Position numbers and translations under genes: made by a program | Shown: one piece after another, positions 1 to 64,000 of the stretch | Position numbering within the stretch: position 1 is the stretch's first letter | Layout of the letters: every line of letters begins with the position of its first letter | The notes under the pieces: model-generated | The model's database searches: none | What the model was told of the DNA's origin: nothing | Seen by the model: only the letters and a program-made list of their open reading frames with translations | NCBI GenBank assembly: GCA_965215275.1 | Contig: OZ244044.1 | Location: 1,472,001 to 1,536,000, forward strand | DNA: 64,000 nt | Source: Thermodesulfobacteriota bacterium | GTDB lineage: Bacteria; Desulfobacterota_D; UBA1144; Nemesobacterales; JAJCZQ01 | Direction: 5' to 3'

Positions 1-183
1 ATAGCAAGCGTCATTATCACGCATGACATTGAAAGTGCATTTGCCGTATCGGACCGCATTGCCTTTTTACATGAAGGAAAGATCGTTTTTGTGGGGACGG
101 TTGACGAGGCAAGGGACAGCAGTTGTGAAGTATTGAGGGATTTTGTCAAAGGAGTTATAAGAGAAGAGTCAGCTGCCGTTTGA
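1..183 (+). CDS. 3' end of an ABC transporter ATP-binding protein (MlaF/Ttg2A-like), partial
   Basis: Frame 1 reads IASVIITHDIESAFAVSDRIAFLHEGKI...*, the H-loop region of an ABC ATPase; not in the ORF track because it is 5'-truncated. Confidence 0.8.
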   Translation: MASVIITHDIESAFAVSDRIAFLHEGKIVFVGTVDEARDSSCEVLRDFVKGVIREESAAV

Positions 184-233
184 AGCTGTTTTTTATCTGA
201 AATGGTTACTCTTCAATATTATTTTTCATTTCT

Positions 234-2465
234 ATGAGCATTAAAGTCGAACGCAAGAGGTCGATCGGGCTGATAGGTGCCACAAGTATTGGGGTAGGGG
301 GTATAGTTGGTGGCGGCATATTGACCCTGGGAGGGGTTGCGTTTGCAAATACGGGACCCAGTGCATCCCTTGCCTTTGCCCTGAATGGTCTTATAGCTGT
401 AATGGTTGCCCTGAGTTACGCGGAAATGTCATCCACTTTTCCTGAATCCGGTGGGATGTACCTGTTTTCAAAAAAGGTACTGTCAATTGAATCTGCTTTT
501 TTCGTGGGATGGGTCGTCTGGTTTGCATCGGTTTTTGCCGCAGTGTTATATGCAATTGGTTTTGCGTCCTTTTTGGTTATTGCTGTGAACGTGTTATGGA
601 ATGAATTTATTGGCAGTTCTCCTCCCTGGTTGTCCTCACTGTGGTTAGTGGACGCGGTCGCTGTCGCCGGAACGCTGTTTTATACGATCTCTTTGTCCAG
701 GAGTGCCGATGGAGTAGGAAACTTCATCAACGTAGGGAAAATAACGATATTTTTCGTACTGGTCCTTTCGGGGCTTTTTGCGTTCGTTAAGACAAGTCCG
801 GGGCAGTTTGCAAGCACAATGACGCCGTTTTTCTCAAACGGGATAATCGGTTTGTTCATAGCTATGGGATATACGTTTGTTGCGATGCAGGGTTTTGATC
901 TGATACCAAAGGCCGGAGGAGAGATCAAGGAACCTGAAAAGAATATTCCCAGAGCAATGCTGCTGTCACTTGTCATATCCCTCATGATATATATCCCCCT
1001 TCTTTTTGTGACCTCAGTTGTTGGTGTTGGTGAAGGACAGACGATTACGTCAATGGGATCGAGTTACAGGGAAGAGGTCATTGCAGCTGGTGCAAAGAAC
1101 TACATGGGCAGCTTAGGCTACTGGTTTGTATTGATAGTGGGCATATTATCAATGCTTTCGGCGTTAAGCGCTAATATCTTTGGAGCATCACGAGTGGCAT
1201 ATAAGATGGCGATAGACAGAACTCTGCCTAAAAGACTGGGATTTCTTCATGGCGTGTATAAAACACCCACTAATTCCATATATGCAACTTCAATAGTAAC
1301 GATTTTAGTGATCATTACGTTCAGAAACGTGGAATCCGCAGGAGCAACGGCAAGTCTTTTATTTCTGCTGATGTTTACGGTTGCTCAGCTCATGTCAATG
1401 CTCGTAAGGCGGAGAATTGATATTTCCAGCATTCCTTTCCGAATGCCTTTGTATCCCGTTCTTCCGGTGATCGGGTCTGTCTGCTGCTTTCTGCTGGCAG
1501 TTTTTCAGGGGTTCGTGGTTCCAAAATCCGGACTGATCACCCTGATATGGCTGTTCATCGGAGGACTTTTATACCTGATCCTTTTCAGTAAAAGTGCAAA
1601 ACGTGCTGATGCATCGGCTGCTGCCTATGATCCGAGTTTGTCAAAATTAAGGGGACAGTTGCCTCTGGTACTTGTTCCCGTGTCCAATCCTACAAGCGCG
1701 GCTTCACTGATCAGGCTTGCAAGTTCACTGGCTCCGCCAGAATTTGGAAAGGTGATGCTCCTGTCCGTGGTAACAGGGCCGGACAGCGGTGATGGTCAGG
1801 TTAGAAGGATAGCTGAAAGTCGGAGCGCGATCGCAAGGTCTCTGGAGGTTTCCATTGAGGAAAAGATCTATCCTGAAGTGCTGACCACGGTTGCAGATAA
1901 TGTGTGGAAAGAGATAAAAAGGGTTTCAGAAAGCTATCGATGCGACAGCCTGGTACTCGGGCTGACCGACCTCAGTGAAGACGTATCCAGGTCTTATATT
2001 GAGGAGAATCTCATAAGCGGCGTTTCTTGCAATGTTGTCGTCTTAAGGTCCTGCGGTGACTGGAGACCGAAAGATATAAAAAAGGTCCTGGTTCCCATAG
2101 CCGGAGAGGGTAACTATGAAAATCTGCTGGCAAGGCTGATAGGAACGCTGTATCGTGTGGGCAGTCCTGAAATTGAGTTTTTGAGAGTCATACCTGAATT
2201 ATCCAGGGAGTCAGACCGCGAGAGGGCAAGGAAGAAGCTGTTTTCATTGGCACAGGACTATTCTATGAGTGAAAATTTCAAAGTGAGAGTTGTTAAAAGT
2301 GATAATGTGACAGAGGAAATAACAGACCGGTCGAAGGGGTTTGACCTGATGGTGCTGGGTTTTACAAAAGCGGATCATCGCTACTTAAGGGTTTTTGGTC
2401 CGATTACGCAGGAAATAGTTCAAAACACGGATATGCCTGTCATACTGATCAGTCATCCGGGATGA
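234..2465 (+). CDS. APC-family amino acid permease with C-terminal universal stress protein (USP)-like domains
   Basis: GGIVGGGI and PESGGMY motifs, ~12 hydrophobic segments, then a soluble tail with VLVPV...SCNVVVLR and VLVPI...MPVILI USP-like signatures. Confidence 0.8.
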   Translation: MSIKVERKRSIGLIGATSIGVGGIVGGGILTLGGVAFANTGPSASLAFALNGLIAVMVALSYAEMSSTFPESGGMYLFSKKVLSIESAFFVGWVVWFASVFAAVLYAIGFASFLVIAVNVLWNEFIGSSPPWLSSLWLVDAVAVAGTLFYTISLSRSADGVGNFINVGKITIFFVLVLSGLFAFVKTSPGQFASTMTPFFSNGIIGLFIAMGYTFVAMQGFDLIPKAGGEIKEPEKNIPRAMLLSLVISLMIYIPLLFVTSVVGVGEGQTITSMGSSYREEVIAAGAKNYMGSLGYWFVLIVGILSMLSALSANIFGASRVAYKMAIDRTLPKRLGFLHGVYKTPTNSIYATSIVTILVIITFRNVESAGATASLLFLLMFTVAQLMSMLVRRRIDISSIPFRMPLYPVLPVIGSVCCFLLAVFQGFVVPKSGLITLIWLFIGGLLYLILFSKSAKRADASAAAYDPSLSKLRGQLPLVLVPVSNPTSAASLIRLASSLAPPEFGKVMLLSVVTGPDSGDGQVRRIAESRSAIARSLEVSIEEKIYPEVLTTVADNVWKEIKRVSESYRCDSLVLGLTDLSEDVSRSYIEENLISGVSCNVVVLRSCGDWRPKDIKKVLVPIAGEGNYENLLARLIGTLYRVGSPEIEFLRVIPELSRESDRERARKKLFSLAQDYSMSENFKVRVVKSDNVTEEITDRSKGFDLMVLGFTKADHRYLRVFGPITQEIVQNTDMPVILISHPG

Positions 2466-2541
2466 TCACGAACGACCGAAATTACAGTTCGTCTGGACCG
2501 GTTTAGATCTTTACTGTTCCACTCTGATCTGTATATAAGCA

Positions 2542-3018
2542 CTATACTTTTTTGCAAAGAACTGTAGCGGTAGAGACTATTCCGTCCTCCGTGCCGATGA
2601 TCCTCATACCCTCGGTGGTCGTAGCCTTAATTCCAATTTCGTCTCTGTTTATATTAAGTACTTTGGACAAGGACCCTTTTATTGGTTCAATGTAAGGGGC
2701 TATTTTTGGTTTTTCACAGATGATCACCGTGTCAAGGTTTACGATCTTCAATTTTTTCGCTTCAAGCATCTTTACTACCTTTTTCAGCAGTTTAATACTT
2801 GATATGTTCCTGTAACGAGGGTCCGTGTCCGGGAAGTGACAGCCAATGTCTTTTTCACCCATTGCACCCAGCAGGGCGTCACAGATCGCGTGTACGAGCA
2901 CGTCCGCGTCAGAATGTCCCATTAATCCGAGTTCATAAGGAATTTCAACCCCGCCCAGTACCAGCTTCGTGCTTTCATCGAACCTGTGTGCATCAATACC
3001 GTGTCCTACTCTGTACAT
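2542..3018 (-). CDS. ispF: 2-C-methyl-D-erythritol 2,4-cyclodiphosphate synthase
   Basis: RVGHGIDAHRF, GHSDADVLVHAICDALLGA, DIGCHFPDTD and KATTTE motifs; start taken at MYRVG. Confidence 0.95.
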   Translation of the reverse strand: MYRVGHGIDAHRFDESTKLVLGGVEIPYELGLMGHSDADVLVHAICDALLGAMGEKDIGCHFPDTDPRYRNISSIKLLKKVVKMLEAKKLKIVNLDTVIICEKPKIAPYIEPIKGSLSKVLNINRDEIGIKATTTEGMRIIGTEDGIVSTATVLCKKV

Positions 3019-3719
3019 TATGTATACTCCCACCCATTAATGACCATCAGCTCAGCAAGCCTCATATCTTCCGGACGGGTAACCTTGAAGTTATATTCCG
3101 AACCTTCGATGACGTGTACATTATATCCTGCCTGTTCCGCTATCTGTGCCTCGTCCGTATAAACGTCGTTCTTTAAGTTTACTTTTTCATAACAGCTGCC
3201 GAGTACCTCATACCTGAACGCCTGGGGCGTCTGTGCCTGCCATATTAAGTTCCTGGACAAGGTACCTTTAACGATACCATTATCTACGCTCTTGAGAGTG
3301 TCCTTGCTCGGAAGTGCGGATATGACGCAGTCTTTTATATTTGCTTCCGAGATGATCTTATCAATAAGGTCTGGCTTAACAAAAGGTCTGGCTGCATCGT
3401 GTATGATGACTACCTCCGCATCCGGATCAGCTGCTTCAAAACCTTTTCTTACTGAGATCTGCCTGAGGTTTCCCCCTTCTACCACTTTTAAGGACTTGGT
3501 CAGTGATATCCCCTGTATCTCCGTTTTAACGAGGTCTACGTCGTCCTCTGATACGACCAGGATTATCTCACCCACGGAGGAACTGTTCTGAAAGGAGTTC
3601 AGGCAAAAATAAAAAAGGGGTTTCCCGTTTATTTTTAAAAACTGCTTTTTTACCTTTCTGTTTAATCTGTGTCCACTTCCTGCGGCCGGGATAATGGCAG
3701 AGGCTTTTATATTAGGCAT
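3018..3719 (-). CDS. ispD: 2-C-methyl-D-erythritol 4-phosphate cytidylyltransferase
   Basis: IIPAAGSGHR, KQFL, IHDAARP, AQTPQAF, TDEA and KVT motifs; adjacent to ispF; start taken at MPNIK. Confidence 0.95.
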   Translation of the reverse strand: MPNIKASAIIPAAGSGHRLNRKVKKQFLKINGKPLFYFCLNSFQNSSSVGEIILVVSEDDVDLVKTEIQGISLTKSLKVVEGGNLRQISVRKGFEAADPDAEVVIIHDAARPFVKPDLIDKIISEANIKDCVISALPSKDTLKSVDNGIVKGTLSRNLIWQAQTPQAFRYEVLGSCYEKVNLKNDVYTDEAQIAEQAGYNVHVIEGSEYNFKVTRPEDMRLAELMVINGWEYT

Positions 3720-4731
3720 TAAGGTATGAGGGTGAACCCTCTTTATCATTTATACTTGCGAAGATCATTCTTCCCGTTGTTGTCTGCATCACGCTTTTTA
3801 CCACGACCGTGACCTCTTTTCCCAGATACTTACGACCATCGTTAACTATCAGCATCGTACCGTCATCAAGATAACCAATAGCCTGGTTTGCGTCCCTTCC
3901 TTCCTTTACAAGCTGAATATGGATCGAATGTCCTGGCAGCACCACGGGTCTCAGAGCGTGTGACAGTTCGTTCAGGTTCAGGATCTTGATCTTCTGTATT
4001 GCCGCGATCTTGTTCAGGTTAGAGTCGTTCGTTATAAGAACGGCATTCAGCTCTTTTGACAGTTCTATAAGCTTAAGGTCCGCTTCCTTGATATTAGGAA
4101 AGTCATGGTCAACTATCCTTATGTTGATCTGATCTATTTCACTCTGCATTTTTTTAATTATATCAAGTCCTCTTTTACCGCGTACGCTTCTTATAGGGTC
4201 TGACGAATCCGCGATGTATTGTAATTCCTTTATTATAAAGCTGGGAATGATCACATCACCCTCCAGAAATCCGATCTCTGCGATGTCTGCTACCCGTCCA
4301 TCAATAATAACGCTTGTGTCCAGGATTTTAGGGACTTCGATCTTTTTATTTGCAAAGGTAAAGTTCTTGAAAGAATAGACGGTCTGGTCACTCTTGTATA
4401 TTCCAAAGGATATTCCCAGGGACAGTAAAAAACATAAACTTATTACCTTGATGGTAATAAGTAAGCTGCTTGCGATGCTGGCTGAATCAAGGATTTGTGA
4501 CAGACCGATAAAAAGCATTACGGAGACGGCAATACCGATCGCCATGGCCAGAGCGGACTTACTGGACAGTCTCTGACTTAAGAAATGAATAATGACAAAA
4601 AGCAGCAGTGAGGCAGTTGATATAACTGCTGCAAAATAAAAAGACTTGGACAGTGGATAATCGACAATATTGACCAGCGCAAGAAAACTTGCTATGCCTA
4701 TCAGTGCTGAAAAGATCAGATCCAGTATCAT
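3712..4731 (-). CDS. Membrane-anchored PIN/TRAM domain protein (YacL-like)
   Basis: N-terminal TM helices, ILDTSVIIDGR PIN motif, C-terminal GYLDDGTM...QTTTGRMIF TRAM domain; usual position upstream of ispD. Confidence 0.9.
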   Translation of the reverse strand: MILDLIFSALIGIASFLALVNIVDYPLSKSFYFAAVISTASLLLFVIIHFLSQRLSSKSALAMAIGIAVSVMLFIGLSQILDSASIASSLLITIKVISLCFLLSLGISFGIYKSDQTVYSFKNFTFANKKIEVPKILDTSVIIDGRVADIAEIGFLEGDVIIPSFIIKELQYIADSSDPIRSVRGKRGLDIIKKMQSEIDQINIRIVDHDFPNIKEADLKLIELSKELNAVLITNDSNLNKIAAIQKIKILNLNELSHALRPVVLPGHSIHIQLVKEGRDANQAIGYLDDGTMLIVNDGRKYLGKEVTVVVKSVMQTTTGRMIFASINDKEGSPSYLNA

Positions 4732-4884
4732 ATTAATATTTTTTCTGCTTTAAAATTTTACCCAGAAGCAGATTATCAGGTAATTATATTCAATAAATCG
4801 ATCTTAAACAAATCATAACGTTCTTACCAGATTGAGATTCGCTCTGTTCGTGATAGAATTAACAAAATAACATAAGGAGATTTT

Positions 4885-5637
4885 ATGAGGATTTATTCCC
4901 TTGCAAGCGGCAGTTCCGGTAATTCCATATACATTGAATCTGAAAGTTCCAGGCTCCTTGTTGACGCCGGTATTTCTCCAAGGTCGTTGAAAAAAAGGCT
5001 GAACTCTTTAGGCGTCGACATAAATGAGATCGATGCCGTTGTCGTTACCCATGAACATAAGGACCATACAAGGTCACTGAAAGATCTGCCTGTTCCGGTT
5101 TACGTAGCGGTAAAAACGGTTCCTATATGGGAAGATCAGGTGGAGAACTTGAACCAGTTTGAAAATGATAAACGATTTGCGGTAAATGATATGGAGATCA
5201 CGCCTTTTTCCGTTCCTCATGACGCGATCGATCCCGTAGGGTTTACAATTGAATTTGACGGGATAAAGATCGGTATAGTAACGGACGCGGGTTCCGTTAC
5301 TGAACTTATTGTTGAAAAACTGCGAAGATCAAACGTACTTGTGTTGGAATCCAACTACGATGTAAACCTGTTACTGTATGGAAAATACCCATGGGAGTTG
5401 AAGCAGAGAATAAAAAGCAACCTGGGACACCTTTCCAATTCCCAGTCTGCACATCTTCTCGGCAGTGTTTACCACGATGAACTTCAGCACGTTGTTCTGG
5501 CACACTTGAGCAAGATCAATAACGACCCTAAGATCGCCTATAAAGAAGCTGCTGAAGCCCTGAGACACAGAGGTAATGGTCATACGAAGATCCATCTTGC
5601 TCCAAGAGATTCGATCGGAGAGGTAATAAACTTTTGA
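4885..5637 (+). CDS. MBL-fold metallo-hydrolase (YycJ/WalJ-like)
   Basis: SLASGSSGN, THEHKDH, PHDA, LESNYD, GHLSN and LAHLS motifs. Confidence 0.9.
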   Translation: MRIYSLASGSSGNSIYIESESSRLLVDAGISPRSLKKRLNSLGVDINEIDAVVVTHEHKDHTRSLKDLPVPVYVAVKTVPIWEDQVENLNQFENDKRFAVNDMEITPFSVPHDAIDPVGFTIEFDGIKIGIVTDAGSVTELIVEKLRRSNVLVLESNYDVNLLLYGKYPWELKQRIKSNLGHLSNSQSAHLLGSVYHDELQHVVLAHLSKINNDPKIAYKEAAEALRHRGNGHTKIHLAPRDSIGEVINF

Positions 5638-6926
5638 TAAGCAGATACTCCAGGAAAGAAATGTCCGGTCTGTGGACCGACAAAGCTAAATACCGGAACT
5701 GGCTCAAGGTCGAAATAGCGGTCTGCGAGGCATGGGCGGAACTTGGAGTAATTCCAGCAGGGTCCCTGAACACGATCAAACAGAAGGCGAGCTTCAGCGT
5801 GCAGAGGATCAGCGTACTGGAAAAAAAAGTAAAACACGACGTGATCGCTTTTCTCACCTGCGTGGCTGAAAACGTTGGGAGCGACTCAAGGTTTATCCAC
5901 CTGGGTATGACGTCTTCGGACGTTATTGACACCTCGTTTTCGATACAGTTAAGGGACGCTGGGAACATCATTATAAAGGATCTCAGAGGTCTGCTCTCGG
6001 AGCTGAAAAAACTGGCTTATGATCACAGATATACTCCTATGATAGGTCGTTCCCATGGTATTCATGCCGAACCAAAGACCCTGGGACTTGTATTTGCTCT
6101 CTGGTATGATGAATTTAGCAGAAACCTTGAAAGGATGATAAGAGCAACGGAGGCAGTGAGCGTGGGAATGATATCCGGTGCCGTGGGTACTTATGCGAAC
6201 GTTGATCCAAAGGTGGAGGAGATCGCATGTGCAAAGCTTGGACTCATACCGGCAAAGATCTCAACTCAGGTAATTCACCGGGACGTGCATGCTGAATATT
6301 TTCTTACCCTGTCGCTCATAGCGGCCTCTATCGAGAGAGTGGCAACTGAGATAAGACATTTTCAAAGGACTGAAGTCCTGGAAATGGAGGAGTTTTTTGA
6401 TAAGGAGCAGAAAGGGTCCTCTGCCATGCCTCACAAGCGAAATCCGATCCTTTCCGAAAATCTTTGCGGACTGTCAAGGTTAGTAAGGTCTTCAGTAATT
6501 CCGGCGCTTGAAAACATGGTCTTGTGGCATGAGAGGGACATCAGTCATTCATCAGTTGAACGGGTGATAGGACCTGACTCAACTATTTTAACGGATTTTA
6601 TGTTAAACAGGCTGTCCACGGTCATCAGGACGTTGAACGTATATCCGGAGAATCTAGAAAGTAACATCTGGCTGACAAGCGGATTGGTATTTTCCCAGAA
6701 AGTGCTTTTAAAGCTGATCTCCAAGGGTTACAGCAGAGAAAAAGCTTATTCCATAGTGCAGCGAAATGCCATGAAGTGCTGGGGATCAAAGTCCGGATTT
6801 AGAGAAATCCTATCAAAGGACAGTGACATTACTTCCGTTCTTGACGAAGAAGACCTTGCTTCATGTTTTATGGTCGATCAGGATTTCAAGCACATAGATC
6901 ATATCTTTAGCAGGGTATTTTCTTGA
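5634..6926 (+). CDS. purB: Adenylosuccinate lyase
   Basis: HLGMTSSD, GRSHGIHAEP and GSSAMPHKRNP signature; TTG start. Confidence 0.97.
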   Translation: MISRYSRKEMSGLWTDKAKYRNWLKVEIAVCEAWAELGVIPAGSLNTIKQKASFSVQRISVLEKKVKHDVIAFLTCVAENVGSDSRFIHLGMTSSDVIDTSFSIQLRDAGNIIIKDLRGLLSELKKLAYDHRYTPMIGRSHGIHAEPKTLGLVFALWYDEFSRNLERMIRATEAVSVGMISGAVGTYANVDPKVEEIACAKLGLIPAKISTQVIHRDVHAEYFLTLSLIAASIERVATEIRHFQRTEVLEMEEFFDKEQKGSSAMPHKRNPILSENLCGLSRLVRSSVIPALENMVLWHERDISHSSVERVIGPDSTILTDFMLNRLSTVIRTLNVYPENLESNIWLTSGLVFSQKVLLKLISKGYSREKAYSIVQRNAMKCWGSKSGFREILSKDSDITSVLDEEDLASCFMVDQDFKHIDHIFSRVFS

Positions 6927-7038
6927 GGACACCCTGATCAATTGCTTTACATGATTCTGGTGTTATTTTTATAAAACCATAGCTTAATATTAAGTTAATC
7001 ACGTTAAACAGAGCTACATTTTAATTTGGAGGAAATAA

Positions 7039-8043
7039 ATGAGAGTATTTTTTTTGCTGGTTTTGATCTTTGGACTGTTTGCCACTGCTGGATGTGATAT
7101 GATGACCGAAGATAGCGGATGCGATAAAGTAACGAGTCAGAATACTAAGGAAAGACTGATTTCTTTTTTTGAGGCAAAGTACTCAGCAAGACTTCCGGTG
7201 GATACCAAGGTAGAGCTTGGAGATTTTGAAAAGAGCAGTGCAAAAGGTCTCTGCCAGGGTTCTTTCATAGTATCAATGCCTGAGAGAGGAGAGTTCCCCG
7301 TTTCATTTTTAACGGATAAGAACAAAAGGTATTTAGTTCTCAGTATGGCTGAAGTAGTAGACCTCAATAAATTTCAAAAGGCAGAAATATCAAGGTTTAA
7401 GAAAGGGGAGATCAGGTTACCAAGACAGCAACCCCTTCCCATACTGGTCAGTAACGACGGAAGTCAGCTGATCGTAGGTGACATATTTGATTCCACCATT
7501 GACCCTTTACAAGAGGTGTTAAGCAAAATATCTCTGGAAAACGTTCCACTGAAAGGTCCCAGAGAAGCAAAGATCACAGTGGTTGAATACTCGGATTTTC
7601 AGTGTCCCTACTGCAAACAGGCAAGCGATATGCTCCCTGCTCTTACCAAAAAATACAAGGATAAGATCAAGGTGGTATTCAAACAGTTCCCGTTACCCAA
7701 TCATGACTGGGCTAAACCAGCTTCAGTAGCTTCTCTTTGTGCTTACGAGCAGGGTAATGATAAATTCTGGAAGGTTCATGATCTTATTTTTAAACATCAA
7801 AAGGAAATAACGCTGGAAAACTCTAATGACAAGTTTAAAAAGTTTGCAAAGCAGTCCGGGCTGAACAGTGATAAATTCAGTAAATGCCTTAAATCAGATG
7901 CCGTTGCTAAAAGGGTGGATCAGGAAATAGATGAGGGTAATCAGATCGGCGTGAGATCAACTCCAACTTTTATTGTTGACGGCATAATCGTTTCCGGGGC
8001 AAGCCTGGATGCGGTAGAGAACGCAATAGATTCCAGATTGTAG
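7039..8043 (+). CDS. DsbA-family thioredoxin-fold lipoprotein
   Basis: Lipobox-like TAGC, EYSDFQCPYC active site, GVRSTPTF cis-Pro loop; GGAGG RBS. Confidence 0.85.
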   Translation: MRVFFLLVLIFGLFATAGCDMMTEDSGCDKVTSQNTKERLISFFEAKYSARLPVDTKVELGDFEKSSAKGLCQGSFIVSMPERGEFPVSFLTDKNKRYLVLSMAEVVDLNKFQKAEISRFKKGEIRLPRQQPLPILVSNDGSQLIVGDIFDSTIDPLQEVLSKISLENVPLKGPREAKITVVEYSDFQCPYCKQASDMLPALTKKYKDKIKVVFKQFPLPNHDWAKPASVASLCAYEQGNDKFWKVHDLIFKHQKEITLENSNDKFKKFAKQSGLNSDKFSKCLKSDAVAKRVDQEIDEGNQIGVRSTPTFIVDGIIVSGASLDAVENAIDSRL

Positions 8044-8240
8044 ATTTTTGACAGCAGTACTATGGATTGAGGGATTGAGCTTACCGTTCCCGGTCCATGG
8101 AAGCGGTTTATCTTTTACGTCTGACTGAAACAGAGCTTGGATATTTGCCAGAAGGATACGACCCTTGAAGTATGGTAAGGTATTCTGACAAGGTCTGTTT
8201 TGTATCCATGTATGCAGGAAATTGACCTTTTATTCTTATA

Positions 8241-9332
8241 ATGAAGACCGCACTGATCAAGTTCCTTGACTACTGTATAGGTAAACCTCTTTGTTACTTT
8301 CTTTCCATGTTCAAAAGTAATGCCGCTACAAGTGGCAGCTTCCGCAGGATACTGATCATCCGTCCTGGTGGAATAGGGGATGCCGTGCTTCTGTACCCTT
8401 GTTTAAAAGTATTAAAAGATGCTGCCGTAAGTGCTCAGATCGACGTCTTGGCCGAGAAGAGGAACGCCGGAATTTTTAAGGACTGCAGATATATTAATGC
8501 TCTTTACCTATATGATGACTTCAGAAATATGAACTTACTTCTGGTACTGAGAAAAGGTTATGACGTGGTAATTGACACTGAGCAGTGGCATCGTCTGAGT
8601 GCTGTCGTCTGTTTTCTGACCGGTGCAAAGGTAAGAGTTGGTTTTGCAACCAACGAAAGACAAAAGCTTCTCACTAACTCGGTTCTTTACAGACAGGATG
8701 ATTATGAGGTGATCAGCTTTATGAACCTTATATCAGAGGTTACGGGAAAAAGTTATGAATTCGATAAAGATGAGGCTTTTCTGGATTTTGAAGCACCAAG
8801 GTGCATTGAGTTCTTACGATACAGGGACAAATATAAAACCATGGCTGGGATATTCAGTGGTGCCACGGTAAAAGAAAGAAGGTGGGGCACTGAAAACTAT
8901 TCACTTGTCGCAGGCAGACTTCTGGATAACCAGGTGGGGGTGGTTCTGCTGGGAGGAAAGGGAGAAAAGACGGATTCTGTTCATTTTAGAAAGTTTCTTG
9001 GTGGGCGGGATTATCTGGACCTTATAGGTAAGACCGGGTTAGATGAAACAAAGAACATAATATCAGATCTGGACGTTCTGGTAAGTGCGGATTCGGGATT
9101 GATGCACGTTGCATACGGCGTGGGAACGAAAACGGTTTCCTTGTTCGGTGCTGGTATTGAGAAAAAATGGGCTCCTCCCGGTGCTGAGAACCAAGTCATC
9201 AATAAGGAACTTTTCTGCAGTCCATGTACAAGATTTGGTTATACACCAAGCTGCTCCTACAACGTTAAATGTTTGAAAGACATAAACCCTGAAGAAGTTC
9301 TTACCACGGTCACGGGTATGTTGTCTGATTAG
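8241..9332 (+). CDS. Glycosyltransferase family 9 (heptosyltransferase-like)
   Basis: IIRPGGIGDAVL, DSGLMHVA and SLFG motifs, C-terminal CSPC...C...CL. Confidence 0.9.
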   Translation: MKTALIKFLDYCIGKPLCYFLSMFKSNAATSGSFRRILIIRPGGIGDAVLLYPCLKVLKDAAVSAQIDVLAEKRNAGIFKDCRYINALYLYDDFRNMNLLLVLRKGYDVVIDTEQWHRLSAVVCFLTGAKVRVGFATNERQKLLTNSVLYRQDDYEVISFMNLISEVTGKSYEFDKDEAFLDFEAPRCIEFLRYRDKYKTMAGIFSGATVKERRWGTENYSLVAGRLLDNQVGVVLLGGKGEKTDSVHFRKFLGGRDYLDLIGKTGLDETKNIISDLDVLVSADSGLMHVAYGVGTKTVSLFGAGIEKKWAPPGAENQVINKELFCSPCTRFGYTPSCSYNVKCLKDINPEEVLTTVTGMLSD

Positions 9333-10090
9333 ATGTCAATCTGTAAGAGGTCTTCTCCAAGAAGTATTTCACAGTCAGTGTTGTTCTTGACCAGATCATA
9401 GACGTTTTCCTCGTCACATATTGGGTAAAGATGTGTAAGTACCAACTTCCTGGGTTTGGATAGATTGGCGATCCGTATTACTTCTGAAGGGGTAAGGTGT
9501 CCGGGTTTTTTCAGTCTGTCAGGAAAAGAGCATTCGATTATTAAAACATCGGACCTGTGTGCAAGATCTGCAAGGGAATCCGTATAATCCGTGTCCCCGG
9601 AATATACGATAACTTTTTCGTCCGTCTGGAGCTTATAAGCAAGGCTATTATCCGTATGGGGAGTTTTGAGGCATGAGATACTGAATCCATTCAGTTTATG
9701 GTCCATACCGCATTCAAGTTCAAGGACTTTTAAGCAGTCAGGCTCGATCCATCTGTTGTAAGCACCACTGATAGAGTTGAAAAAATCCTTAAATCCTTTC
9801 GGTCCCCAAACGTGCAGTGGTTTTGTTCTGGGAGTGCCGGATGGATATTTAGTGGCAAATAAAAACGGGATCAGGTCTGAATTATGATCAGGGTGAAGGT
9901 GCGTGATGAATATATGATCAATATCAAGATAATTAATACCGATCTTTTCCAGCTTCCACGTTGCCCCGTTGCCGCAGTCAAAAAGAATCTTATTTGAGTT
10001 AAAGGAAACGAGATATGAAGATGACCCTCTTTTGGTGGTTGGGATGCAGGTTCCACTGCCTAATATATGTATTCTGTGAGTTGTATGCAA
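9329..10090 (-). CDS. MBL-fold hydrolase, RNase Z/BN-like
   Basis: ILGSGT, FDCG, ITHLHPDH, YSGDT, GHLT and LTHLYP motifs; start moved to TTG 10090 because the longer track ORF overlaps the divergent promoter. Confidence 0.8.
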   Translation of the reverse strand: MHTTHRIHILGSGTCIPTTKRGSSSYLVSFNSNKILFDCGNGATWKLEKIGINYLDIDHIFITHLHPDHNSDLIPFLFATKYPSGTPRTKPLHVWGPKGFKDFFNSISGAYNRWIEPDCLKVLELECGMDHKLNGFSISCLKTPHTDNSLAYKLQTDEKVIVYSGDTDYTDSLADLAHRSDVLIIECSFPDRLKKPGHLTPSEVIRIANLSKPRKLVLTHLYPICDEENVYDLVKNNTDCEILLGEDLLQIDI

Positions 10091-10194
10091 TTTATCCGGC
10101 CCTTGATCTTTCCTCTGTTTATAAATTACCCGAGATTGGTATAGAATTGTAAGAAAACAATTGAAATTAACTGAGAAGATAAAAGACATTATTC

Positions 10195-10224
10195 TTGACA
10201 TTCATTCAGGATACAAAGTAAAAT
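10195..10224 (+). promoter_or_regulatory. Sigma70-type promoter of S8-like copy 1
   Basis: TTGACA-18nt-TAAAAT; same motif upstream of all six paralogs. Confidence 0.75.
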
Positions 10225-10234
10225 GAAACAAGTT

Positions 10235-12283
10235 ATGAACATCTTATTTCGAATAATACCCCCCCCCTTCCCATCTAAGTCAGTAATTCCCTTTTTCTTT
10301 CTTCTGTGTTTTGTATCTATTGAGGCATATGGCCAGAGTAGTAATTGTAATGCCAATGCAAATATTGATGCTACGCTGACATTGGATGGAGGTAACAAAG
10401 TTGTGACCTTCCAAGCTAATGGAGGACTGAATTACTATCAGATAGACCTGACAGTCCCCGTTATCATAAATATAGATGGAATGGTCAATTCTACCACCTC
10501 CAATAACGTGCAAGCCAGTTTAGAGTTGTGTAACAGCAATGATGATCTGATAACAAGTGTAAGTGGCGGTGGCAGTGCAGATGTAGAATTGGATATTACA
10601 GCAGTTTACCTGATCCCGGGAACTTACTATATTGTTGTGAAAAGCAATGTAGCTGGAGCATCTGATGTTGAAGTTATAAAAGAAGCAGATGCATGTAGGA
10701 CTACTACCAGTTTCAATGATCCCTTATACGGCTGTCAGTGGCATCTGAAAAACACAGGACAGCTCGGGGATATAACTAGCTCTGGAGAAGATATAAACGT
10801 AGAAGGGGTGTGGGATGATAATGTATTCGGTGCTGGAATTAACGTGGCAGTGGTAGATGATGGTATGCAGACGGGTCATGAGGACCTTACTGATAATGTA
10901 AATACCAGCCTGAATCATGATTATTCAGGGAACAATGACGTATACGACCCTTCAAAAGCTCGTGGTACACGTGTATCGGGAGTTATAGCAGCAACAGGTG
11001 ATAACAGCCTTGGAGTAAGAGGCGCAGCACCCCAGGCAGGCATCTATAGTTATAACTTAGCTGGTAATTTAACTTCCGCTAACGCAAAGGATGCTATGAT
11101 CCGTAACAGAGATACAACGGCCGTATCCGTCAATAACTGGGGACCGGAGGACACGTCTGTTCTTATAGAGGCTTCATCAGAGTGGGAGGAAGGAGTGGGA
11201 ATGGGTATAAGTGAAGGGCTTGGTGGTAAAGGGGTATTTTACGTGTGGGCGACTGGAAACAGAGGTGACAACCGCGGTCAGGCTAATTTTGATGAATATT
11301 CCAACTACTACGCAGTAACTGCCGTATGTTCGGTAGATAGAGAAGGAAACAAAAGTTCTTTTTCAGAAGAGGGAGTAAATCTGTGGGTATGTGCTCCAGG
11401 TGAAGATATTACAACTACTGATAATAACGATGGATATATTTTTGATGCAAGTGGAACGGCATATTCAGCAGCGCAGGTTGCAGGTGTGGCGGCACTGATG
11501 AGAGAGGTAAACAGTGATCTTAGCTGGAGAGACCTTAAACTGATACTTGCAGCTTCAGCCCGTAAGAACGACGGTTCTGACACGGGCTGGGAGACAGGGG
11601 CACATAAATACGGTTCTGATACAGAAAGTTATAATTACAACCCTAAGTACGGTTTTGGTGTGGTAGATGCTGAAGCAGCAGTAGGGCTTGCTGAAAGCTG
11701 GACTAATGTTCCAAGGATGAGAACTCAGACCGCTTCTTCTGGAACTATTGATATGGCAATCCCCGACTACAATGACGCAACTTCAACAGACGGAGTACTT
11801 GTTTCCAGACTGACAATACCAGATACTTCTCTTTCTTTTACAGAGTTTGTAGAGGTAGAGCTTAATTTCTCTCACACATACTTACCAGACCTGAACATAC
11901 AGATAACCTCTCCTGACGGTACTGTGTCGCAACTTACTGAGATAGATTCAAACAGCTTTGGTTACACAGATAAAACTCATCGTTTTGGTTCAGCCAGGCA
12001 CCTTGGAGAAGACCCTGCTGGAGAATGGACTTTGAAAATATCTGACACTGTTTCTGACGATACAGGGACGTTACACTCGTGGAGCATTAAAGTCTATGGT
12101 CACAGTAAGGAAGATACAGTACGAAGACCAGGAACACCAGGTGCTGATTCAGGTGGAGGAGGATGTGCGGTCTCCGATCAGAGAGGCGTTATTCCTGATC
12201 TGCTCGGAGCAGTGGCATGTCTGATGCTTATACCTGTATCTGTAGTGATCAGAAGGAAGATAAGGTCTCATATAAAGATGTAA
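10235..12283 (+). CDS. S8/kexin-like pseudoprotease copy 1: signal peptide, PPC-like domain, S8, P domain, GGGGC-TM-RRK tail; in frame
   Basis: QWHL, VAVVDDG, RGTRVSG (His->Arg), SGTAYSAA (Ser->Ala), YGFG, FGSARHLGE P domain; C9 at 10259-10267; start at 10235 by homology to copy 3 (ATG 10223 overlaps the -10 box). Confidence 0.85.
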   Translation: MNILFRIIPPPFPSKSVIPFFFLLCFVSIEAYGQSSNCNANANIDATLTLDGGNKVVTFQANGGLNYYQIDLTVPVIINIDGMVNSTTSNNVQASLELCNSNDDLITSVSGGGSADVELDITAVYLIPGTYYIVVKSNVAGASDVEVIKEADACRTTTSFNDPLYGCQWHLKNTGQLGDITSSGEDINVEGVWDDNVFGAGINVAVVDDGMQTGHEDLTDNVNTSLNHDYSGNNDVYDPSKARGTRVSGVIAATGDNSLGVRGAAPQAGIYSYNLAGNLTSANAKDAMIRNRDTTAVSVNNWGPEDTSVLIEASSEWEEGVGMGISEGLGGKGVFYVWATGNRGDNRGQANFDEYSNYYAVTAVCSVDREGNKSSFSEEGVNLWVCAPGEDITTTDNNDGYIFDASGTAYSAAQVAGVAALMREVNSDLSWRDLKLILAASARKNDGSDTGWETGAHKYGSDTESYNYNPKYGFGVVDAEAAVGLAESWTNVPRMRTQTASSGTIDMAIPDYNDATSTDGVLVSRLTIPDTSLSFTEFVEVELNFSHTYLPDLNIQITSPDGTVSQLTEIDSNSFGYTDKTHRFGSARHLGEDPAGEWTLKISDTVSDDTGTLHSWSIKVYGHSKEDTVRRPGTPGADSGGGGCAVSDQRGVIPDLLGAVACLMLIPVSVVIRRKIRSHIKM

Positions 12284-12407
12284 CAATGCAGTCTCTTTCC
12301 AGAATGTTGAATTAATTAAGATCTTTCCCATCAAAATATCTGCTGGCTGCTTATGAGAGAAGGAACGGTATCTTTCTGTTAAAGTCCTTTTTTCCTTTGG
12401 TTTATAA

Positions 12408-12689
12408 TTATTTTGCCATCCCGGCATATGCAACCGGTCGGGTGTCTCCGAACGTCTTTACAAGTGTTTCAAGGAATTCTTCGGAATGCTCGGAGCAGAA
12501 AAAATAGGTTAGAACAGTGTTACCGGACTTGGTTACGCTTAATACCTGGTAGTGGCGGCTGCAAAGGTCTTTGTTGCACATTACACATTCTTTTATCGCC
12601 AGTCTTTCTCCTTCAAGAGTACATCTTTCCCCGTCCTCTCCTATGTTGTCACACTGATATACCTCAACGGATATTTTCCTTTTTGACAT
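12408..12689 (-). CDS. Small Cys/His-rich hypothetical protein, possibly zinc-binding
   Basis: CVMC, CSRH and CSEH motifs; AGGAG RBS upstream. Confidence 0.65.
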   Translation of the reverse strand: MSKRKISVEVYQCDNIGEDGERCTLEGERLAIKECVMCNKDLCSRHYQVLSVTKSGNTVLTYFFCSEHSEEFLETLVKTFGDTRPVAYAGMAK

Positions 12690-13100
12690 CTATTCTCTCC
12701 TTATAGTTTTATATACACTCCATTTTTTACATTAATAAGTATAGGAATTATAAAGATTGATTTACAAGAAATAAAATTTTTAATAATAAGCATTAGGAAA
12801 ATCAGAATATCCATAACGGATATAAATCTGTATCGGGTGGAGCAGTTAAAATGGGGAAAAGACTCCCGGTGGGTGCTATGGGTATTTTAAAATCAAAAGA
12901 ACAAGAGGAACTTTGCACTCAGAACGGTAAAGGTATTGTCGTCGGACGATCTTTATAGTTCTCACAAGCATATAAGATTGACGGCGATATGATCAGTCTG
13001 AATAACAGCGGTATTTAACTGATTTGCAATCCAACGAGATTTAGTAGACAGTATTACCCGCACAAATTATATTTTGTAAAATTTATTAAGCTATATAAGA

Positions 13101-14069
13101 ATGATCTCCACCAATCAAGCTATTAACGGGACTCTGAAGTTTTTATACAATCGGATCACGAAAAGGCCCACACTTGTAAATCTTGAAGTAACAAAGCTGT
13201 GTAACGCTACGTGTGATTTTTGTGATTACTGGCAGACAAAGCACGAGGAAAGAATTACCGATTACAGACCCGTAATTAAAAAAATTAATCCTCTGGTGAC
13301 GGTAATTACCGGCGGGGAGCCAATGTTAAGAAAGGACCTTCCTGATATTGTCAGGCAGATCAAAGAGTGTTCAATGTTTATTTTTGTCTCTATGGTAACA
13401 AAAGGGGACCTGTTGACCGTTGATAAGGCGAAAGAACTTTTTGAGGCAGGTATGGACCAGATAGCAGTTTCTCTGGATTTTCCCGGCAAGACCCACGATA
13501 CGTATCGCGGGATACCTGGTCTCTGGGACCATATTTCTGAATTGATGCCTAAACTTGCTGAAGTTTTTCCAAAGAAAACAGTGGTTTTAAATACAATAAT
13601 TATGGAGGATAACCTTGATCAGGTCGTAAAGATAGCAGAGAAAGCAAGAGAGTGGGGTGTCAGGATATCTTTTAGTTCTTACTCCGTGATGAAAACAAAC
13701 AACGAAGGTCATTTTATCAGGAAAAAGCAGTTACAGAAAGTTAAGGACGTGATCGATGAACTTATAGAACTGAGGCAACAGTGGAAGGGAACGATTCTGT
13801 CCACGGAATATTATTTAAGGATGGTACCTGCTTATTTTGAAAACGGTGGAGTTCCAGACTGCTTTGCTGGTGTAAGTCACCTTCAGGTTACCCCGAGTGG
13901 GCATTTAAAAAGGTGTTCGGAAATGCCCGTTGTTGCACGCTACGATGAATACAGCCCTGAACTGTTTGACAAAACAAAGTGTGAGGCATGCTGGTACAGT
14001 TGCAGAGGTGAGACACAGAGCCCTGCCAACGTTAGAAGAATGCTTGAATACATGGGGGTCTGGCTTTAA
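13101..14069 (+). CDS. Radical SAM protein with SPASM/twitch-like C-terminus
   Basis: CNATCDFC (CxxxCxxC), TGGEP, C-terminal CFAG...C...CEACWYSC. Confidence 0.9.
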   Translation: MISTNQAINGTLKFLYNRITKRPTLVNLEVTKLCNATCDFCDYWQTKHEERITDYRPVIKKINPLVTVITGGEPMLRKDLPDIVRQIKECSMFIFVSMVTKGDLLTVDKAKELFEAGMDQIAVSLDFPGKTHDTYRGIPGLWDHISELMPKLAEVFPKKTVVLNTIIMEDNLDQVVKIAEKAREWGVRISFSSYSVMKTNNEGHFIRKKQLQKVKDVIDELIELRQQWKGTILSTEYYLRMVPAYFENGGVPDCFAGVSHLQVTPSGHLKRCSEMPVVARYDEYSPELFDKTKCEACWYSCRGETQSPANVRRMLEYMGVWL

Positions 14070-14276
14070 ACTCATTTGACGGGTTTTAACGGTTGCGTTC
14101 CTGATGCTGTAAACTTAACACAGCAGGGAAGTTATCAGCGATTTTACCTGCCTGTTTCTTATAGACGTTGCCATCTGAATACCATCTGTTGTGAAGATTG
14201 ATTTTTCAGAAGTCGTACCGCTTGGTGTAGCAGAGAGGTTCTTGTTTCTATTAAAGGGAATTATATTTATACACGC

Positions 14277-14414
14277 TTGACATTCGTTCATAATACAAAG
14301 TAAAATGAAAGGGTTATGAGTATGAACGTATCTTTTAGAGTAATACGCCTTTTTAATGATAGTGAAAGTAAATCTTTCAAAGTGAAATACAGTTTAACTT
14401 ACCTTTTATTATAA
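14277..14414 (+). pseudogene. Orphan family promoter plus remnant 5' end of a copy-1/3-type gene
   Basis: TTGACA-18nt-TAAAAT at 14277-14306; ATG 14316 reads MSMNVSFRVI (compare MNISFRII of copy 3), then diverges and stops after 32 codons. Confidence 0.55.
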
Positions 14415-14437
14415 ACATGCATAGATATTGTTCATAC

Positions 14438-14466
14438 TTGACATTACGGCGGAACGGAAGTAAAAT
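14438..14466 (+). promoter_or_regulatory. Sigma70-type promoter of copy 2
   Basis: TTGACA-17nt-TAAAAT; ATG 9 nt downstream at 14476. Confidence 0.75.
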
Positions 14467-14561
14467 ATCGGCATCATGAAAAATCCAAACGTAAAAAAGC
14501 GTAGTTCTATTACCCCCCCCCGTGTATACCCGACCTTTCAGCTGTATACGGGTATCCTGCA

Positions 14562-17500
14562 ATGACAATGCTTAAGTTCATATCCCCCCCCCCGTCTAAG
14601 TCCATACTTCCCCTTGTCCTTTTCCTTCTGTGCGTAATCACCGTGGTTGCAAGTGGACAGGGCAGTGAAAAGGACCCGTTCTCCGAATGCAGGGGTATCA
14701 GTGCAGACGCGGAAGATCCGCTGTACGGATGTCAGTGGCATCTGAGGAACACTGGACAGCTTAGTTATTCCGGAAAGAGGACAACTGCGGGAGAGGATAT
14801 AAACGTGGAGGGAGTGTGGAACGACGGGATATCCGGTGCCGGGATCAATATAGCAGTGGCAGGTGACGGCGTCGACCTTTCCCATGAGGACCTTTCTGCG
14901 AACGTCCGTTCCGGACCGAACCACAGTTTTTCTGGAAAAAACAATTCCGGAAAGAACAGTTTTGAGAAAAACAATTCAGAAAGCGGTGATCTTTCCGATA
15001 GTTCATCCCTTACCGGAACGCGAGCAGCAGGAGTAATAGCAGCAACTGGATATAACGGACTGGGAGTAAGAGGAGTTGCACCTGGTGCTAGTATATACAG
15101 TAATGAGTTAACAGAAGATCTCAGTGAAACAGAAGCAATGGTGCGTAATAAAGAAATAACTGCAGTATCCGTTAACGACCGGGGATCTGAGGAGGGAGTT
15201 TTATTACAGGGGGCTTCGGCTGAGTGGGAAGAGGGAGTGGAAGAGGGTATAAGGGAAGGGTTTTACGGCAGGGGAATATTTTACGTCCTGGGAGCAGGGG
15301 ACGGACATGAGAGCGGAGATCAGGCTAATTTTTCTGAATATTCCAACTATTACGGTGTAACGGCGGTATGTTCAACTGACGGCTTTGGAAAGAAGAGTAT
15401 ATTTTCAGAAGAGGGAGTAAATCTCTGGGTATGTGCACCTGGTTCTGATATTGTGACCACTGATAACGACGACGGCTACGCCGTGGCTTCCGGAACATTT
15501 CTTTCAGCTTCACAGGTTGGAGGAGTGGCAGCACTGCTGAGAGAAATAAATGGAAACCTGAGCTGGAGGGATATAAAGCTTATACTTGCGGGTTCGGCAC
15601 GGCAGAACGATCTTTCTGACATGAGCTGGGAGACAGGAGCATTTAAATACGGTTCTGATACTGAAAGATATAATTATAACCCTAAGTATGGTTTTGGTGT
15701 GGTAGACGCGGAGGCGGCCGCAGAGCTTGCCGGAAGCTGGAAAGGAGTGGGAGAAATGAGGACCGTTACAGCTTCCTCGGATAATGAACTGACGATCCCT
15801 GATGGAGAAGGAGAGGCGGACGGGGTCCTTACCTCCAGACTTATGATTTCGGACCTGGAGGAAATATTTACGGAGTTCGTTGAGGTAGAACTCGTTCTCT
15901 CGTGTGACTGCCTGCAGGACCTCAATATACGGATAACCTCTCCTTCCGGGACAGTATCGGAACTTGTGCGGGAGTCTGCCAGTGAGTTTGTAAGGGGATC
16001 TTCGAATGAAGAAAACGACTGCGTCAGTTACCTGGGGAAAAAACATCGTTTCGGTTCGGCAAGACACCTCGGGGAAGACCCTTCCGGAGAATGGACCCTT
16101 AAGATATATAATACTGCTTCCGGAGATGAAGAAGATACAGAAAATACCGTTACCCTGCACTCATGGAGCATCAGGGTATACGGGCACGGGAAGGGGGATA
16201 CTTTAACGGACTTTGGCGGGGAGATCACTGCCAAGGCTTTAACTTTGGGTAATGTTCCTGGTGGTAGGCTGACCTGGACGCAACATAAGCTGGTAAACGC
16301 AAGGTTATTCGAGGCAGCCGGAGGCAGGCCGCCGTATACTTACAGTTTAGCTCCTTTACCTCCTGGATTGAATTTTAACGGAACCACCAGAATTATAAAC
16401 GGGAGACCGACCGCTGCAGGTGACACCGACGTTCAGTATACGGCAAGAGACGCAAATAACGATACGGCACGGAGTGACTTCGTTATAAGGATAACGGCGA
16501 ACGCCGCGCCGGTTTTTGGCAGCAAGACGGTTGCTGCTCAGGTGTACACGGCAAGGAAAGCAATAGAACCATTGGAACTTCCCGAGGCAACGGGAGGGGA
16601 TGGAACCTTGACTTACAATATAAGTGGTAACGTCAGGGGTATAGGGTTGAACTTTAACCGTAACACAAGGATACTGAGCGGAATGCCCACCAGTGTTACG
16701 CCTGGTATTACAGCCGTTTATACCGCCACTGACGCAGATGGAGATACTGCCGAACTGAGGTTCAATATACGGGTAAGACATCAGAACGACATACCGACCT
16801 TTGGCAGTCAGACGGTAGATGATCAGAATTGGGTTAACGGCAGTGCAGTAAGGCTAACGCTGCCTCGTGCAAGAAACGGGAACGGAACGTTAATTTACAG
16901 TTTAGGGCTTGCCGTTAACATGAATGCATTACTTGCCGGACTGGATTTTAACAGAAACACCAGAGTGTTAAGCGGAACGCTCAGGATACCCCCGGCGGCA
17001 ATACCTCCTGCTGGGATTACACACAGATATACGGTAACGGACAGTGATAACGATACTCATGAAAGTGATTCTGACAGTTTGACCTTCGGGATCACTGTAT
17101 CAGCGGACGCAATGCCGACCTTTAGCAGTGAGACGATAGATGATAAGGAATACATAGCAGGAAGTCAGATAAAGCCGGTAACGCTGCCAGTGGCAACATC
17201 GGGGAATACTCCGTTAACCTACGGTATAACCCCTGCTTTGCCTGATGGACTGGACTTTGATCCTGCTACCCGGGTGCTGAGCGGAACACCGACCACTGCG
17301 ATGTCTCAGACTACCTATACATATACAGTAACGGACGTAGATGACGACCCGGCTGAGTTAACGTTTGATATCACTGTATCAGCGGACGCAATGCCGACCT
17401 TCGGCGGTGCGACGATAGAAGACAGGACGACCGTTAACGGCGTTACGGCAGTAATGGAAACACTGCCTCTTGCAACAGGAGGGAACGGAACGCTGACTTA

Positions 17501-18140
17501 CAGTTTAACTGATGCCGGTTCAAATGCTTTGAATTTATTTGCCGGACTGGACTTTGATGAAAACACCCGGGTGCTGAGCGGAACACCCGATATCGGTTCA
17601 GCGTTCCTTGATCTGCTTCCCGTAACCGAGACCTATACGTGGATGGTAGCGGACGAAGATGAAGACATGGACGAGTTGACGTTCAGTATAATTATAGAAG
17701 CAGACAGCGAACCTGACCTCAGCGGTGAGACGATAGATGATCAGGTGTACACGGGGACCCCTGTAACTCTTCCTGAGGCAACGGGAGGGAACCCGCCGTT
17801 AAGATACAGTATAATGCCTCGTTTACCAGATGGATTGAGTTTTGATCCTGCTACCAGAAGGATAAGCGGGACACCGACTGCTGCAGCACCTGAGAATACT
17901 TACACGTACACGGTAACGGACAGCAATGACGACGTGGACGTGTTGACTTTCAGGCTCAGTGCAGTTCCGCCACGAGGACCGATGACGTCAGATACCGGTT
18001 CAGGCGGAGGTGGAGGAGGATGTGCCGTCTCGGATCAGAGCAGCGTTGCTTCTGATATCTTTGGAGCAGTGGCATTTCTGATGCTCATACCCGTGTCAGT
18101 ATTTATCAGAAGGAGAAGAAGACCTCATATAAAGACATAG
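14562..18140 (+). CDS. S8-like pseudoprotease copy 2 with six Ig-like (He_PIG-type) repeats and GGGGC-TM tail; probable true start 14476 is out of frame at the C9 tract
   Basis: IAVAGDG (Asp->Gly), TGTRAAG (His->Thr), SGTFLSAS (Ser->Phe); repeats of LPxATGG...LP.GL.F...TR.LSGTP; C9 at 14513-14521, C10 at 14584-14593. Confidence 0.85.
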   Translation: MTMLKFISPPPSKSILPLVLFLLCVITVVASGQGSEKDPFSECRGISADAEDPLYGCQWHLRNTGQLSYSGKRTTAGEDINVEGVWNDGISGAGINIAVAGDGVDLSHEDLSANVRSGPNHSFSGKNNSGKNSFEKNNSESGDLSDSSSLTGTRAAGVIAATGYNGLGVRGVAPGASIYSNELTEDLSETEAMVRNKEITAVSVNDRGSEEGVLLQGASAEWEEGVEEGIREGFYGRGIFYVLGAGDGHESGDQANFSEYSNYYGVTAVCSTDGFGKKSIFSEEGVNLWVCAPGSDIVTTDNDDGYAVASGTFLSASQVGGVAALLREINGNLSWRDIKLILAGSARQNDLSDMSWETGAFKYGSDTERYNYNPKYGFGVVDAEAAAELAGSWKGVGEMRTVTASSDNELTIPDGEGEADGVLTSRLMISDLEEIFTEFVEVELVLSCDCLQDLNIRITSPSGTVSELVRESASEFVRGSSNEENDCVSYLGKKHRFGSARHLGEDPSGEWTLKIYNTASGDEEDTENTVTLHSWSIRVYGHGKGDTLTDFGGEITAKALTLGNVPGGRLTWTQHKLVNARLFEAAGGRPPYTYSLAPLPPGLNFNGTTRIINGRPTAAGDTDVQYTARDANNDTARSDFVIRITANAAPVFGSKTVAAQVYTARKAIEPLELPEATGGDGTLTYNISGNVRGIGLNFNRNTRILSGMPTSVTPGITAVYTATDADGDTAELRFNIRVRHQNDIPTFGSQTVDDQNWVNGSAVRLTLPRARNGNGTLIYSLGLAVNMNALLAGLDFNRNTRVLSGTLRIPPAAIPPAGITHRYTVTDSDNDTHESDSDSLTFGITVSADAMPTFSSETIDDKEYIAGSQIKPVTLPVATSGNTPLTYGITPALPDGLDFDPATRVLSGTPTTAMSQTTYTYTVTDVDDDPAELTFDITVSADAMPTFGGATIEDRTTVNGVTAVMETLPLATGGNGTLTYSLTDAGSNALNLFAGLDFDENTRVLSGTPDIGSAFLDLLPVTETYTWMVADEDEDMDELTFSIIIEADSEPDLSGETIDDQVYTGTPVTLPEATGGNPPLRYSIMPRLPDGLSFDPATRRISGTPTAAAPENTYTYTVTDSNDDVDVLTFRLSAVPPRGPMTSDTGSGGGGGGCAVSDQSSVASDIFGAVAFLMLIPVSVFIRRRRRPHIKT

Positions 18141-18200
18141 TAATGTGGTCCTTTAAAGAGCATTTCTGAGAGAGAATTGGAGTCTGCTGCTAATAAAAAA

Positions 18201-18608
18201 GGGGGCTATATACAATGTTGCCCAAATTGTATATAATGGTGACAAGAGATTAAAACATAAGAACTTAACAAGATGAACAATCCTTCTACCCCCCCCCATC
18301 AAATACGCTGTTTTATGGTGATTGTTTAGATGTAATACAACAATGGTCAGAGGGTTTTGTTGACCTGTGCTACCTTGACCCACCGTTTAACTCTAAGACA
18401 ACTTACAATATCCTATTTGGGGAAAAAAGTAACAATAGAACTCAAGCCGTTGCTGTTAAAGATACATGGTCTTGGGACGATAAAGCACTTGAACGAGTAA
18501 GTAAGATAAAAAAAGCCGTAGGTCATGGTGCTCATCAGTCTATAACAGGATTACATTCAAAAAAGAATTGATGCTTTTTTATTTTGGGCAACATTGTATA
18601 TAGTCCCC
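18201..18608. mobile_element. MITE-like non-autonomous IS1595-type element (408 bp)
   Basis: 26-bp TIRs: GGGGGCTATATACAATGTTGCCCAAA (18201-18226) and the inverse of GGGGACTATATACAATGTTGCCCAAA (18583-18608), 1 mismatch; same GGGGACTATATAC end as the intact IS at 44018-47071; no clear TSD. Confidence 0.75.
18273..18571 (+). pseudogene. Truncated, frameshifted N6/N4 DNA methyltransferase (beta-class N-terminus)
   Basis: After C9 (18289-18297) one frame reads PSNTLFYGDCLDVIQQWSEGFVDLCYLDPPFNSKTTYNILF...KDTWSW; DPPF motif IV present, motif I absent; ATG 18273 is one C out of frame. Confidence 0.8.
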
Positions 18609-18762
18609 TTTCTTTATTAAAGGGGATTTTGTCGTTAGATCTGTACTATAACTACTCTCTTGGTTGTGAAAACTCTAACTTATCCCCGTTAGAAGCGTTG
18701 TATTTGCCACGGGATCAGCGGTGGGTGCAGCCTTTTAAATGATCGTTAATAAATAGTTTCTC

Positions 18763-20211
18763 TTACTTTACCTTCCATACGGTTCTTCCAGGCTTGTCTT
18801 CAAGGATTATGCCTTTTTTATGCAGCTCGTTTCTTATCTGATCGGCTTTGTCCCATTTCTTCTCAGACCTTGCGTTGTTCCTTTTCTTAATAAGGTCTTC
18901 TATCTCTTCCGGGGTTATATCAACTGGTTTTTTGGAAGATCTTTTACTTTCCAGGTACTCATCGGGTGTTTTTTCAAGTATTCCCAGCACGTTTGCAAAT
19001 TTATTGATCTCCTTTAACGATTCACCAAGGGTTTTAGTCCATCCATGGCTATCAATGGATTTATTTATCGTTCTTATAAGCTCGAACATATTGCCTATTG
19101 CATTGGCTGTATTAAAATCATCGCACATTGCCTTATGCCATTTATTTCTGAACTTCTCGAGGTTTTCTTCCAGCTCCGGGTCATATCTGGATGGACTGGA
19201 AGCATCTTTGATCTCATAAGCTCTTTTGAGAGTTGTATAGATCCTCTCTATCGAGGCCTCGGTGTCATCCATGACCTGCTCGGAGAAATCAACTGGATTT
19301 TGATAGTGATGCGAGAGAAAGAAAAGCCTGATCGATTCCGGACTCCATTTTTTCACGGCATTTTGAATGGTAAAGAAATTCCCAAGGGATTTTGACATCT
19401 TTTTACTGTCGATCTGAATAAGTCCATTATGTAACCAGTACCTGGCAAAAGGCTTGCCACTTGCCGCTTCGGACTGAGCAATTTCATTTTCATGATGAGG
19501 AAATATAAGATCTTTGCCTCCTCCGTGTATCTCAAAACTATCTCCAAGGTATTCCATGCTCATGGCTGAACACTCAATGTGCCATCCAGGTCTTCCTTCG
19601 CCCCAGGGACTTGACCATGAAGGTTCACCTTCTTTTGCACCTTTCCAAAGTGCAAAATCAAGTGGATCTTCTTTTTTTTCATTAATATCAATACGCACGC
19701 CCTCAAGCATATTATCAGCGGACCTTTTAGAGAGCTTCCCATATTCCTTGAACTTTCTCACTGAGAAAAAAACGTCGTTACCTGAAACGTAGGCTTGTCC
19801 TTTATTGATTATCTTCTTTATAATTTCTATTATCTTGTCAATGTGCTCCGTTACTTTTGGTTCTACGTCAGGCGTCTGAACTCCAATTGCGGCCATATCC
19901 TGTCTGTATTCGCTTATATACCTTTCAGAGATCTTTTCACAGGATACTCCAAGTTCATTTGCACGCCTGATTATCTTGTCGTCAACGTCAGTGTAGTTTC
20001 TGACAAAAGTAACGTCGTAGCCCACGTATCTCAGAAAACGCTGTATAACGTCAAACGAGACCGCGGACCTTGCGTGTCCGAGATGAGCAGAGTCGTAAAC
20101 CGTCGGTCCGCACGCGTATATTCTTACTTTTTTACCCTTTTGCGGGATCAGCTTTTCTTTTTTCTGCGTAAGGCCGTTATATATGGTTATTTCAGGCAGG
20201 TTTTCATTCAT
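18763..20211 (-). CDS. cysS: Cysteine--tRNA ligase
   Basis: CGPTVYD, HLGH, GRPGWHIECSAM, FPHHENE and KMSKS motifs. Confidence 0.98.
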   Translation of the reverse strand: MNENLPEITIYNGLTQKKEKLIPQKGKKVRIYACGPTVYDSAHLGHARSAVSFDVIQRFLRYVGYDVTFVRNYTDVDDKIIRRANELGVSCEKISERYISEYRQDMAAIGVQTPDVEPKVTEHIDKIIEIIKKIINKGQAYVSGNDVFFSVRKFKEYGKLSKRSADNMLEGVRIDINEKKEDPLDFALWKGAKEGEPSWSSPWGEGRPGWHIECSAMSMEYLGDSFEIHGGGKDLIFPHHENEIAQSEAASGKPFARYWLHNGLIQIDSKKMSKSLGNFFTIQNAVKKWSPESIRLFFLSHHYQNPVDFSEQVMDDTEASIERIYTTLKRAYEIKDASSPSRYDPELEENLEKFRNKWHKAMCDDFNTANAIGNMFELIRTINKSIDSHGWTKTLGESLKEINKFANVLGILEKTPDEYLESKRSSKKPVDITPEEIEDLIKKRNNARSEKKWDKADQIRNELHKKGIILEDKPGRTVWKVK

Positions 20212-20382
20212 CGTTTCTGTCTCTGATCTCTAATGATGTTTTCATACTATCTGCTTATGAGTTTTTACAGTATTTCCTTTAGCTTCGCAAGCAGGACCTG
20301 TCGCATTGCCGCCATGGTAACCAGTCTTAACTGTCTTCGGGAAGCACCTTCAACTTAAAAAAGAGGTTCATTTCAGCGGCCG

Positions 20383-21474
20383 TTACATGACTGTAATTGC
20401 CTGGGATTGCCATCCAATAAGCAGTATCCAGTCTGTTTCAAGTTGTGGTCCATTAAGGTCCTGATAAAACGGAAGACCTAACTCCAGGGCGATCCTCTGT
20501 CCTTTCAGGAACTTCGTGTTGCTCCGGTTTATAAAGTTGATGCCGATCAGTCCATCCATCCTGTTCCCACCCTGAAGATCAGGCCGGGCAGTTGGTGCAA
20601 GCATCTGGTTAAGTGCCTCATCTGCACCGTCGATCTCTTGCCATAATTTCCAGTTCAGCCGGAAAGAACCGCTCAGCCAGTAATTAAAGTCGTATGCTGA
20701 CCACGTGGTCAGGTCCAGCCTGTTCCCCAGCTTATAATTACGGTCATTTTCGTTCAGCCTGATAGTTGCTTTTGCCTGTCCTCCCAGGTTCAGGTTCTCC
20801 CATCTCTGATAGTAGGTTATCCCCGGCGTTATATCCCAGGTGCCGGAACCAAGCTGCATAGGGTATGGAAGCTGTGTTCTGTTTGGTCCCGTTGGCGTCG
20901 GAACCGTGTCTTTTTTATCGATTGATCCCGTTGGAAAGCTCATTCCAAAGTTCAGGATAAGGCTTCTTTTACTGCCTTGATCAGTGATCCTGTATAAACC
21001 CTCGAACCTGATATCTCCGATCCCTTCGGAACTGGTTTTAAACTGTCCACCCGTCCTGTTTTTTATATCTATTGATTTTTTCACGTAGGGAACTGAACCC
21101 ATGAGCGTTAACTTATCAGTTAATCCTAACATACCGCCGAACATGTGCATCTGCTCTTTCATCTTGATTGGCGTTGCCATAAAATCTGCAAGTACCTGTT
21201 CATCGGTTATCCCGTCCGTCCCGTTCCTCATTCCTTCCATTGCCATAAACATGTAGCGATAGGAGAACATTAATTCACCTGTCTCGTGCGTGTGTTCTCC
21301 CATTACTCCGATCGGTCCATGGTCGCCTGCCTTAAGTCCGTCTTCAGATCCGGTCCTTGCATCTGCAGATAAGACGGATATTGATGTTATTATTATGATC
21401 AGTGCTGCCGCTGTCAGCAGGTTCTGGAGCACCTTCAGATCTTTACAGGGATAGATGGACCGGGATCTGATCAT
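20383..21474 (-). CDS. Probable outer-membrane beta-barrel transporter-family protein with His/Met-rich N-terminus
   Basis: Signal peptide, DHGPIGVMGEHTH, GIGDI, FPTGSI, YPMQLGSGTWD, alternating aromatic strands. Confidence 0.65.
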   Translation of the reverse strand: MIRSRSIYPCKDLKVLQNLLTAAALIIIITSISVLSADARTGSEDGLKAGDHGPIGVMGEHTHETGELMFSYRYMFMAMEGMRNGTDGITDEQVLADFMATPIKMKEQMHMFGGMLGLTDKLTLMGSVPYVKKSIDIKNRTGGQFKTSSEGIGDIRFEGLYRITDQGSKRSLILNFGMSFPTGSIDKKDTVPTPTGPNRTQLPYPMQLGSGTWDITPGITYYQRWENLNLGGQAKATIRLNENDRNYKLGNRLDLTTWSAYDFNYWLSGSFRLNWKLWQEIDGADEALNQMLAPTARPDLQGGNRMDGLIGINFINRSNTKFLKGQRIALELGLPFYQDLNGPQLETDWILLIGWQSQAITVM

Positions 21475-21544
21475 AGAACTTTCCGGAACGTAACGTCCTT
21501 GTTCCTTATGTTTTTCAAAAGCAGACGTGAACTGTTTACAGGGT

Positions 21545-22297
21545 CTATGTTTTTGTTGTTTTTGTTTTGCAGCGTGCTTTCAGTGATTCTATAAAATTTT
21601 TCTGAACGATCTTGCTTGCCCTTCTGATCGGTTCTAAAACCATACTTTCGTATGCTTCAAGAGCGGTCTTTTCAAGTTTACTGTCCCCTGTTTTTCTGGC
21701 AAGCCGGAGCATGGCGATAGAGTTATGAAAAACCGCCTTGAAAAGGTTTTTGCGAGCTTTATCAAGATCAAGGTCCTCAAGGTTCTTCTGTGCTTCGAGC
21801 GTTGCATTAAATCCCACTCCGCAGAAAAGGGTAATGAACTTTTTTGCCTCTTTTTCCGACATACCTTCCATTAAATAGACAAGCGGGGCTTCCACCACGG
21901 ATTCAAGTTCGTTCTTGCTGCCGGACAGGATCTGTGCCAACTGTTTGATCTTGCCGTCGTCCGAATCGGACAGTATATCTCCAAGTGCGTTCTGCACGTG
22001 CATGAGTGCGAAACTGTCCTTTATCTCGTTAAGGCCAAGACCTTCCGACCTCAGTGCCTTTACCTGAACCAGTTTTTCGATCGTTCTTTCAGGATAGTAC
22101 TCTGTGACGTCTTTTGTACCGGTCTTTGCCTTTTTTATTTTAGGCCTGGGAATCAGTTCAAGCTTTGCATAATTACGTATTATGCGTTCTGGGCTTTTTC
22201 CAAGGTCGATCTTTCTCTCTCTGGACCTCTCTATGAGTTCTTCTATTGTAAGATATTTCACGCGGAAAATGTTACGCTCAAAAAGGGGATATTGCAA
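21545..22297 (-). CDS. MerR-type HTH domain protein
   Basis: TIEEL...RIIRNYAKLELIPRP...YYPERTIEKLVQVKALRSEGLGLNEIK; start may be GTG 22261. Confidence 0.65.
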   Translation of the reverse strand: MQYPLFERNIFRVKYLTIEELIERSRERKIDLGKSPERIIRNYAKLELIPRPKIKKAKTGTKDVTEYYPERTIEKLVQVKALRSEGLGLNEIKDSFALMHVQNALGDILSDSDDGKIKQLAQILSGSKNELESVVEAPLVYLMEGMSEKEAKKFITLFCGVGFNATLEAQKNLEDLDLDKARKNLFKAVFHNSIAMLRLARKTGDSKLEKTALEAYESMVLEPIRRASKIVQKNFIESLKARCKTKTTKT

Positions 22298-22437
22298 CCC
22301 CTTACCCGTATATCTCTTATAATGCGTGGTCTTAACGCCTGTATTTTTTGGGAATTATATATTTAACCAAACAGAAATAAAATATGGACCTTGTATCTTT
22401 ATAGCTGTTAACCTGTTATGAGATATTATTCATCCAC

Positions 22438-22467
22438 TTGACATTCGTTCAGGGTACAAAGTAAAAT
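22438..22467 (+). promoter_or_regulatory. Sigma70-type promoter of copy 3
   Basis: TTGACA-18nt-TAAAAT; ATG 9 nt downstream at 22477. Confidence 0.75.
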
Positions 22468-22476
22468 AACAAAGCT

Positions 22477-24195
22477 ATGAACATCTCATTTAGAATAATA
22501 CCCCCCCCATATAAGTCATTAATATCCTTTCTCCTTCTTCTGTGCCTTGTGTCCATTGAGGCATATGGACAGATCAATAACTGTGACACCAGTACTACCG
22601 GTTTCAATGATCCCTTATACGGCTGTCAGTGGCATCTGAAAAACACGGGACAGCTTGGGGCTGTAACTGCCTCTGGAGAAGATATAAACGTAGAAGGGGT
22701 CTGGGACGATAACAGGTTCGGTGCCGGAATTAACGTGGCGGTGGTGGATGACGGTATGCAGACGGGTCATGAGGACCTTTCTGATAATGTAAATAACAGC
22801 CTTAACCATGATTATTCAGGAGGCAGTGACGTATACGACCCTTCAAAAGCTCGCGGAACGCGTGTATCGGGAGTTATAGCAGCAGCGGGAGATAACGGTA
22901 TTGGAGCAAGAGGAGCGGCACCACGGGCAGGCATCTACAGTTATAACCTGGCCGGTAATTTAAACAGCGCTAACGCAAAGGACGCCATGACCCGTAACAG
23001 AGATACAACGGCTGTATCCGTCAACAACTGGGGACCGAATGACCTGCCTCTTCTCAGGGAGGCTTCATCAGAGTGGGAAGAGGGAGTGGAGACGGGTATA
23101 AGTGAAGGGTTTGGTGGTAAGGGGGTATTTTATGTATGGGCGGCCGGGGACGGAGATAAAAGGGCAGATCAGGCTAATTTTGATGAGTATTCCAACTACT
23201 ACGCAGTAACCACCGTATGTTCGGTGGATGGAGAAGGAAACAAGAGCTCTTTTTCAGAGGAGGGAGTAAATCTGTGGGTATGTGCTCCAGGTGAAGATAT
23301 TACAACTACTGACAATAACGATGGATATATTTTTGATGCGAGTGGAACGGCATATTCAGCAGCGCAGGTTGCAGGTGTGGCGGCACTGATGAGAGAGGTA
23401 AACGGAGACCTTGGCTGGAGGGACATAAAGCTTATACTTGCAGCTTCAGCCCGTAAGAACGACGGTTCCGACACGAACTGGGAGACGGGAGCACGGAAAT
23501 ACGGTTCTGATACAGAGAGTTATAATTACAATCCTAGGTACGGTTTCGGCGTGGCAGATGCCGACGCGGCAGTAAAGCTTGCTGAAAGCTGGACTAACGT
23601 TCCAGGGATGAGAACTCAGACCGTTTCCTCGGGAACTGTTGATATGGAAATCCCCATCCACAGCAATGGAGCAGACGGAGAAGTTACTGCCAGACTGACC
23701 ATACCGGATAATGAGTTTTTTACAGAATTTGTAGAGATAGAACTTGATTCCACTTACGGTTACTTTCCAAGTTTAGCTATACAGATAGCGTCCCCTGACG
23801 GTACTGTGTCTGAACTTACCGAGGAGTATTATGCAGGAGCTTTCTCAATTATAAATACCACTCCACTCACTGCAAGCGACTTTATTTACACCGACAGAAC
23901 TCATCGTTTTGGTTCAGCCAGACACCTTGGAGAAGACCCTGCCGGAGAATGGACCTTGAAGATAACTAACACTGATCTGTTTTCTTCAGGCACAGCAACT
24001 TTACACTCGTGGAGCATTAAAGTCTATGGTCACAGTAAGGAAGATACAGTTAGTGATACGTTTGGAGGAGGATGTGTGCTCTCAGATCAGAACGAAGCTG
24101 TTTCTGATCTGCTCACAGCAGTGGCATCTCTGATGCTTATACCCTTATCAGCAGCGATCAGAAAGAAGGTAAGGTCTCATATAAACACCTGGTAA
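22477..24195 (+). CDS. S8-like pseudoprotease copy 3 (minimal form: signal, S8, P domain, GGGC-TM tail); in frame
   Basis: VAVVDDG, RGTRVSG (His->Arg), AAGDG (oxyanion Asn->Asp), SGTAYSAA (Ser->Ala); C8 at 22501-22508. Confidence 0.85.
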   Translation: MNISFRIIPPPYKSLISFLLLLCLVSIEAYGQINNCDTSTTGFNDPLYGCQWHLKNTGQLGAVTASGEDINVEGVWDDNRFGAGINVAVVDDGMQTGHEDLSDNVNNSLNHDYSGGSDVYDPSKARGTRVSGVIAAAGDNGIGARGAAPRAGIYSYNLAGNLNSANAKDAMTRNRDTTAVSVNNWGPNDLPLLREASSEWEEGVETGISEGFGGKGVFYVWAAGDGDKRADQANFDEYSNYYAVTTVCSVDGEGNKSSFSEEGVNLWVCAPGEDITTTDNNDGYIFDASGTAYSAAQVAGVAALMREVNGDLGWRDIKLILAASARKNDGSDTNWETGARKYGSDTESYNYNPRYGFGVADADAAVKLAESWTNVPGMRTQTVSSGTVDMEIPIHSNGADGEVTARLTIPDNEFFTEFVEIELDSTYGYFPSLAIQIASPDGTVSELTEEYYAGAFSIINTTPLTASDFIYTDRTHRFGSARHLGEDPAGEWTLKITNTDLFSSGTATLHSWSIKVYGHSKEDTVSDTFGGGCVLSDQNEAVSDLLTAVASLMLIPLSAAIRKKVRSHINTW

Positions 24196-24495
24196 TTCAC
24201 TTCTTTCCAGGACACTTAATTAACTGAGATCTTTCCCGTCAGATATAACGTTGTTAAGAACATCGTCTTTGTTCATTCAGCATGGCCGTCTGTATAATTT
24301 CTTTTGGGAACTATAATAGGAAAGTTGACAAAAATGAGGGTTACCCTGAACGGTTGACAGGCTGTATTTTACCTTTATTATTATCAGTGGGAACTGAATA
24401 CCGTCAATTACAGTGAACGGGATAAAAAAGAGAATGATCCCCTGCGTCCTGAATATCATTGTCATTGCAGGAAAGGAAAGAGAAAGAAATTATAC

Positions 24496-24525
24496 TTGAC
24501 ATTCGTTCATAATACGAAGTAAAAT
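24496..24525 (+). promoter_or_regulatory. Sigma70-type promoter of copy 4
   Basis: TTGACA-18nt-TAAAAT; ATG 9 nt downstream at 24535. Confidence 0.75.
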
Positions 24526-24644
24526 ATCAGTGTTATGAAAAATTTCATGAAAAATTCAAACATAAAAACAAAAACACGTAGTTCCATTACCCCCCCCCGT
24601 GTATACCTGACCTTTCAGCCTGGTATAAGTGTTTTTTAAGAACA

Positions 24645-27600
24645 ATGTTTAAGATAATACCCCCCCCATCTAAGTCATTACTAACTTTAGTCTTTATTCT
24701 TCTGTGTATAATGGTAATAGCTGCAAAAGGGCAGAGCAGCCTGGAAGAAACATTATCTGAATGCAGAGGTAACAGTGCAGACGTGGAAGATCCGTTATAC
24801 GGATGTCAGTGGCATCTGAAGAACACGGGGCAGTTTATTTATTCAGGAAAGAGAATAACATCAGGAGAAGATATAAACGTAGAGGGAGTGTGGAACGAAG
24901 ACGTATACGGTTCTGGAATTAACGTAGCAATAGTAAGTGACGGTATCGACCTTTCACATGAGGACCTTTCTGCAAACGTCCGTTCCGGACTGAACTATGA
25001 TCTGTCTGACAGTTCATCTTTTAGTGGGACACGAGCGGCAGGAGTTATTGCAGCAACTGGATATAACGGACTGGGAGTAAGAGGAACAGCACCGGGTGCG
25101 AGTATATACAGTTACAGGTTATCCGGTGATCTCAGTGAAGCGGACGCGGTGGTCCGTAATAAGGAAATAACCGCAGTATCGGTTAACGGCCGGGGATCTG
25201 AGGACGGAGCTTTTTTTCAGGAGGCTTCATCTTCCTGGGAAGAAGGAGTGGAACTTGGAATAAGTAAAGGGTTTTATGGAAAAGGTGTGTTTTACGTCCG
25301 GGGAGCAGGGGACGGGCATGAAAGCGGAGATCAGGCTAATTTTAATGAATATTCCAGCTATTACGGAGTAACAGCCGTTTGTTCAACTGACGGTTATGGA
25401 AAAAAGAGTATTTTTTCAGAAGAGGGAGTAAATCTATGGGTATGTGCACCTGGTTCTGATATTGTAACCACAGATAACAACAACGATTACGTTGTAACTT
25501 CCGGAACATTTCTATCAGCTTCACAGGTCGGAGGAGTGGCAGCACTGCTGAGAGAGATAAACGGAGATCTGAGCTGGAGGGATATAAAGCTTATACTTGC
25601 GGGTTCAGCACGGCAGAACGATATTTTTGACCTTAGCTGGGAGACTGGAGCGGTAAAATACGGTTCTGACGTGGAAAGATATAATTATAATCCTAAGTAT
25701 GGTTTTGGCGTGGTAGACGCAGAAGCAGCTGCAGAACTTGCAGGAAGCTGGAAAGGCGTTGGAGAAATGAGGACCGTTACCGCCTTTTCAGATAATGAGA
25801 TAACAATTCCTTATGGAGAAGGAAATGGAGAAGGAGAGGCAGACGGGGTACTTGTCTCCAGACTTATGATCCCGGACGTGGAGGAAATATTTACGGAATT
25901 CGTTGAAGTTGAACTTGTTCTCTCGTGTGACTGCTTACAGGACCTCAATATAAAGCTAACCTCTCCTTCCGGGACAGTGTCTGAACTTGTAAGGGAGTTT
26001 TCAGGGGAGGAAGAAGACGCTGATATCAGTTACCTGAGAAGAACACATCGTTTCGGGTCGGCAAGACACCTCGGAGAAGACCCTGCCGGAGAATGGAACC
26101 TTAAAATATCCGATACTGCTTCCGGAGATGAAGAAGATACAGAAAACACTGTTACCTTACACTCATGGAGCATTAAGGTATACGGGCATGTTTTTTTACA
26201 GGATTTTGGCAAGGAGATCATTACCAAGGCTTTCAGCTTGGGAAGTATCTCTAATAAAACTTACAGAGAAGGAGTTCAGATAACACCATTAGTGCTGCCT
26301 GAGGCAACTGGAACTAATCTGTCAATTACTTACAGTTTAAGTCCTGCCCCACCTGCCGGATTGACCTTTGACAAAACCACCCGAACGATAAGCGGAACAC
26401 CAACTGCTGTAGGCAGGACAAGGCATAATTATAGGGCAAGCATTCCTGGCCAACAACTCAATAGAAACTTTCATATCACGGTAGAAAATAACCCACCCAC
26501 CTTCGGCAGTGAGACTATCCCAAAGAAGAGATATATTCAAGGGACAAATGTAGGTCTTCCAGTAACGCTGCCTGCTGCTACCGGAGGAAATGGAACTTTA
26601 AATTACAGTTTAACCCCTTCATTACCAACTGGATTGGAATTTAATCCTGCTACCCGAGTGATAAGTGGAACTCCAACTGATATTATACAAACTCCTGGTC
26701 GACTTTATACATATAAGGTAACGGACAGTGATGGAGATATAGATAGTTTGAGTTTCCGTATTGAAATATTCAGGGACCAAACGCCAACTTTTAGTGGTGT
26801 GATGGTAGATGATCAGGTGTATACAGCAGGGGTTCAGATAACACCATTAGAGCTGCCTAGGTCAATATTAGGGAATAGCCCATCACACAGTATTACTCCT
26901 GAATTACCTGATGGATTGATTATTGAGACAGAGACGGGCGGTGACGGTGGAATGAGAAGAATAATCATCATACGCGGAACACCAACTACAGCAATGCCTG
27001 AGACTGAGTATACATGGAGAGTAAGAGACACAGATGGAGATACGGACGAGTTAACGTTCAGTATTACTGTATTAGCAGAACCAAACACAGAACCAACCTT
27101 CGGCAGTGAAACTATAGATAACAAGGTGTATATAAACGGAGAGGCAGTAATGGAAACACTGCCTGAAGCAACGTCAGGGAATGCACCATTAACTTACAGT
27201 TTAACTAATATTGGTTCAACTGCTTTGACTTTAGCCGTGGACTTTGATAAGAACACCAGAGTGTTAAGTGGAACACCCAATGTTAATGTACACCTACTTC
27301 CTATAACTCGTGCATATACATATAAAGTAACAGACAATGATGGAGATACAGCAGAGATAACGTTCAGTATAACAATAGAAGAAGACAGCGAGCCGGACTT
27401 CAGCGTGACGACGATAGAAGATCAGGTGTACATGGGGAGATCAATAAGGTTGCCGGTAGCAACGGGAGGGAATGCACCGTTAGTATACAGTATAACGCCT
27501 CCCTTACCTCCTGGGTTGAGATTGGACAGAGACACAGGGGTAATAAGCGGGACGCCCGCGAGTGCGTCGTCTGAGAGGACCTACACGTACACGGTAATGG

Positions 27601-27842
27601 ACAGGGACGGAGACATTAAAGAGTTGACCTTCAGGTTCAGTGCAGAGGTTCCTTCTACTCCAGGACCAGGACCAACAAGAACGTCAGGTAGTGATCCAGG
27701 CGGAGGTGGAGGAGGATGTGCCGTCTCGGATCAGAGCAGCGCCGTTTCTGATATTCCTGGAGTAATGGCATGTCTGATACTTATACCCGTGTCGGTATTG
27801 ATCAGAAGGAAGGGAAGAGCTCGGATAAGGACCTGGCAATGA
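24645..27842 (+). CDS. S8-like pseudoprotease copy 4 with five Ig-like repeats and GGGGC-TM tail; probable true start 24535 is out of frame at the C9 tract
   Basis: VAIVSDG (Asp->Ser), SGTRAAG (His->Ser), SGTFLSAS (Ser->Phe); C9 at 24590-24598, C8 at 24660-24667. Confidence 0.85.
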   Translation: MFKIIPPPSKSLLTLVFILLCIMVIAAKGQSSLEETLSECRGNSADVEDPLYGCQWHLKNTGQFIYSGKRITSGEDINVEGVWNEDVYGSGINVAIVSDGIDLSHEDLSANVRSGLNYDLSDSSSFSGTRAAGVIAATGYNGLGVRGTAPGASIYSYRLSGDLSEADAVVRNKEITAVSVNGRGSEDGAFFQEASSSWEEGVELGISKGFYGKGVFYVRGAGDGHESGDQANFNEYSSYYGVTAVCSTDGYGKKSIFSEEGVNLWVCAPGSDIVTTDNNNDYVVTSGTFLSASQVGGVAALLREINGDLSWRDIKLILAGSARQNDIFDLSWETGAVKYGSDVERYNYNPKYGFGVVDAEAAAELAGSWKGVGEMRTVTAFSDNEITIPYGEGNGEGEADGVLVSRLMIPDVEEIFTEFVEVELVLSCDCLQDLNIKLTSPSGTVSELVREFSGEEEDADISYLRRTHRFGSARHLGEDPAGEWNLKISDTASGDEEDTENTVTLHSWSIKVYGHVFLQDFGKEIITKAFSLGSISNKTYREGVQITPLVLPEATGTNLSITYSLSPAPPAGLTFDKTTRTISGTPTAVGRTRHNYRASIPGQQLNRNFHITVENNPPTFGSETIPKKRYIQGTNVGLPVTLPAATGGNGTLNYSLTPSLPTGLEFNPATRVISGTPTDIIQTPGRLYTYKVTDSDGDIDSLSFRIEIFRDQTPTFSGVMVDDQVYTAGVQITPLELPRSILGNSPSHSITPELPDGLIIETETGGDGGMRRIIIIRGTPTTAMPETEYTWRVRDTDGDTDELTFSITVLAEPNTEPTFGSETIDNKVYINGEAVMETLPEATSGNAPLTYSLTNIGSTALTLAVDFDKNTRVLSGTPNVNVHLLPITRAYTYKVTDNDGDTAEITFSITIEEDSEPDFSVTTIEDQVYMGRSIRLPVATGGNAPLVYSITPPLPPGLRLDRDTGVISGTPASASSERTYTYTVMDRDGDIKELTFRFSAEVPSTPGPGPTRTSGSDPGGGGGGCAVSDQSSAVSDIPGVMACLILIPVSVLIRRKGRARIRTWQ

Positions 27843-27844
27843 GT

Positions 27845-28480
27845 TCCTTTCAGGGACGTTCATGAGAGAGGACCGCGTAATGGTCCTCCCATGTACCCGT
27901 CCGCTTAAGGTAAAGGCAGCGTTACCGCGCACTGGACCGTCCCTGTATTCTGATGAGACGACGGGAGAAGCAGAGGAAGGCATCAGCACGGGTGATCTTC
28001 CGGACGTTCCGTTTACTGAGGTATACCGTTCCCCGTTATAATCCCGTTGTCAGCGTTCCCGGCAGGATACCTTTACAGGGAAAGGGAGCAGGTAGATATA
28101 AAGGCAGGTACACGTCCGGGGATTAGTCCTGAAGGTCTGAAAAGGTTCCGTATCGTGTAATTTCAGCCACGGGGAGGCGTTCACGGTTCCTGGAACGGGA
28201 GGACTTCAACGTCATGGACACGCGGACTTGCCGCTTCGGGGAAAGCGGGGACCCTGACCGAAGAAGGCAGGGAAGTGATCAGGGTTATACTGACCATGCC
28301 GACCGGTCTGAGACAGATAAGGATAAGGTCAGTAAAGGAAAAATAAAAGGTAAACCTCGGGTGAAACCTGCCGCCGCTGATCATAAAGGAAAAACAACGG
28401 GCAATGGATAGATCATCAAGGATGTTTTTAAAAACGGGATAAATCCCGCATAAACGACCTGAAAAAAACAACTAAATAAG
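27845..28480 (-). pseudogene. Possible heavily decayed IS1595 transposase remnant
   Basis: Weak by-eye similarities: VFKNILDDLSIARCF vs FFKMFPDEGLARKCF; EYRDGPVRGN vs EYIREQAHTN; frameshifted LKR/GYMG vs LKRGYTG; lies just inside the right TIR. Confidence 0.3.
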
Positions 28481-28636
28481 AACTGAACAAAAGGTTTAAA
28501 TTGGCAGCAGGTCCTAAAGGAGATCATTTTATAAAAGAAGTTAATGATCAAAGAAAATTATGGGACCTGTCAACTTTCCTTTATAGTTCCCTTTCTTTTT
28601 TGATTTTTCTTTATGGTGTGTTCATAATTATCCGAT

Positions 28637-29395
28637 ATGGCTATGTCCACGCTTATCGTTTATGAACCTCTGGATAGTTTTGGAGAGCAAAGTGAGTACT
28701 GGCTTGAATATTCCAGGTTTTACGAGACGTACTGGTGCGGTCCGACCTCTCCTTTCGGGGTATGGTTCGGCAATGAGTATAAGAATTTCAGAGAATCCCT
28801 GTCCAGGCACATGAACCTTGATGATGCTGATATAAAGGACTGCTTCTTTCTGAAGAAGGGAGAGAAAGGTAAAAAGGAGTATTTTATTGCTCCGCTTAAT
28901 AACTCTGAAAACGTTTTTTCATCTGATAATTCGATCCCGCATGAATGGTTTGCAATGTTTGATAAATGTCAGAGAAAGAACTTTTATACCCACTGGGGGT
29001 TCAATACGATCCACTATGAAGGGTCTCTCCATGATGCCAGGGAAAAGCTCAGGGAAAAAAGAGAAATTATCAAGGATGTATCCTCCTCAGGGATGGATAT
29101 TCCGTTCGCCGGATACCTGGATTATTTAAGTGGAGGGATCGATAATATAATAAGCTGGCTTGACGGGTTTAAAATGGGCGGTTTTGTCATTTTGAACTAC
29201 GGAGAGATATGCACGCATATTCATATTTCCACTTTGCACAATGAGAACAGCGTTGAAGAGATATCCAGCTTTTTGAAACTGCTGAAGGAGAGAAAGGTAG
29301 AGGAAGCGGATTCGGTCTTAAGATTATTTTTTAAGAAGTGGGAAGACATAACGCTTAAGTGTAAAGGTGGAGCGGACAGCGGCCTGTTGCAGTAG
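28637..29395 (+). CDS. Hypothetical protein
   Basis: 252-aa ORF with typical composition; no motif recognised. Confidence 0.7.
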   Translation: MAMSTLIVYEPLDSFGEQSEYWLEYSRFYETYWCGPTSPFGVWFGNEYKNFRESLSRHMNLDDADIKDCFFLKKGEKGKKEYFIAPLNNSENVFSSDNSIPHEWFAMFDKCQRKNFYTHWGFNTIHYEGSLHDAREKLREKREIIKDVSSSGMDIPFAGYLDYLSGGIDNIISWLDGFKMGGFVILNYGEICTHIHISTLHNENSVEEISSFLKLLKERKVEEADSVLRLFFKKWEDITLKCKGGADSGLLQ

Positions 29396-29573
29396 GTGCC
29401 GAAACGGAACTGCGGTGTTCTGATCCCGTGCTGTGCCTGGTCCTGTATGAGGACTTCGTTACCGGCTGTTCCCTGAACGACCCCAGCCTGTAGAGCGGCT
29501 TTTTAAAATTACGGTCTTTTGCAGCAGTCTGGTATTTATACGGTTCTTTCAGGACCATCTTTTATAATACTTT

Positions 29574-30245
29574 ATGAGATCACAGAAGTTTGACGACGGA
29601 AGTATTGATAAGGTTTTAAGTATTCTGAACAAAGAGGTCAGAAAATGGGACGTTCCCGTTATCAATCTTGTAGCTGCTTCCACGGGAGACCCTTTTAAAG
29701 TACTGATATCCACGCTTCTCAGCTTAAGAACGAAAGATGAAACGACTGCCGCGGCTTCAAGAAAACTCTTTAAACGGGCGTCTACTCCGGAAGAGATATT
29801 AAAGCTGGGGGAAGAGAAATTAGCCAGGCTTATTTATCCGGTCGGTTTTTACAACGTGAAGGCAAGAAGGATAATGGATATTTCCAGGAAACTGATAGAA
29901 GAATACGGTTCGGTCGTGCCAGACGACCTTGATGAACTTTTGAAATTTAACGGGGTTGGAAGAAAGACCGCCAATCTTGTTATTACCTCTGGATTTAACA
30001 AGCCCGGGGTCTGTGTTGATATACACGTTCACAGAATATCGAACAGACTTGGATATATAAAGACCAAAAACCCCGAGCAGACCGAATCGGAACTCAGAAA
30101 AAAGCTGCCCAGGGAGCACTGGATCGATTATAACTATTTGCTTGTTTCCTTCGGACAGCATCTGTGCAGACCGGTATCACCTTTCTGCAGCACATGTCCG
30201 GTAGAGCGTTACTGTATGCGAGTGGGCGTTAAGAGGAGCAGATAG
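29574..30245 (+). CDS. nth: Endonuclease III
   Basis: LLSLRTKD, Hh[18 protein letters not shown], 4Fe-4S CxxxxxxCxxCxxxxxC. Confidence 0.93.
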
Positions 30246-30367
30246 CAATTATTTGACTATACTCACACAATAAATATAATCACATTACTGATGTAAGGTC
30301 AGCAGCGTCGCAGCGGTCTTGGTGAAACGGTACATAGCTTGTTGATACAAATGTCGCGGAGTGAATT

Positions 30368-30871
30368 TTGGCAGAAGGTTTATTCTTTTATATATTTGCA
30401 GCACTGACGGTAATAGGGTCCGTAGTGGTTGTAATGCATAAAAATCCGGTCGCCAGTGCGATCGCCATGGTGTTGACATTTTTCTTTACCGCAGCTCTTT
30501 TTATTCTTTTAAGGGCCCAGTTCATAGCCGTAATTCAGGTGCTTGTATACGCCGGCGCAATAATAGTTCTTTTCCTGTTCACCGTGATGTTCCTGAACAT
30601 TAAAGAGAAATCCCTTCAGTTTGACGCTGGCGGTATTGCGAAAAAGATCACGTTTTTGAGCTTAATAATGGTCGTTGTGGGATATTTCGCGTCCAGGCTC
30701 ATTACTGACACGGTTACGGTATCAGAAGCTTCAGAGGGTTTCGGGACCGCAGAAAGTGTTGGAAATATACTGTTTACGGATTACCTGCTTCCATTTGAAC
30801 TGACCTCACTGCTGATAATAGCTGCCATTATAGGGGTCGTATCAATTGCCAGGAGCAGTAAAGATCTATAA
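30368..30871 (+). CDS. nuoJ: NADH-quinone oxidoreductase subunit J
   Basis: NPVASA, QVLVYAGAIIVLFLF and YLLPFELTS motifs. Confidence 0.95.
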   Translation: MAEGLFFYIFAALTVIGSVVVVMHKNPVASAIAMVLTFFFTAALFILLRAQFIAVIQVLVYAGAIIVLFLFTVMFLNIKEKSLQFDAGGIAKKITFLSLIMVVVGYFASRLITDTVTVSEASEGFGTAESVGNILFTDYLLPFELTSLLIIAAIIGVVSIARSSKDL

Positions 30872-31176
30872 TGGAAGTGACGCTTACTCATTATATTGTT
30901 CTTAGTGCCGTTCTGTTCGTGATAGGTGCGTACGGCGTAGTTACAAGGAGAAATCTTATCATTGTACTGATGTCCCTGGAACTGATGCTCAATGCCTGTA
31001 ATATCTCTTTTATATCCTTCTCTTACTATTTTACCGATCTGACGGGTCATGTTTTTATGATCATGGCAATAACGGTCGCAGCGGCAGAAGTTGCCCTAGG
31101 ACTTGCTTTTGTTGTTCTTATTTATAAGCACAAAGCCAGCCTGGACATTGACGTCTTAAAACTTTTAAAAGGATAG
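30871..31176 (+). CDS. nuoK: NADH-quinone oxidoreductase subunit K
   Basis: RRNLI, SLELMLNA and VAAAEVALGL motifs. Confidence 0.96.
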   Translation: MEVTLTHYIVLSAVLFVIGAYGVVTRRNLIIVLMSLELMLNACNISFISFSYYFTDLTGHVFMIMAITVAAAEVALGLAFVVLIYKHKASLDIDVLKLLKG

Positions 31177-31188
31177 AAAATATAGAAT

Positions 31189-33162
31189 ATGCTGTTGACC
31201 GTTGTTATTCTTCCGTTAATAGGTGCTGCGCTGAACGGTTTGCTTTTCGCTACTCCACTGAAGGACGTTCTGTTTAAGAACGAGGATGAAAAGTGGAGAA
31301 AAGGCGTCGTTGGAACGATCGGATGTACGGTCGTGTTTCTCTCTGCAGTGTTGTCCACCGTTCTGTTCTTCGATCTTCTTGATATGGAGCCGGAACAAAG
31401 GCAGATCATAAATGACGTCTTTGTCTGGATCTCATCCGGAGAGCTCAACGTCAGATTTTCGCTGCTTTTTGATCCTTTGGCATCGGTCATGGTACTTGTG
31501 GTTACCTGGGTGGGTTTTCTGATACACCTTTATTCAGTTGGCTATATGCAGCATGATGATTCCTTTGCAAGGTACTTCTGTCTTCTCAATCTGTTTATCT
31601 TTTTTATGCTCATGCTCGTGCTTGGAGATAATTTTCCCGTTATGTTCGTTGGATGGGAAGGTGTAGGGCTTACTTCATATCTGCTGATAGGGTTTTGGTT
31701 TGAGGACCATAACAAGGCTTACGCTGGCAGAAAGGCCTTTATAGTGAACAGGATAGGGGACTTTGGTTTCATTCTGGGAATATTTTTGATCTTTGTGACC
31801 TTCGGTTCCGTAAACTATCAGGAGGTGTTTGCAAAGCTTGCCGACCCGCAGCTAAGCGGGGCAATATCTGAGGCAACGATCACCGTGATCGCTCTCCTGC
31901 TGTTCGTGGGTGCCGTGGGAAAATCAGCACAGCTTCCGCTTTACGTGTGGCTTCCTGATGCCATGGCTGGACCCACTGCCGTAAGTGCCTTGATACATGC
32001 CGCTACCATGGTGACCGCCGGAGTGTACCTGATAGCTCGTTGCAATATTATCTTTTCCCTTGCACCAACTGCACAGTACGTTGTACTGGTTATCGCGACG
32101 CTTACTGCGTTTCTGGCCGCTGTGATCGCGATCACTCAGAACGATATTAAAAAAGTGCTGGCTTATTCTACCGTAAGTCAGCTTGGTTATATGTTTATGG
32201 CGATAGGCGTGGGTGCCTATGCCATAGCGATATTTCACGTTGTTACGCATGCGTTCTTCAAAGCACTTCTGTTCCTGGGTTCCGGCAGCGTGATCCACTC
32301 TATGTCGGGCGAGCAGGATATAAGGAACATGGGAGGACTCAGAAAGCATATCCCGACCACGGGACTGACCTTTCTTATTGGAACTTTAGCGATAGCCGGT
32401 ATTCCCCTGTTGTCCGGTTTTTACAGCAAGGACGGCATACTTGCTTCTGTATATGATGAAGGTTTTGCCGTGTTCTGGATCGTTGGACTTGTTACTGCCG
32501 GGTTTACGGCCTTTTATATGATGAGGCTCTATCTTCTGACCTTTGAAGGAGTATCCAGGATATCAGAGAAAGTAAGTCGCCACGTTCATGAATCTCCCGG
32601 CACTATGACGTTACCTTTGATAATCCTGGCTTTTCTTTCTGTTATAGGCGGGTATCTGGGTTTTCCTGAGTTCATGGCAAAGACCTTTGGAATAGAGTTC
32701 AGTAATTTTATTGAAAGATTTCTTAGCTCTTCCATATATGAACACAAGGGGGACCTGCTTTCCCATGGTCATCATGGGCACCTTGATCACTGGACACTTG
32801 CAGCACTGTCCGTTGCCGCTGCTGTATCAGGTCTTTTGATCGCCTTGTATATATATCTGATAAGACCTTCCTCGCAGAAATGGTTCAGTAAAGGTTTCAG
32901 TGTAAATCTGCACAGATGGTCAAATGCCAGGTTCTACGTTGATGAACTGTATCAGACTTTATTTGTAGGACCATTTAATCATTTTTCTCAGCGTTTTGCC
33001 GAGTTTGACAGGACGGTCGTTGATGGGATGGTGAATGGAACAAGCGACCTTGTGAGAGCTATGGGAAACCTGACCATATCTGCCCAGAAGGGAATGTTGA
33101 GGTATTATGCCGCCGCAATGGTAGCTGGCAGCGTGATGATCATGCTGTTCCTGTTTATCTGA
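31189..33162 (+). CDS. nuoL: NADH-quinone oxidoreductase subunit L
   Basis: GWEGVG, KAFIVNRIGD, KSAQLPLYVWLPDAMAGPT and HAFFKALLFL motifs. Confidence 0.96.
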   Translation: MLLTVVILPLIGAALNGLLFATPLKDVLFKNEDEKWRKGVVGTIGCTVVFLSAVLSTVLFFDLLDMEPEQRQIINDVFVWISSGELNVRFSLLFDPLASVMVLVVTWVGFLIHLYSVGYMQHDDSFARYFCLLNLFIFFMLMLVLGDNFPVMFVGWEGVGLTSYLLIGFWFEDHNKAYAGRKAFIVNRIGDFGFILGIFLIFVTFGSVNYQEVFAKLADPQLSGAISEATITVIALLLFVGAVGKSAQLPLYVWLPDAMAGPTAVSALIHAATMVTAGVYLIARCNIIFSLAPTAQYVVLVIATLTAFLAAVIAITQNDIKKVLAYSTVSQLGYMFMAIGVGAYAIAIFHVVTHAFFKALLFLGSGSVIHSMSGEQDIRNMGGLRKHIPTTGLTFLIGTLAIAGIPLLSGFYSKDGILASVYDEGFAVFWIVGLVTAGFTAFYMMRLYLLTFEGVSRISEKVSRHVHESPGTMTLPLIILAFLSVIGGYLGFPEFMAKTFGIEFSNFIERFLSSSIYEHKGDLLSHGHHGHLDHWTLAALSVAAAVSGLLIALYIYLIRPSSQKWFSKGFSVNLHRWSNARFYVDELYQTLFVGPFNHFSQRFAEFDRTVVDGMVNGTSDLVRAMGNLTISAQKGMLRYYAAAMVAGSVMIMLFLFI

Positions 33163-33310
33163 AGACCGGGAAAGGAATACCCGTGGAAGTTTCCCGTTAG
33201 CTGGACCCGCTTATTATCACAGGGTATAGATTCGCAGGGTATAAAAAAAATACTCTCTACATCCTGAAGATCTTTATCACTGCAAGGAAAGGAAAGAAAA
33301 AACTTTATAC

Positions 33311-33339
33311 TTGACATTACACTAAAGCAGAAGTAAGAT
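33311..33339 (+). promoter_or_regulatory. Sigma70-type promoter of copy 5
   Basis: TTGACA-17nt-TAAGAT; ATG 9 nt downstream at 33349. Confidence 0.7.
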
Positions 33340-33348
33340 ATCATCATT

Positions 33349-35933
33349 ATGAAAGATTTCATAAGAGGATCAAATGTAAAAACACGTAGTTCCATACCTC
33401 CCCCCCCCCCCGTGTATACCTTGCCTTTCAGTAGGGTACGGGTACACTGTAACGACAATGCTTAGGTTCATATCCCCCCCCCCCATATAAGTTAGTTCTT
33501 TCCCTGGTCTTTTTTCTTCTGTGCGTAATACCCGCAGCCGCGATGGTCCGTAACGGGGAAACGGCGTCGGTGTCCGTTGACGACCGGGGACAGGAGGACG
33601 GACCTTTTCTTCAGGAGGCTTCGGCTTCGTGGGAAGAAGGAGTGGAAGCAGGAATAAGAGAAGGGTTTTATGGAAAAGGAACGTTTTACGTCCGGGGAGC
33701 AGGGGACGGACATGAAAAAGGAGATCAGGCTAATTTTTCTGAATATTCCAATTACTACGGAGTAACTGCCGTTTGTTCAACGGACGGTTTTGGAAAAAAG
33801 AGTTTCTTTTCAGAAGAGGGAGTAAACCTGTGGGTGTGTGCACCTGGTTCTGATATCGTGACCACAGATAACAACAACGGTTACGTTGTAACTTCCGGAA
33901 CGTTCCTGTCAGCTTCACAGGTTGCAGGAGTGGCAGCACTGCTGAGAGAGGTTAACGGAGAACTGAGCTGGAGGGATATAAAGCTTATACTTGCGGGTTC
34001 AGCACGGCAGAACGATTTTTTTGACCCTGGCTGGGAGACTGGAGCTGTTAAATACGGTTCTGACGTGGAAAGATATAATTATAGTCCCAGGTATGGTTTT
34101 GGCGTGGTGGACGCAGAAGCAGCCGCAGAACTTGCAAAAAGCTGGAAAGGCGTAGGAGAAATGAGGACCATTACAGCTTCTTCAGATAATGAACTGACGA
34201 TCCCTGATGGAGAAGAAAATGGAGATGGAGAAGCGGACGGGGTCCTTGTCTCCGGACTTGTGATACCGGACGTGGAGGAAATATTTACGGAATTCGTTGA
34301 AGTTGAACTTGTTTTTTCTCATGACCGCTTGCAGGACCTTGATATACAGATAACCTCTCCTTCCGGGACAGTATCGGAACTTGTAAGGGAGTTTTCAGGG
34401 GAAGAAGACACCAGCGTCAGTTACCTGAGAAGAACACATCGTTTCGGGTCGGCAAGACACCTTGGGGAAGCCCCTTCCGGAGAATGGATTTTAAAAATAT
34501 CTGATACTGCTTCCGGAGATGGAGAAGATAGAGAAAATACGGGGACCTTGCACTCCTGGAACATTAAGGTATACGGGCACGGGAAGGGGGATCTTTTAAC
34601 GGACCCAGTCAGTGAGACGGGTCCTAAACATCATTATCTAAGTTTTGGTGGTCTGACAGAAGAAGATCATGTATTTACAGTAGGAGTTATGATAAGTCCA
34701 TTTCGTCCACCTCAGGTAGTTGATTCAGGGGCTGGAGCAGTAAGATACAGTTTAACTCCTGCTTTACCTGCCGGATTGATGTTTAATGTTGTTACCCTAC
34801 AGGTAACAGGAACGCCAACTACTCCGATGTCTGATACTGAGTACACATATACTGCTATGGACAGAGGTGGGGATAGTGATAGTATAACGTTCAATATCAG
34901 GGTAAAGGGTATAGCTGGTGCTCCGAGTTTTGGGAATGAGTCAATCCCTGGTCAGATATACATTCAAGGGACAACGGCAAACCTTCCGGTAACACTGCCT
35001 TCTGCAACATCAGGGGATACTCCGTTAACTTACAGTATAGCACCTGAGTTACCAGCTGGATTGGACTTTGCTTCTGATACCCGAGTAATAAGTGGCACAC
35101 CTTCTACTGCAACGTCTGAGGCTGATTACACATATACGGTTACTGATATAGATGGAGACACTGTTGAGTTAATGTTCGGGATCACTATATTAGCAGACGT
35201 AATGCCAACCTTTAGCGGTGAGACAATAGATGATAAGGAGTACATAGCAGGGAGTCTAATAACACCAGTAACGCTGCCTGCAGCAACTGGAGGTAATACT
35301 CCATTAACTTACAGTTTAACTCCTGCTTTACCAACTGGATTGAACTTTAACACAGCTACCCGAGTAATAAGTGGAACACCCACTACTGCAATGAGCAGGA
35401 ATACTTATACATATACGGTAACAGACATAAATGGAGATACTGTTAAGTTAATGTTCGGGATCACTATATTAGCTGACAGCATGCCAGACTTCGGCGGTGA
35501 GACAATAGATGATAAGGAGTACATAGCAGGGAGTCTAATAACACCAGTAACGCTGCCTGCAGCAACTGGAGGTAATGCTCCATTAACTTACAGTTTAACT
35601 CCTGCTTTACCAACTGGATTGAACTTTAATCCTGATACCCGAGTGATAAGTGGCACACCTTCTACTGCAACGTCTGAGGCTGATTACACATATACGGTTA
35701 CTGATATAGATGGAGACACGGATGAGAGAACGTTCAGTATAATAATAGAGGTTTCTTCTGCTCCGCCACCACAAGGACCAAGAACGTCAGGTACTGATTC
35801 AGGTGGAGGAGGATGTGCCGTCTCCGGTCAGAGCGGCGTTGTTCCTGATCTGCTCGGAGCAGTGGCGTGTCTGATACTTATACCCGTGTCTGTAATTATC
35901 AGAAGGAATAGAATAGCTCAGATAAAGACTTAG
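33349..35933 (+). CDS. S8-like pseudoprotease copy 5, frameshifted at both poly-C tracts, with an in-frame deletion of the N-terminal half of the S8 domain and four Ig-like repeats
   Basis: C12 at 33400-33411 and C11 at 33474-33484; removing one C from each joins ATG 33349, the signal peptide (KLVLSLVFFLLCVIPAAA) and the track ORF 33543..35933. Confidence 0.75.
35074..35719 (+). repeat. 279-bp-period near-identical Ig-domain repeats in copy 5
   Basis: 35220-35350 recurs at 35499-35629 (+279); 35074-35161 recurs at 35632-35719 (+558). Confidence 0.9.
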
Positions 35934-36130
35934 CAATGAGATCCTTTCCAGGGCGTTGAACTAACTAATATATTTTCCATCAGAATATCTGCTAAAGCTA
36001 TCTTTTTTCCTTTGATCTTCAACATTTTAATACCACAGGTATCTGACTGCAAGGTTTTCCACCCGATACGAATATGATTCTGTTAAAAACGTCTTTTATT
36101 TATTTGGCGTGGTTATCTGTGTAATTCCCA

Positions 36131-36180
36131 TAAAAAAAGGCAAGTTCCCGCTCAAGTAGGGGTAACCTGCCTCTTTTTTA
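36131..36180. terminator. Probable bidirectional intrinsic terminator between copy 5 and glnA
   Basis: A-tract, imperfect hairpin AGGCAAGTTCCC...GGGGTAACCTGCCT, T-tract. Confidence 0.55.
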
Positions 36181-36196
36181 TTTTTCGATTTTACCT

Positions 36197-37660
36197 TTAT
36201 ACGTCGAAATAGAGCATGAATTCATAGGGAACGGGTCTTAATTTGATCGGGTTGATCTCTTCGTCCGTTTTATACTCTATCCACGTCTGAACGACGTCCT
36301 CGGTGAATACGTCTCCCTTAAGCAGGAAGTCATGGTCGTTTTCAAGGGATTTAACTGCTTTTTCCAGTGAATCCGGGACGCTTGGAACGTCTGCCAGTTC
36401 CTCTGGTCCAAGTGCGTAAATGTCCTTGTCCAGTGGTTCACCTGGGTTGATCTTGTTCTCTATACCGTCCAGTCCCGCCATCAGCATTGCGGAAAATGTC
36501 AGATAACCGTTACAGGAAGGGTCAGGAAATCTCGTTTCGATCCTTTTTGCTTTGGGGCTTGGAGAATACATCGGTATTCTCACGGCGGCACTTCTGTTTC
36601 TGGCCGAGTAAGCAAGATTAACGGGTGCTTCAAAGCCGGGTACCAGTCTTCTGTAAGAATTGGTCGTCGGGTTGCTGAAAGCACAGATAGCTCCCGCGTG
36701 TTTTAAAATTCCGCCTATATAGTGCATAGCCATATCGCTCATGCCGGCGTATCCCTTTCCTGCGAACAGGGGTTTGTTCTTTTTCCACAGCGACTGGTGA
36801 ACGTGCATGCCGGACCCATTGTCTTCAAAAAGTGGTTTTGGCATGAAAGTTGCCGTCTTGCCGTTCAGACGAGCAACGTTTTTAACGACGTACTTGTACC
36901 ACATCATGTTATCACCCATTTCAAGCATTGGAGCAAACCGCATATCTATTTCTGCCTGTCCACCCGTGGCAACTTCATGGTGATGTGCTTCAACGGCAAT
37001 ACCCAGACTTTCCAGCCTGCTTACCATCTCCGACCTTATGTCGTGCATACTGTCGGCAGGCGGGGTTGGGAAATATCCTTCTTTGTGTCTGATCTTATAG
37101 CCAAGATTCGGGAACTCTTCCCTGCCGGAGTTCCATCTGCCTTCAGCAGAATCCACGAAGTAATATCCTGAATTAGAGTTCTGATCATATCTTATGTCGT
37201 CTAAAATAAAGAATTCCAGTTCAGGTCCAAAGAACGCCTGATCTGCAATTCCGGTGCTTTGCATATAGGCTAATGCTTTTCTGGCGGTGTTCCTTGGGTC
37301 CCTTGAATAGGGTTCCCTTGTGATCGGGTCTTCAATATTGCATATGATCACGATCGTCGGAGCACTCATAAATGGGTCGATCTTTGCGGTGGTTGAGTCC
37401 GGAAGGACCAGCATGTCACTTGCATGGATCGACTGCCACCCTCTTATACTGGAACCGTCAAAACCCAGACCCGAATCAAAAGTTGACTTATCTACTTCAT
37501 TAGAGGGAACTGTAAAGTGCTGCCACATTCCCATGAAATCTAAGAACCTGAAGTCAACGAACTCTATATCGTTACTTTTAATTATTTTAAGAATATCTGC
37601 ACCACTGCGAGGAACGGCAAATTTTTTGCTTGTTCCTTTTCCTTTACTCTGTGTGGGCAT
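36197..37660 (-). CDS. glnA: Glutamine synthetase type I
   Basis: [39 protein letters not shown] and [10 protein letters not shown] motifs. Confidence 0.98.
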
Positions 37661-37752
37661 GGATTTAATCCTCCTTTTGTAATTAGTAAACTTAACAGCT
37701 ATCTAAACATAGCTTAAAGTTCAGGAAATTCAACATGCGGTCTTATCTGAAC

Positions 37753-38157
<405 letters not shown>

Positions 38158-38167
38158 TCAAATTAGA

Positions 38168-38184
38168 CGCAAAAATCATACCAG
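38168..38184 (-). promoter_or_regulatory. Sigma54 (-24/-12) promoter of glnB-glnA
   Basis: Minus strand CTGGTATGATTTTTGCG matches GG-N10-GC (consensus TGGCACG-N4-TTGC). Confidence 0.75.
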
Positions 38185-38360
38185 ATTTATTAAATTACCG
38201 CTTTAAGGTAACTGTATTATACCGGGTATTACCCGACAAAATCAATATATTTTAGTTATAATATACTTAATTTATTGAAATTATTTAAGTTTCAGGATCG
38301 TCATACGTCCAGGTTGCTCTGATCTGAAGTAAAATTAAAAGAATTTTTATAACTTTTATT

Positions 38361-38381
38361 TATGCCTACTATTTAGGCATA
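38361..38381. promoter_or_regulatory. Candidate NtrC-type upstream activator site
   Basis: Perfect palindrome TATGCCTA-N5-TAGGCATA (TGC-N11-GCA), ~180 bp upstream of the sigma54 promoter. Confidence 0.55.
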
Positions 38382-38485
38382 TCAATCCCGTATTTTAGTC
38401 ATACTGCGGATCGAGCTGTCTGAGATCCTCAGCGGTTTCTGTTACGGTTGATTTTGAAAATGGTCTGTGATAGTTTTTCTTTTCG

Positions 38486-39145
38486 ATGATCGAAGACAAG
38501 ATCAACTATAAGTTCAAGAGTAAAGATCTGCTCAGAACGGCCCTTACCCACGGTTCATATGCCAATGAACGCCTGGTGGAAAGTAATGAAAGATTGGAAT
38601 TTCTTGGTGACGCTATACTTGGGTTCATGGTCGCAAAGGAACTTTATTCAACGTTCCCTGACAGAAGCGAGGGAAAGCTGTCGAAGTTAAGGGGTGCGAT
38701 CGTGAGCAGGACCAATTTTTCACGTTACGCGAGGATGCTTAAGATCGACGAGCAGGTCCTGCTGGGTAAAGGAGAAGAGAACACGGGCGGCAGGAAAAAG
38801 GATTCGAACTTAGCGGGAGCCTTTGAAGCCGTAATAGCTGCAGTATACCTTGATGGCGGCGGCGACAAGGTCCATGAACTGATCTCCAGACTTGTGAAGG
38901 AGTACGTTGGGAACGGTGTGGTATTTTCGGATTATAAAGGACAGCTTCAGGAGGTATCCCAGAAAAAGTTCCGTCAGATGCCGAAGTATTCGGTTATAAG
39001 CGAAGAGGGCCCCGTTCACAAAAGGAGATTTCATATAAAGGTAAAGGTTGCCTCGAAATTCGAGGGAGAAGGGGTAGGCAGGAATAAAAAAGAGGCTGAG
39101 CAGGCAGCTGCCAAAAAGGCGTTATCGGACATTATACGGGACTAG
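38486..39145 (+). CDS. rnc: Ribonuclease III
   Basis: NERLEFLGDA signature; dsRBD DYKGQLQE...KKEAEQAAA. Confidence 0.97.
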   Translation: MIEDKINYKFKSKDLLRTALTHGSYANERLVESNERLEFLGDAILGFMVAKELYSTFPDRSEGKLSKLRGAIVSRTNFSRYARMLKIDEQVLLGKGEENTGGRKKDSNLAGAFEAVIAAVYLDGGGDKVHELISRLVKEYVGNGVVFSDYKGQLQEVSQKKFRQMPKYSVISEEGPVHKRRFHIKVKVASKFEGEGVGRNKKEAEQAAAKKALSDIIRD

Positions 39146-39146
39146 C

Positions 39147-40577
39147 TTAATGGTCCAGACCGGATTCAGACAGCTTCTTGCTAAGGGTGTTTCTGTTTAT
39201 TCCGAGCATAATGGCGGCTTTTTTCTTGTTACCTTTGGTTTTCTCAAGGATTATTTTAAACAGCTCGTTCTCAGTTCTGTTGATAACTTCCTGATAGACG
39301 TTATTTAAAGAACTGTCATGTTCGGAGATAAAAAGGTTCAGGGCTTCGCTGATCGCTTCGTCCATGGCCTCGTCTGACTCTTTCTTTTTTGATATTATGT
39401 GCCTGGTCTCATCGTTTATATGTTCCAGGTTGATGACGTTATCGGGTATCAGTAAAAGTATTCTCTTTATGGTGTTTTCTAATTCCCTGACGTTGCCGGG
39501 CCATGGATATTCAATAAATTTCTGAACTGCTTCATCAGATATTTCCTTGTGTTCCAGTTTAAAGTCCTCGGAATATTTTTTTATGAAATATTCTATCAGT
39601 ATGGGAATATCGTCCTTTCTTTTCCTTAAAGGGGGCAGGTTGATCGTTATTGCATTCAGTCTGTAGTAAAGGTCCTCCCTGAACTTTCCGTTCCGGACCT
39701 CGTGTTTCAGGTCTCTGTTCGTACAGGCCACTATCCTGACGTCGATCTCTACCGGTTTTTCGCTTCCCAGCCTGTACAGCTTGTTCTCCTCCAGCACCCT
39801 TAGCAGTTTTGACTGCAGATCAGGTGACATTTCGCCGATCTCATCGATCTGCAGGGTACCGTGGTTGGCTTCCTCAAATCTGCCCGTCTTTGCCGAGTCG
39901 GCTCCCGTGAACGCCCCTTTTTCATAACCGAACAGTTCACTTTCAATTAATTCCTTGGGTATCGCGGAGATATTTACAGATACCAGTTTGTTTTTCCTTC
40001 TGTAACTGTTTGAGTGTATCGTCTGGGTTATAAGCTCTTTTCCCGTTCCGCTCTCTCCCGTCAGAAGAACGGTAACGTCCTTGTCTGCGATCCTGCCCAC
40101 GGTCTTGTATATCTTCAGCATCTCTCTGGATTTACCGACGATTATGCCGAGGTTTATTTCATCCTTATGGTCCAGACCTGTTTTTTCTTTCCGTTTGCCT
40201 TTACTGGACCGCTTTGCATTCTTAATGGCTTTGCCGACCAGGTCGTTTACTTCATCAAGATCGAACGGCTTTGCCACGTAATCGTAAGCTCCTTGCCTTA
40301 TCCCCGTTATAGCGTTGCTTACCGTGTTTTGTGCGGTTATGAGCACTATGGGGGTCTCTACTTTCCTTGATTTCAGTTCATCAAGCACTTTAAGACCGCT
40401 GATATCGGGCATGTTTATATCAAGCAGTATAAGGGCGTAGCTTGTGTTAAGAGCTTTGTGTAATCCTTCACTGCCATTTTTGCCCAGGTCCACTTTGTAT
40501 CCTTTCTTTTCAAGGGAAGTGGTCAGCACCCATCTTATACTTTCTTCATCATCTACAACTAATATCTTGTCGCTCAT
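39147..40577 (-). CDS. ntrC: Sigma54-dependent response regulator (NtrC-like)
   Basis: Receiver domain, GESGTGKE, ESELFGYEKGAFTGA, WPGNVRELEN, Fis-type HTH; near glnB-glnA. Confidence 0.8.
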   Translation of the reverse strand: MSDKILVVDDEESIRWVLTTSLEKKGYKVDLGKNGSEGLHKALNTSYALILLDINMPDISGLKVLDELKSRKVETPIVLITAQNTVSNAITGIRQGAYDYVAKPFDLDEVNDLVGKAIKNAKRSSKGKRKEKTGLDHKDEINLGIIVGKSREMLKIYKTVGRIADKDVTVLLTGESGTGKELITQTIHSNSYRRKNKLVSVNISAIPKELIESELFGYEKGAFTGADSAKTGRFEEANHGTLQIDEIGEMSPDLQSKLLRVLEENKLYRLGSEKPVEIDVRIVACTNRDLKHEVRNGKFREDLYYRLNAITINLPPLRKRKDDIPILIEYFIKKYSEDFKLEHKEISDEAVQKFIEYPWPGNVRELENTIKRILLLIPDNVINLEHINDETRHIISKKKESDEAMDEAISEALNLFISEHDSSLNNVYQEVINRTENELFKIILEKTKGNKKKAAIMLGINRNTLSKKLSESGLDH

Positions 40578-40616
40578 ATAAGGTTTTAGATTATACTTAT
40601 ATTCAGGATTGGCAAA

Positions 40617-41681
40617 TCAGGCAGGCAGGAATATCCTGAATTCAGAACCATTTCCGGGAACACTGTCAACGAACATCATTCCCCCGTGCTTGGCAACTAT
40701 GCGGTTGGATATGAAAAGTCCCAGTCCGGTACCACTGGGTTTTGTAGTAAAGAACGGTGTGAAGATCTTATCTATTTTATCTTTTGCTATACCTTCTCCC
40801 GTGTCCTCCACGGAAGTCAGCACTGCTGACCTGGATTGTATCTTGTAGTCGTTTATCCACTGTGTCGATATAGTGATACTGCCTTTGCCGGTTATAGACT
40901 GGACCGCATTACGTATAATATTTACAAAGACCTGCTTGATCGCGTTTTCATCTCCCTGTATTGCAGGGATCGTGATATCCAGGTCTTTTTTAAAGTCTAT
41001 CCTGTTCCCTGCTGCCTTGGATTCCAGATACAGTATGTCGAATATGATCTCGTTCACGTTCACCGAGCTGAACTGCTTCTCGGAAAACTTATCGTTCTCT
41101 CTGATCTTGTCTATAAACTCGATTAACCTGTCTGCTTCCTTGGTAATTATATGAGAACACTTGCTCAGTTCTTTTTTAGACAGATCATTTGTAAGGAGCT
41201 GGGCAGCACCCTTTATGCCGCTAAGTGGATTTTTTAACTCATGTGCCAGTCCCAGCATCAGGTTTTCAAAGTTCGAGTTGAAGGACTGTTGATCCTTGAA
41301 GATGCTTAGCAGTTTTGTTCCTTCGATGTGCTTTAAGTATATGATCAGTCCCTCTGCTCTGTTCTCACTTGAAAAATGAGGCATTAAGGTCACCTGAAGG
41401 AATACTTGATTTTTCAGGGGACCACCACCAAGTTCGGTTTCATACTTGGTTATAGCTCTCTCATCGTTGATGGATTTAACTGCCAGACGCGTTATTTCGG
41501 TCGGAAAGATCGCAGAAAGGTCTTTATTCAGGGTTCTTTTTCTGGAACTGTTTATGAGCTGCTGTGCAGAGTGGTTAATATCGCGAATTACAAGGTCCTT
41601 GTCCGTGATAATGATCCCGTCACTGAAGGAGTCGAATATTTTTTTATAGAATTTATCATCACTTGTAAGATGATCCGCCAT
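40617..41681 (-). CDS. ntrB: PAS-domain histidine kinase (NtrB-like)
   Basis: GLAHELKNPLSGIKGAAQLL H-box, PFFTTK, GTGLGL; cytoplasmic. Confidence 0.8.
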   Translation of the reverse strand: MADHLTSDDKFYKKIFDSFSDGIIITDKDLVIRDINHSAQQLINSSRKRTLNKDLSAIFPTEITRLAVKSINDERAITKYETELGGGPLKNQVFLQVTLMPHFSSENRAEGLIIYLKHIEGTKLLSIFKDQQSFNSNFENLMLGLAHELKNPLSGIKGAAQLLTNDLSKKELSKCSHIITKEADRLIEFIDKIRENDKFSEKQFSSVNVNEIIFDILYLESKAAGNRIDFKKDLDITIPAIQGDENAIKQVFVNIIRNAVQSITGKGSITISTQWINDYKIQSRSAVLTSVEDTGEGIAKDKIDKIFTPFFTTKPSGTGLGLFISNRIVAKHGGMMFVDSVPGNGSEFRIFLPA

Positions 41682-41700
41682 GGTCTTAGGTAGAAACTGA

Positions 41701-42996
41701 TCAGATATCTTCTATTCTTATAAACAAGGTCTCTGCTTTTGTTAAGTTTTCCTGCTTTTCTATTCTTTTCAGTGCACCGATGAGATTTTTTTCTTTTGTT
41801 TCCTGTGTCATTAGTATTACTGGTACGGACCTGTTCTTTTTCTTTCGTTGTATTACGGATTCTATACTGATATTGAACTTTCCAAGTATGCTGGTTATCA
41901 GTCCCATGGTGCCGGGTTTGTCCGTTACTTCGAAACGAAGGTAGTATTTTTTAGTTGTTTCCTTAACGTCGATGAGCTTTATTTTTTCTTTTTGGGAGTA
42001 GAGATTTGGCACTAAATGGTCGTTTGAGAAATGATGATCGTTGGCTATCTCTATAAGGTCACCTACGACCGCACTTGCCGTTGGCATCATTCCAGCACCC
42101 ATTCCGTAAAGCATTGTGGGACCCACGGGGTCGCCAATGACGTATATAGCGTTAAATGCTTCCTTAACGTCGGCAAGCTGGGTCGTTTTTCTGACCAAAG
42201 CAGGATAGACCCCAGCTTCAATCCCTCCCTTGAGTTTTTTGGCTATCCCGAGCAGTTTGATCTTGTAACCAAGTTCGTCTGCGAACGATATATCAACAGG
42301 GTGTATTTTTTTAATACCTTCAACGTAGTACTTGTCAAAGTTAAAGAACTTACCCCAGCAAAGCATTATAAGTATCGATAGTTTGTGAGCGGCGTCTATT
42401 CCATCAATATCGAACGTCGGGTCTTTTTCTGCGTAACCTTCTGCCTGAGCCTGTTTCAGGACCGTCCGGAACTGGCTTCCCTCTTCGGTCATTTTATCAA
42501 GAATATAGTTAGACGTTCCGTTCATTATTCCGTGTATGGAAAGAACGTTGTTTGCCGCGTAGCACTCCATTGCGGATTTAATTATAGGTATTCCTCCTCC
42601 TACGCTTGCTTCAAAACCTACTGCCAGTCCTTTTTGTGACGCCAGATAAAAGATCTCTTTTCCATGATGTGCAAGGAGCGCCTTGTTCGCAGTAACGACG
42701 TGTTTGCCAGCTTTTAAAGAATCGATCACGAAGTTCTTTGCGACCGTGGTTCCGCCAACGAGTTCTATTACTACGTTGATAGCTGGATCGTTTATAATTT
42801 CGTAGGCATCTTTTGTGAACAGGTTCTCCGGTATTTTTACGGCTCTTTTCCGTTTAGGGTCAATGTCTGCGACCTTGACCAGTTTTAAATTAAAAGGTCT
42901 TCTTTTTTTTATAAGTCCCAGATTATTTTTAAGCACTTTATACACGCCAGTGCCTACAGTACCAGCCCCTATCAGTCCCACGTTTATCGGATCCAT
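41701..42996 (-). CDS. hom: Homoserine dehydrogenase with ACT domain
   Basis: GAGTVG, VVTANKA, FEASVGGGIP, NGTSNYIL and DKPG motifs. Confidence 0.95.
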   Translation of the reverse strand: MDPINVGLIGAGTVGTGVYKVLKNNLGLIKKRRPFNLKLVKVADIDPKRKRAVKIPENLFTKDAYEIINDPAINVVIELVGGTTVAKNFVIDSLKAGKHVVTANKALLAHHGKEIFYLASQKGLAVGFEASVGGGIPIIKSAMECYAANNVLSIHGIMNGTSNYILDKMTEEGSQFRTVLKQAQAEGYAEKDPTFDIDGIDAAHKLSILIMLCWGKFFNFDKYYVEGIKKIHPVDISFADELGYKIKLLGIAKKLKGGIEAGVYPALVRKTTQLADVKEAFNAIYVIGDPVGPTMLYGMGAGMMPTASAVVGDLIEIANDHHFSNDHLVPNLYSQKEKIKLIDVKETTKKYYLRFEVTDKPGTMGLITSILGKFNISIESVIQRKKKNRSVPVILMTQETKEKNLIGALKRIEKQENLTKAETLFIRIEDI

Positions 42997-43148
42997 CAGT
43001 AACTCCTTAAATTTTCTATGAATTTGATATTATACATAAGTTCCCAAGGTTTTGTCAGAACCGTGAAAGTCCTTTGATCTTTAAGAGTAAACGGTACCTT
43101 TACGTTTGACATCGATCTTATTAGTTCTTAACCTTAATATTTCTGTAC

Positions 43149-43221
43149 GGGGCTGTAGCTCAGTTGGGAGAGCGCATGAATGGCATTCATGAGGTCGAGG
43201 GTTCGAATCCCTTCAGCTCCA
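43149..43221 (+). tRNA. tRNA-Ala(GGC)
   Basis: GGGGCTGTAGCTCAGTTGGGAGAGCG...TGGCA...GTTCGAATCCCTTCAGCTCCA cloverleaf; CCA not encoded. Confidence 0.97.
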
Positions 43222-43613
43222 CAAAAAAGGCAACTGACAAATCCCTGAAGACTTCGATTTCAAGGTTTTTTCTAAAAAATTGTATTCTTCTTGTCTTTTG
43301 TGAAGTTGATATTGGAATCCAAAACCATTTCATACACTAAATATAGACTTCTTAACGGCCGACAATGATTTTTCGCAAAGTGTTTTTTTTAAACCTTTGC
43401 AGACGGGAAGACTGGATTAGGAACTTACGATAAAAGCAGAGTGGAACAAGTTAGATAAAGCGGTAATATCATTCCTTAATACAAGGTACAGTTTCATAAA
43501 AAACCGCCTAAACTAATAAGAGAACAGTTGGATCAGCGGTTTAACCTGACTGTAAATTCAAAGGGTAAGCCATCTGTTAAAAAAGCTAAATACTAAAGAA
43601 AGCTAAAGTATTT

Positions 43614-43639
43614 TGTCAACTTTCCTAAATAATTTCCCC
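43614..43639. repeat. Solitary TIR-like end related to the TIRs of the 24306-28591 element
   Basis: TGTCAACTTTCCTAAATAATTTCCCC shares TGTCAACTTTCCT with 28568-28591. Confidence 0.5.
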
Positions 43640-43642
43640 TTT

Positions 43643-43867
43643 TTAATATTCAAATTTATAGACATACCATTTTTTACGCTTTGGATTACCTCCACCATGA
43701 TGAGACTTACACCTATATTTTTGAGCCAGTTTATCTTCTTTATTTTGAGCTAAGGACTTTGAACCATAGGGTATGGATATTTTCCAATTCCGTAAATTAG
43801 GATACTTTCTTTCCCATTCTCGTCTTCTTCTTTTTGGTTCTGTGGTTATTCCTACTCTGCAAGCCAT
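43643..43867 (-). CDS. Small basic hypothetical protein, weakly GIY-YIG-like
   Basis: AAGGAG RBS; VGITTEPKRRRREW resembles the YxG.T....RR..EH motif. Confidence 0.55.
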   Translation of the reverse strand: MACRVGITTEPKRRRREWERKYPNLRNWKISIPYGSKSLAQNKEDKLAQKYRCKSHHGGGNPKRKKWYVYKFEY

Positions 43868-44254
43868 ATTAAAACTCCTTTCCTTAAAATAAAGATCAGT
43901 CTTGTCCCCTTCAGTTGTGTCGTAAATTCATAAATAGAAGAGTGCATTCTCTATTTCTTTAAAGATAATGAAAAATCCCCGTTTGTTAAGTTATTTTTAT
44001 AATTCCTAAAAACTTTAGGGGACTATCTACTTAAGTATCCCAAATTAAAAAAATAGTTATTTATTTTTTTGGAACTCCTGTCTGAAATCCTCGTATATTT
44101 TCCTGAATATCCGATGTGTCATCTTTCCTTTGTTTTCTTATCTTTTTAACAGGTTTAACAGGAGAGACAACAGCTTTTACTATATCATCAAAAGAACCTG
44201 GTATATGTGGAATTATCTTTTGCTTTCTACCCATTGGATTATTTTTTCTATTCG

Positions 44255-44857
44255 TTATTTTAGTTCTAGAAACCTACTTATAGCTCTGTCAAAAACATTT
44301 TTTATATCTCTATATGTCCATACAGTTACCATATCAGCATGTTCTGCTGTAGTAGTCCATTTTCTATGTGTTGGATTTTCACGTGTCGGAACAGGAGTAA
44401 GAGTCTTGCCTCTGCGTGGATTATCTATATAATCCTTTATATCTTTTTTTGTCTTTAGTGATAATTGAATAGTAGTAGGTGTAATTCCTAAAAAGATTAT
44501 AAAAGCATAATTATAATTTACTGGTATCCAATTAAATTGATATTTTCGTTTACTATCTAATGAAGCAAGTTTAACTTCTACCCTCTCTGGTGAAGTATTA
44601 TCTTTAAGAGTAACAAGTAAATCTGTATTATTACCGCCTCTTTGTCTTTGTCTACCTACAAATTTATTAACATAACCAAATTTAGACAGCCAATCACTTA
44701 CGATCTTCTCTCCAAAATCTCCTTTTTTAGGATTAGTAATCCGTTGTATATCACCATATGTTCGGTTTTCCCAAACTTGAACTATGCTATCAGATTCCGC
44801 TACTTCTTTTAAAATTTTTATAACATCATTTTGTATTTCTTTATCAAGAAATAACAT
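44255..44857 (-). CDS. Putative PD-(D/E)XK restriction endonuclease
   Basis: KGDFGE...TDLL...VEVKLAS...FNWI pattern; starts 8 nt after the MTase stop. Confidence 0.65.
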   Translation of the reverse strand: MLFLDKEIQNDVIKILKEVAESDSIVQVWENRTYGDIQRITNPKKGDFGEKIVSDWLSKFGYVNKFVGRQRQRGGNNTDLLVTLKDNTSPERVEVKLASLDSKRKYQFNWIPVNYNYAFIIFLGITPTTIQLSLKTKKDIKDYIDNPRRGKTLTPVPTRENPTHRKWTTTAEHADMVTVWTYRDIKNVFDRAISRFLELK

Positions 44858-44865
44858 GTGAGTAT

Positions 44866-46011
44866 TTAATCCATAAATCCAACTTTAATCAACTCATCAT
44901 AAATAATATCTTTTCTTAAACTTCTACTGTTATTTGTAGATGTATGAACTACACTTGCCCAATCATGATTTTTGATAAACTTAAAAACACTTTTCTTTTT
45001 TCTTTTTATTACAATACCATAACCGTCATTGTAAGGTATATCGTAAAAATCCGTTGTGGCTACAGCGGTTTCTCTAGCCCAGAAAGTTCTGGGTAAATAT
45101 ATATCACACTTACCTATCATATTCATACGAGATGGAAAACGAGAAGGTTTGTATGGAATACAGATGTTATAAATATCTACATAAGTCCTACAAGACTTTT
45201 CATTTACAGGTTTATATGAAGAAGGAGTAGATTTTGCCCAAACTTGAAATACGGTTTTAACATTAATTTCTTCTCCATTAGGAAAAATAAAAGGATTATC
45301 GTTAAGTGTTTCTGTATGTAATAATATATATCCCATTTTTATCAATCTGTTTTTGCACGAACCTTTGCCAGTACTATCAAATATTGGAGGAAGTATAAAA
45401 GCTACATAGTCAGCAAATTCAAAAGATTTGACTACAAAATCCAAAGCGATCTTACCGTTTCTGCCAAAAGGAGGATTACCTATAACCACATATTTACCAG
45501 CAGGAGGTTGCCAAGTTAAAAAATCAGCTTGGATAATACCATCAATTAACTTATCAGTAAGTGGGGACTTTTTAGGTTGTATTTCAATCCCTAACCGATT
45601 ATTTTCGGGTAATAGAGAATAAAAATGACCACAACCTGCACTAGGCTCTACAAATGTATAATCTGAAATATCTATATTATATTTATCTAATGTTTTGTAA
45701 AATCTATTTATACAACTTTTAGCTACATCTGGCATTGTGTAGTATTGGTCAGCTTGTTTAATTCCAAGATTATACTCTCCATTTAAATTCAATATCCTTA
45801 ATAGATCGTTTCTATAAAAATCAGGAACTTGTTTTATTCTATCCCATCTGTCCACTGTTCCTTTATGAACAAGTAATAAATCGGCAATTTCTCTATTGCT
45901 TTTACTTTTTTGTAAATGAGCAAAAAGAGATAGTTCATCCATATTACTTGTTTGATATTCATCAAATATACTATCTGGAGTTGTATAAAATATTTCTTCT
46001 AAAGGTAACAT
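44866..46011 (-). CDS. Amino (probably N6-adenine) DNA methyltransferase with N-terminal HTH
   Basis: DQYYT motif X, VEPSAGCGHF motif I, IGNPPFG motif IV (gamma order); SNREIADLLLVHKGTVDRW HTH. Confidence 0.85.
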   Translation of the reverse strand: MLPLEEIFYTTPDSIFDEYQTSNMDELSLFAHLQKSKSNREIADLLLVHKGTVDRWDRIKQVPDFYRNDLLRILNLNGEYNLGIKQADQYYTMPDVAKSCINRFYKTLDKYNIDISDYTFVEPSAGCGHFYSLLPENNRLGIEIQPKKSPLTDKLIDGIIQADFLTWQPPAGKYVVIGNPPFGRNGKIALDFVVKSFEFADYVAFILPPIFDSTGKGSCKNRLIKMGYILLHTETLNDNPFIFPNGEEINVKTVFQVWAKSTPSSYKPVNEKSCRTYVDIYNICIPYKPSRFPSRMNMIGKCDIYLPRTFWARETAVATTDFYDIPYNDGYGIVIKRKKKSVFKFIKNHDWASVVHTSTNNSRSLRKDIIYDELIKVGFMD

Positions 46012-46012
46012 T

Positions 46013-46993
46013 TTAACCTATTAACTCCTTATATTTTAATCTTTTACCTTCCAATCTTTTACCTTCCAATCTTTTACCTTCCAATCTTTTAATAACCTTT
46101 TTAATCTGATCCATAGTAGGTAAAGGTCTGTTATTATGCCTTCCAGCATATTCATCTACATAGCGTTGTAGATGTTTCCTGCTCATGAAGTGGTATATCC
46201 CAGTATACCCTCTTTTAAGCATAGACCAGAAACTTTCCATCCCGTTGGTATGTGCCTGTTCCCTGATATATTCACCTACTCCATGATTAACTGTCTTGTG
46301 TTTATACCCTTTCTTGTTCAGTCCACTATACCCTCTGTTCTCGTCTGTATAAATAGTTGATTCAGCATCTACAGTTTTATCTATCAAACCTTCTAATGTT
46401 TTACTATCTACAACTTCAGTTACCTTTGCTTTTACCTTCTTATCTATCCTTGATTTAATACCTACTACTGCAGATTTAGTTTTAGTGCTTCTGCCTTGAG
46501 TCCCTTTAGTTCTATTGGATTGGTGCTTGTTCCTTTCAAGTCCACCAACATAGGTCTCATCAACTTCTACAGGAGATAACAACGGATTATCTGACTGCTC
46601 ATCAAACGATTCTCGTATCCTGTGACCCAAGAACCATGCTGTCTTCTGCGTTACCTCTACATCACTTGAAAGTTTTAAACTTGAAATTCCTTTAAGATTG
46701 GTATTCAGCAAGTAAATAGCCATTAGCCATTTATGAAGTGATATCTTGCTTTTGGCTAATACTGTGTTTGTTCTCACGCTGAAATACTTACGGCAATCTC
46801 TGCATCTGTAAGGCATCGTAGGATGTTTTATTTCTATTGTATTAAAACTTCCACAGTGAGAGCAGTATCTATCCTTACCATCTTTACCCCACTTCTGCTC
46901 CTCAAAACACTTTCTTGCTAATCCCTCATCTGGAAACATTTTAAAAAACTCATACAAACTAACTTTATCTTGTTTCGTTCTTTTTCTCATCAT
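46013..46993 (-). CDS. IS1595-family transposase
   Basis: Zn ribbon CSHC...CRDC; VEVDETY, IYTDE and HTNGMESFWSMLKRG motifs. Confidence 0.95.
   Translation of the reverse strand: MMRKRTKQDKVSLYEFFKMFPDEGLARKCFEEQKWGKDGKDRYCSHCGSFNTIEIKHPTMPYRCRDCRKYFSVRTNTVLAKSKISLHKWLMAIYLLNTNLKGISSLKLSSDVEVTQKTAWFLGHRIRESFDEQSDNPLLSPVEVDETYVGGLERNKHQSNRTKGTQGRSTKTKSAVVGIKSRIDKKVKAKVTEVVDSKTLEGLIDKTVDAESTIYTDENRGYSGLNKKGYKHKTVNHGVGEYIREQAHTNGMESFWSMLKRGYTGIYHFMSRKHLQRYVDEYAGRHNNRPLPTMDQIKKVIKRLEGKRLEGKRLEGKRLKYKELIG
46038..46091. repeat. 15-bp tandem repeat (AATCTTTTACCTTCC x3.6) encoding KRLEG x3
   Basis: Read directly from the sequence. Confidence 0.95.
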
Positions 46994-47170
46994 GGATATT
47001 ATACTACCATATATTATTAGTTTTTACAAGTAACTAATTTGAAAGTTTGGATACTTAAGTATATAGTCCCCAAACTTTATAGATAGCTGAGAATGAATTA
47101 ATGTTTTTTTCAATGAGTTTTAAACAGCTTCTGATTTGTCAAAATGACTTATACCACTTGTTAGTTTTTA

Positions 47171-48277
47171 CTAAACTAATATCGCTCTTGCGGTTTGTTG
47201 CTTAACAGGGAAAACGATCTCTTTTTTTTCATTCTGCCACTGAGTGAGCAACATTTTATGTCCGACCTGTAAGCCGGATACTGGCTCAATTTCAAAATTA
47301 CCATAAAAGGTGCAGAACCTGGAATTAGTTACCTTGTACATCAAAACTTCTTCATCAACTGTACCTGTCTCCATAATGAAATTTTCCAGTATTATCCCGA
47401 TATTGAATGACTGTGCCGAAACATAATCGGGGGTCTCGTGGAATTTTTTCCTGTATAGATCAGTAAACTGTCTTGACGTTAACCCGAAGTCGATTTTATG
47501 CTCAACTACTGGTTCCCACTGTGTGACAGAAAAAAATCCTTCAGTTTCTTTTTGCAAGCGATTTTTAAATTCTTCAATTCCTGCTGCTACAAGGCATGAG
47601 CAAAACCCTTTAAGATGCTTTGAAAAGACCAAGTCGTCCTCAAAACGTCCCACTCCCAATACATATTTTATATTTTGCTCTCTAATCCGTTTTACAATAT
47701 CAATGAAGTCTTCCTTTCCACTTCTGTATTTAAAGGTTTGATAATTTATTCCAAGTAGCTTACAAACGTTAACAGCACCTTTTGCGACCTTGGTTGAAAA
47801 GCCACTGTCTTGTGCAAAAACGATTGCTACTGTTTTTATATTTTTATCCCGTTGGTTAATGAAATTAAGGAACGGTTCGAAATAACGACTTGCCAGAGTT
47901 ATTGCCGAGATGACTTTTTTGAACCCGCGACTTGCTATCTCGTCAGATGAACCACCGTAGTTCCAAAGCACCCTATTGTAAAGGTCAGACATTTCAGCAG
48001 CGGCAATGGTCAAGGTGCTTGAGTATGGTCCGAGAAGTATATCAACCTTATCTTCAAGAATTAGTTTTTTGGTAATGTATCTGGTATTGTCAGGGCTGCT
48101 TTCGTCATCGTAGTATATAAGCTGAATTGGAATTTTTTTTGTGTGACTTTCCAACAATATACCACCTGAGCGATTTGTGTTTTCCACCCACAGGTCCAGA
48201 CCGTTGAACGATCTTTTACCCTGTATGGCGTATTTGCCAGATAAGGTTACGGGTAAACCCACCCGAATTTTATTCAT
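47171..48277 (-). CDS. Branched-chain amino acid ABC-type substrate-binding protein fold, no signal peptide
   Basis: IRVG...LSGKYA, YDDESSP and LLGPYSS motifs. Confidence 0.8.
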   Translation of the reverse strand: MNKIRVGLPVTLSGKYAIQGKRSFNGLDLWVENTNRSGGILLESHTKKIPIQLIYYDDESSPDNTRYITKKLILEDKVDILLGPYSSTLTIAAAEMSDLYNRVLWNYGGSSDEIASRGFKKVISAITLASRYFEPFLNFINQRDKNIKTVAIVFAQDSGFSTKVAKGAVNVCKLLGINYQTFKYRSGKEDFIDIVKRIREQNIKYVLGVGRFEDDLVFSKHLKGFCSCLVAAGIEEFKNRLQKETEGFFSVTQWEPVVEHKIDFGLTSRQFTDLYRKKFHETPDYVSAQSFNIGIILENFIMETGTVDEEVLMYKVTNSRFCTFYGNFEIEPVSGLQVGHKMLLTQWQNEKKEIVFPVKQQTARAILV

Positions 48278-48278
48278 T

Positions 48279-49472
48279 TTATGAAAGCAGGCTGACCGCT
48301 TCTTCTATTCTGTCCATGCCTTCTTCAATGTTTTTAAGTGAAGTGGCATAGGATATTCTCAGGAAGTTTTCCTTGCCGAACGCTATACCGGGAACCACGG
48401 CAACTCTGGCGGCTTCCAGTAAGAACTCCGTGAAATCTATTGAGTTGTTTATTGTCATTTCCTTGTATCGTCTGCCGATAAAACCCTCTATGCTTGGAAA
48501 GACATAAAAAGCACCAAGTGGATCAAAACATTGAAAACCCTCTATATTATTAAGCCTCGTGACGATATAGTTTTTTCGGCGCTGGAACTCCTTTGTTCTG
48601 TCCTCTACGACCTTTTGCGACCCGTTAAGCGCTTCTACTGCTGCCATCTGTGCGATCGACGTGGGATTGGAGGTTGATTGACCCTGAAGTTTGGACATTG
48701 CCGATATTACGTCTTTATCTCCTGCCGCGTAACCTATGCGCCACCCGGTCATGGCGTAGGATTTCGATACGCCGTTTACAAGTATCGTGGATTTTTTCGC
48801 TTCTTCGCTGATAGTGGCGATCGGTGTGTGTTTTATATCGTTGTAAACTATTTTTTCATAGATCTCATCGGAAATTATCGTAAGGTTATTTTCAAGGCAT
48901 ATATCGGATATTACCTCTATCTCGTCCTTGTTGTAAGTGGAACCGGTGGGGTTGTTGGGATAGTTCAGGATGATCGCTTTTGTTTTTTTACTGATCTTCT
49001 TTTTCAGGTCTTCCGGCCTGATCTTGAATTTATTGTCCACGGAGGTTTCCAGAATTACCGGATTGGCTCCGGCAAGGAGTATCTGATCGGGATAGGAGAC
49101 CCAGTAGGGTGATGGAACTATTACCTCATCTCCCCCTTCAAACAGTGCCAGTGAAAGGTTGTACAGTACGTGTTTTGCTCCGCACGATACCGTAATTTCC
49201 TCTTTTTTATACACAAGACCGTGTTCATTCTTTAAGCGGTTGATAACTGCTTCCTTTAACTCGTCGATCCCTCCAACGGCCGTGTATTTTGTAAAACCGT
49301 TCTGAATTGCCCTGATAGCTTCTTCCTTTACATTGTGAGGCGTATCAAAATCCGGTTCACCGGCGCCAAATCCTATAACGTCTATTCCTTCCGATCTCAT
49401 TTGTTTGACTTTTGTCGTTGTGGAAAGCGTTGCCGATGGTTTAAGTTCCATAACTCTTTTTGAAAGTTTCAT
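48279..49472 (-). CDS. aspC: PLP-dependent aspartate aminotransferase (class I/II)
   Basis: GEPDFDTP, PNNPTG, SDEIY and SKSYAMTGWRIG motifs. Confidence 0.85.
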   Translation of the reverse strand: MKLSKRVMELKPSATLSTTTKVKQMRSEGIDVIGFGAGEPDFDTPHNVKEEAIRAIQNGFTKYTAVGGIDELKEAVINRLKNEHGLVYKKEEITVSCGAKHVLYNLSLALFEGGDEVIVPSPYWVSYPDQILLAGANPVILETSVDNKFKIRPEDLKKKISKKTKAIILNYPNNPTGSTYNKDEIEVISDICLENNLTIISDEIYEKIVYNDIKHTPIATISEEAKKSTILVNGVSKSYAMTGWRIGYAAGDKDVISAMSKLQGQSTSNPTSIAQMAAVEALNGSQKVVEDRTKEFQRRKNYIVTRLNNIEGFQCFDPLGAFYVFPSIEGFIGRRYKEMTINNSIDFTEFLLEAARVAVVPGIAFGKENFLRISYATSLKNIEEGMDRIEEAVSLLS

Positions 49473-49486
49473 TGTTTATATCCTTT

Positions 49487-49966
49487 TTATTGAAGTTTTT
49501 CTTTCAACTTTGCCTCTACTATATCAGGTACAAGGTGTTTAGCGGAACCTCCAAGCGTAATGATCTCTCTGATAAGTGATGAACTTATGTGTGAGAACTT
49601 GCTGTCGGTTACCATGAATACGGTTTCGATCGCGGAGCTCAAGGTCTTGTTCGCGTTTGCCATCTGCATTTCATATTCAAAGTCGGACACTGATCTCATA
49701 CCTCTCAGAACGATCCTGGTTCCCGCTCTTTCCACGTATTCAACCAGCAGGCCCTCGAAACTGTCCACCTGGACGTTTTCCTGACCTTTGAATATCTCCT
49801 TGATTATTGCAACTCTTTCATCAGTGGTGAAAGTTGTTTTCTTGGACACGTTACGAGCAACTGCAATTAGTGTCTTGTCAAAGATCCTGGATGCTCTTTC
49901 TATGATGTTCAGATGTCCTAAGGTGAACGGGTCAAAAGACCCGGGATATATTACGGTTTTTCCCAT
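49487..49966 (-). CDS. coaD: Phosphopantetheine adenylyltransferase
   Basis: YPGSFDPFTLGH, RGMRSVSDFEYE and ISSS motifs. Confidence 0.96.
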   Translation of the reverse strand: MGKTVIYPGSFDPFTLGHLNIIERASRIFDKTLIAVARNVSKKTTFTTDERVAIIKEIFKGQENVQVDSFEGLLVEYVERAGTRIVLRGMRSVSDFEYEMQMANANKTLSSAIETVFMVTDSKFSHISSSLIREIITLGGSAKHLVPDIVEAKLKEKLQ

Positions 49967-50511
49967 TAATTTACGCTCCAGAAAAAACTGATATTTGTAC
50001 CACCGTAGTTTTTTGTATCAAGGATGAATTTCGGGTCTGAGTATTCAAACGACTGATCGTGTTCTACTACTACCGTTCCATGTTCGTTCAGCAGACGATC
50101 GATGTTCGATACAAGGTCAGGAACGTTTAAATTCCTGTACAGGTTATAGGGCGGGTCTATAAATATCAGGTCAAATTTCCTGTTTTCTCTGATAAGTTTT
50201 TTAACGGCTTTATTGAAGTCGTCAACGACCGTCTTGCTCAGCTTCTCAAATCCGCAGCTTTTGATGTTATCCCTCAGCGTTCTTGCCGTTGTTCTTTGCT
50301 TTTCAACGAAGGTTGCTTCAGATGCGTTCCTGCTCAGAGCTTCGATCCCGAGACTGCCTGATCCTGAGAACAGATCCAGCACAGAAAGACCTTCCAGGTT
50401 GCCAAGCCTGTCAAATATGGATTTCTTGACCCTGCTGGTGGTTGGTCTTATGCTTCCGTTCTTTGGTATTTTCAACTTTCTGCCTTTTGCCGTTCCCGTC
50501 TGAACTCTCAT
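49966..50511 (-). CDS. rsmD: 16S rRNA m2G966 methyltransferase
   Basis: RPTT, LDLFSGSGSLGIEALSR and DPPY motifs; upstream of coaD. Confidence 0.93.
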   Translation of the reverse strand: MRVQTGTAKGRKLKIPKNGSIRPTTSRVKKSIFDRLGNLEGLSVLDLFSGSGSLGIEALSRNASEATFVEKQRTTARTLRDNIKSCGFEKLSKTVVDDFNKAVKKLIRENRKFDLIFIDPPYNLYRNLNVPDLVSNIDRLLNEHGTVVVEHDQSFEYSDPKFILDTKNYGGTNISFFWSVN

Positions 50512-50994
50512 CTCAACTTATATATCATAGCATATTTGTTTGGCAAAATGAGGCGATTATAAAAAGATGTTTTATGATTAACTTTTAGCTGTCTTGGGCA
50601 TATTAGCTATGTAATAATATACTTATGCTAACTCTTGGTTTCAAAGGAAAATCAATCATTTATTCACACCACTTGACTGTTACTTCAAGAACAAATCGCT
50701 GAAAATACCTTACGCCGAAAGGCAATAATCCATCGCTTGACGATAATCTTCATGCTATCAGAGCTTTGCTACTGTGTTACACGGGGAAGATGAGTTGTAT
50801 ACATTAATATTCGTACAACACCTGCAACGAGGACTGGGTCTATAACGACAATGTGAACAGCTAAGTTGCTGGATTAAAGATGATTACTGCGCAGAGAGAA
50901 CGGACCATTATAGTCAGTTCGATGATGTTTTCAAATGTCTGTTAAAAGATTGTAAAATAATAATAAAAGCCACAAATGGCCAAGGAGAATTATT

Positions 50995-51777
50995 ATGATG
51001 GGAACCGAAGCAATACAGCGATCTTTCAAAGAATCTGTTGCCAAGTCAGTGGAACTCTTTCCGGAGGGAGAAGATCGCTATAAGGTATTTACCCCTTTTC
51101 ATTTTGATGATGGTGATCACTTTGTAGTTGTTTTGAAGCAAGAACCACCCGGAAACTGGATTATAACGGATGAAGGACATACATATATGCACATGAGTTA
51201 CGATGAGAGTCTGTCTTCTTTCAACAGCGGAAACCGGAACCAAATTATCGAAAACGCTCTGGAAAAACATGGCGTAAAAGAGACTGAAGGGAAACTTTTT
51301 GCTCCAATTAATGAGATGACCGGTGCTGGCAACGTTCTCTACGACTTTATTCAGTGCCTTATCCAAATAACCGATGTTTCCTATCTCAGCCGTGAAAGAG
51401 TAATATCCACGTTTAAAGAAGATTTCAAACGTTTTATGGAAGAATCCGTTCCGGGAGAGAGATTACAATTTGATTATATAGAAGAAAGAAACGACCCCGA
51501 TGGGAAATATAAAGTGGACTGCCGGATCAACGGCATGGATCGTTCCTTACACGTATACGCAATAACGGGTAACGAGAAATGCATCTATACAACGATCAAC
51601 ATTCTTCAACATCAAAGCTGGAATTTGTCTTTTCTAAGTCTGGGGATCTTTGAAGATCAAGAGCAGATCAGCCGCAAAGCCTTGTCTCGTTTTACAGATG
51701 TTTGCGACCGGCAATTTTCCAGTTTGGCGATTAATAAAGAAAAGATCAAGGAATTCCTTGAAGAACAAATGAAGTAA
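50995..51777 (+). CDS. DUF1828-like protein
   Basis: VFTPFHFDDGD...WIITDEGHT N-terminus; VDCRING and LSRFTDV C-terminus (family recalled from memory). Confidence 0.65.
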   Translation: MMGTEAIQRSFKESVAKSVELFPEGEDRYKVFTPFHFDDGDHFVVVLKQEPPGNWIITDEGHTYMHMSYDESLSSFNSGNRNQIIENALEKHGVKETEGKLFAPINEMTGAGNVLYDFIQCLIQITDVSYLSRERVISTFKEDFKRFMEESVPGERLQFDYIEERNDPDGKYKVDCRINGMDRSLHVYAITGNEKCIYTTINILQHQSWNLSFLSLGIFEDQEQISRKALSRFTDVCDRQFSSLAINKEKIKEFLEEQMK

Positions 51778-51986
51778 ATTTAGCTCAAGGACTGTCAATA
51801 AAATACAATTGAACAGCTGAAAGAGCTAGAGAAAAGAGATGCTCATCCCTGATCAACTGGGGCTGATACCGTTCACATATATTTGTTGTGACGGATATAT
51901 ACAAACAGTTGAAATACCGATCATAAGCAAATAAACTATATCAGTTTACTTATCCCATATTAAAAGATTCGGAGGCCTGATATTCA

Positions 51987-54419
51987 ATGTCAACAGACCC
52001 GCAGATAGTACCTGTAAATATTGAAGATGAAATGAAGGAGTCTTACCTCAGCTACTCGATGAGCGTCATTGTTGGCAGGGCGTTGCCGGACGTAAGGGAC
52101 GGTTTGAAACCGGTGCATCGGAGGATCTTATACGGTATGCACGAAGTCGGGAACGCCTGGAACAAGCCTTATAAGAAATCGGCCAGGATAGTCGGGGACG
52201 TTATGGGTAAGTACCACCCACACGGTGACTCTGCCATCTACGACACACTTGTCCGAATGGCACAGGAATTCTCAATGCGGACGACCCTGGTTGATGGTCA
52301 GGGGAACTTCGGTTCAATAGACGGCGATTCTGCTGCTGCCATGAGATACACCGAGGTTCGGCTGGCTAAAATAACCGGTCAGATGATCGAGGACCTTGAC
52401 AAGGAAACGGTGGATTTTGTTCCAAACTATGATGAAAGTGAATCCGAACCTCTCGTCCTTCCGACGAAAGTGCCTAACCTTTTACTTAACGGTGCCTCTG
52501 GAATTGCAGTGGGAATGTCCACTAATATTCCTCCTCATAACCTTGGTGAACTGGTGAATGCCGTTGTTGCACAGATAAAGAACCCGGCAATTACGACCGC
52601 TGAACTGATGGAGCATCTTCCCGGTCCTGATTTTCCTACGGGAGGTTTTATCCTTGGCAGAGATGACATAAAGTCGGCTTATGAGACCGGCAGAGGTATT
52701 TTACACGTCAGGGCAAAGGCGCGTATAGAAAAGCAGAAGAAGGGAGACAGGGAGATAATAATAGTTTCCGAACTTCCATATCAGGTCAATAAGGCAAAAC
52801 TCGCACAGAGGATAGCCGAGCTTGCCAAGGATGAAAAAATAAAGGGAATATCCGATATAAGGGACGAATCTGACAGGGACGGTATCAGGCTCGTTATAGA
52901 AGTAAAACGGGGAGAGCATTCGGAAGTCGTTTTGAATCAGCTTTACAAATACACCCCGATGCATACTACCTTTGGGGTAATAATGATCGCCCTGGTCAGA
53001 AATCAGCCAAAGGTGCTGTCGCTGAAAGAGTCCATCACACAGTTCATAGATCACAGGAAAGAGGTGATAACCCGCAGAACGCAGTTCAACCTTGCAAAAG
53101 CGGAAGCAAGACTGCATATACTGGAGGGATTAAAAGTAGCTCTTGATAACCTTGACGAGGTTATCAGCCTCATAAGGAAGTCAGAAAATCCCAAGGTCGC
53201 AAAAGACGGACTTATGTCAAAGCTTTCACTGTCCGACCTGCAGGCACAGGCGATCCTCGATATGAGGCTGCAAAGGCTGACCGCTCTTGAAGTTGATAAG
53301 ATAATTGAAGAGAGAAAAGAGGTGATCGCGTTCGTAAAGGAACTGAAGGAGATACTTGGAAGTGAAAAGCTGATACTTAACATCGCAAGGGACGAACTGA
53401 AGGATATCAAGGAACAGTTTGCAGACGAACGTCGTACTGAGATCATAGAGAGCGAAGGAGAAATGTCCATTGAAGATCTGATAGCGGATGAGGACGTCGT
53501 TGTTACCATAACCCGTGAAGGGTACATCAAAACGACCCCACTCAGCGTTTACAGAAGTCAGAGGAGAGGGGGAAAGGGCAGAACCGGTATTACCACGAAG
53601 GATTCGGACTTTGTTGAAAATCTCTTTACGGCCTCAAGACATAATTATGTCCTGTTCTTTTCTAACAAGGGCAGGTGTTACTGGTTAAAGGTGCACGAGA
53701 TACCGGAGTCGGGACCGGCAACAAGGGGTAAGGCGATGGTAAACCTGCTTAATCTGGCAGGCGGCGAGAAGGTAGCGGCAGTGCTGCCGGTGATCAAGTT
53801 TGAGGAAGAAAAATTCATTATAATGGCAACGAAGAAAGGAATAATCAAAAAGACGAAGTTCATGGCTTATTCACGTCCCAGGACAGGTGGGATAATTGCC
53901 ATAAACATAAGGGACCATGATGAACTCATAGGAGTGAAAATAACCAGTGGAGACAACGACGTTCTGCTGACCTCTAAAAATGGACAAGCCGTGAGGTTTA
54001 ACGAGCACGGCGTAAGGGAAGTAGGCAGAACGGCCACGGGGGTTATAGGTATAAGGCTGGATGACAGCGACGAAGTGGTAAGTCTTGAGATAATAGAGGA
54101 CACGAACGCTCAGATACTGACGGTGACCGATATGGGATACGGTAAGAGGACCATCGCGGGCAACTACAGGATCACCAAACGAGGCGGAAAAGGTGTTATG
54201 ACCATTAAAACCACGGACAAGAACGGTAAGGTGGTGTGTGCTTTTCAGGTTACAAAAGATATGGAAGTGATGATAATCACAACTAACGCCGGGAAGGTTA
54301 TAAGGATGAAGGTATCTGAGATAAGTACCTATGGCAGGGTCTCACAGGGACTTAAACTGATCGACCTGGAAAGCGAGGAAAAGGTCGCGGCGGTTGCAAA
54401 GGTTATAGAAAGAGATTAG
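51987..54419 (+). CDS. gyrA: DNA gyrase subunit A
   Basis: [30 protein letters not shown] and GyrA box QRRGGKG. Confidence 0.98.
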
Positions 54420-54917
54420 ATGATCAGGGAGATTGAAAACTCTTTTATTGATTTTCCCGGCAATAACTGTTTTGCCTGCCATCCGGGTAATTCACACGGT
54501 CTGAAGTTGAAATTTTTTGCAGATGATGAAAAAGACAAGGTGTTCACAAAGATAAAACCGGAACTTCATTTTAACGGGTTTCCCGGCATCCTGCACGGCG
54601 GGATACAATGTGCGGTCGTTGATGAAACTGCCTACTGGGCAATGTTCGACAAGGTAAAAAAGATCGGTCTTACTGCGAAGATAGACCTTAAATATCTGTC
54701 TCCCGTGCCTATGAACGTTGAACTTGAAGTCAGTGCGAAGGTCAAGGAAATTAACAATAGAAGGGTAATGGTGGATACCGTGATCACGGGTGAAGGCTCA
54801 GAGGTCCTTACACAGGCGGACGTGCTTTATTTCCTGCCGAATAAAAAAGTCCTGTTCAAGGTCTTCAGCGAGGACAGTTTTAAAAAAGACAAGTTCCGCA
54901 GCTATATCATGGAGTAG
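54420..54917 (+). CDS. PaaI-family thioesterase
   Basis: CFAC...N..GL and GILHGGIQCAVVDE hotdog-fold motifs. Confidence 0.85.
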   Translation: MIREIENSFIDFPGNNCFACHPGNSHGLKLKFFADDEKDKVFTKIKPELHFNGFPGILHGGIQCAVVDETAYWAMFDKVKKIGLTAKIDLKYLSPVPMNVELEVSAKVKEINNRRVMVDTVITGEGSEVLTQADVLYFLPNKKVLFKVFSEDSFKKDKFRSYIME

Positions 54918-54957
54918 AGAAAAACAGTTTAACTGCGTATTTTATATGAGGCTGAAG

Positions 54958-55563
54958 ATGAAACTGTATGACCACCCGCTTTCGGGAAATTGCTATAAAG
55001 TCAGATTACTGCTGTCGCATTTAAACGTTGACTATGAAAAGGTAACGGTTGATATATTTAAGGGTGAGCACAAAAGTGCCGGTTTTGCAAAACTGAACCC
55101 CAATCAGAAGATACCTGTCCTGATCGATGGAGACCAAGCTATATGGGAATCCAACGCTGTTTTGCTGTATCTGGCAAAGAAGTATTATCCAAATGACTAT
55201 TTTTCAGAAGACCCGTTGAACTTCGGTTTAATATCGCAGTGGCTTATTTTTGGAAAGACCTCGATCGATCCGTATCTTGCCGTTTCAAGATACTTTCTGA
55301 AGTTCCTCGGAGAGGGAAACTATGATAAGCAGCACCTGAAGACCTTACACGGTCAAGGGAACCAGTCTCTCAAGATCATAAGTGAACACCTGTCAGGTAA
55401 TGATTTTCTTGCCGGTAATTATTCCATTGCTGATATCGCCTGCTATCCCTACGTGATGCTCTCGGGCGAGGGAGGTTTTGATCTTTCCAAGTACCCGGCG
55501 GTTAAAAACTGGTGCAGAAGAATAGAAAACCAGCCGGGCTTTATAAGTTTTGAAAGTGAATAA
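54958..55563 (+). CDS. Glutathione S-transferase
   Basis: SGNCYKVRL, LNPNQKIPVL, WESNAVLLYLA and SIADIA motifs; start shortened from the track ORF. Confidence 0.92.
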   Translation: MKLYDHPLSGNCYKVRLLLSHLNVDYEKVTVDIFKGEHKSAGFAKLNPNQKIPVLIDGDQAIWESNAVLLYLAKKYYPNDYFSEDPLNFGLISQWLIFGKTSIDPYLAVSRYFLKFLGEGNYDKQHLKTLHGQGNQSLKIISEHLSGNDFLAGNYSIADIACYPYVMLSGEGGFDLSKYPAVKNWCRRIENQPGFISFESE

Positions 55564-55816
55564 GGCTGGTATCCTGTCCGCTATATCAGTGCGAACTGGT
55601 ATCTGAAAGTATCTTTCTGAAGATTAGATCGCAGGTTGAGTTTACTTAAATGAGCAGTAACGTTTCCTGACACGGCTTCCATCACCGTCAGTAAAGGTCC
55701 AAAGCAGTTTTAATGCTGTTATTTATCGGAGACTTGTTTAAAACCGTGCGGTATTGAATCTGGTCTGCTTGACTGTATGGTTATATTTAAGTGACAATAG
55801 ATGTTTTGCTTGAGCA

Positions 55817-56239
55817 ATGGTCAGGAAACTTAAAAAGAATATGAAAAGCAAGGCAGGGGTGGTACTGTATAAAAAAAGCGGTAACGGAGATATAGGGGTT
55901 TTGCTGATAAGTGCAAGAAGGTATAAAAATTCCTGGGTATTTCCCGTTGGAACGGTTGAAGAGCATGAAACCCTTCAGGTGGCAGCTGCCAGAGAATGTA
56001 AGGAAGAAAGCGGTTATGTAGTTGAAATAGAGGATGAGGTCGGTACGGTCAAGACCTTGAACAAAGATGGGGAAAATTATTATACGTTTTATAAAGCTGG
56101 AGTTTTGCATAAAACGGACGAGTATGAAAAAGACAGAACGATCAAGTGGGTAAAGCTGGACGAACTTCCGGGTACCGTTGCTGAGGTTTTTCGCCCAATT
56201 GCAGATGCTTTTATCAAAGGACTGAAGCAGGTTCAGTGA
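55817..56239 (+). CDS. NUDIX hydrolase
   Basis: Nudix box GTVEEHETLQVAAARECKEESG. Confidence 0.88.
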   Translation: MVRKLKKNMKSKAGVVLYKKSGNGDIGVLLISARRYKNSWVFPVGTVEEHETLQVAAARECKEESGYVVEIEDEVGTVKTLNKDGENYYTFYKAGVLHKTDEYEKDRTIKWVKLDELPGTVAEVFRPIADAFIKGLKQVQ

Positions 56240-56273
56240 AGCAGGATTATAGTAAGTTGTATCGGAGATTTTT

Positions 56274-57041
56274 ATGAAAGATCTATATTCTTCAATTGCG
56301 CATATTTTCAGAGATCTAAGGGTGACCGATTCTGAACCGGTTCTCTATATGAAGGACAGGTTGGAAGACCTTGACACGATAAACGCGGCTGACGTAGGTG
56401 CAGGTGCAGGAAGGTATGCAAAACTGTTGTTTGAGCATATAGGAAACGAAAGGTTGTTCCTAAGCTGTTTTGACACGAACGAGTACATGCTGAAAAGCCT
56501 TGAACTTTATTTAAAAGATAACGACATATCTAATTTTGCTGCAAGGATCGCAGCTGCCGAGGAGATGCCCCTGAGAGATAAGGAGCTTGATTGTATATTT
56601 TCATTTAACTCCATTCATCATTTTAATTTTTATAAGTTCTTTGACGAGGTAAACAGGGTACTGAAAGAAAGAGGGCTGATATTCATTTACTCCAGAACGA
56701 GGACAGAAAATAAACAAAGTATATGGGGACGCTATTTTCCTCTTTTTGTAAAAAAGGAGTCCAGACTCTATGAACCAGACGAGTTTGCTTTTAAGCTCGA
56801 GAGAGTTGCTGGTCTTAAGCTGCTGGAGATAAAAACCTTCAGTTTCAAGAGAAAAGATACCATAGAAGGTCTTGTTGACAGGGCGTCAAGCAGGCACTAC
56901 TCTGCATTTTTTCTGTATGAGCAGAGAGAGTTTGATGAGGCATTGAGAGTTTTTGAATCAAAACTCAGGGAAAACTACCCTGACCCCAATAATATTGAAT
57001 GGGTGGATGAAAAGGTCCTGTTCACGGTCAGAAAATCATAA
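56274..57041 (+). CDS. Class I SAM-dependent methyltransferase
   Basis: DVGAGAGR, AEEMP and IHHF...RVLK..G motifs. Confidence 0.88.
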   Translation: MKDLYSSIAHIFRDLRVTDSEPVLYMKDRLEDLDTINAADVGAGAGRYAKLLFEHIGNERLFLSCFDTNEYMLKSLELYLKDNDISNFAARIAAAEEMPLRDKELDCIFSFNSIHHFNFYKFFDEVNRVLKERGLIFIYSRTRTENKQSIWGRYFPLFVKKESRLYEPDEFAFKLERVAGLKLLEIKTFSFKRKDTIEGLVDRASSRHYSAFFLYEQREFDEALRVFESKLRENYPDPNNIEWVDEKVLFTVRKS

Positions 57042-57188
57042 TGAATATCTGTTTTGCCGGACCCGTCAGAGAAAGTCTGGATGACACGGGGCTGTTGAAA
57101 GACGCGGCAGGGTTTTTAGCTGATCGAATAAAACCAGTTTTATTATGGCCGGGATAAGCACGCCAGTTGCGAAGCTGGTAGTTTAGAA

Positions 57189-57261
57189 AGGGCGATGGGG
57201 GATTCGAACCCCCGACCTCTGGCTCCGGAGGCCAGCGCTCTATCCACTGAGCTAATCACCC
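57189..57261 (-). tRNA. tRNA-Arg(CCG)
   Basis: Minus strand GGGTGATTAGCTCAGTGGATAGAGCGCTGGCCTCCGGAGCCAGAGGTCGGGGGTTCGAATCCCCCATCGCCCT. Confidence 0.96.
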
Positions 57262-58070
57262 GAAATTTTCAGATTCAGTTCTTTCATTACCAGTTTTATA
57301 TCTTCCCATACGGGTTTTCTGAAATTAGGGTTGCGCAAGATCGCTGCAGGATGATAAGTGATCATCAGTTTGGAATTTCCGTATTCATGGAACTGTCCCC
57401 TTAGGTCCCCCATGCGAGGATTTTTTAATTGAAGCAATAAACTTGTTGCCACGCTTCCAAGACAGACTATAACCTCGGGGTCGATTGCTCTTATCTGCTT
57501 CAGCAGAAATGGTCTGCATGCCGCTACTTCATCGGCTTCAGGATTTCTGTTTTCAGGTGGTCTGCATTTTACAACGTTACATATATATACGTCCTGTCTG
57601 TCTAATCCCATTGCTGCAATGATCTTTGTCAGCAGCTTTCCTGCACGTCCGACAAATGGCTTGCCCTGAATGTCTTCGTCCCTGCCAGGCCCCTCTCCCA
57701 CAAAAACAAGTTTTGCATTTGGATTACCATCTCCAAATACAATATTAGTTCTGCCCTCGTGAAGTTTGCACCTTGTGCATTCACCAAGTTCGTTCCTTAT
57801 TTCCTCAAGCGTCTGTTTTGTACCTGATTCAAAAATATCCGGCTGATTGGCAGTTCTTATGATCGTTTTTCTTTCCATTCTTTCCGTTTTACTGGCTGGT
57901 TCGGCAAGTGTTTTTACGCTCTTTTTTGTGGTAATGGTTCTGTCAGTTGTTCCGTCCGGCTTTTTAATTGGAGGATCGATCGATATCCTTTCAACACCTA
58001 TCTGTCTTTGATATTTCAGATACTCCCTGAAATGATCTAAAATGTTGAGAATATTTTGCTTATCGTTCAT
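57252..58070 (-). CDS. Family 4 uracil-DNA glycosylase
   Basis: CTRC, GEGPG, PFVGRAG, NVVKCRPPENR and TYHPAA motifs. Confidence 0.93.
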   Translation of the reverse strand: MNDKQNILNILDHFREYLKYQRQIGVERISIDPPIKKPDGTTDRTITTKKSVKTLAEPASKTERMERKTIIRTANQPDIFESGTKQTLEEIRNELGECTRCKLHEGRTNIVFGDGNPNAKLVFVGEGPGRDEDIQGKPFVGRAGKLLTKIIAAMGLDRQDVYICNVVKCRPPENRNPEADEVAACRPFLLKQIRAIDPEVIVCLGSVATSLLLQLKNPRMGDLRGQFHEYGNSKLMITYHPAAILRNPNFRKPVWEDIKLVMKELNLKISGD

Positions 58071-58177
58071 AGCTTTATATACAGGGGTCTGCTTGCAACT
58101 GGACTGACTTCATTTAGAATAGTATGCCTGATCCAGTACATATCCAACCTTAGGTCTCTGTACAGGAATAATGATAC

Positions 58178-60640
58178 ATGAAGAAGGAATATAAACCACA
58201 GAATATAGAATCAAAGTGGCAGGATGAATGGGAAAAGCGGAAGGTGTATAAAGTGGACGAGGTCCCTGATAAAGAAAAATATTACGTTCTTGAAATGTTT
58301 CCCTATCCTTCCGGCAGAATTCACATGGGACACGTAAGGAATTACACTATAGGGGACGTTGTTGCACGTTATAAAAGGGCACAGGGGTATAACGTTCTTC
58401 ATCCGATAGGATGGGACGCTTTTGGTCTGCCTGCCGAGAATGCAGCTATACAGAACGGGGTACATCCTGCCAAATGGACCTATGAAAATATTTCTCAGAT
58501 GGGCAGACAGCTTAAAAGGCTCGGATTTAGCTACGACTGGTCAAGAGAAATTGCAACCTGTGACCCCGATTATTACAGGTGGGAGCAGTGGCTTTTCACA
58601 AAACTTTATGAGAAAGACCTGGTTTATAAGAAAACCTCTTATGTGAACTGGGACCCAGTTGATCAGACGGTACTTGCTAATGAGCAGGTCATTGATGGCA
58701 AAGGCTGGAGGTCAGGAGCCGTCGTTGAGAGAAAAGAAATCCCGCAGTGGTTTTTAAAGATCACTGACTATGCCGAGGAGTTACTGACCGATATAGAGAA
58801 GTTGCCGGGATGGCCGGACGCCGTTAAAACAATGCAGTCTAACTGGATAGGCAGATCAGTGGGGATCGAGGCATTGTTCAGAATTGAGGAACTGGATTAT
58901 GACCTGATGATATTTACCACTCGTCCTGACACGATAATGGGGGTTACCTATCTTGCCGTTGCCCCGGAGCATCCTCTTGCGAAAAAGGTCGCGGAAAAAA
59001 ATAGTGAAGTATCTGAGTTTATCGATGAGTGCACCAGGTCTGCTTTTTCTGAATCTGATATGGATGCCGTGGAGAAAAAAGGACTGAATCTTGACGTTGA
59101 GGCGGTTCATCCGGTAAGCGGGGACAGCATCCCTGTGTACGTTGCTAATTTTGTGTTAATGAACTACGGTACCGGTGCCGTTATGTCGGTTCCCGGTCAT
59201 GATCAGAGAGATTGGGAATTTGCAAGGAAGTATGGACTTCCCGTAAAGCAGGTCGTTTATCCAAAGAACGGCACTGAGTTCAGTATCGAAGAAGGAGCGT
59301 TCATTGAAAAAGGGATATTGCAAAACTCCGGCCAGTTCGATGGACAGACTTCCGAAGAGGCTTTTGAATCAATAGCGGAGTATCTGGAAAAAGAAGGAAA
59401 AGGAAGGAAAAAGTTAAACTATCGTCTCAGGGACTGGGGGATCTCAAGGCAGAGATACTGGGGAGCACCGATACCTGTTGTTTATTGTGATAAATGCGGT
59501 GAGATCCCGGTTCCGGATGATCAGTTACCCGTTAAGCTGCCAATGGATATCGACGTACAGGGAAGTCAGATCCCCTCTCTGTCAAAGATAGAGGATTTTA
59601 AAAAGACCGAATGTCCAAAATGTAAAGGCAAGGCTCAAAGAGAGACCGACACCATGGATACGTTCGTTGAGTCTTCGTGGTATTTTTTCCGTTATGTCTC
59701 CCCTGAATATAGAAAGGGGATGTTTGACGGGAAAAAGGTTGATCACTGGCTTCCCGTTGACCAGTACATTGGAGGTATAGAGCATGCGATACTTCATCTG
59801 CTTTACTCCAGGTTTTTCACAAAGGTTATCAGGGACCTTGGATTGATCGACCTGGATGAACCTTTTAAAGATCTTTTAACTCAGGGAATGGTAATAAAAG
59901 ATGGTGCAAAAATGTCCAAGTCGCTGGGCAACGTTGTTGATCCGGACGATATGATAGAAAAGTACGGGGCCGATACTATAAGGGTCTTTATGCTTTTTGC
60001 CTCTCCTGTTAACAGGGACCTTGAGTGGAGCGACGAAGGGATCGAAGGAAGTTTCAGGTTCCTGGGAAGGGTCTGGAGATTGATCCAGAATGCTACAGGG
60101 CAAATTCCCCCGGCTACCTGTGAGCCTTCCGACCTTGATCAGTTATCCAAGGAGGCAGGCCTTCTTTTGACCAAGACCCACAGAACAGTAAAAAAGGTAA
60201 CTCAGGACTTTGATAGATTTCAGTTCAACACCGCTATTGCGGCAATGATGGAACTGGTAAACGAACTTTACAAGATGGAATTAAAAAATGACATCGACAG
60301 GGCGGTTTTCAGATTTTCGGTTAAATCGCTGATAAGGATGCTGTATCCCATAGCACCTCACATTGCCGAGGAACTGTGGCAGATAATGGAAAATGAGAAC
60401 GACCTTGTTGATACCGAATGGCTCAGATGGGAGGAATCGCTGACCCAGTCCGATGAAATAAGCGTAGTTATTCAAGTCAATGGCAAGGTAAGGAACCATA
60501 TAAGTATATCCTCGGATTGCGACAGGGAGGAGATGGAGCAGGCGGCACTGAACGATGACAAGGTACAGAGATATATAAAAGGTAAACAGGTCCGCAGAGT
60601 AGTGGTAGTGCCTAAAAAACTCGTTAATGTCGTTGTTTAG
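58178..60640 (+). CDS. leuS: Leucine--tRNA ligase
   Basis: MFPYPSG, HMGH, FTTRPDT and KMSKS motifs. Confidence 0.98.
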
Positions 60641-60779
60641 GAGCTGAGAGTTGCAAAGGCGCAGTTGCTGATTACTAAGAAGATGAAGTATGATGGGCAG
60701 TATACGTAAAGATTGGAAATTATATACAATAGTAAACAAGGTATCAACGGGAACAGTATAACGTGTAGAGATAGTCAAG

Positions 60780-61495
60780 GTCTTCACTTGATAAACCGGC
60801 AGTTTGATTTATGGAGATGTTCGCTGGTGAGAGATCAGTGGGAAAACGGTTTGAAAGGCCGTTGTGTAGAGACGGGAGATATTGGCGTCATTGCGTCAGT
60901 GTCCGAAGTGGCAGTATAACAGCAACGGGCAATATATCGTTCAGGAAAAGGTTATTGGCAATATACCTGATAACTGCAGACTTAAAGGTATTATCCGGTC
61001 GTAAAACGGGAAGGTATACGGGAACTGTGCAAAGACAACTTGGTTTTGCTGCACGGGACAAGAAAGGCGTTTGAAGAGTAGTCAGATAATCCCTTACTGT
61101 CTCCAACAGAGGCAGGTGAAGTTCTATGTTGGCGGGGGTGGAAAAGAACGAACATGCCAGTAAAGCAAAGGAGGGAATACAAGGGAGAAGCACAAAGGAA
61201 AAGTCATCATCAGCAGGTATAAGATTAGGAGCAGACAGGAGGGTCAGGGTAAAGGCAACTGAAGCCATAAAAAGTGAGGCATCATAAGGTATGACGGACG
61301 GAAGTGCAGGTCTATATCAAAAGGGCAGAAAGTTTCCGGTCCGCGTTGCAAGAGATTTTGCAGGCGTGTATCACAAGATGTCAGGGAAACGTTTACAAAG
61401 ATGTACAGATGAGCATGCAGGAAGGCGTAACAACGGAGCATTACCGACCGTGGATCAGATCAAAGACGTGATCAGGGGATCGTGTGGCAAGAGAG
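60780..61495 (+). pseudogene. Decayed IS1595 transposase
   Basis: Frameshifted fragments match the intact transposase: LLAIYLITADLK vs LMAIYLLNTNLK; SDNPLLSP; GIQGRSTK; GVYHKMSGKRLQRCTDEHAGRRNNGALPTVDQIKDVI vs GIYHFMSRKHLQRYVDEYAGRHNNRPLPTMDQIKKVI. Confidence 0.88.
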
Positions 61496-61569
61496 ATCAG
61501 ATACTGCTGATGAATGGTCCGTGTATCCTGAATATCTTTATCATTGAAAAACAGAGAAAGAAGTTATAC

Positions 61570-61598
61570 TTGACATTACATCAGAACGGAAGTAAAAT
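61570..61598 (+). promoter_or_regulatory. Sigma70-type promoter of copy 6
   Basis: TTGACA-17nt-TAAAAT. Confidence 0.75.
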
Positions 61599-61608
61599 AT
61601 AAAAATGT

Positions 61609-64000
61609 ATGAAAAACATGATGGACTCTATCCCCCCCCCCCCCGTCAATATAGTAGTTTAACGGGCAGTTCCCGCCGGAACGGCAGGAACCTTGTACTT
61701 TCCCTTGTCCTTTTTCTTCTGTGCATAATGATCACTGTTGCAGAGGGACAGGACAGCGTAAATGATCCGTTCTCCGAATGCAGGGTTATCAGTGCAGACG
61801 CGGAAGATCCGCTGTACGGATGTCAGTGGCATCTGAAGAACACGGGGCAGCTTGGTTTTTCCGGAAAAGCAGTAACAGCAGGAGAAGATATAAACGTAGA
61901 GGGAGTGTGGAACGAAGACGTATATGGTTCTGGAATTAACGTAGCAATAGTAAGTGACGGTATTGACCTTTCACATGAGGACCTTTCTGCTAAGGTCCGT
62001 TCCGGACTGAACTGGAGTTATTTTGAAAGAAATAATTCTGAAGAGAACAGTTCTGAAAAATATAATTCAGAAAGAGATGATCATTCAGACGGTTCATCCT
62101 TTACCGGAACACGAGCGGCAGGAGTAATTGCAGCAACTGGATATAACGGACTGGGAGTAAGAGGAACAGCACCTGGTGCGAGTATATACAGTTACAGGTT
62201 ATCCGGTGATCTCAGTGAAGCTGACGCAATGGTCCGTAATAAAGAAATAACCGCTGTATCGGTTAACGGCCGGGTATCTGAGGACGGAGCTTTTTTTCAG
62301 GAGGCTTCATCTGTCTGGGAAGAAGGATTGGATACGGGAATAAGGGAAGGGTTTTATGGGAAAGGTGTGTTTTACGTCTGGGGAGCAGGGGACGGTCACG
62401 AGAATAACGATCAGGCTAATTTTAATGAATATTCCAGCTATTACGGAGTAACAGCCGTTTGTTCAACGGACGGCTTTGGAAAGAAGAGTATATTTTCAGA
62501 AGAGGGAGTAAATCTCTGGGTATGTGCACCTGGTTCTGATATTGTGACCACAGATAACAACAACGATTACGTTGTAACATCCGGAACTGTCCTTTCAGCT
62601 TCACAGGTTGGAGGAGTGGCTGCACTGCTGAGAGAGGTTAATGGAAATCTGAGCTGGAGGGATATAAAGCTTATACTTGCGGGTTCAGCAAGGCAGAACG
62701 ACGTTTCTGACATGAGCTGGGAGACTGGAGCGGTTAAATACGGTTCTGACGTGGAAAGATATAATTATAATCCTAAGTATGGTTTTGGCGTGGTAGACGC
62801 AGAAGCAGCCGCAGAGCTTGCCGGAAGCTGGAAAGGCATCGGAGAGATGAGGACCATTACAGCTTCTTCCGATAATGAACTGACAATTCCTGATGGAGAA
62901 GGAGAAGCAGATGGAATACTTACCTCCACACTTGTGATACCGGACGTGGAGGAAATATTTACGGAATTCGTTGAGGTAGAACTTGTTTTTTCTCATGACC
63001 GCTTGCAGGACCTTGATATAAAAATAACCTCTCCTTCCGGGACAGTTTCTGAACTTGTCCGGGAATTTTCAGGTGAGGAAGAAGACGCTGAGATCAGTTA
63101 TGTAAGAAGAACACATCGTTTCGGGTCGGCTAAACACCTCGGAGAAGACCCTTCCGGTGAATGGACCCTTGATATATCCGATACTGCTTCCGGAGATGAA
63201 GCAGATGAAGAAAATACTTTTACCTTACACTCCTGGAGCATTAAGGTATACGGGAATTTTTATCAAGGACCTGGCAGGGAGATAACTACTAAAGCTTTAA
63301 ATTGGGGCGGACAGACAGTTCAGGATCAGGTGTACAGAGTAGGAACTCAGATAGCACCGTTACAGCTGCCTGAGGCGACCGGGGCAGAAGGAATAACGTA
63401 CAGTATGACACCTGATTTACCTGCTGGGCTGGAGTTTAACGATACCACCCGGGTTATAAGCGGAACCCCAACTAAATCGCAGTCTAATGAACGTTATCAA
63501 ATTGTTGCCAGAGACGAAAATGGAAACGTGAAGGGTTTAGCGTTCCATATAAGGGTAAGGTTCCGTAACTCCACAATACCGAGTTTCAGCGATACCATCC
63601 CGGATCAGAACTACGTAACGGGGAGAGAAATAACGCCACTGGTGTTCCCTAGTGCAACGGGAGGGGATGGTCAGTTAAGGTACACTTTTAACGGCACTTT
63701 AACTAACTTACCAAATGGATTGAGACTTACCAGTGATCCGTTCAGGATAAGAGGAACACCAGGTAGTGGTAGTGCGGGGACAAGTACCTGGCAATATACC
63801 GCTACTGACTCAGACGGGGATACTGCTACACTTGAGTTCAGGATAAGGATAAAAGCTGCAGCTGACGTTCCGAGCTTCGGCGGTCAGATGATAGATGATA
63901 AGTTTTATACGGCAATGGTTCAAATATCACCATTCACGCTACCTCTTGCAACGCAAGGAACTGGAATTACACTCAGGTTAACCCCTAATTTACCTGATGG
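61609..64000 (+). CDS. S8-like pseudoprotease copy 6 (runs off the window; absent from the ORF track), at least three Ig-like repeats
   Basis: LVLSLVLFLLCIM signal, DPLYGCQWHL, VAIVSDG, TGTRAAG, SGTVLSAS (Ser->Val), P domain; C13 at 61632-61644 puts the homologous ATG 61609 out of frame, though ATG 61605 is in frame. Confidence 0.85.

Follow-up and report, generated by a model that had tools for sequence, protein, structure and literature searches.

In this work we describe a family of 57 paralogs built on a kexin-like S8 protease scaffold in the 1.99-Mb genome, probably of a member of the Dadabacteria, to which the DNA examined here belongs. Our analysis suggests that the family is best read as a contingency repertoire resembling that of the Neisseria opa genes, carried on a new scaffold. 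The poly-C tracts at the 5' ends of its genes are likely to act as heritable slipped-strand ON/OFF switches of predicted surface adhesins or decoys, a reading to which we assign a probability of roughly 0.7.

Six copies lie in the window, the whole stretch of 64,000 nucleotides that was analysed (Table 1). A first-pass annotation had reported six paralogs, and all six were recovered where it had placed them; they occupy five sites, all on the + strand, and cover 24.6% of the window, but the family as a whole numbers 57. Each of the six matches the Pfam models Peptidase_S8 and P_proprotein, follows a shared promoter of the form TTGACA-17/18-TA(A/G)(A/G)AT, and carries one or more 5' poly-C tracts of C8 to C13, as had been proposed. 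An Ig stalk had been attributed to every copy; He_PIG repeats were found in 4/6, with none at 10235 and 22477. The Gly-rich, Cys-containing tail with its hydrophobic and basic parts is present in the five complete copies, while the sixth ends beyond the window at 65426. The start proposed for that copy, 61609, occupies the family-conserved position but is out of frame; the in-frame ATG lies at 61605.

Table 1. Positions of family genes, promoters and poly-C leaders in the window (numbered from its first nucleotide).
Feature	Position	Strand	Description
Promoter P1 of p44	10195..10224	+	-35 TTGACA, 18 nt, -10 TAAAAT
p44	10235..12283	+	in frame; signal peptide, weak PPC-like domain, predicted dead S8 (D-R-A), P domain
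p44 C-terminal part	within 10235..12283	+	Cys tail; without Ig stalk
C9 tract of p44	10259..10267	+	within signal-peptide codons
Extra family promoter, relic cassette, 5' of p45	14277..14306	+	tract-free
Promoter P1 of p45	14438..14466	+	
p45 double-tract leader	14476..14593	+	ATG1 14476 (out of frame), C9 14513-14521, promoter-like linker (P2) 14530-14558, ATG2 14568 (in frame), C10 14584-14593
p45	14568..18140	+	predicted dead S8 (G-T-F), P domain, 5-6 He_PIG repeats, Cys tail
Promoter P1 of p46	22438..22467	+	
p46	22477..24195	+	in frame; C8 22501-22508; predicted dead S8 (D-R-A), P domain, Cys tail; Ig stalk absent
Promoter P1 of p47	24496..24525	+	
p47 double-tract leader	24535..24667	+	ATG1 24535 (out of frame), C9 24590-24598, ATG2 24645 (in frame), C8 24660-24667
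p47	24645..27842	+	predicted dead S8 (S-S-F), P domain, 4-5 He_PIG repeats, Cys tail
Promoter P1 of p48	33311..33339	+	
p48 double-tract leader	33349..33484	+	ATG1 33349, C12 33400-33411, ATG2 33458, C11 33474-33484; both ATGs out of frame
p48	33458..35933	+	signal peptide fused to shortened S8 (first ~115 residues missing), P domain, 4 He_PIG repeats, Cys tail
Promoter P1 of p49	61570..61598	+	
p49	61605..64000, extends to 65426	+	C13 61632-61644; predicted dead S8 (S-T-V), P domain, Ig stalk

Of the 57 kexin-like S8 and P-domain paralogs, 43 lie on the + strand and 14 on the - strand; together they occupy ~9% of the genome, which is 99.9% complete. The open frame extends to the tail in 52/57, and two further family members lack any S8 core. 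No family match was found in any of 119 other genomes of the class, in JGI metagenomes scanned by DNA pattern and by protein, or in a look-up of look-alike stretches in other genomes, and the protein atlas returned only generic S8 and P-domain clusters (with no match for window positions 28637-29395). Relatives from other assemblies are likewise multi-copy with mostly broken triads, so that the family does not consist of single-copy intact orthologs, and orthologues of the dead copies in those assemblies share 87-97% identity. The family probably entered the genome by lateral transfer, at that time encoding an active enzyme, and catalysis was then lost stepwise.

The Asp-His-Ser triad with its oxyanion Asn is present in 0/6 window copies, and from sequence these S8 domains are predicted to be catalytically dead, as the first-pass annotation held. 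The D/H/N/S positions read D-R-N-A in the copy at 10235, G-T-D-F at 14476, D-R-D-A at 22477, S-S-D-F at 24535 and S-T-D-V at 61605, and in the copy at 33349 the Asp and His sites are deleted and Ser is replaced by Phe. Across the genome the triad is broken in 50/57 copies; D-H-S is kept by 7/57 and is fully intact with the oxyanion Asn in 6/57, the remaining one (p14) having Asp at the oxyanion position. Ten D-R-D-S copies retain the nucleophile, the catalytic substitutions are class-specific rather than random, and D-H-S is retained in 86/87 distant homologues. By sequence the core best matches Kex2/furin and Aeromonas sobria ASP (E 2.5e-41), and an AlphaFold prediction of one dead core (p47; pLDDT 87) superimposes on Kex2/furin with a TM score of 0.83 and on ASP with 0.78. 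For decaying pseudogenes dN/dS near 1 had been anticipated; the values for three dead classes are 0.39, 0.41 and 0.28, all well below 1, and that for the active copies is 0.41. These results support the view that the dead cores, as modelled, keep the furin fold under purifying selection after catalytic loss. A hypervariable face was not established in the cores, their variability lying in a few loops with a cleft that is fairly constant within each class.

The pattern of family promoter plus start occurs 51 times in the genome, at 49 S8 paralogs and at the two members without an S8 core, and promoters are conserved in 48/50 cases. Poly-C tracts accompany loss of catalysis: 49/50 dead copies have both the family promoter and 5' tract(s), compared with 1/7 D-H-S copies and 0/6 fully intact ones (Fisher p 1e-6, which is overstated because paralogs are non-independent), and a C/G run of at least 8 near the gene start was found at 0/78 loci of distant homologues. 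Long tracts exceed what chance would give: genome-wide, C/G runs of 6 number 78, of 7 none, of 8 six, of 9 68, of 10 32 and of at least 11 33. The family ATG sits 8-10 nt past the -10 box of a near-consensus promoter, and whether translation from this ATG enters the signal-peptide frame depends on tract length. In the one assembly from which tract lengths were taken, with homopolymer accuracy unchecked for most tracts, 5-11 of the 49 tract-bearing dead copies are in frame and 38-44 out of frame; the difference from chance is not significant, and the window is ON-rich relative to the whole family. Missing mismatch repair was ruled out by intact, open frames for MutS (868 aa) and MutL (617 aa), a point that weighs against the switch reading; a NucS candidate scored under its cut-off.

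Comparison of related copies indicates that tract lengths change faster than their flanks, in keeping with the proposal that the tracts are frame-setting elements. Among 38 tract pairs with at least 20 identical bases on each side, lengths differ in 24, and among near-identical copies they range from 8 to 13. For example, p31 and p55 are identical over 73+623 nt, and p33 and p2 over 22+1395 nt, and in both pairs a one-C difference flips the frame. In another assembly P0032, the orthologue of p23, ends just after an internal poly-C, in a different frame. State set by single-locus variation, one of the criteria of phase variability in PMC11868660 beside reversibility and a rate high enough for variants to be seen without selection, is found among the paralogs and in P0032. 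For most dead orthologues in other assemblies the called gene begins 3' of the tract (P0003 starts 60 codons into the p44 frame, and P0008 is full length like p40). This is a weak sign of state, given that the caller placed the start of p47 internally too, although that copy is in frame. In spanning contigs the C8 at 22501 has the same length in 4/4 runs from 2 studies, and the tract at 18289 matched in the one run with a listed spanning contig; no indels are listed at 10259, 14513 or 14584, where contig coverage is uncertain. Insertions of +C or +CC at 24589 and of +C at 24659, from contigs covering window positions 9300-28600, were rejected as switching because the tract flanks are shared with paralogs.

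In 28 copies two tracts lie in series. The linker between them is free of stops in the downstream frame alone and looks like a second promoter that has been weakened. This open linker is found in 28/28 copies, representing 24 distinct sequences, against an expectation of 0.32 per shuffled linker, and a Shine-Dalgarno motif precedes ATG2 in 0/28. The second tract is exactly one base too long in 20/28, a lopsided phase that ribosomal or polymerase slippage would also fit, while the opposite phase prevails among single-tract copies (12/20 with a located promoter). The copies also form a recombining set, as had been suggested. Their cores are gene-conversion mosaics, with a neighbouring-site incompatibility of 0.314 versus 0.470 +/- 0.008 in 300 permutations; the p45 segment at 16071-16882 is 99.3% identical to p35, a shared block reaches at least 2-3x the depth of single-copy sequence in independent contigs, and stalks vary from 0 to 14 Ig-like repeats.

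We envisage that initiation would be near-leaderless, at the ATG that follows the family promoter. Tract length decides the frame of this promoter-proximal start, which is out of frame for most copies in the assembly. In double-tract copies, full output would need both tracts in frame and the second start would give at most low output; such a leader could act as a genetic AND gate. With copies swapping sequence blocks and varying in stalk length, each cell may show few of ~50 heads as a hedge against phage or recognition by a host, and the six tract-free intact copies may supply constitutive protease. More tentatively, and jointly at somewhat below even odds, we propose that the outcome is combinatorial antigenic variation from a laterally acquired furin-like protease, with a two-tract, two-promoter gate in over half of the copies which keeps expression rare and near-exclusive without a regulator, and with loss of catalysis coupled to gain of the switch.

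Several other explanations bear on the same observations. The tracts might be fixed in DNA, with RNA polymerase slippage or ribosomal frameshifting on the C runs giving a low level of all copies in every cell. The predominance of out-of-frame copies, the excess base in second tracts and the invariant C8 at 22501 agree with this, as does the fact that CCC-C proline codons close to a start codon are known sites of +1 frameshifting, but the opposite phase of single-tract copies and the spread of lengths among near-identical ones do not, and in a sister genome a parallel tract-gated surface family has its tracts in promoter spacers, out of reach of translational slippage; we regard this explanation as improbable. 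Birth-and-death decay, in which a formerly useful, expanded protease family is becoming pseudogenes and the tracts are mutation hotspots hitchhiking on a duplicated leader, seems to us a little less probable again. Some decay is real, given that 6/57 copies (p9, p14, p17, p23, p36 and p57) are broken beyond the 5' leader and that p48 carries a large deletion; relic cassettes and the many out-of-frame dead copies point the same way. Against decay as a general account stand dN/dS values of dead classes equal to those of active copies, frames that mostly reach the tail, conserved promoters, class-fixed catalytic substitutions and the persistence of dead orthologues in other assemblies. Least probable is consensus error, whereby the tracts are real, their lengths wrong and the genes all intact and constitutive: homopolymers are the usual fault of long reads, the assembly is a single contig and only two tracts were checked against other contigs, but both of these matched, gene-call starts in other assemblies lean weakly the other way, and error would leave the position of tracts at gene starts and the absence of 7-mers unexplained.

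A further alternative is compatible with switching and concerns function, namely that the dead heads are substrate traps which bind basic peptides, for instance antimicrobial peptides of a host or substrates of furin, or regulate the six active paralogs, and are not adhesins or coat proteins. The cores are acidic, and in the D-R-x-A class the equivalents of the acidic furin S1/calcium-site residues, which we take to be D258, D301, D306 and E331, are mostly retained, with D306 in 8/8. In the largest class, however, D306 is lost in 29/29 and W254 is replaced by R in 21/29, with bulky Phe or Val at the nucleophile position; active and distant homologues are about equally acidic; and two family members have no S8 core at all. 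We consider such a role unlikely for the family, though less so than the explanations above, and favour adhesins or decoys.

The C-terminal tail comprises an invariant Cys, a hydrophobic helix and a basic cluster, an uncatalogued signal resembling MYXO-CTERM that is borne by about 60 proteins in the genome and, at 7 relatives' loci, by other proteins. It falls under the cut-off of every catalogued sorting model in NCBIfam. Assignment to MYXO-CTERM demands a score over the TIGR03901 cut-off of 20 and a helix without Pro or charge, and the tail scores at best 17.9 bits and has an invariant Pro in the helix together with an SxQ motif. JDVT-CTERM has DP nine residues past the Cys and about one client per genome, and the tail lacks DP and occurs ~60 times. 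GlyGly-CTERM/rhombosortase sorting was ruled out, no rhomboid (PF01694) being found in the 99.9% complete genome with a control positive in 14/14. One CPBP protease gene, with motifs EExxxR and HxxxN, lies directly upstream of p24, and its best matches are myxosortases, under cut-off; homologues occur in 30/40 relatives, so that this adjacency may be chance. With a gspC-K operon for type II secretion also present, the genome holds the parts expected for sorting of the Cys-CTERM/myxosortase type (tail, CPBP protease and T2SS). On the MYXO-CTERM model, cleavage of the tail would probably leave the proteins anchored by a lipid and not by the helix, and surface display is predicted.

A literature search found no described family with this combination of features. 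The claim of a new system holds in part, in that the scaffold, the scale and the double-tract leader are new but the switch resembles known repeat-driven multigene phase variation. The opa genes are repeat-switched paralogs that recombine, their repeat being a pentamer, and the present family is like them in its dispersed surface-protein paralogs, recombination and repeats in the signal-peptide region. One strain has 11 phase-variable opa genes (passages of PMC11868660). Here there are 57 copies rather than ~11, poly-C in place of a pentamer, two tracts in 28 copies, an Ig stalk topped by a dead kexin head instead of a beta-barrel, and an uncultured non-pathogen as host in which switching is predicted from sequence. 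In Clostridioides difficile CspC, a single-copy spore protein with a signalling or binding role, the S8 fold likewise has a broken triad; to our knowledge it has no kexin P domain, Ig stalk, sorting tail or tract, and its model NF040808 matches weakly here (18-23 bits, where the cut-off is 675). The S8B and P domains and the kexin-like fold are shared with Kex2/furin and Aeromonas sobria ASP, but unlike Kex2/furin the family has a mostly broken triad, and its short-leader copies lack a propeptide-length segment between signal peptide and core. A lineage-specific S8B expansion with predicted surface location is also seen in Pneumocystis carinii, where PRT1 kexins reach 39 copies versus 0-1 in sister species and many are predicted to be surface-located via a C-terminal lipid anchor (PMC4764891). 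The PRT1 passages of that paper mention neither catalytic loss nor a homopolymer switch, and the fungal, GPI-anchored family is of independent origin. Cys-CTERM/myxosortase systems also combine an invariant Cys, helix, basic cluster, CPBP protease, T2SS and dozens of clients (bioRxiv 10.1101/2023.06.07.544157, PMC11980579), unlike which the protease here scores under all Mrt cut-offs and the clients are nearly all one paralog family. A lead to a Chlamydia pneumoniae poly-C paralog family yielded no relevant paper.

Most descriptions of repeat-driven phase variation concern pathogens, and the passages of PMC11868660 consulted use 'symbiont' 0 times. If our reading is correct, pathogen-style surface hedging takes up ~9% of a 2-Mb genome in a marine lineage, which we infer to be host-associated. 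The family would further offer a natural series in which a protease fold loses catalysis stepwise under selection, a cysteine tag for sorting that no catalogue holds and for which there is a candidate enzyme, and tract-length distributions that could be read from long-read metagenomes without culture, giving a handle on host recognition and phage evasion. With the same sub-even confidence that we attach to the two-tract gate, the sister lineage may have arrived at this design on its own, using RTX-repeat lipoproteins and poly-G in promoter spacers; large contingency repertoires would then recur in the group and not be a pathogen speciality.

Within the window, sequence and Pfam place six genes, with their promoters, tracts, domains and tails, where the first-pass annotation had them, and their share of the window, estimated there at about 24%, was measured at 24.6%. 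The figure of six paralogs holds for the window, and a genome-wide tblastn search recovered 57 S8+P cores (p1-p57, with p44-p49 in the window), 43 on the + strand and 14 on the - strand, whose open frames make up 8.8% of the source genome, a single contig of 1,990,023 bases with 42.5% G+C and 99.87% completeness. Homologues of its homoserine dehydrogenase (61-78% identity) are recorded under the names 'Thermodesulfobacteriota', 'Desulfobacterota', 'Deltaproteobacteria' and 'Candidatus Dadabacteria', and on the basis of this one gene the genome likely belongs to Dadabacteria.

The S8+P core was unmatched at E <= 1e-30 in 119 other genomes of the class, among which the sole member of the same genus is 80% complete, and 15 close relatives in other assemblies share 69-97% identity with single paralogs and represent both active and dead classes. 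A FastTree phylogeny was built from the 57 cores, 10 of these relatives and 15 distant homologues. It places the 67 close sequences in a single clade, set on a long branch and supported at only 0.68, within which the order of the classes is weakly supported; given this single, if weakly supported, clade, the family was likely acquired once, with catalysis then lost stepwise. The closest active relatives come from Dehalococcoidia, Binatia and acidimicrobial MAGs, including Poriferisodalis, Spongiisocius and Aldehydirespirator, which are sponge-associated names, and the origin of these MAGs suggests that the source bacterium may itself be host-associated. Two f8 relatives (loci L002 of G033 and L003 of G036) encode a different S8+P protein of approximately 34% identity, with an intact triad and a lipoprotein-like start.

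The catalytic triad, intact as D-H-S in 86 of 87 distant homologues, is broken in 50 of the 57 copies, including, as first proposed, all six in the window. Reading the Asp, His, oxyanion Asn and Ser sites in order, six copies are fully intact (D-H-N-S) and p14 retains D-H-S with an oxyanion Asp, while the broken copies comprise D-R-D-S (10 copies), D/N-R-x-A (8), S/G-T/S-D-F/V (29, the largest class, in which the cleft is remodelled) and three others, p17, p43 and p48, the last (window position 33349) lacking approximately 115 S8-domain residues with the Asp and His sites among them. The core of the copy at 24645 is predicted to fold with a pLDDT of 87 and a TM score of 0.83 to both Kex2 and furin. 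The Ig stalk varies among copies as described, from 0 to approximately 14 repeats by a crude motif count, and is absent from the window copies at 10235 and 22477.

The first-pass annotation named single-copy orthologs with an intact triad, and decaying pseudogenes with dN/dS near 1, among the outcomes that would speak against its reading; the relatives outside this genome are instead multi-copy and for the most part dead. Pairwise Nei-Gojobori estimates over the core put dN/dS at 0.41 in 15 pairs of active copies and, for the three dead classes, at 0.39, 0.41 and 0.28 (45, 28 and 405/406 pairs, one pair with dS <= 0.02 being dropped and p43 and p48 excluded), values from non-independent pairs and blurred by gene conversion, and all classes are far from 1. 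Part of the family is really decaying, with the tail not reached in one frame in p9, p14, p23, p36 and p57 and a frame shift at G13 in p17. The proposal that the set recombines was borne out by mosaic cores: in the largest class the nearest neighbour shifts along the core, blocks of 0% divergence lie beside blocks of 3-16%, and incompatibility of nearby sites is 0.314 compared with 0.470 +/- 0.008 when permuted (300 permutations, 29 copies). Window positions 16071-16882 share 99.3% identity with p35 and 97.7% with p9, while the core upstream diverges from p35 by at least 9%; since contig depth over this block is 2-3x single-copy or more in three runs, its presence in several copies is no assembly artefact.

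The genome holds 78 C/G runs of length 6, none of 7, 6 of 8, 68 of 9, 32 of 10 and 33 of at least 11; its 133 runs of at least 9 are the most among 98 class genomes (>=90% complete), with 130 in the sister genome G011 and 113 in G025, and 75 tracts were counted in G075. Of 139 runs of at least 8, 78 are 5' tracts of this family. A 5' poly-C is found in 49 of 50 dead copies, the exception being p17 (G11 ahead of the start, G13 within the S8 domain), and is absent from all six copies that are fully intact, two of which have internal tracts; in p14 the tract sits in an upstream frame. Among distant homologues, 0 of 78 loci carried a C/G run of at least 8 near the start. Outside the family, a methyltransferase-like relic, a second, TPR-repeat-like paralog family and further candidate contingency loci also carry tracts (Table). 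In G011, the -35/-10 spacer of 48 promoters contains a poly-G, most often a G9 that makes the spacer 15 nt long, and 8 of 15 sampled tract loci lie upstream of a single family of lipoproteins bearing collagen-like and RTX repeats (Pfam on 2 of the 8), which would constitute a parallel contingency repertoire at the level of transcription.

The conserved start lies 8-10 nt past the -10 box, 9 nt being also the most frequent distance genome-wide (16 cases, crude tally). In 28 copies the leader is ordered as promoter P1, ATG1, tract, linker, ATG2, tract and signal peptide. The linkers (46-50 nt, 24 distinct sequences) are open in the ATG2 frame in 28/28, compared with 32% of shuffled linkers, a test weakened by their common ancestry, and are stopped in frame 1 in 25/28 and in frame 2 in 28/28; no Shine-Dalgarno motif was found in them. 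The linker also reads as a second promoter (P2), 9 nt ahead of ATG2; in p4 it is close to consensus (TTGACC-17-TACAAT), and in most copies it is degenerate. The double leader thus resembles a cassette duplicated in tandem. ATG1 is supported as a real start by p13 and p22, which join its leader directly to the signal peptide. Strong expression would require both tracts in frame, and weak expression may be possible from P2 or by re-initiation after a stop 2-5 nt ahead of ATG2.

Read from the conserved start, p27, p33, p40, p44 and p46 are in frame, which is 5 of the 49 tract-bearing dead copies, and the count rises to 11 of 49 once ATG2 or another ATG at +6 is accepted as well; neither count differs significantly from 1/3 or 1/9. 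Phases are lopsided, the second tract being one base too long in 20/28, and in-frame dead copies make up 5/6 in the window (10235-27842 and 61605) versus 6/43 outside (p = 0.0013, post hoc). Comparison between copies indicates, indirectly, that tract lengths do change: where 20 or more flanking bases match on both sides, the two tracts are of unequal length in 24 of 38 pairs, differences that homopolymer errors in the assembly might in part mimic. A one-C difference flips the frame between p33 and p2 (22+1395 identical bases) and between p31 and p55 (73+623), and P0032, the p23 orthologue from another assembly, ends in a different frame right after the internal C tract. Against such change, the C8 at 22501 has equal length in contigs of 4/4 runs from 2 studies, one possibly the source, though contigs lose rare variants, and MutS and MutL are intact. 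Together, anatomy and between-copy comparison make the putative poly-C switch well supported. We regard the repertoire as real and unusual, and as working like the phase variation of opa genes, with which it shares repeat-driven variation of a paralog set and from which it differs in its S8+P scaffold and in that we infer switching from sequence. As the first-pass annotation supposed, the family is apparently undescribed: literature on Dadabacteria, sponge symbionts, Nemesobacterales, subtilase pseudoproteases and phase variation yielded no description, and sponge Dadabacteria genome papers or supplements may still mention an S8 expansion.

The tail is below the cut-off of every catalogued sorting model, and its GGGC, SxQ, LxLIPxS and basic end are invariant in 23/23 aligned copies. 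Because similar tails close unrelated proteins at 7 loci of relatives, it represents a signal of the lineage that predates the S8 family, which was grafted onto it. A lone CPBP/Rce1-like protease with EExxxR and HxxxN motifs best matches myxosortase models, below cut-off, and has homologues in 30/40 relatives and in 0 of six small f6 genomes; the source genome also holds a gspC-K operon, and a search of it for a rhomboid found none. In M. xanthus, MYXO-CTERM is cut by MrtX in a Cys-dependent manner, and the route proposed from there is lipidation and then delivery by the T2SS (PMC11980579); by analogy, S8+P proteins may follow a similar route. The Ig stalks, S8-less members, remodelled cleft of the largest class and switch lead us to favour variable surface display of putative binding heads, which would serve as adhesins or as a coat and hedge against phage or recognition by a host. 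The D-R-x-A class, which keeps acidic S1-equivalent residues, may instead trap basic peptides.

Table. Locations of family members and of other features in the source genome (G000:C1), the window and G011
Feature	Location	Remarks
S8-less family member	G000:C1:627251-628606	promoter, tract, signal peptide, tail; PPC and/or He_PIG only
S8-less family member	G000:C1:1649073-1650050	promoter, tract, signal peptide, tail; PPC and/or He_PIG only
Leader-only relic	G000:C1:633462-633700	
CPBP/Rce1-like protease	G000:C1:680809-681450 (L089:1477-2121, -)	directly upstream of p24
DNA methyltransferase-like N-terminus relic	window 18273-18570	short; DPPF motif by eye, Pfam-negative; own C9 at 18289 leaves it out of frame
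TPR-like paralog family	G000:C1:19539, 20737, 31545, 1068992, 1899949, 1901573, 1914729, 1964984	by eye; poly-C ~290 nt into frame in several copies
ATG, then C9-C26 within a few codons	G000:C1:384592, 496990, 570916, 734754, 828763, 834720, 899109, 1001504, 1401695, 1814694	candidate contingency loci
G011 example loci	L146:1559-3010, L150, L152, L156, L158, L160, L164, L168	promoter-spacer poly-G and lipoprotein family
AT-rich islet	window 44255-46993	30-36% G+C; IS1595-family transposase and methyltransferase-like gene
252-aa ORF	window 28637-29395	Pfam-negative; closest protein-atlas clusters phage hypothetical proteins (score 0.87), lead only
21-bp tandem arrays	G000:C1:1927067-1927751, 1966401-1966643	perfect, long

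Elsewhere, the source genome contains several near-identical 1.3-kb repeats.

What the first reader, a model, noticed from the sequence alone, without database searches (positions are those of the whole stretch)
10259..61644. All ten long poly-C tracts lie near gene starts and set the reading frame
Seen: C9 10259, C9 14513, C10 14584, C9 18289, C8 22501, C9 24590, C8 24660, C12 33400, C11 33474, C13 61632. I saw no C>=8 or G>=8 run in housekeeping genes. Nine are in the pseudoprotease genes and one is in the MTase fragment; all are C on the coding strand. From the promoter-proximal ATG, copies 1 and 3 are ON. Copies 2, 4 and 6 need +1 C, and copy 5 needs -1 C at each tract. The corrected frames have no stops. 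Inference: slipped-strand phase variation. Alternatives are transcriptional slippage or sequencing error.
Basis: partly seen in the sequence, partly recalled or inferred. Interest (0 to 1): 0.88.

Follow-up and report, generated by a model that had tools for sequence, protein, structure and literature searches.

The report
Poly-C switches on fifty surface genes
An uncultured bacterium with a 2-million-base genome carries 139 long runs of C or G, most of which sit at the front of 50 copies of a catalytically broken protease gene and hold them out of frame, so the runs likely act as random on/off switches of the kind known from pathogens, here at unusual scale and not yet seen switching within a population.

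Summary
All ten tracts are real and set the frame as described. Two corrections: copy 6 also has an in-frame ATG (61605), and the methylase fragment stays truncated after correction. Public short-read contigs reproduce four tested tracts exactly, so these are not assembly errors.

The window is a sample of a genome-wide system in a likely Dadabacteria genome with 139 C/G runs of 8 or more and no run of 7. Seventy-eight runs sit at the 5' ends of 50 of 57 kexin-like paralogs; most others lie in DNA methylase, TPR and glycan-modifying genes. Only 4 of 48 scored paralogs are in frame from the conserved start, two of them here. Twenty-eight carry two tracts in series, from a duplicated promoter-start module. 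All 7 paralogs without a 5' tract keep the catalytic His and Ser; 49 of 50 with one do not.

A G14 tract outside the window reads 14, 13, 13 and 12 across the assembly and three runs, and only 12 is in frame. The four window tracts were invariant. Verdict: slipped-strand phase variation, a known mechanism, at notable scale; switching itself is unshown. The scan noted this family earlier elsewhere in this genome (e1-1509725).

The parts
10195..10224 (+). sigma70-type promoter of copy 1 (TTGACA-18-TAAAAT); likely near-leaderless start at 10235
   Evidence: consensus match only
10223..12283 (+). copy 1: S8 + P-domain pseudoprotease (site residues D/R/N/A), signal-like N-terminus, Gly-run-Cys/TM/basic tail; in frame (ON)
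10259..10267 (+). C9 tract, copy 1, in frame
   Evidence: not bridged by a listed contig
14277..14306 (+). extra upstream promoter copy followed by a decayed start without a tract
14438..14466 (+). promoter of copy 2 (TTGACA-17-TAAAAT); ATG1 at 14476
14513..14521 (+). C9 first tract of copy 2; gives a 29-codon leader, +1 C fuses it to the main frame
   Evidence: bridged without gaps in X1 and X3
14584..14593 (+). C10 second tract of copy 2; in frame from ATG2
   Evidence: bridged without gaps in X1 and X3
14562..18140 (+). copy 2 main frame: S8 (G/T/D/F) + P + He_PIG Ig repeats + tail
18273..18571 (+). truncated N6/N4 DNA methylase 5' fragment; 18 codons as is, 99 with +1 C
18289..18297 (+). 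C9 tract, methylase fragment, out of frame
   Evidence: bridged without gaps in X1, X2, X3
22438..22467 (+). promoter of copy 3 (TTGACA-18-TAAAAT)
22477..24195 (+). copy 3: S8 (D/R/D/A against kexin D/H/N/S) + P + tail; ON
22501..22508 (+). C8 tract, copy 3, in frame
   Evidence: same length in X1, X2, X3 and X5
24496..24525 (+). promoter of copy 4; ATG1 at 24535
24590..24598 (+). C9 first tract of copy 4; 34-codon leader stops 5 nt before ATG2
24660..24667 (+). C8 second tract of copy 4; in frame from ATG2 (24645)
24645..27842 (+). copy 4 main frame: S8 (S/S/D/F) + P + Ig repeats + tail
33311..33339 (+). promoter of copy 5 (TTGACA-17-TAAGAT); ATG1 33349, ATG2 33458
33400..33411 (+). C12 first tract of copy 5, out of frame (-1 needed)
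   Evidence: not checked against reads
33474..33484 (+). C11 second tract of copy 5, out of frame (-1 needed)
   Evidence: not checked against reads
33486..35933 (+). copy 5 main frame; the N-terminal part of the S8 domain is missing
61570..61598 (+). promoter of copy 6 (TTGACA-17-TAAAAT)
61632..61644 (+). C13 tract, copy 6; in frame from ATG 61605, +1 needed from ATG 61609
   Evidence: not checked against reads
61605..64000 (+). copy 6 (S/T/D/V); its 1,276-codon open frame runs past the window

Best explanation
The poly-C runs set the reading frame of a family of catalytically broken, kexin-like proteins that are predicted to be surface-anchored, and they likely switch each gene on or off by slipping one base during DNA replication, with most copies off at any time. 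Shown: tract positions, frames, the length spectrum, loss of catalytic residues, and one length difference between samples. Inferred: near-leaderless transcription from the sigma70-type promoter, with the start 8-11 nt after the -10 box. Inferred: C9 is the length that mutation favours and is usually the OFF length. Inferred: in the 28 two-tract genes both tracts must be in frame from the first ATG, which makes ON rare. Inferred: cells differ in which few paralogs they display. The same device likely gates DNA methylase/restriction, TPR and glycan-modifying genes.
For: (1) Length spectrum in G000: C/G runs of 5: 787, 6: 78, 7: 0, 8: 6, 9: 68, 10: 32, 11: 18, 12 or more: 15. About 8 runs of 7 and fewer than 1 of 8 or more are expected from the 5-to-6 decline. 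C. jejuni switch tracts also centre on G9/G10, because G8 gains and G11+ loses bases (PMC8355987, passages). (2) Gene classes: 78 of 139 tracts are at the 5' ends of 50 of 57 paralogs. The other 61 are mostly in or beside TPR, N6/N4 methylase, type ISP, Eco57I, SAM-methyltransferase, sulfotransferase and glycosyltransferase frames (69 selected frames scanned). (3) Near-identical paralogs differ in length at the same site: the first tract is 9-13 across 28 genes. (4) At a unique locus (G000:C1:1405020) the assembly has G14, runs X2 and X4 have 13, and X5 (another study) has 12, with no other letters changed on those contigs. Only 12 or 15 is in frame. (5) Independent contigs reproduce four window tracts, two of them out of frame. 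(6) Both shift directions are needed: at the last tract of 48 genes, 25 need -1, 15 need +1 and 8 are in frame. (7) OFF excess: 6 of 46 single-tract coding cases are in frame against 1/3 expected (p=0.003; paralogs not independent). (8) Relatives use G-runs in promoter spacers: 15 of 31 tracts seen in G011 (from its first 30 of 130) and 6 of 22 in G001, against 0.3% or less with shuffled flanks.
Against: No within-population mixture was seen; only contigs were available, and they drop rare alleles. All four window tracts tested had the same length in every run that bridged them, including C8 at 22501 in the other-study run X5. The ON state of paralog C1:1336543 is kept in a protein from another assembly at 96% identity (P0008). 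The G12 allele rests on one contig of depth 5.5, and long G runs are error-prone. The OFF bias is not universal: 4 of 8 TPR genes are in frame at their internal tract. mutS and mutL are intact, unlike C. jejuni, which should lower slip rates. After an A, 63 of 91 runs are C9, but after a T only 4 of 44 are; this fits selection against ON but also fits A-to-C substitutions persisting in slowly changing tracts. Which ATG is used is untested.
Confidence: 0.78

Rival explanations
1. The tracts are fixed in DNA and give a low, steady output of every paralog through RNA-polymerase slippage or ribosomal frameshifting on the C run.
For: The lower limit of 8-9 is close to the length of the RNA:DNA hybrid (recalled). 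The tested window tracts were invariant across runs. Most genes are out of frame. The effect of such repeats on transcription is described as little studied (PMC1088944, passage).
Against: Both +1 and -1 are needed, so no single programmed ribosomal shift rescues them. Transcriptional slippage is attributed mainly to A/T runs (PMC5084427, passage). In G011 and G001 many runs lie in promoter spacers, upstream of the predicted transcript, where only DNA length can matter. One locus differs in DNA between runs.
Confidence: 0.08
2. The tracts are or were switches, but most paralogs are now effectively silent or decaying, locked OFF and spread by duplication and gene conversion.
For: 49 of 50 tract-bearing paralogs lack the catalytic His, the Ser or both. 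Copy 5 is internally deleted. The window methylase and several look-alikes are short fragments. 27 of 139 tracts look interrupted.
Against: Behind the tracts the frames stay open for 475-1,576 codons, and 52 of 57 keep the C-terminal tag. Long-dead genes would collect stops. The ON copies also lack the triad.
Confidence: 0.07
3. In two-tract genes translation starts at the second ATG, so only the second tract is an on/off switch and the first tunes expression through a leader peptide or a second promoter.
For: The segment between the tracts is a decayed promoter copy, intact as TTGACC-17-TACAAT in C1:206429. In copy 4 the C9 leader stops 5 nt before ATG2, and 14 of 28 genes have the first tract in the +1-needed phase. 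ATG2 is homologous to the start of single-tract genes.
Against: The second promoter is degenerate in most copies (for example CTGACC..TATTTT). No clear ribosome-binding site precedes ATG2 (by eye). Even so, only 5 of 28 would be ON. This changes the logic but not the slippage mechanism.
Confidence: 0.25
4. The frameshifts are long-read consensus errors in poly-proline-coding stretches.
For: The assembly is a single contig. The assembly's G14 reads 13 in two runs of the best-matching study, and no contig resolves C26.
Against: Out-of-frame C9 tracts at 14513 and 18289 are reproduced without gaps by independent contigs, 18289 at depth about 640 in X2. Long frames outside the tracts are intact.
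Confidence: 0.02

Closest known systems
Campylobacter jejuni poly-G/C contingency loci (including the type IIG R-M gene cj0031)
   Same: In-gene G/C homopolymers that set the frame; modal length 9-10; targets are surface, glycan-modifying and methylase genes (PMC8355987, passages).
   Different: 18-39 genes per C. jejuni strain, over 50 in two other species and over 80 in one genome, against 139 tracts in 2.0 Mb here. C. jejuni lacks mismatch repair, while mutS and mutL are intact here. Here over half the tracts serve one paralog family, often two per gene.
Neisseria opa family and the meningococcal phase-variable gene set
   Same: A multigene surface family in which each copy has its own frameshift repeat in the signal-peptide region (opa details recalled, not from a call). 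Similar overall scale: 115 genes in N. meningitidis (PMC5084427, title and passages).
   Different: Opa uses a pentamer repeat in about 4-11 outer-membrane barrel genes (recalled). Here it is a C homopolymer in 50 pseudoprotease genes with a C-terminal anchor, 28 with two tracts in series.
Chlamydia pneumoniae Cpn1054/ppp poly-C gene family
   Same: A lineage-specific paralog family with 5' poly-C tracts (recalled; PMC4489044 passages only list CPn_1054 as variable).
   Different: Unrelated proteins, a far smaller family (recalled), and a human pathogen.
Kexin/furin-type S8 proteases; non-triad subtilases such as C. difficile CspC
   Same: S8 + P-domain sequence (kexin 2id4, E 2.5e-41). Weak hits to the CspC_non_triad model, far below cut-off.
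   Different: The triad is lost stepwise within one genome, and the proteins add Ig stalks and a Cys-containing tail. The closest outside relatives (Chloroflexota MAGs, 44-48%) keep D/H/N/S and show no run of 8 or more in the fetched loci.
MYXO-CTERM / Synerg-CTERM / JDVT-CTERM sorting signals with Rce1-like myxosortases
   Same: Invariant Cys, then a TM-like segment, then a basic cluster. The genome's one Rce1-like gene over cut-off lies directly upstream of a family member, the adjacency seen in JDVT-CTERM (10.1101/2023.06.07.544157, passages).
   Different: Neither the tails nor the enzyme reach any NCBIfam cut-off.

Membership tests
Slipped-strand phase variation (SSR contingency loci) | Simple repeat whose length sets the frame or promoter spacing | tested here: met
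Slipped-strand phase variation (SSR contingency loci) | Long tracts over-represented and concentrated in surface, glycan and R-M genes | tested here: met
   a few lie beside ordinary genes
Slipped-strand phase variation (SSR contingency loci) | Length differs between strains or samples at the same locus | tested here: inconclusive
   14/13/13/12 at C1:1405020; four window tracts invariant
Slipped-strand phase variation (SSR contingency loci) | High-frequency reversible switching within a population | not testable with these tools
   all listed holders are kept as contigs
Slipped-strand phase variation (SSR contingency loci) | Expression follows tract length | not testable with these tools
   needs RNA or protein data
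Programmed +1 ribosomal frameshift at CCC codons | All sites need the same shift | tested here: not met
   25 need -1 and 15 need +1; 7 and 16 among other genes
Programmed transcriptional slippage | RNA more variable than DNA at the run; usually A/T runs | not testable with these tools
   the runs are C/G; no A/T run exceeds 9
Active kexin-type S8 protease | Asp-His-Ser triad | tested here: not met
   window copies D/R/A, G/T/F, D/R/A, S/S/F, -/-/F, S/T/V; complete triad in 7 of 57 paralogs
MYXO-CTERM-type sorting signal | Cys motif + TM segment + basic cluster at the C-terminus | tested here: met
   pattern in 52 of 57
MYXO-CTERM-type sorting signal | Score over a curated model's cut-off; cognate sortase | tested here: not met
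   best 16.5 of 22.5 bits (Synerg-CTERM) and 15.5 of 20 (MYXO-CTERM); enzyme 65 of 100 (Mrt_core)

The most novel reading that the evidence does not exclude
A dedicated antigenic-variation system in an uncultured, probably host-associated Dadabacterium. A surface protease lost its catalytic triad, gained a default-OFF poly-C switch, and expanded to 50 copies (the whole 57-gene family is 9% of the genome). The newest clade added a second tract in series as an AND gate, so each cell shows a rare, random handful of dead-protease adhesins or decoys on a new Cys-CTERM anchor. Related genomes reached the same scale with promoter-spacer G runs on other surface families.
Probability: 0.35. Interest if true: 0.75.

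Novelty: new variant of a known kind. Interest (0 to 1): 0.5.

Why it matters
Homopolymer phase variation is mostly studied in pathogens facing antibodies. Here 139 tracts occur in a 2-Mb uncultured genome with mismatch-repair genes, and two genomes of another family in the same order have 130 and 113. If switching is confirmed, this gives a testable case of which pressure (phage, predators, or an invertebrate host's innate defences) can maintain a large variable surface repertoire, and of serial tracts as a way to make expression rare. It also warns that gene callers truncate these proteins and lose their signal peptides.

Tried and rejected
No RNA holder was listed, so expression is untested. 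A motif scan of metagenome contigs gave 2 chance hits with no tract. The family was not found with this query in G001-G004 (same genus or family; G001 is 80% complete in 190 contigs), and hits in other genomes of the order were distant, at 25-42%. Only 1 of G001's 22 tracts has a matching G000 tract (C9 against C13, methylase), too divergent to count as strain polymorphism. Cluster-member look-up could not be made, so alleles in other assemblies were judged from representatives only. P0003, 95% identical to copy 1, starts internally, which would fit an OFF allele, but the same gene caller also skipped an in-frame ATG2 in copy 4 (1043 against 1065 aa), so I do not count it. Paralog cross-mapping makes the +C/+CC rows at 24589 and 24659 uninformative. 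An antisense promoter across the family tracts is a weak match only (1 good and 14 weak of 78). No leading/lagging-strand rule fits the tracts. No exosortase or rhomboid was found. The tree is the quick version only. No structure was predicted. Literature: 'Dadabacteria' + 'phase variation' gave 0 papers; 'phase variation' + 'homopolymer' + 'sponge' + 'symbiont' gave 1 unrelated paper; 'pseudoprotease' + 'subtilisin' + 'phase variation' gave 0. These cover open-licence text only, and no supplements were read.
Full report
Observation. The ten runs are present exactly as listed, and the window has no other C or G run longer than 5. Thirty order-4 Markov simulations gave 2 such runs in total. Nine runs lie at the 5' ends of six genes with S8 and P domains, four of them with He_PIG Ig repeats. 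The tenth lies in a methylase fragment 90% identical to a paralog that hits PF01555. Copy 6 is, however, open from ATG 61605. The methylase ends after 99 codons even when corrected, and copy 5 lacks part of its S8 domain.

Organism. The window is G000:C1:1472001-1536000 of a single 1.99-Mb contig, 99.87% complete. The best-scoring named CysS homolog is labelled Candidatus Dadabacteria (74%); most other named hits, at 62-65%, carry that label or Thermodesulfobacteriota. A host-associated life is my inference, not a result.

Genome-wide picture. G000 has 139 C/G runs of 8 or more and none of 7. Counts are 787, 78, 0, 6, 68, 32, 18, 6, 5, 2, 1, 1 for lengths 5, 6, 7, 8, 9, 10, 11, 12, 13, 14, 17 and 26; the chance of no 7-run from the 5-to-6 decline is about 4e-4. 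No A/T run exceeds 9. tblastn finds 57 S8 paralogs whose open frames cover 8.8% of the genome. Fifty carry 5' tracts, 22 with one and 28 with two, which accounts for 78 runs. For the other 61 I scanned 69 selected adjacent frames. Hits were TPR proteins (8 tracts), N6/N4, type ISP, Eco57I and EcoRI-type methylases, SAM methyltransferases, three sulfotransferases and glycosyltransferases; 19 frames had no hit, and a few tracts lie beside ordinary genes. mutS (868-codon frame) and mutL (617) are intact.

Anatomy of the switch. Forty-eight of the 50 genes have TTGAC[A/C/T]-17/18-TA[AG][AG][AG]T with a start codon 8-11 nt behind it, which implies near-leaderless mRNA (consensus match only). The tract follows 4-17 codons later and encodes a proline run in front of the hydrophobic signal-like segment. 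In two-tract genes the stretch between the tracts is a decayed second copy of the promoter-start module, intact in C1:206429. The two-tract layout therefore most simply arose by duplication of that module. From the conserved start, 4 of the 48 are fully in frame: window copies 1 and 3, C1:1336543 and C1:1028816. Of the two unscored genes, C1:753823 is in frame. At the last tract 8 of 48 are in frame, 25 need -1 and 15 need +1. Among other coding tracts with an ATG within 55 nt, 3 of 26 are in frame; this tally is automatic and includes some internal ATGs. Single-tract cases together give 6 of 46 (p=0.003 against 1/3). Where C9 would be ON, only 4 of 16 genes have C9, against 20 of 32 elsewhere (Fisher p=0.03). 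Paralogs are kin, so these p-values overstate. Against a general rule, 4 of 8 TPR genes are in frame.

The proteins. Alignment to kexin shows His to Arg and Ser to Ala in copy 3. Across the family, all 7 paralogs without a 5' tract keep His and Ser (6 with the full D/H/N/S set), while 49 of 50 with a tract have lost one or both. On a quick tree with midpoint root, six of the seven tract-less copies lie outside a clade of 49 tract-bearing ones (support 99), and 25 of the 28 two-tract genes fall in the most decayed subclade. Outside relatives in Chloroflexota MAGs keep the triad and show no run of 8 or more in the fetched loci. This order of events is suggested, not tested with a proper root. 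Fifty-two of 57 end in a Gly-run-Cys, TM-like, basic tail. It resembles MYXO- and Synerg-CTERM below cut-off, and the genome's one Rce1-like gene over cut-off sits directly upstream of a family member (compare 10.1101/2023.06.07.544157, passages). Surface anchoring is therefore predicted.

Read evidence. Fourteen public runs from 9 studies hold part of the stretch, 5 of them at least half; all are contigs. On window 9900-25300, contigs bridge 14513 and 14584 (X1, X3), 18289 (X1, X2, X3) and 22501 (X1, X2, X3, X5) with no gap (the piece table was cut). This rules out assembly error there but shows no variation, and X1-X4 may include the source sample. At the unique locus C1:1405020 the G14 reads 13 in X2 and X4 and 12 in X5, with identical flanks, while X6 breaks there; the nearby C26 breaks contigs in all four runs. 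Only 12 or 15 G's join the ATG to the 212-codon frame. This is one locus, and the 12 rests on depth 5.5.

Relatives. Runs of 9 or more number 133 in G000, 130 in G011, 113 in G025, 43 in G005 and 36 in G021; the other 36 of 41 genomes have 0-28. G011 and G025 have only 15 and 16 runs of exactly 7. In G011, 15 of 31 inspected tracts are G runs inside TTGAC[AT]..TA[AG]AAT promoters with 14-16 nt spacers, shorter than the usual 17, again suggesting default OFF. G001 has 6 of 22 such tracts and G000 only 2 of 139. The order thus uses the same device in different ways.

Mechanism and comparison. The best reading is replication slippage (0.78). The spectrum matches C. jejuni switch tracts (PMC8355987, passages). 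Both shift directions occur, promoter-spacer tracts in relatives cannot work by recoding, and one locus varies in DNA. Rivals are fixed-DNA recoding (0.08), a decaying silent repertoire (0.07) and assembly error (0.02). Initiation at the second ATG (0.25) is compatible with slippage and only changes the logic. The system works like Campylobacter contingency loci and, in its multigene design, like Neisseria opa (recalled). It meets the sequence criteria for phase variation, but reversible switching was not testable.

Novelty. The mechanism is textbook. What is unusual is the scale, the concentration on one pseudoprotease family, the serial tracts, the OFF bias and the link to catalytic loss. 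I found no paper on phase variation in Dadabacteria. Earlier notes of this scan had flagged this family (about 30 copies) and two single tracts in this genome, and a promoter tract in another Dadabacteria genome; I reached the family count and the promoter-spacer result before seeing the respective notes. Interest 0.5.

Noticed in passing
G000:C1 whole contig: 43 of 57 paralogs and 109 of 139 C runs lie on the + strand in both replichores, so orientation does not follow replication direction. Unexplained; it may reflect avoidance of inversions between paralogs.
   Followed up: partly
L119:2807-3451 (G000:C1:680806-681450, - strand): The genome's one Rce1/CPBP protease over cut-off lies directly upstream of a family member; candidate sortase for an undescribed Gly-run-Cys CTERM tag.
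   Followed up: partly
G011 loci L063-L088: A repeated promoter cassette with a G9-10 spacer run, a GGAGG site and a conserved short N-terminus; in L083 it precedes a lipoprotein-like frame with collagen-like Gly-X-Y repeats. A second large switch family.
   Followed up: partly
G000:C1:94069, 1295437, 1301357: G9-10 runs extend a GGAG ribosome-binding-like site 5 nt before the ATG of three related 430-470 aa lipoprotein-like genes; possible tuning of translation.
   Followed up: no
window 14584-14604, 24660-24678 and paralogs: The bases after the last tract (ATCTAAGTCA) resemble the reverse complement of G011's promoter cassette; the coding tract may descend from an inverted promoter module. 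Weak match only.
   Followed up: partly
G000:C1:518332, 605571, 668426: Three paralogs without a 5' tract have internal tracts: G13 splits the S8 domain; C9 and C17 are in frame.
   Followed up: partly
G000:C1:384592, 496990, 734754, 899109, 1001504, 1401695; window 18273-18571: Several short, decayed methylase-like 5' fragments keep a start-proximal C run.
   Followed up: no
window 44255-46993: Low-GC island (30-36%): IS1595-family transposase, an adenine-methylase-like gene and an unclassified 200-aa gene, probably a restriction-modification pair.
   Followed up: no
window 61291-61602: Short frame that resembles, by eye, the C-terminus of the IS1595 transposase at 46013-46993, just upstream of copy 6's promoter.
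   Followed up: no
window 30368-33162: NADH dehydrogenase subunit genes (nuoJ- and nuoL-like) end just before copy 5, so copy 5 may interrupt a nuo gene cluster.
   Followed up: no

Follow-up and report, generated by a model that had tools for sequence, protein, structure and literature searches.

The window, by which we mean the whole 64,000-nucleotide stretch of DNA analysed, contains at positions 24306-28591 a candidate mobile unit of 4,286 bp in which a pseudoprotease gene (copy 4) lies between IS1595-type terminal inverted repeats (TIRs) and is flanked by a target site duplication (TSD). The features of the unit and of the element on its left are as follows.

22350-24301, + strand: copy-3 unit, with an IS1595-type left end, its gene and a decayed right end
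22477-24195, + strand: copy-3 pseudoprotease gene
24298-24305: left TSD copy, 8 bp, TTTCTTTT, overlapping the decayed right end of copy 3
24306-24330, + strand: left TIR, IS1595-type, GGGAACTATAATAGGAAAGTTGACA, with one extra base; the sole IS-derived DNA left of the gene
24331-24644, + strand: upstream region common to the family genes
24496-24525: putative sigma-70-like promoter, predicted from the consensus alone
24590-24598: C9 run upstream of the cargo gene
24645-27842, + strand: cargo gene (copy 4), 1065 aa
24660-24667: C8 run in copy 4, in frame (ON)
27843-28384, + strand: mosaic pieced together from host loci, non-coding and strongly biased towards A:T>G:C changes; not transposase
28385-28591, + strand: IS1595 3' end, 84% identity over 208 nt to C1:1101021-1100815
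28568-28591, - strand: right TIR, the same as the left TIR minus one base
28592-28599: right TSD copy, TTTCTTTT, in the host promoter region of the gene at 28637

The TIRs and the 8-bp duplication, to which a sequence-only reading of this DNA had drawn attention, are real: the same 8-mer occupies 24298-24305 and 28592-28599, and the two ends are identical except for one base. Eight base pairs is the duplication length of the IS1595 family. The duplicated 8-mer has a frequency of 1.4e-4 per position, and the same reading had cautioned that a duplication of such low complexity could be a chance match. An exact 8-bp duplication was found for 22 of the 195 near pairs of inward IS1595-type ends and for only 2 of the 2952 distant control pairs, and the 8/8 duplication of the unit is therefore unlikely to be due to chance. 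The left junction is crossed by contigs of the public runs X1 and X6 and the right junction by contigs of X1 and X5, all with zero differences, where X1 may be identical to the source sample.

An intact transposase is absent from the unit, as had been stated before and as both the ORF content and tblastn confirm; the best hit of 16 transposase queries over the whole unit had an E value of 0.025. The possible transposase remnant previously placed at 27845-28480 did not hold up, since the best tblastn E value of these queries for 27843-28384 was 0.17 and the DNA there matches host loci. The right 207 bp of the unit include the relic of a small ORF located downstream of the IS1595 transposase. 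By the match of the TIR and of the 207-bp right end, the cognate end family is that of C1:1100815-1102101, an IS1595 element that encodes a PF12762 transposase and sits upstream of one family gene. Ends of this family also surround two TnpB units, each with an 8/8 duplication, as well as MITEs and a frameshifted IS1595; the sole cognate transposase is frameshifted. When no indels were allowed, a search for the TIR overlooked most copies, the right end of the present unit among them.

The unit is not a composite transposon, as it has a single TIR per side and the inner ends are absent. Nor is it a transporter IS (tIS), a type that Siguier et al. reportedly described for the IS1595 family in 2009, as it lacks its own transposase. 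Its two IS-related inverted repeats, its passenger gene, its lack of a transposase, and its duplication together with a second site (see below) classify it structurally as a mobile insertion cassette (MIC) derived from IS1595.

The copy-4 protein has a signal-peptide-like start, an S8 domain, a P-domain, He_PIG repeats and a C-terminal membrane tail, and is predicted to be a surface protein. Its catalytic D, H and S and its oxyanion N are all replaced, and the assignment as an active S8 (kexin-like) protease was rejected accordingly. The genome has 57 S8 genes of this family, which make up 8.8% of the length of the ~2-Mb chromosome (54 in the cross-genome comparison, where only 54 candidates were scored), and all four residues are retained in 6 of them. 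A poly-C run follows the start in 49 of the 51 dead genes and in none of the six intact genes; the runs are ON in 9 genes and OFF in 38, and 2 have no ATG nearby. In having a homopolymer run that sets the frame after the start codon, these genes resemble phase-variable contingency loci. Indels in C runs do occur in the contigs, but these are not assignable to copy 4 and may be homopolymer sequencing errors. The dN/dS values of 0.29 (228 pairs) and 0.26 (227 pairs) indicate that the cargo is maintained by selection. Distant relatives of the cargo were found at 26 loci, mostly in Dehalococcoidia genomes, and most of them show the catalytic motifs. Transposase matches and poly-C runs were absent from all 26 loci, and a single weak IS1595 end score was obtained at one of them.

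The mosaic behind the gene derives from C1 ~603.4 kb, 154376-154468, 155118-155172 and the 3' end of a FAD/NAD oxidoreductase gene at ~155717-155880, the last of which adjoins another IS1595-type end. Over 355 aligned bases, these host fragments show 75 A:T>G:C and 7 G:C>A:T transitions; when the longer relic at C1:408.9 kb replaces one piece, 118 of 327 A:T sites and 10 of 173 G:C sites are changed. The A:T>G:C changes occur on both strands and at all codon positions. A genome-wide bias was rejected as the cause, with 66 A:T>G:C versus 127 G:C>A:T changes in decayed IS copies elsewhere; the presence of MutS and the balanced synonymous singletons of the S8 core (12 versus 10) also count against it. 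A GC-richer relative as donor of the fragments is unlikely because the transitions at codon positions 1, 2 and 3 number 13, 10 and 7. In IS relics lying no more than 1.2 kb from an S8 gene, 176 A:T>G:C versus 93 G:C>A:T changes were counted, and in those distant from S8 genes 643 versus 787. The bulk of the signal is traceable to relics around one locus and copies thereof, so that the bias may reflect a single episode.

The decayed right end of copy 3 appears to have been the insertion site of the copy-4 element, which would make copy 3 the earlier arrival. Further elements of the window related to IS1595 are the following.

44018-47071, - strand: intact IS1595 transporter element with two passengers and an 8/8 duplication
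46013-46993: intact IS1595 transposase
60715-64000, continuing past the window to C1:1540173, + strand: copy-6 element with an 8/8 duplication
60808-61494, + strand: decayed IS1595 transposase of copy 6 (E 4e-39)

The likeness that had been proposed between the copy-4 ends and the intact IS1595 at 44018-47071 stands for roughly the first 10 nt and for the 8-bp length of the duplication, and fails for the remainder of the end. With a match limited to the outer ~10 nt and ends of a different subfamily, this element was rejected as the cognate of the copy-4 unit; it is a possible helper. In copy 6, the order is left end, decayed transposase, pseudoprotease, inner IS and right end. The front part of this arrangement (end, transposase, passenger) recurs at C1:403.6 kb.

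A sister copy of the copy-4 unit is present at C1:1028600-1033127, where the flanks are unrelated to those of 24306-28591. The non-coding ends of the two are identical at 331 of 339 and 741 of 749 positions (~98-99%), and both sites have the same gene-to-IS junctions, the same host-fragment tail and separate duplications, that of the sister being 7/8. Near-identical non-coding ends between unrelated flanks, with a duplication of the sister's own, indicate that the unit moved whole. The coding interiors are far more divergent (dS of 0.14 for the S8 domain and 0.40 for the P-domain), the repeats are rearranged, and in a quick IQ-TREE tree of the family the S8 core of the sister clusters with two other paralogs. 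The combination of a near-identical shell with a divergent interior whose core groups elsewhere suggests that the shell was copied recently and that the cargo was reshuffled by recombination between paralogs.

In two relatives (G001 and G002), which are distant and of which G001 is only 80% complete, the two host genes flanking the locus are adjacent, and copy 3 and the copy-4 element are both absent. Of 62 contig joints, 15 were inspected, and none of these skips the element. For the sister copy, G001-G003 were examined; its flanks lie on different contigs in G001, and G002 offers no empty site because the flanks are far apart there.

Similar ends were found around many family genes when the whole genome was searched. 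Training of the end model used 9 ends, all of them belonging to elements with a transposase, and an inward end within 1 kb was counted for the S8 genes and for 304 control ORFs with free flanks. At the looser score, 36/57 S8 genes versus 93/304 controls had such an end, and 6/57 versus 3/304 had both ends with a duplication of at least 7/8. At the stricter score, either end was found in 34/57 versus 67/304; both ends were not enriched (5/57 versus 12/304, p 0.16), and the excess of both ends with a duplication was weak (3/57 versus 2/304, p 0.03). These end counts are not independent because the paralogs share ancestry. A duplication of at least 7/8 occurred in 6 of 15 true left-right pairings and in 4 of 210 mismatched ones (p 5e-6). 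The end test missed copy 4 because of the extra base in its left TIR and copy 6 because its right end is more than 1 kb away; adding them raises the bracketed count to 8/57. These eight genes, with both ends and 7-8/8 duplications, occur on both main branches of the family tree. Two family genes have a decayed transposase directly 5' of them, with E values of 4e-39 and 2e-17.

The ends of the other S8 cassettes are asymmetric, with 17-19 of 25 positions alike, and are drawn from several IS1595 subfamilies. Short derivatives also exist that consist of 5' or 3' pieces of the family without the gene. Among 1259 other ORFs, the end test gave 10 non-S8 hits in three protein groups, and the one representative tested from each group was TnpB; pseudoproteases and TnpB are thus the only single-gene cassette cargo in this genome. 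The resident IS1595 elements that bear a transposase carry 7-8/8 duplications. There are 28 IS1595 transposase matches in the genome, half of which (14/28) are in open frames of at least 301 aa. Four family relatives, two of them 80-83% complete, have 0-1 S8 genes and 0-3 IS1595 matches, and the S8 genes and IS1595 have co-expanded here to 57 and 28, respectively.

We consider it likely, with a probability of roughly 0.78, that the copy-4 unit is a transposase-less, IS1595-ended cassette with a dead-protease gene that was moved whole by a borrowed transposase. Borrowed transposases likely scattered much of the 57-gene family around the chromosome, since the cassette is without its own enzyme, a second site exists, and similar ends are found at many sister genes. 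The sequence-only reading had proposed that the family spreads as IS1595 cargo, and this view gains support for part of the family; 21 of the 57 genes have no IS1595-type end within 1 kb. Four lines of evidence carry it, namely the sister copy with its TSD, the eight bracketed genes, the enrichment of ends, and the two loci with relic transposases. The movement itself would have been effected in trans by IS1595 transposases.

Alternatively, the cassette may be mobile while the family spread by recombination and segmental duplication, with the IS ends marking AT-rich hotspots common to both. The 21 genes without ends and the insignificant count of both ends at the strict score would fit such a history, as would near-identical pairs, evident gene conversion, and the cluster of family copies at C1:397-436 kb, which indicates local duplication as a second route. 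However, upstream of the S8 genes it is the inward ends that are enriched (11/57 versus 27/555) and not the outward ones (3/57 versus 67/555), and the duplications enclose genes one at a time, at sites that are unrelated, a pattern that co-location at hotspots would not yield. We regard this account as improbable for the family at large.

The idea that the gene landed in an IS1595 copy or MITE that was old and immobile, and was never moved by those ends, already raised as an alternative in the earlier reading, has even less to commend it. It is true that only the 25-nt TIR is left of the IS on one side and 207 bp on the other, which would fit a replacement of the interior, and that IS1595 elements also insert beside family genes, as at C1:1100815-1102101. 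An immobile shell does not account for two sites that agree in their gene-to-IS junctions and in the tail of host fragments but differ in their flanks and each have a duplication of their own, or for the seven further genes bracketed likewise. For the copy-4 unit the idea is largely refuted and very improbable, but it may hold for the first formation of the shell. An assembly artefact or a chance low-complexity match has a nearly negligible probability despite the T-rich 8-mer and the repetitive family, given the rarity of 8/8 duplications in the control pairs (2/2952) and the contigs crossing both junctions in runs from more than one study.

Under the cassette reading, an IS1595 transporter element would have acquired a kexin-like gene downstream of its transposase, a state that may persist at copy 6 and C1:403.6 kb, and the transposase would then have decayed or been deleted. 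New shells would have been built from nearby IS1595-type ends, acquiring host fragments such as those in the copy-4 tail. Resident transposases would have carried these shells to intergenic sites rich in A and T, with the formation of 8-bp duplications. After insertion the ends would have decayed and recombination between paralogs would have reshuffled the coding interior, and the poly-C runs would set each copy ON or OFF. All IS1595-type ends in the genome have the outer motif in common, and cross-recognition of the cassette ends by the 14 long-frame transposases is possible. The cassette route probably accounts for part of the family and local duplication for some of the remainder. A broader proposal is that IS1595 transposases act as the dispersal engine of a variable surface coat, in which transposition seeds expression sites and is combined with gene conversion, poly-C switching and an undescribed A:T>G:C hypermutation of cassette DNA; we put it forward tentatively, as a rather unlikely extension.

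For large families of variable surface proteins in host-associated bacteria, the usual explanation is tandem duplication together with gene conversion. The pseudoprotease family bears direct scars of transposition, which form a series: a transporter IS whose transposase has decayed, complete cassettes, solo ends and, last, empty derivatives. With scars graded in this way, the route of expansion can be tested by comparing strains. Our literature search, whose coverage lay largely outside subscription journals, returned no paper in which IS1595 cassettes enlarge a gene family of the chromosome.

The tIS of the IS1595 family are elements with their own transposase and passenger genes between the ends (bioRxiv 10.1101/2021.05.26.445724). 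The copy-4 unit is similar to these in its IS1595 ends and passenger, and copy 6 and C1:403.6 kb show the order of end, transposase and passenger. The unit departs from the tIS only by the absent transposase, of which copy 6 keeps a decayed form. MIC231 of Bacillus cereus has two IS-derived inverted repeats, a passenger gene and no transposase, is mobilised in trans by a related transposase, and belongs to a class with a stated size of 0.7-3 kb (PMC6199540). The copy-4 unit shares the two IS-derived repeats, the one passenger and the lack of a transposase. Unlike MIC231, it has ends of the IS1595 type instead of IS231/IS4, it is 4.3 kb long, and its cargo belongs to a 57-gene family in the same chromosome; trans-mobilisation was demonstrated for MIC231 and is presumed for the copy-4 unit.

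The closest precedent is found in the TALE genes of Xanthomonas, of which 45% are in MICs with TnXax1 (Tn3) ends and others have solo ends, with some target duplications retained (PMC4337579). In both cases, though only probably in the present one, a repeat-rich family of paralogs has been spread by transposase-less cassettes. The TALE MICs have Tn3 ends and a 5-bp duplication, while the pseudoprotease cassettes have IS1595 ends and 8 bp, with the ends coming from several subfamilies and often being asymmetric. The TALE cargo is an injected effector, whereas the copy-4 family is predicted to consist of surface pseudoproteases with poly-C frame switches, and its dispersal took place within one 2-Mb chromosome, of which it occupies 8.8% of the length. 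The present case carries the TALE-MIC precedent over to IS1595 and to a family that has expanded within a single chromosome.

Poly-C runs were found 3' of the start codon in 49 of the 57 S8 (kexin-like) family genes of this genome, exclusively in catalytically dead copies (0 of 6 intact proteases). Among family genes with such runs, 38 are OFF (out of frame) and 9 are ON (in frame), as read from the sequence. The runs at copy 4, carried by the transposase-less cassette with IS1595-type ends, and the loci of the substitution bias described below are as follows (C1, contig-wide numbering of OZ244044.1).

window 24590-24598, poly-C run
window 24660-24667, poly-C run
window 27843-28384, A:T>G:C-biased, cassette tail
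C1:408.6-409.1 kb, A:T>G:C-biased
window 60808-61494, A:T>G:C-biased

In captured host fragments and decayed transposases adjoining some family genes, transitions are strongly skewed toward A:T>G:C, whichever strand is considered, with 75 such changes versus 7 opposite transitions in the copy-4 tail, whereas in decayed IS elsewhere in the genome the bias runs in the opposite direction.

Short relics were also observed in which IS-type ends persist together with 5' or 3' flanking sequence of the family while the S8 gene is absent, a pattern compatible with cassettes being born and lost.

C1:633.3-634.1 kb, relic
C1:627.1-628.7 kb, relic
C1:890.5-890.8 kb, relic
C1:1014.6 kb, relic

Further IS1595-type elements and ends, and a neighboring gene, are listed here.

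window 18201-18607 (C1:1490201-1490607), MITE of ~410 bp with 32-bp ends, directly behind copy 2
window 28637-29395, conserved 252-aa protein gene downstream of the copy-4 cassette
window 43611-43638, solo end of the copy-4 TIR family, near the next element
window 44018-47071, intact IS1595 transporter element
window 60715 to C1:1540173, copy-6 element (7.5 kb, 8/8 duplication)
C1:17470-21955, 4.5-kb unit of the copy-4 TIR family (8/8 duplication) with three other ORFs

The last unit looks like a MITE-bounded composite. The 252-aa protein gave no hit in Pfam and NCBIfam and has matches in 30 of the 31 genomes searched within the order. The transporter element has two passengers, a 381-aa methylase-like gene (motif by eye) and one of 200 aa that gave no Pfam hit. 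The copy-6 element contains a decayed transposase, a pseudoprotease and an inner IS1595, which itself has an intact transposase with DNA-methylase-like and 162-aa passengers. TnpB-like genes are the cargo of approximately 10 units that lack a transposase, are bounded by IS1595-type ends and show duplications of 7-8/8 (C1:155905, 202418, 714634, 735945, 1441464, 1616480, 1618044, 1624687, 1724035 and 1834243); this cargo falls into three gene groups, and the ends belong to several subfamilies.
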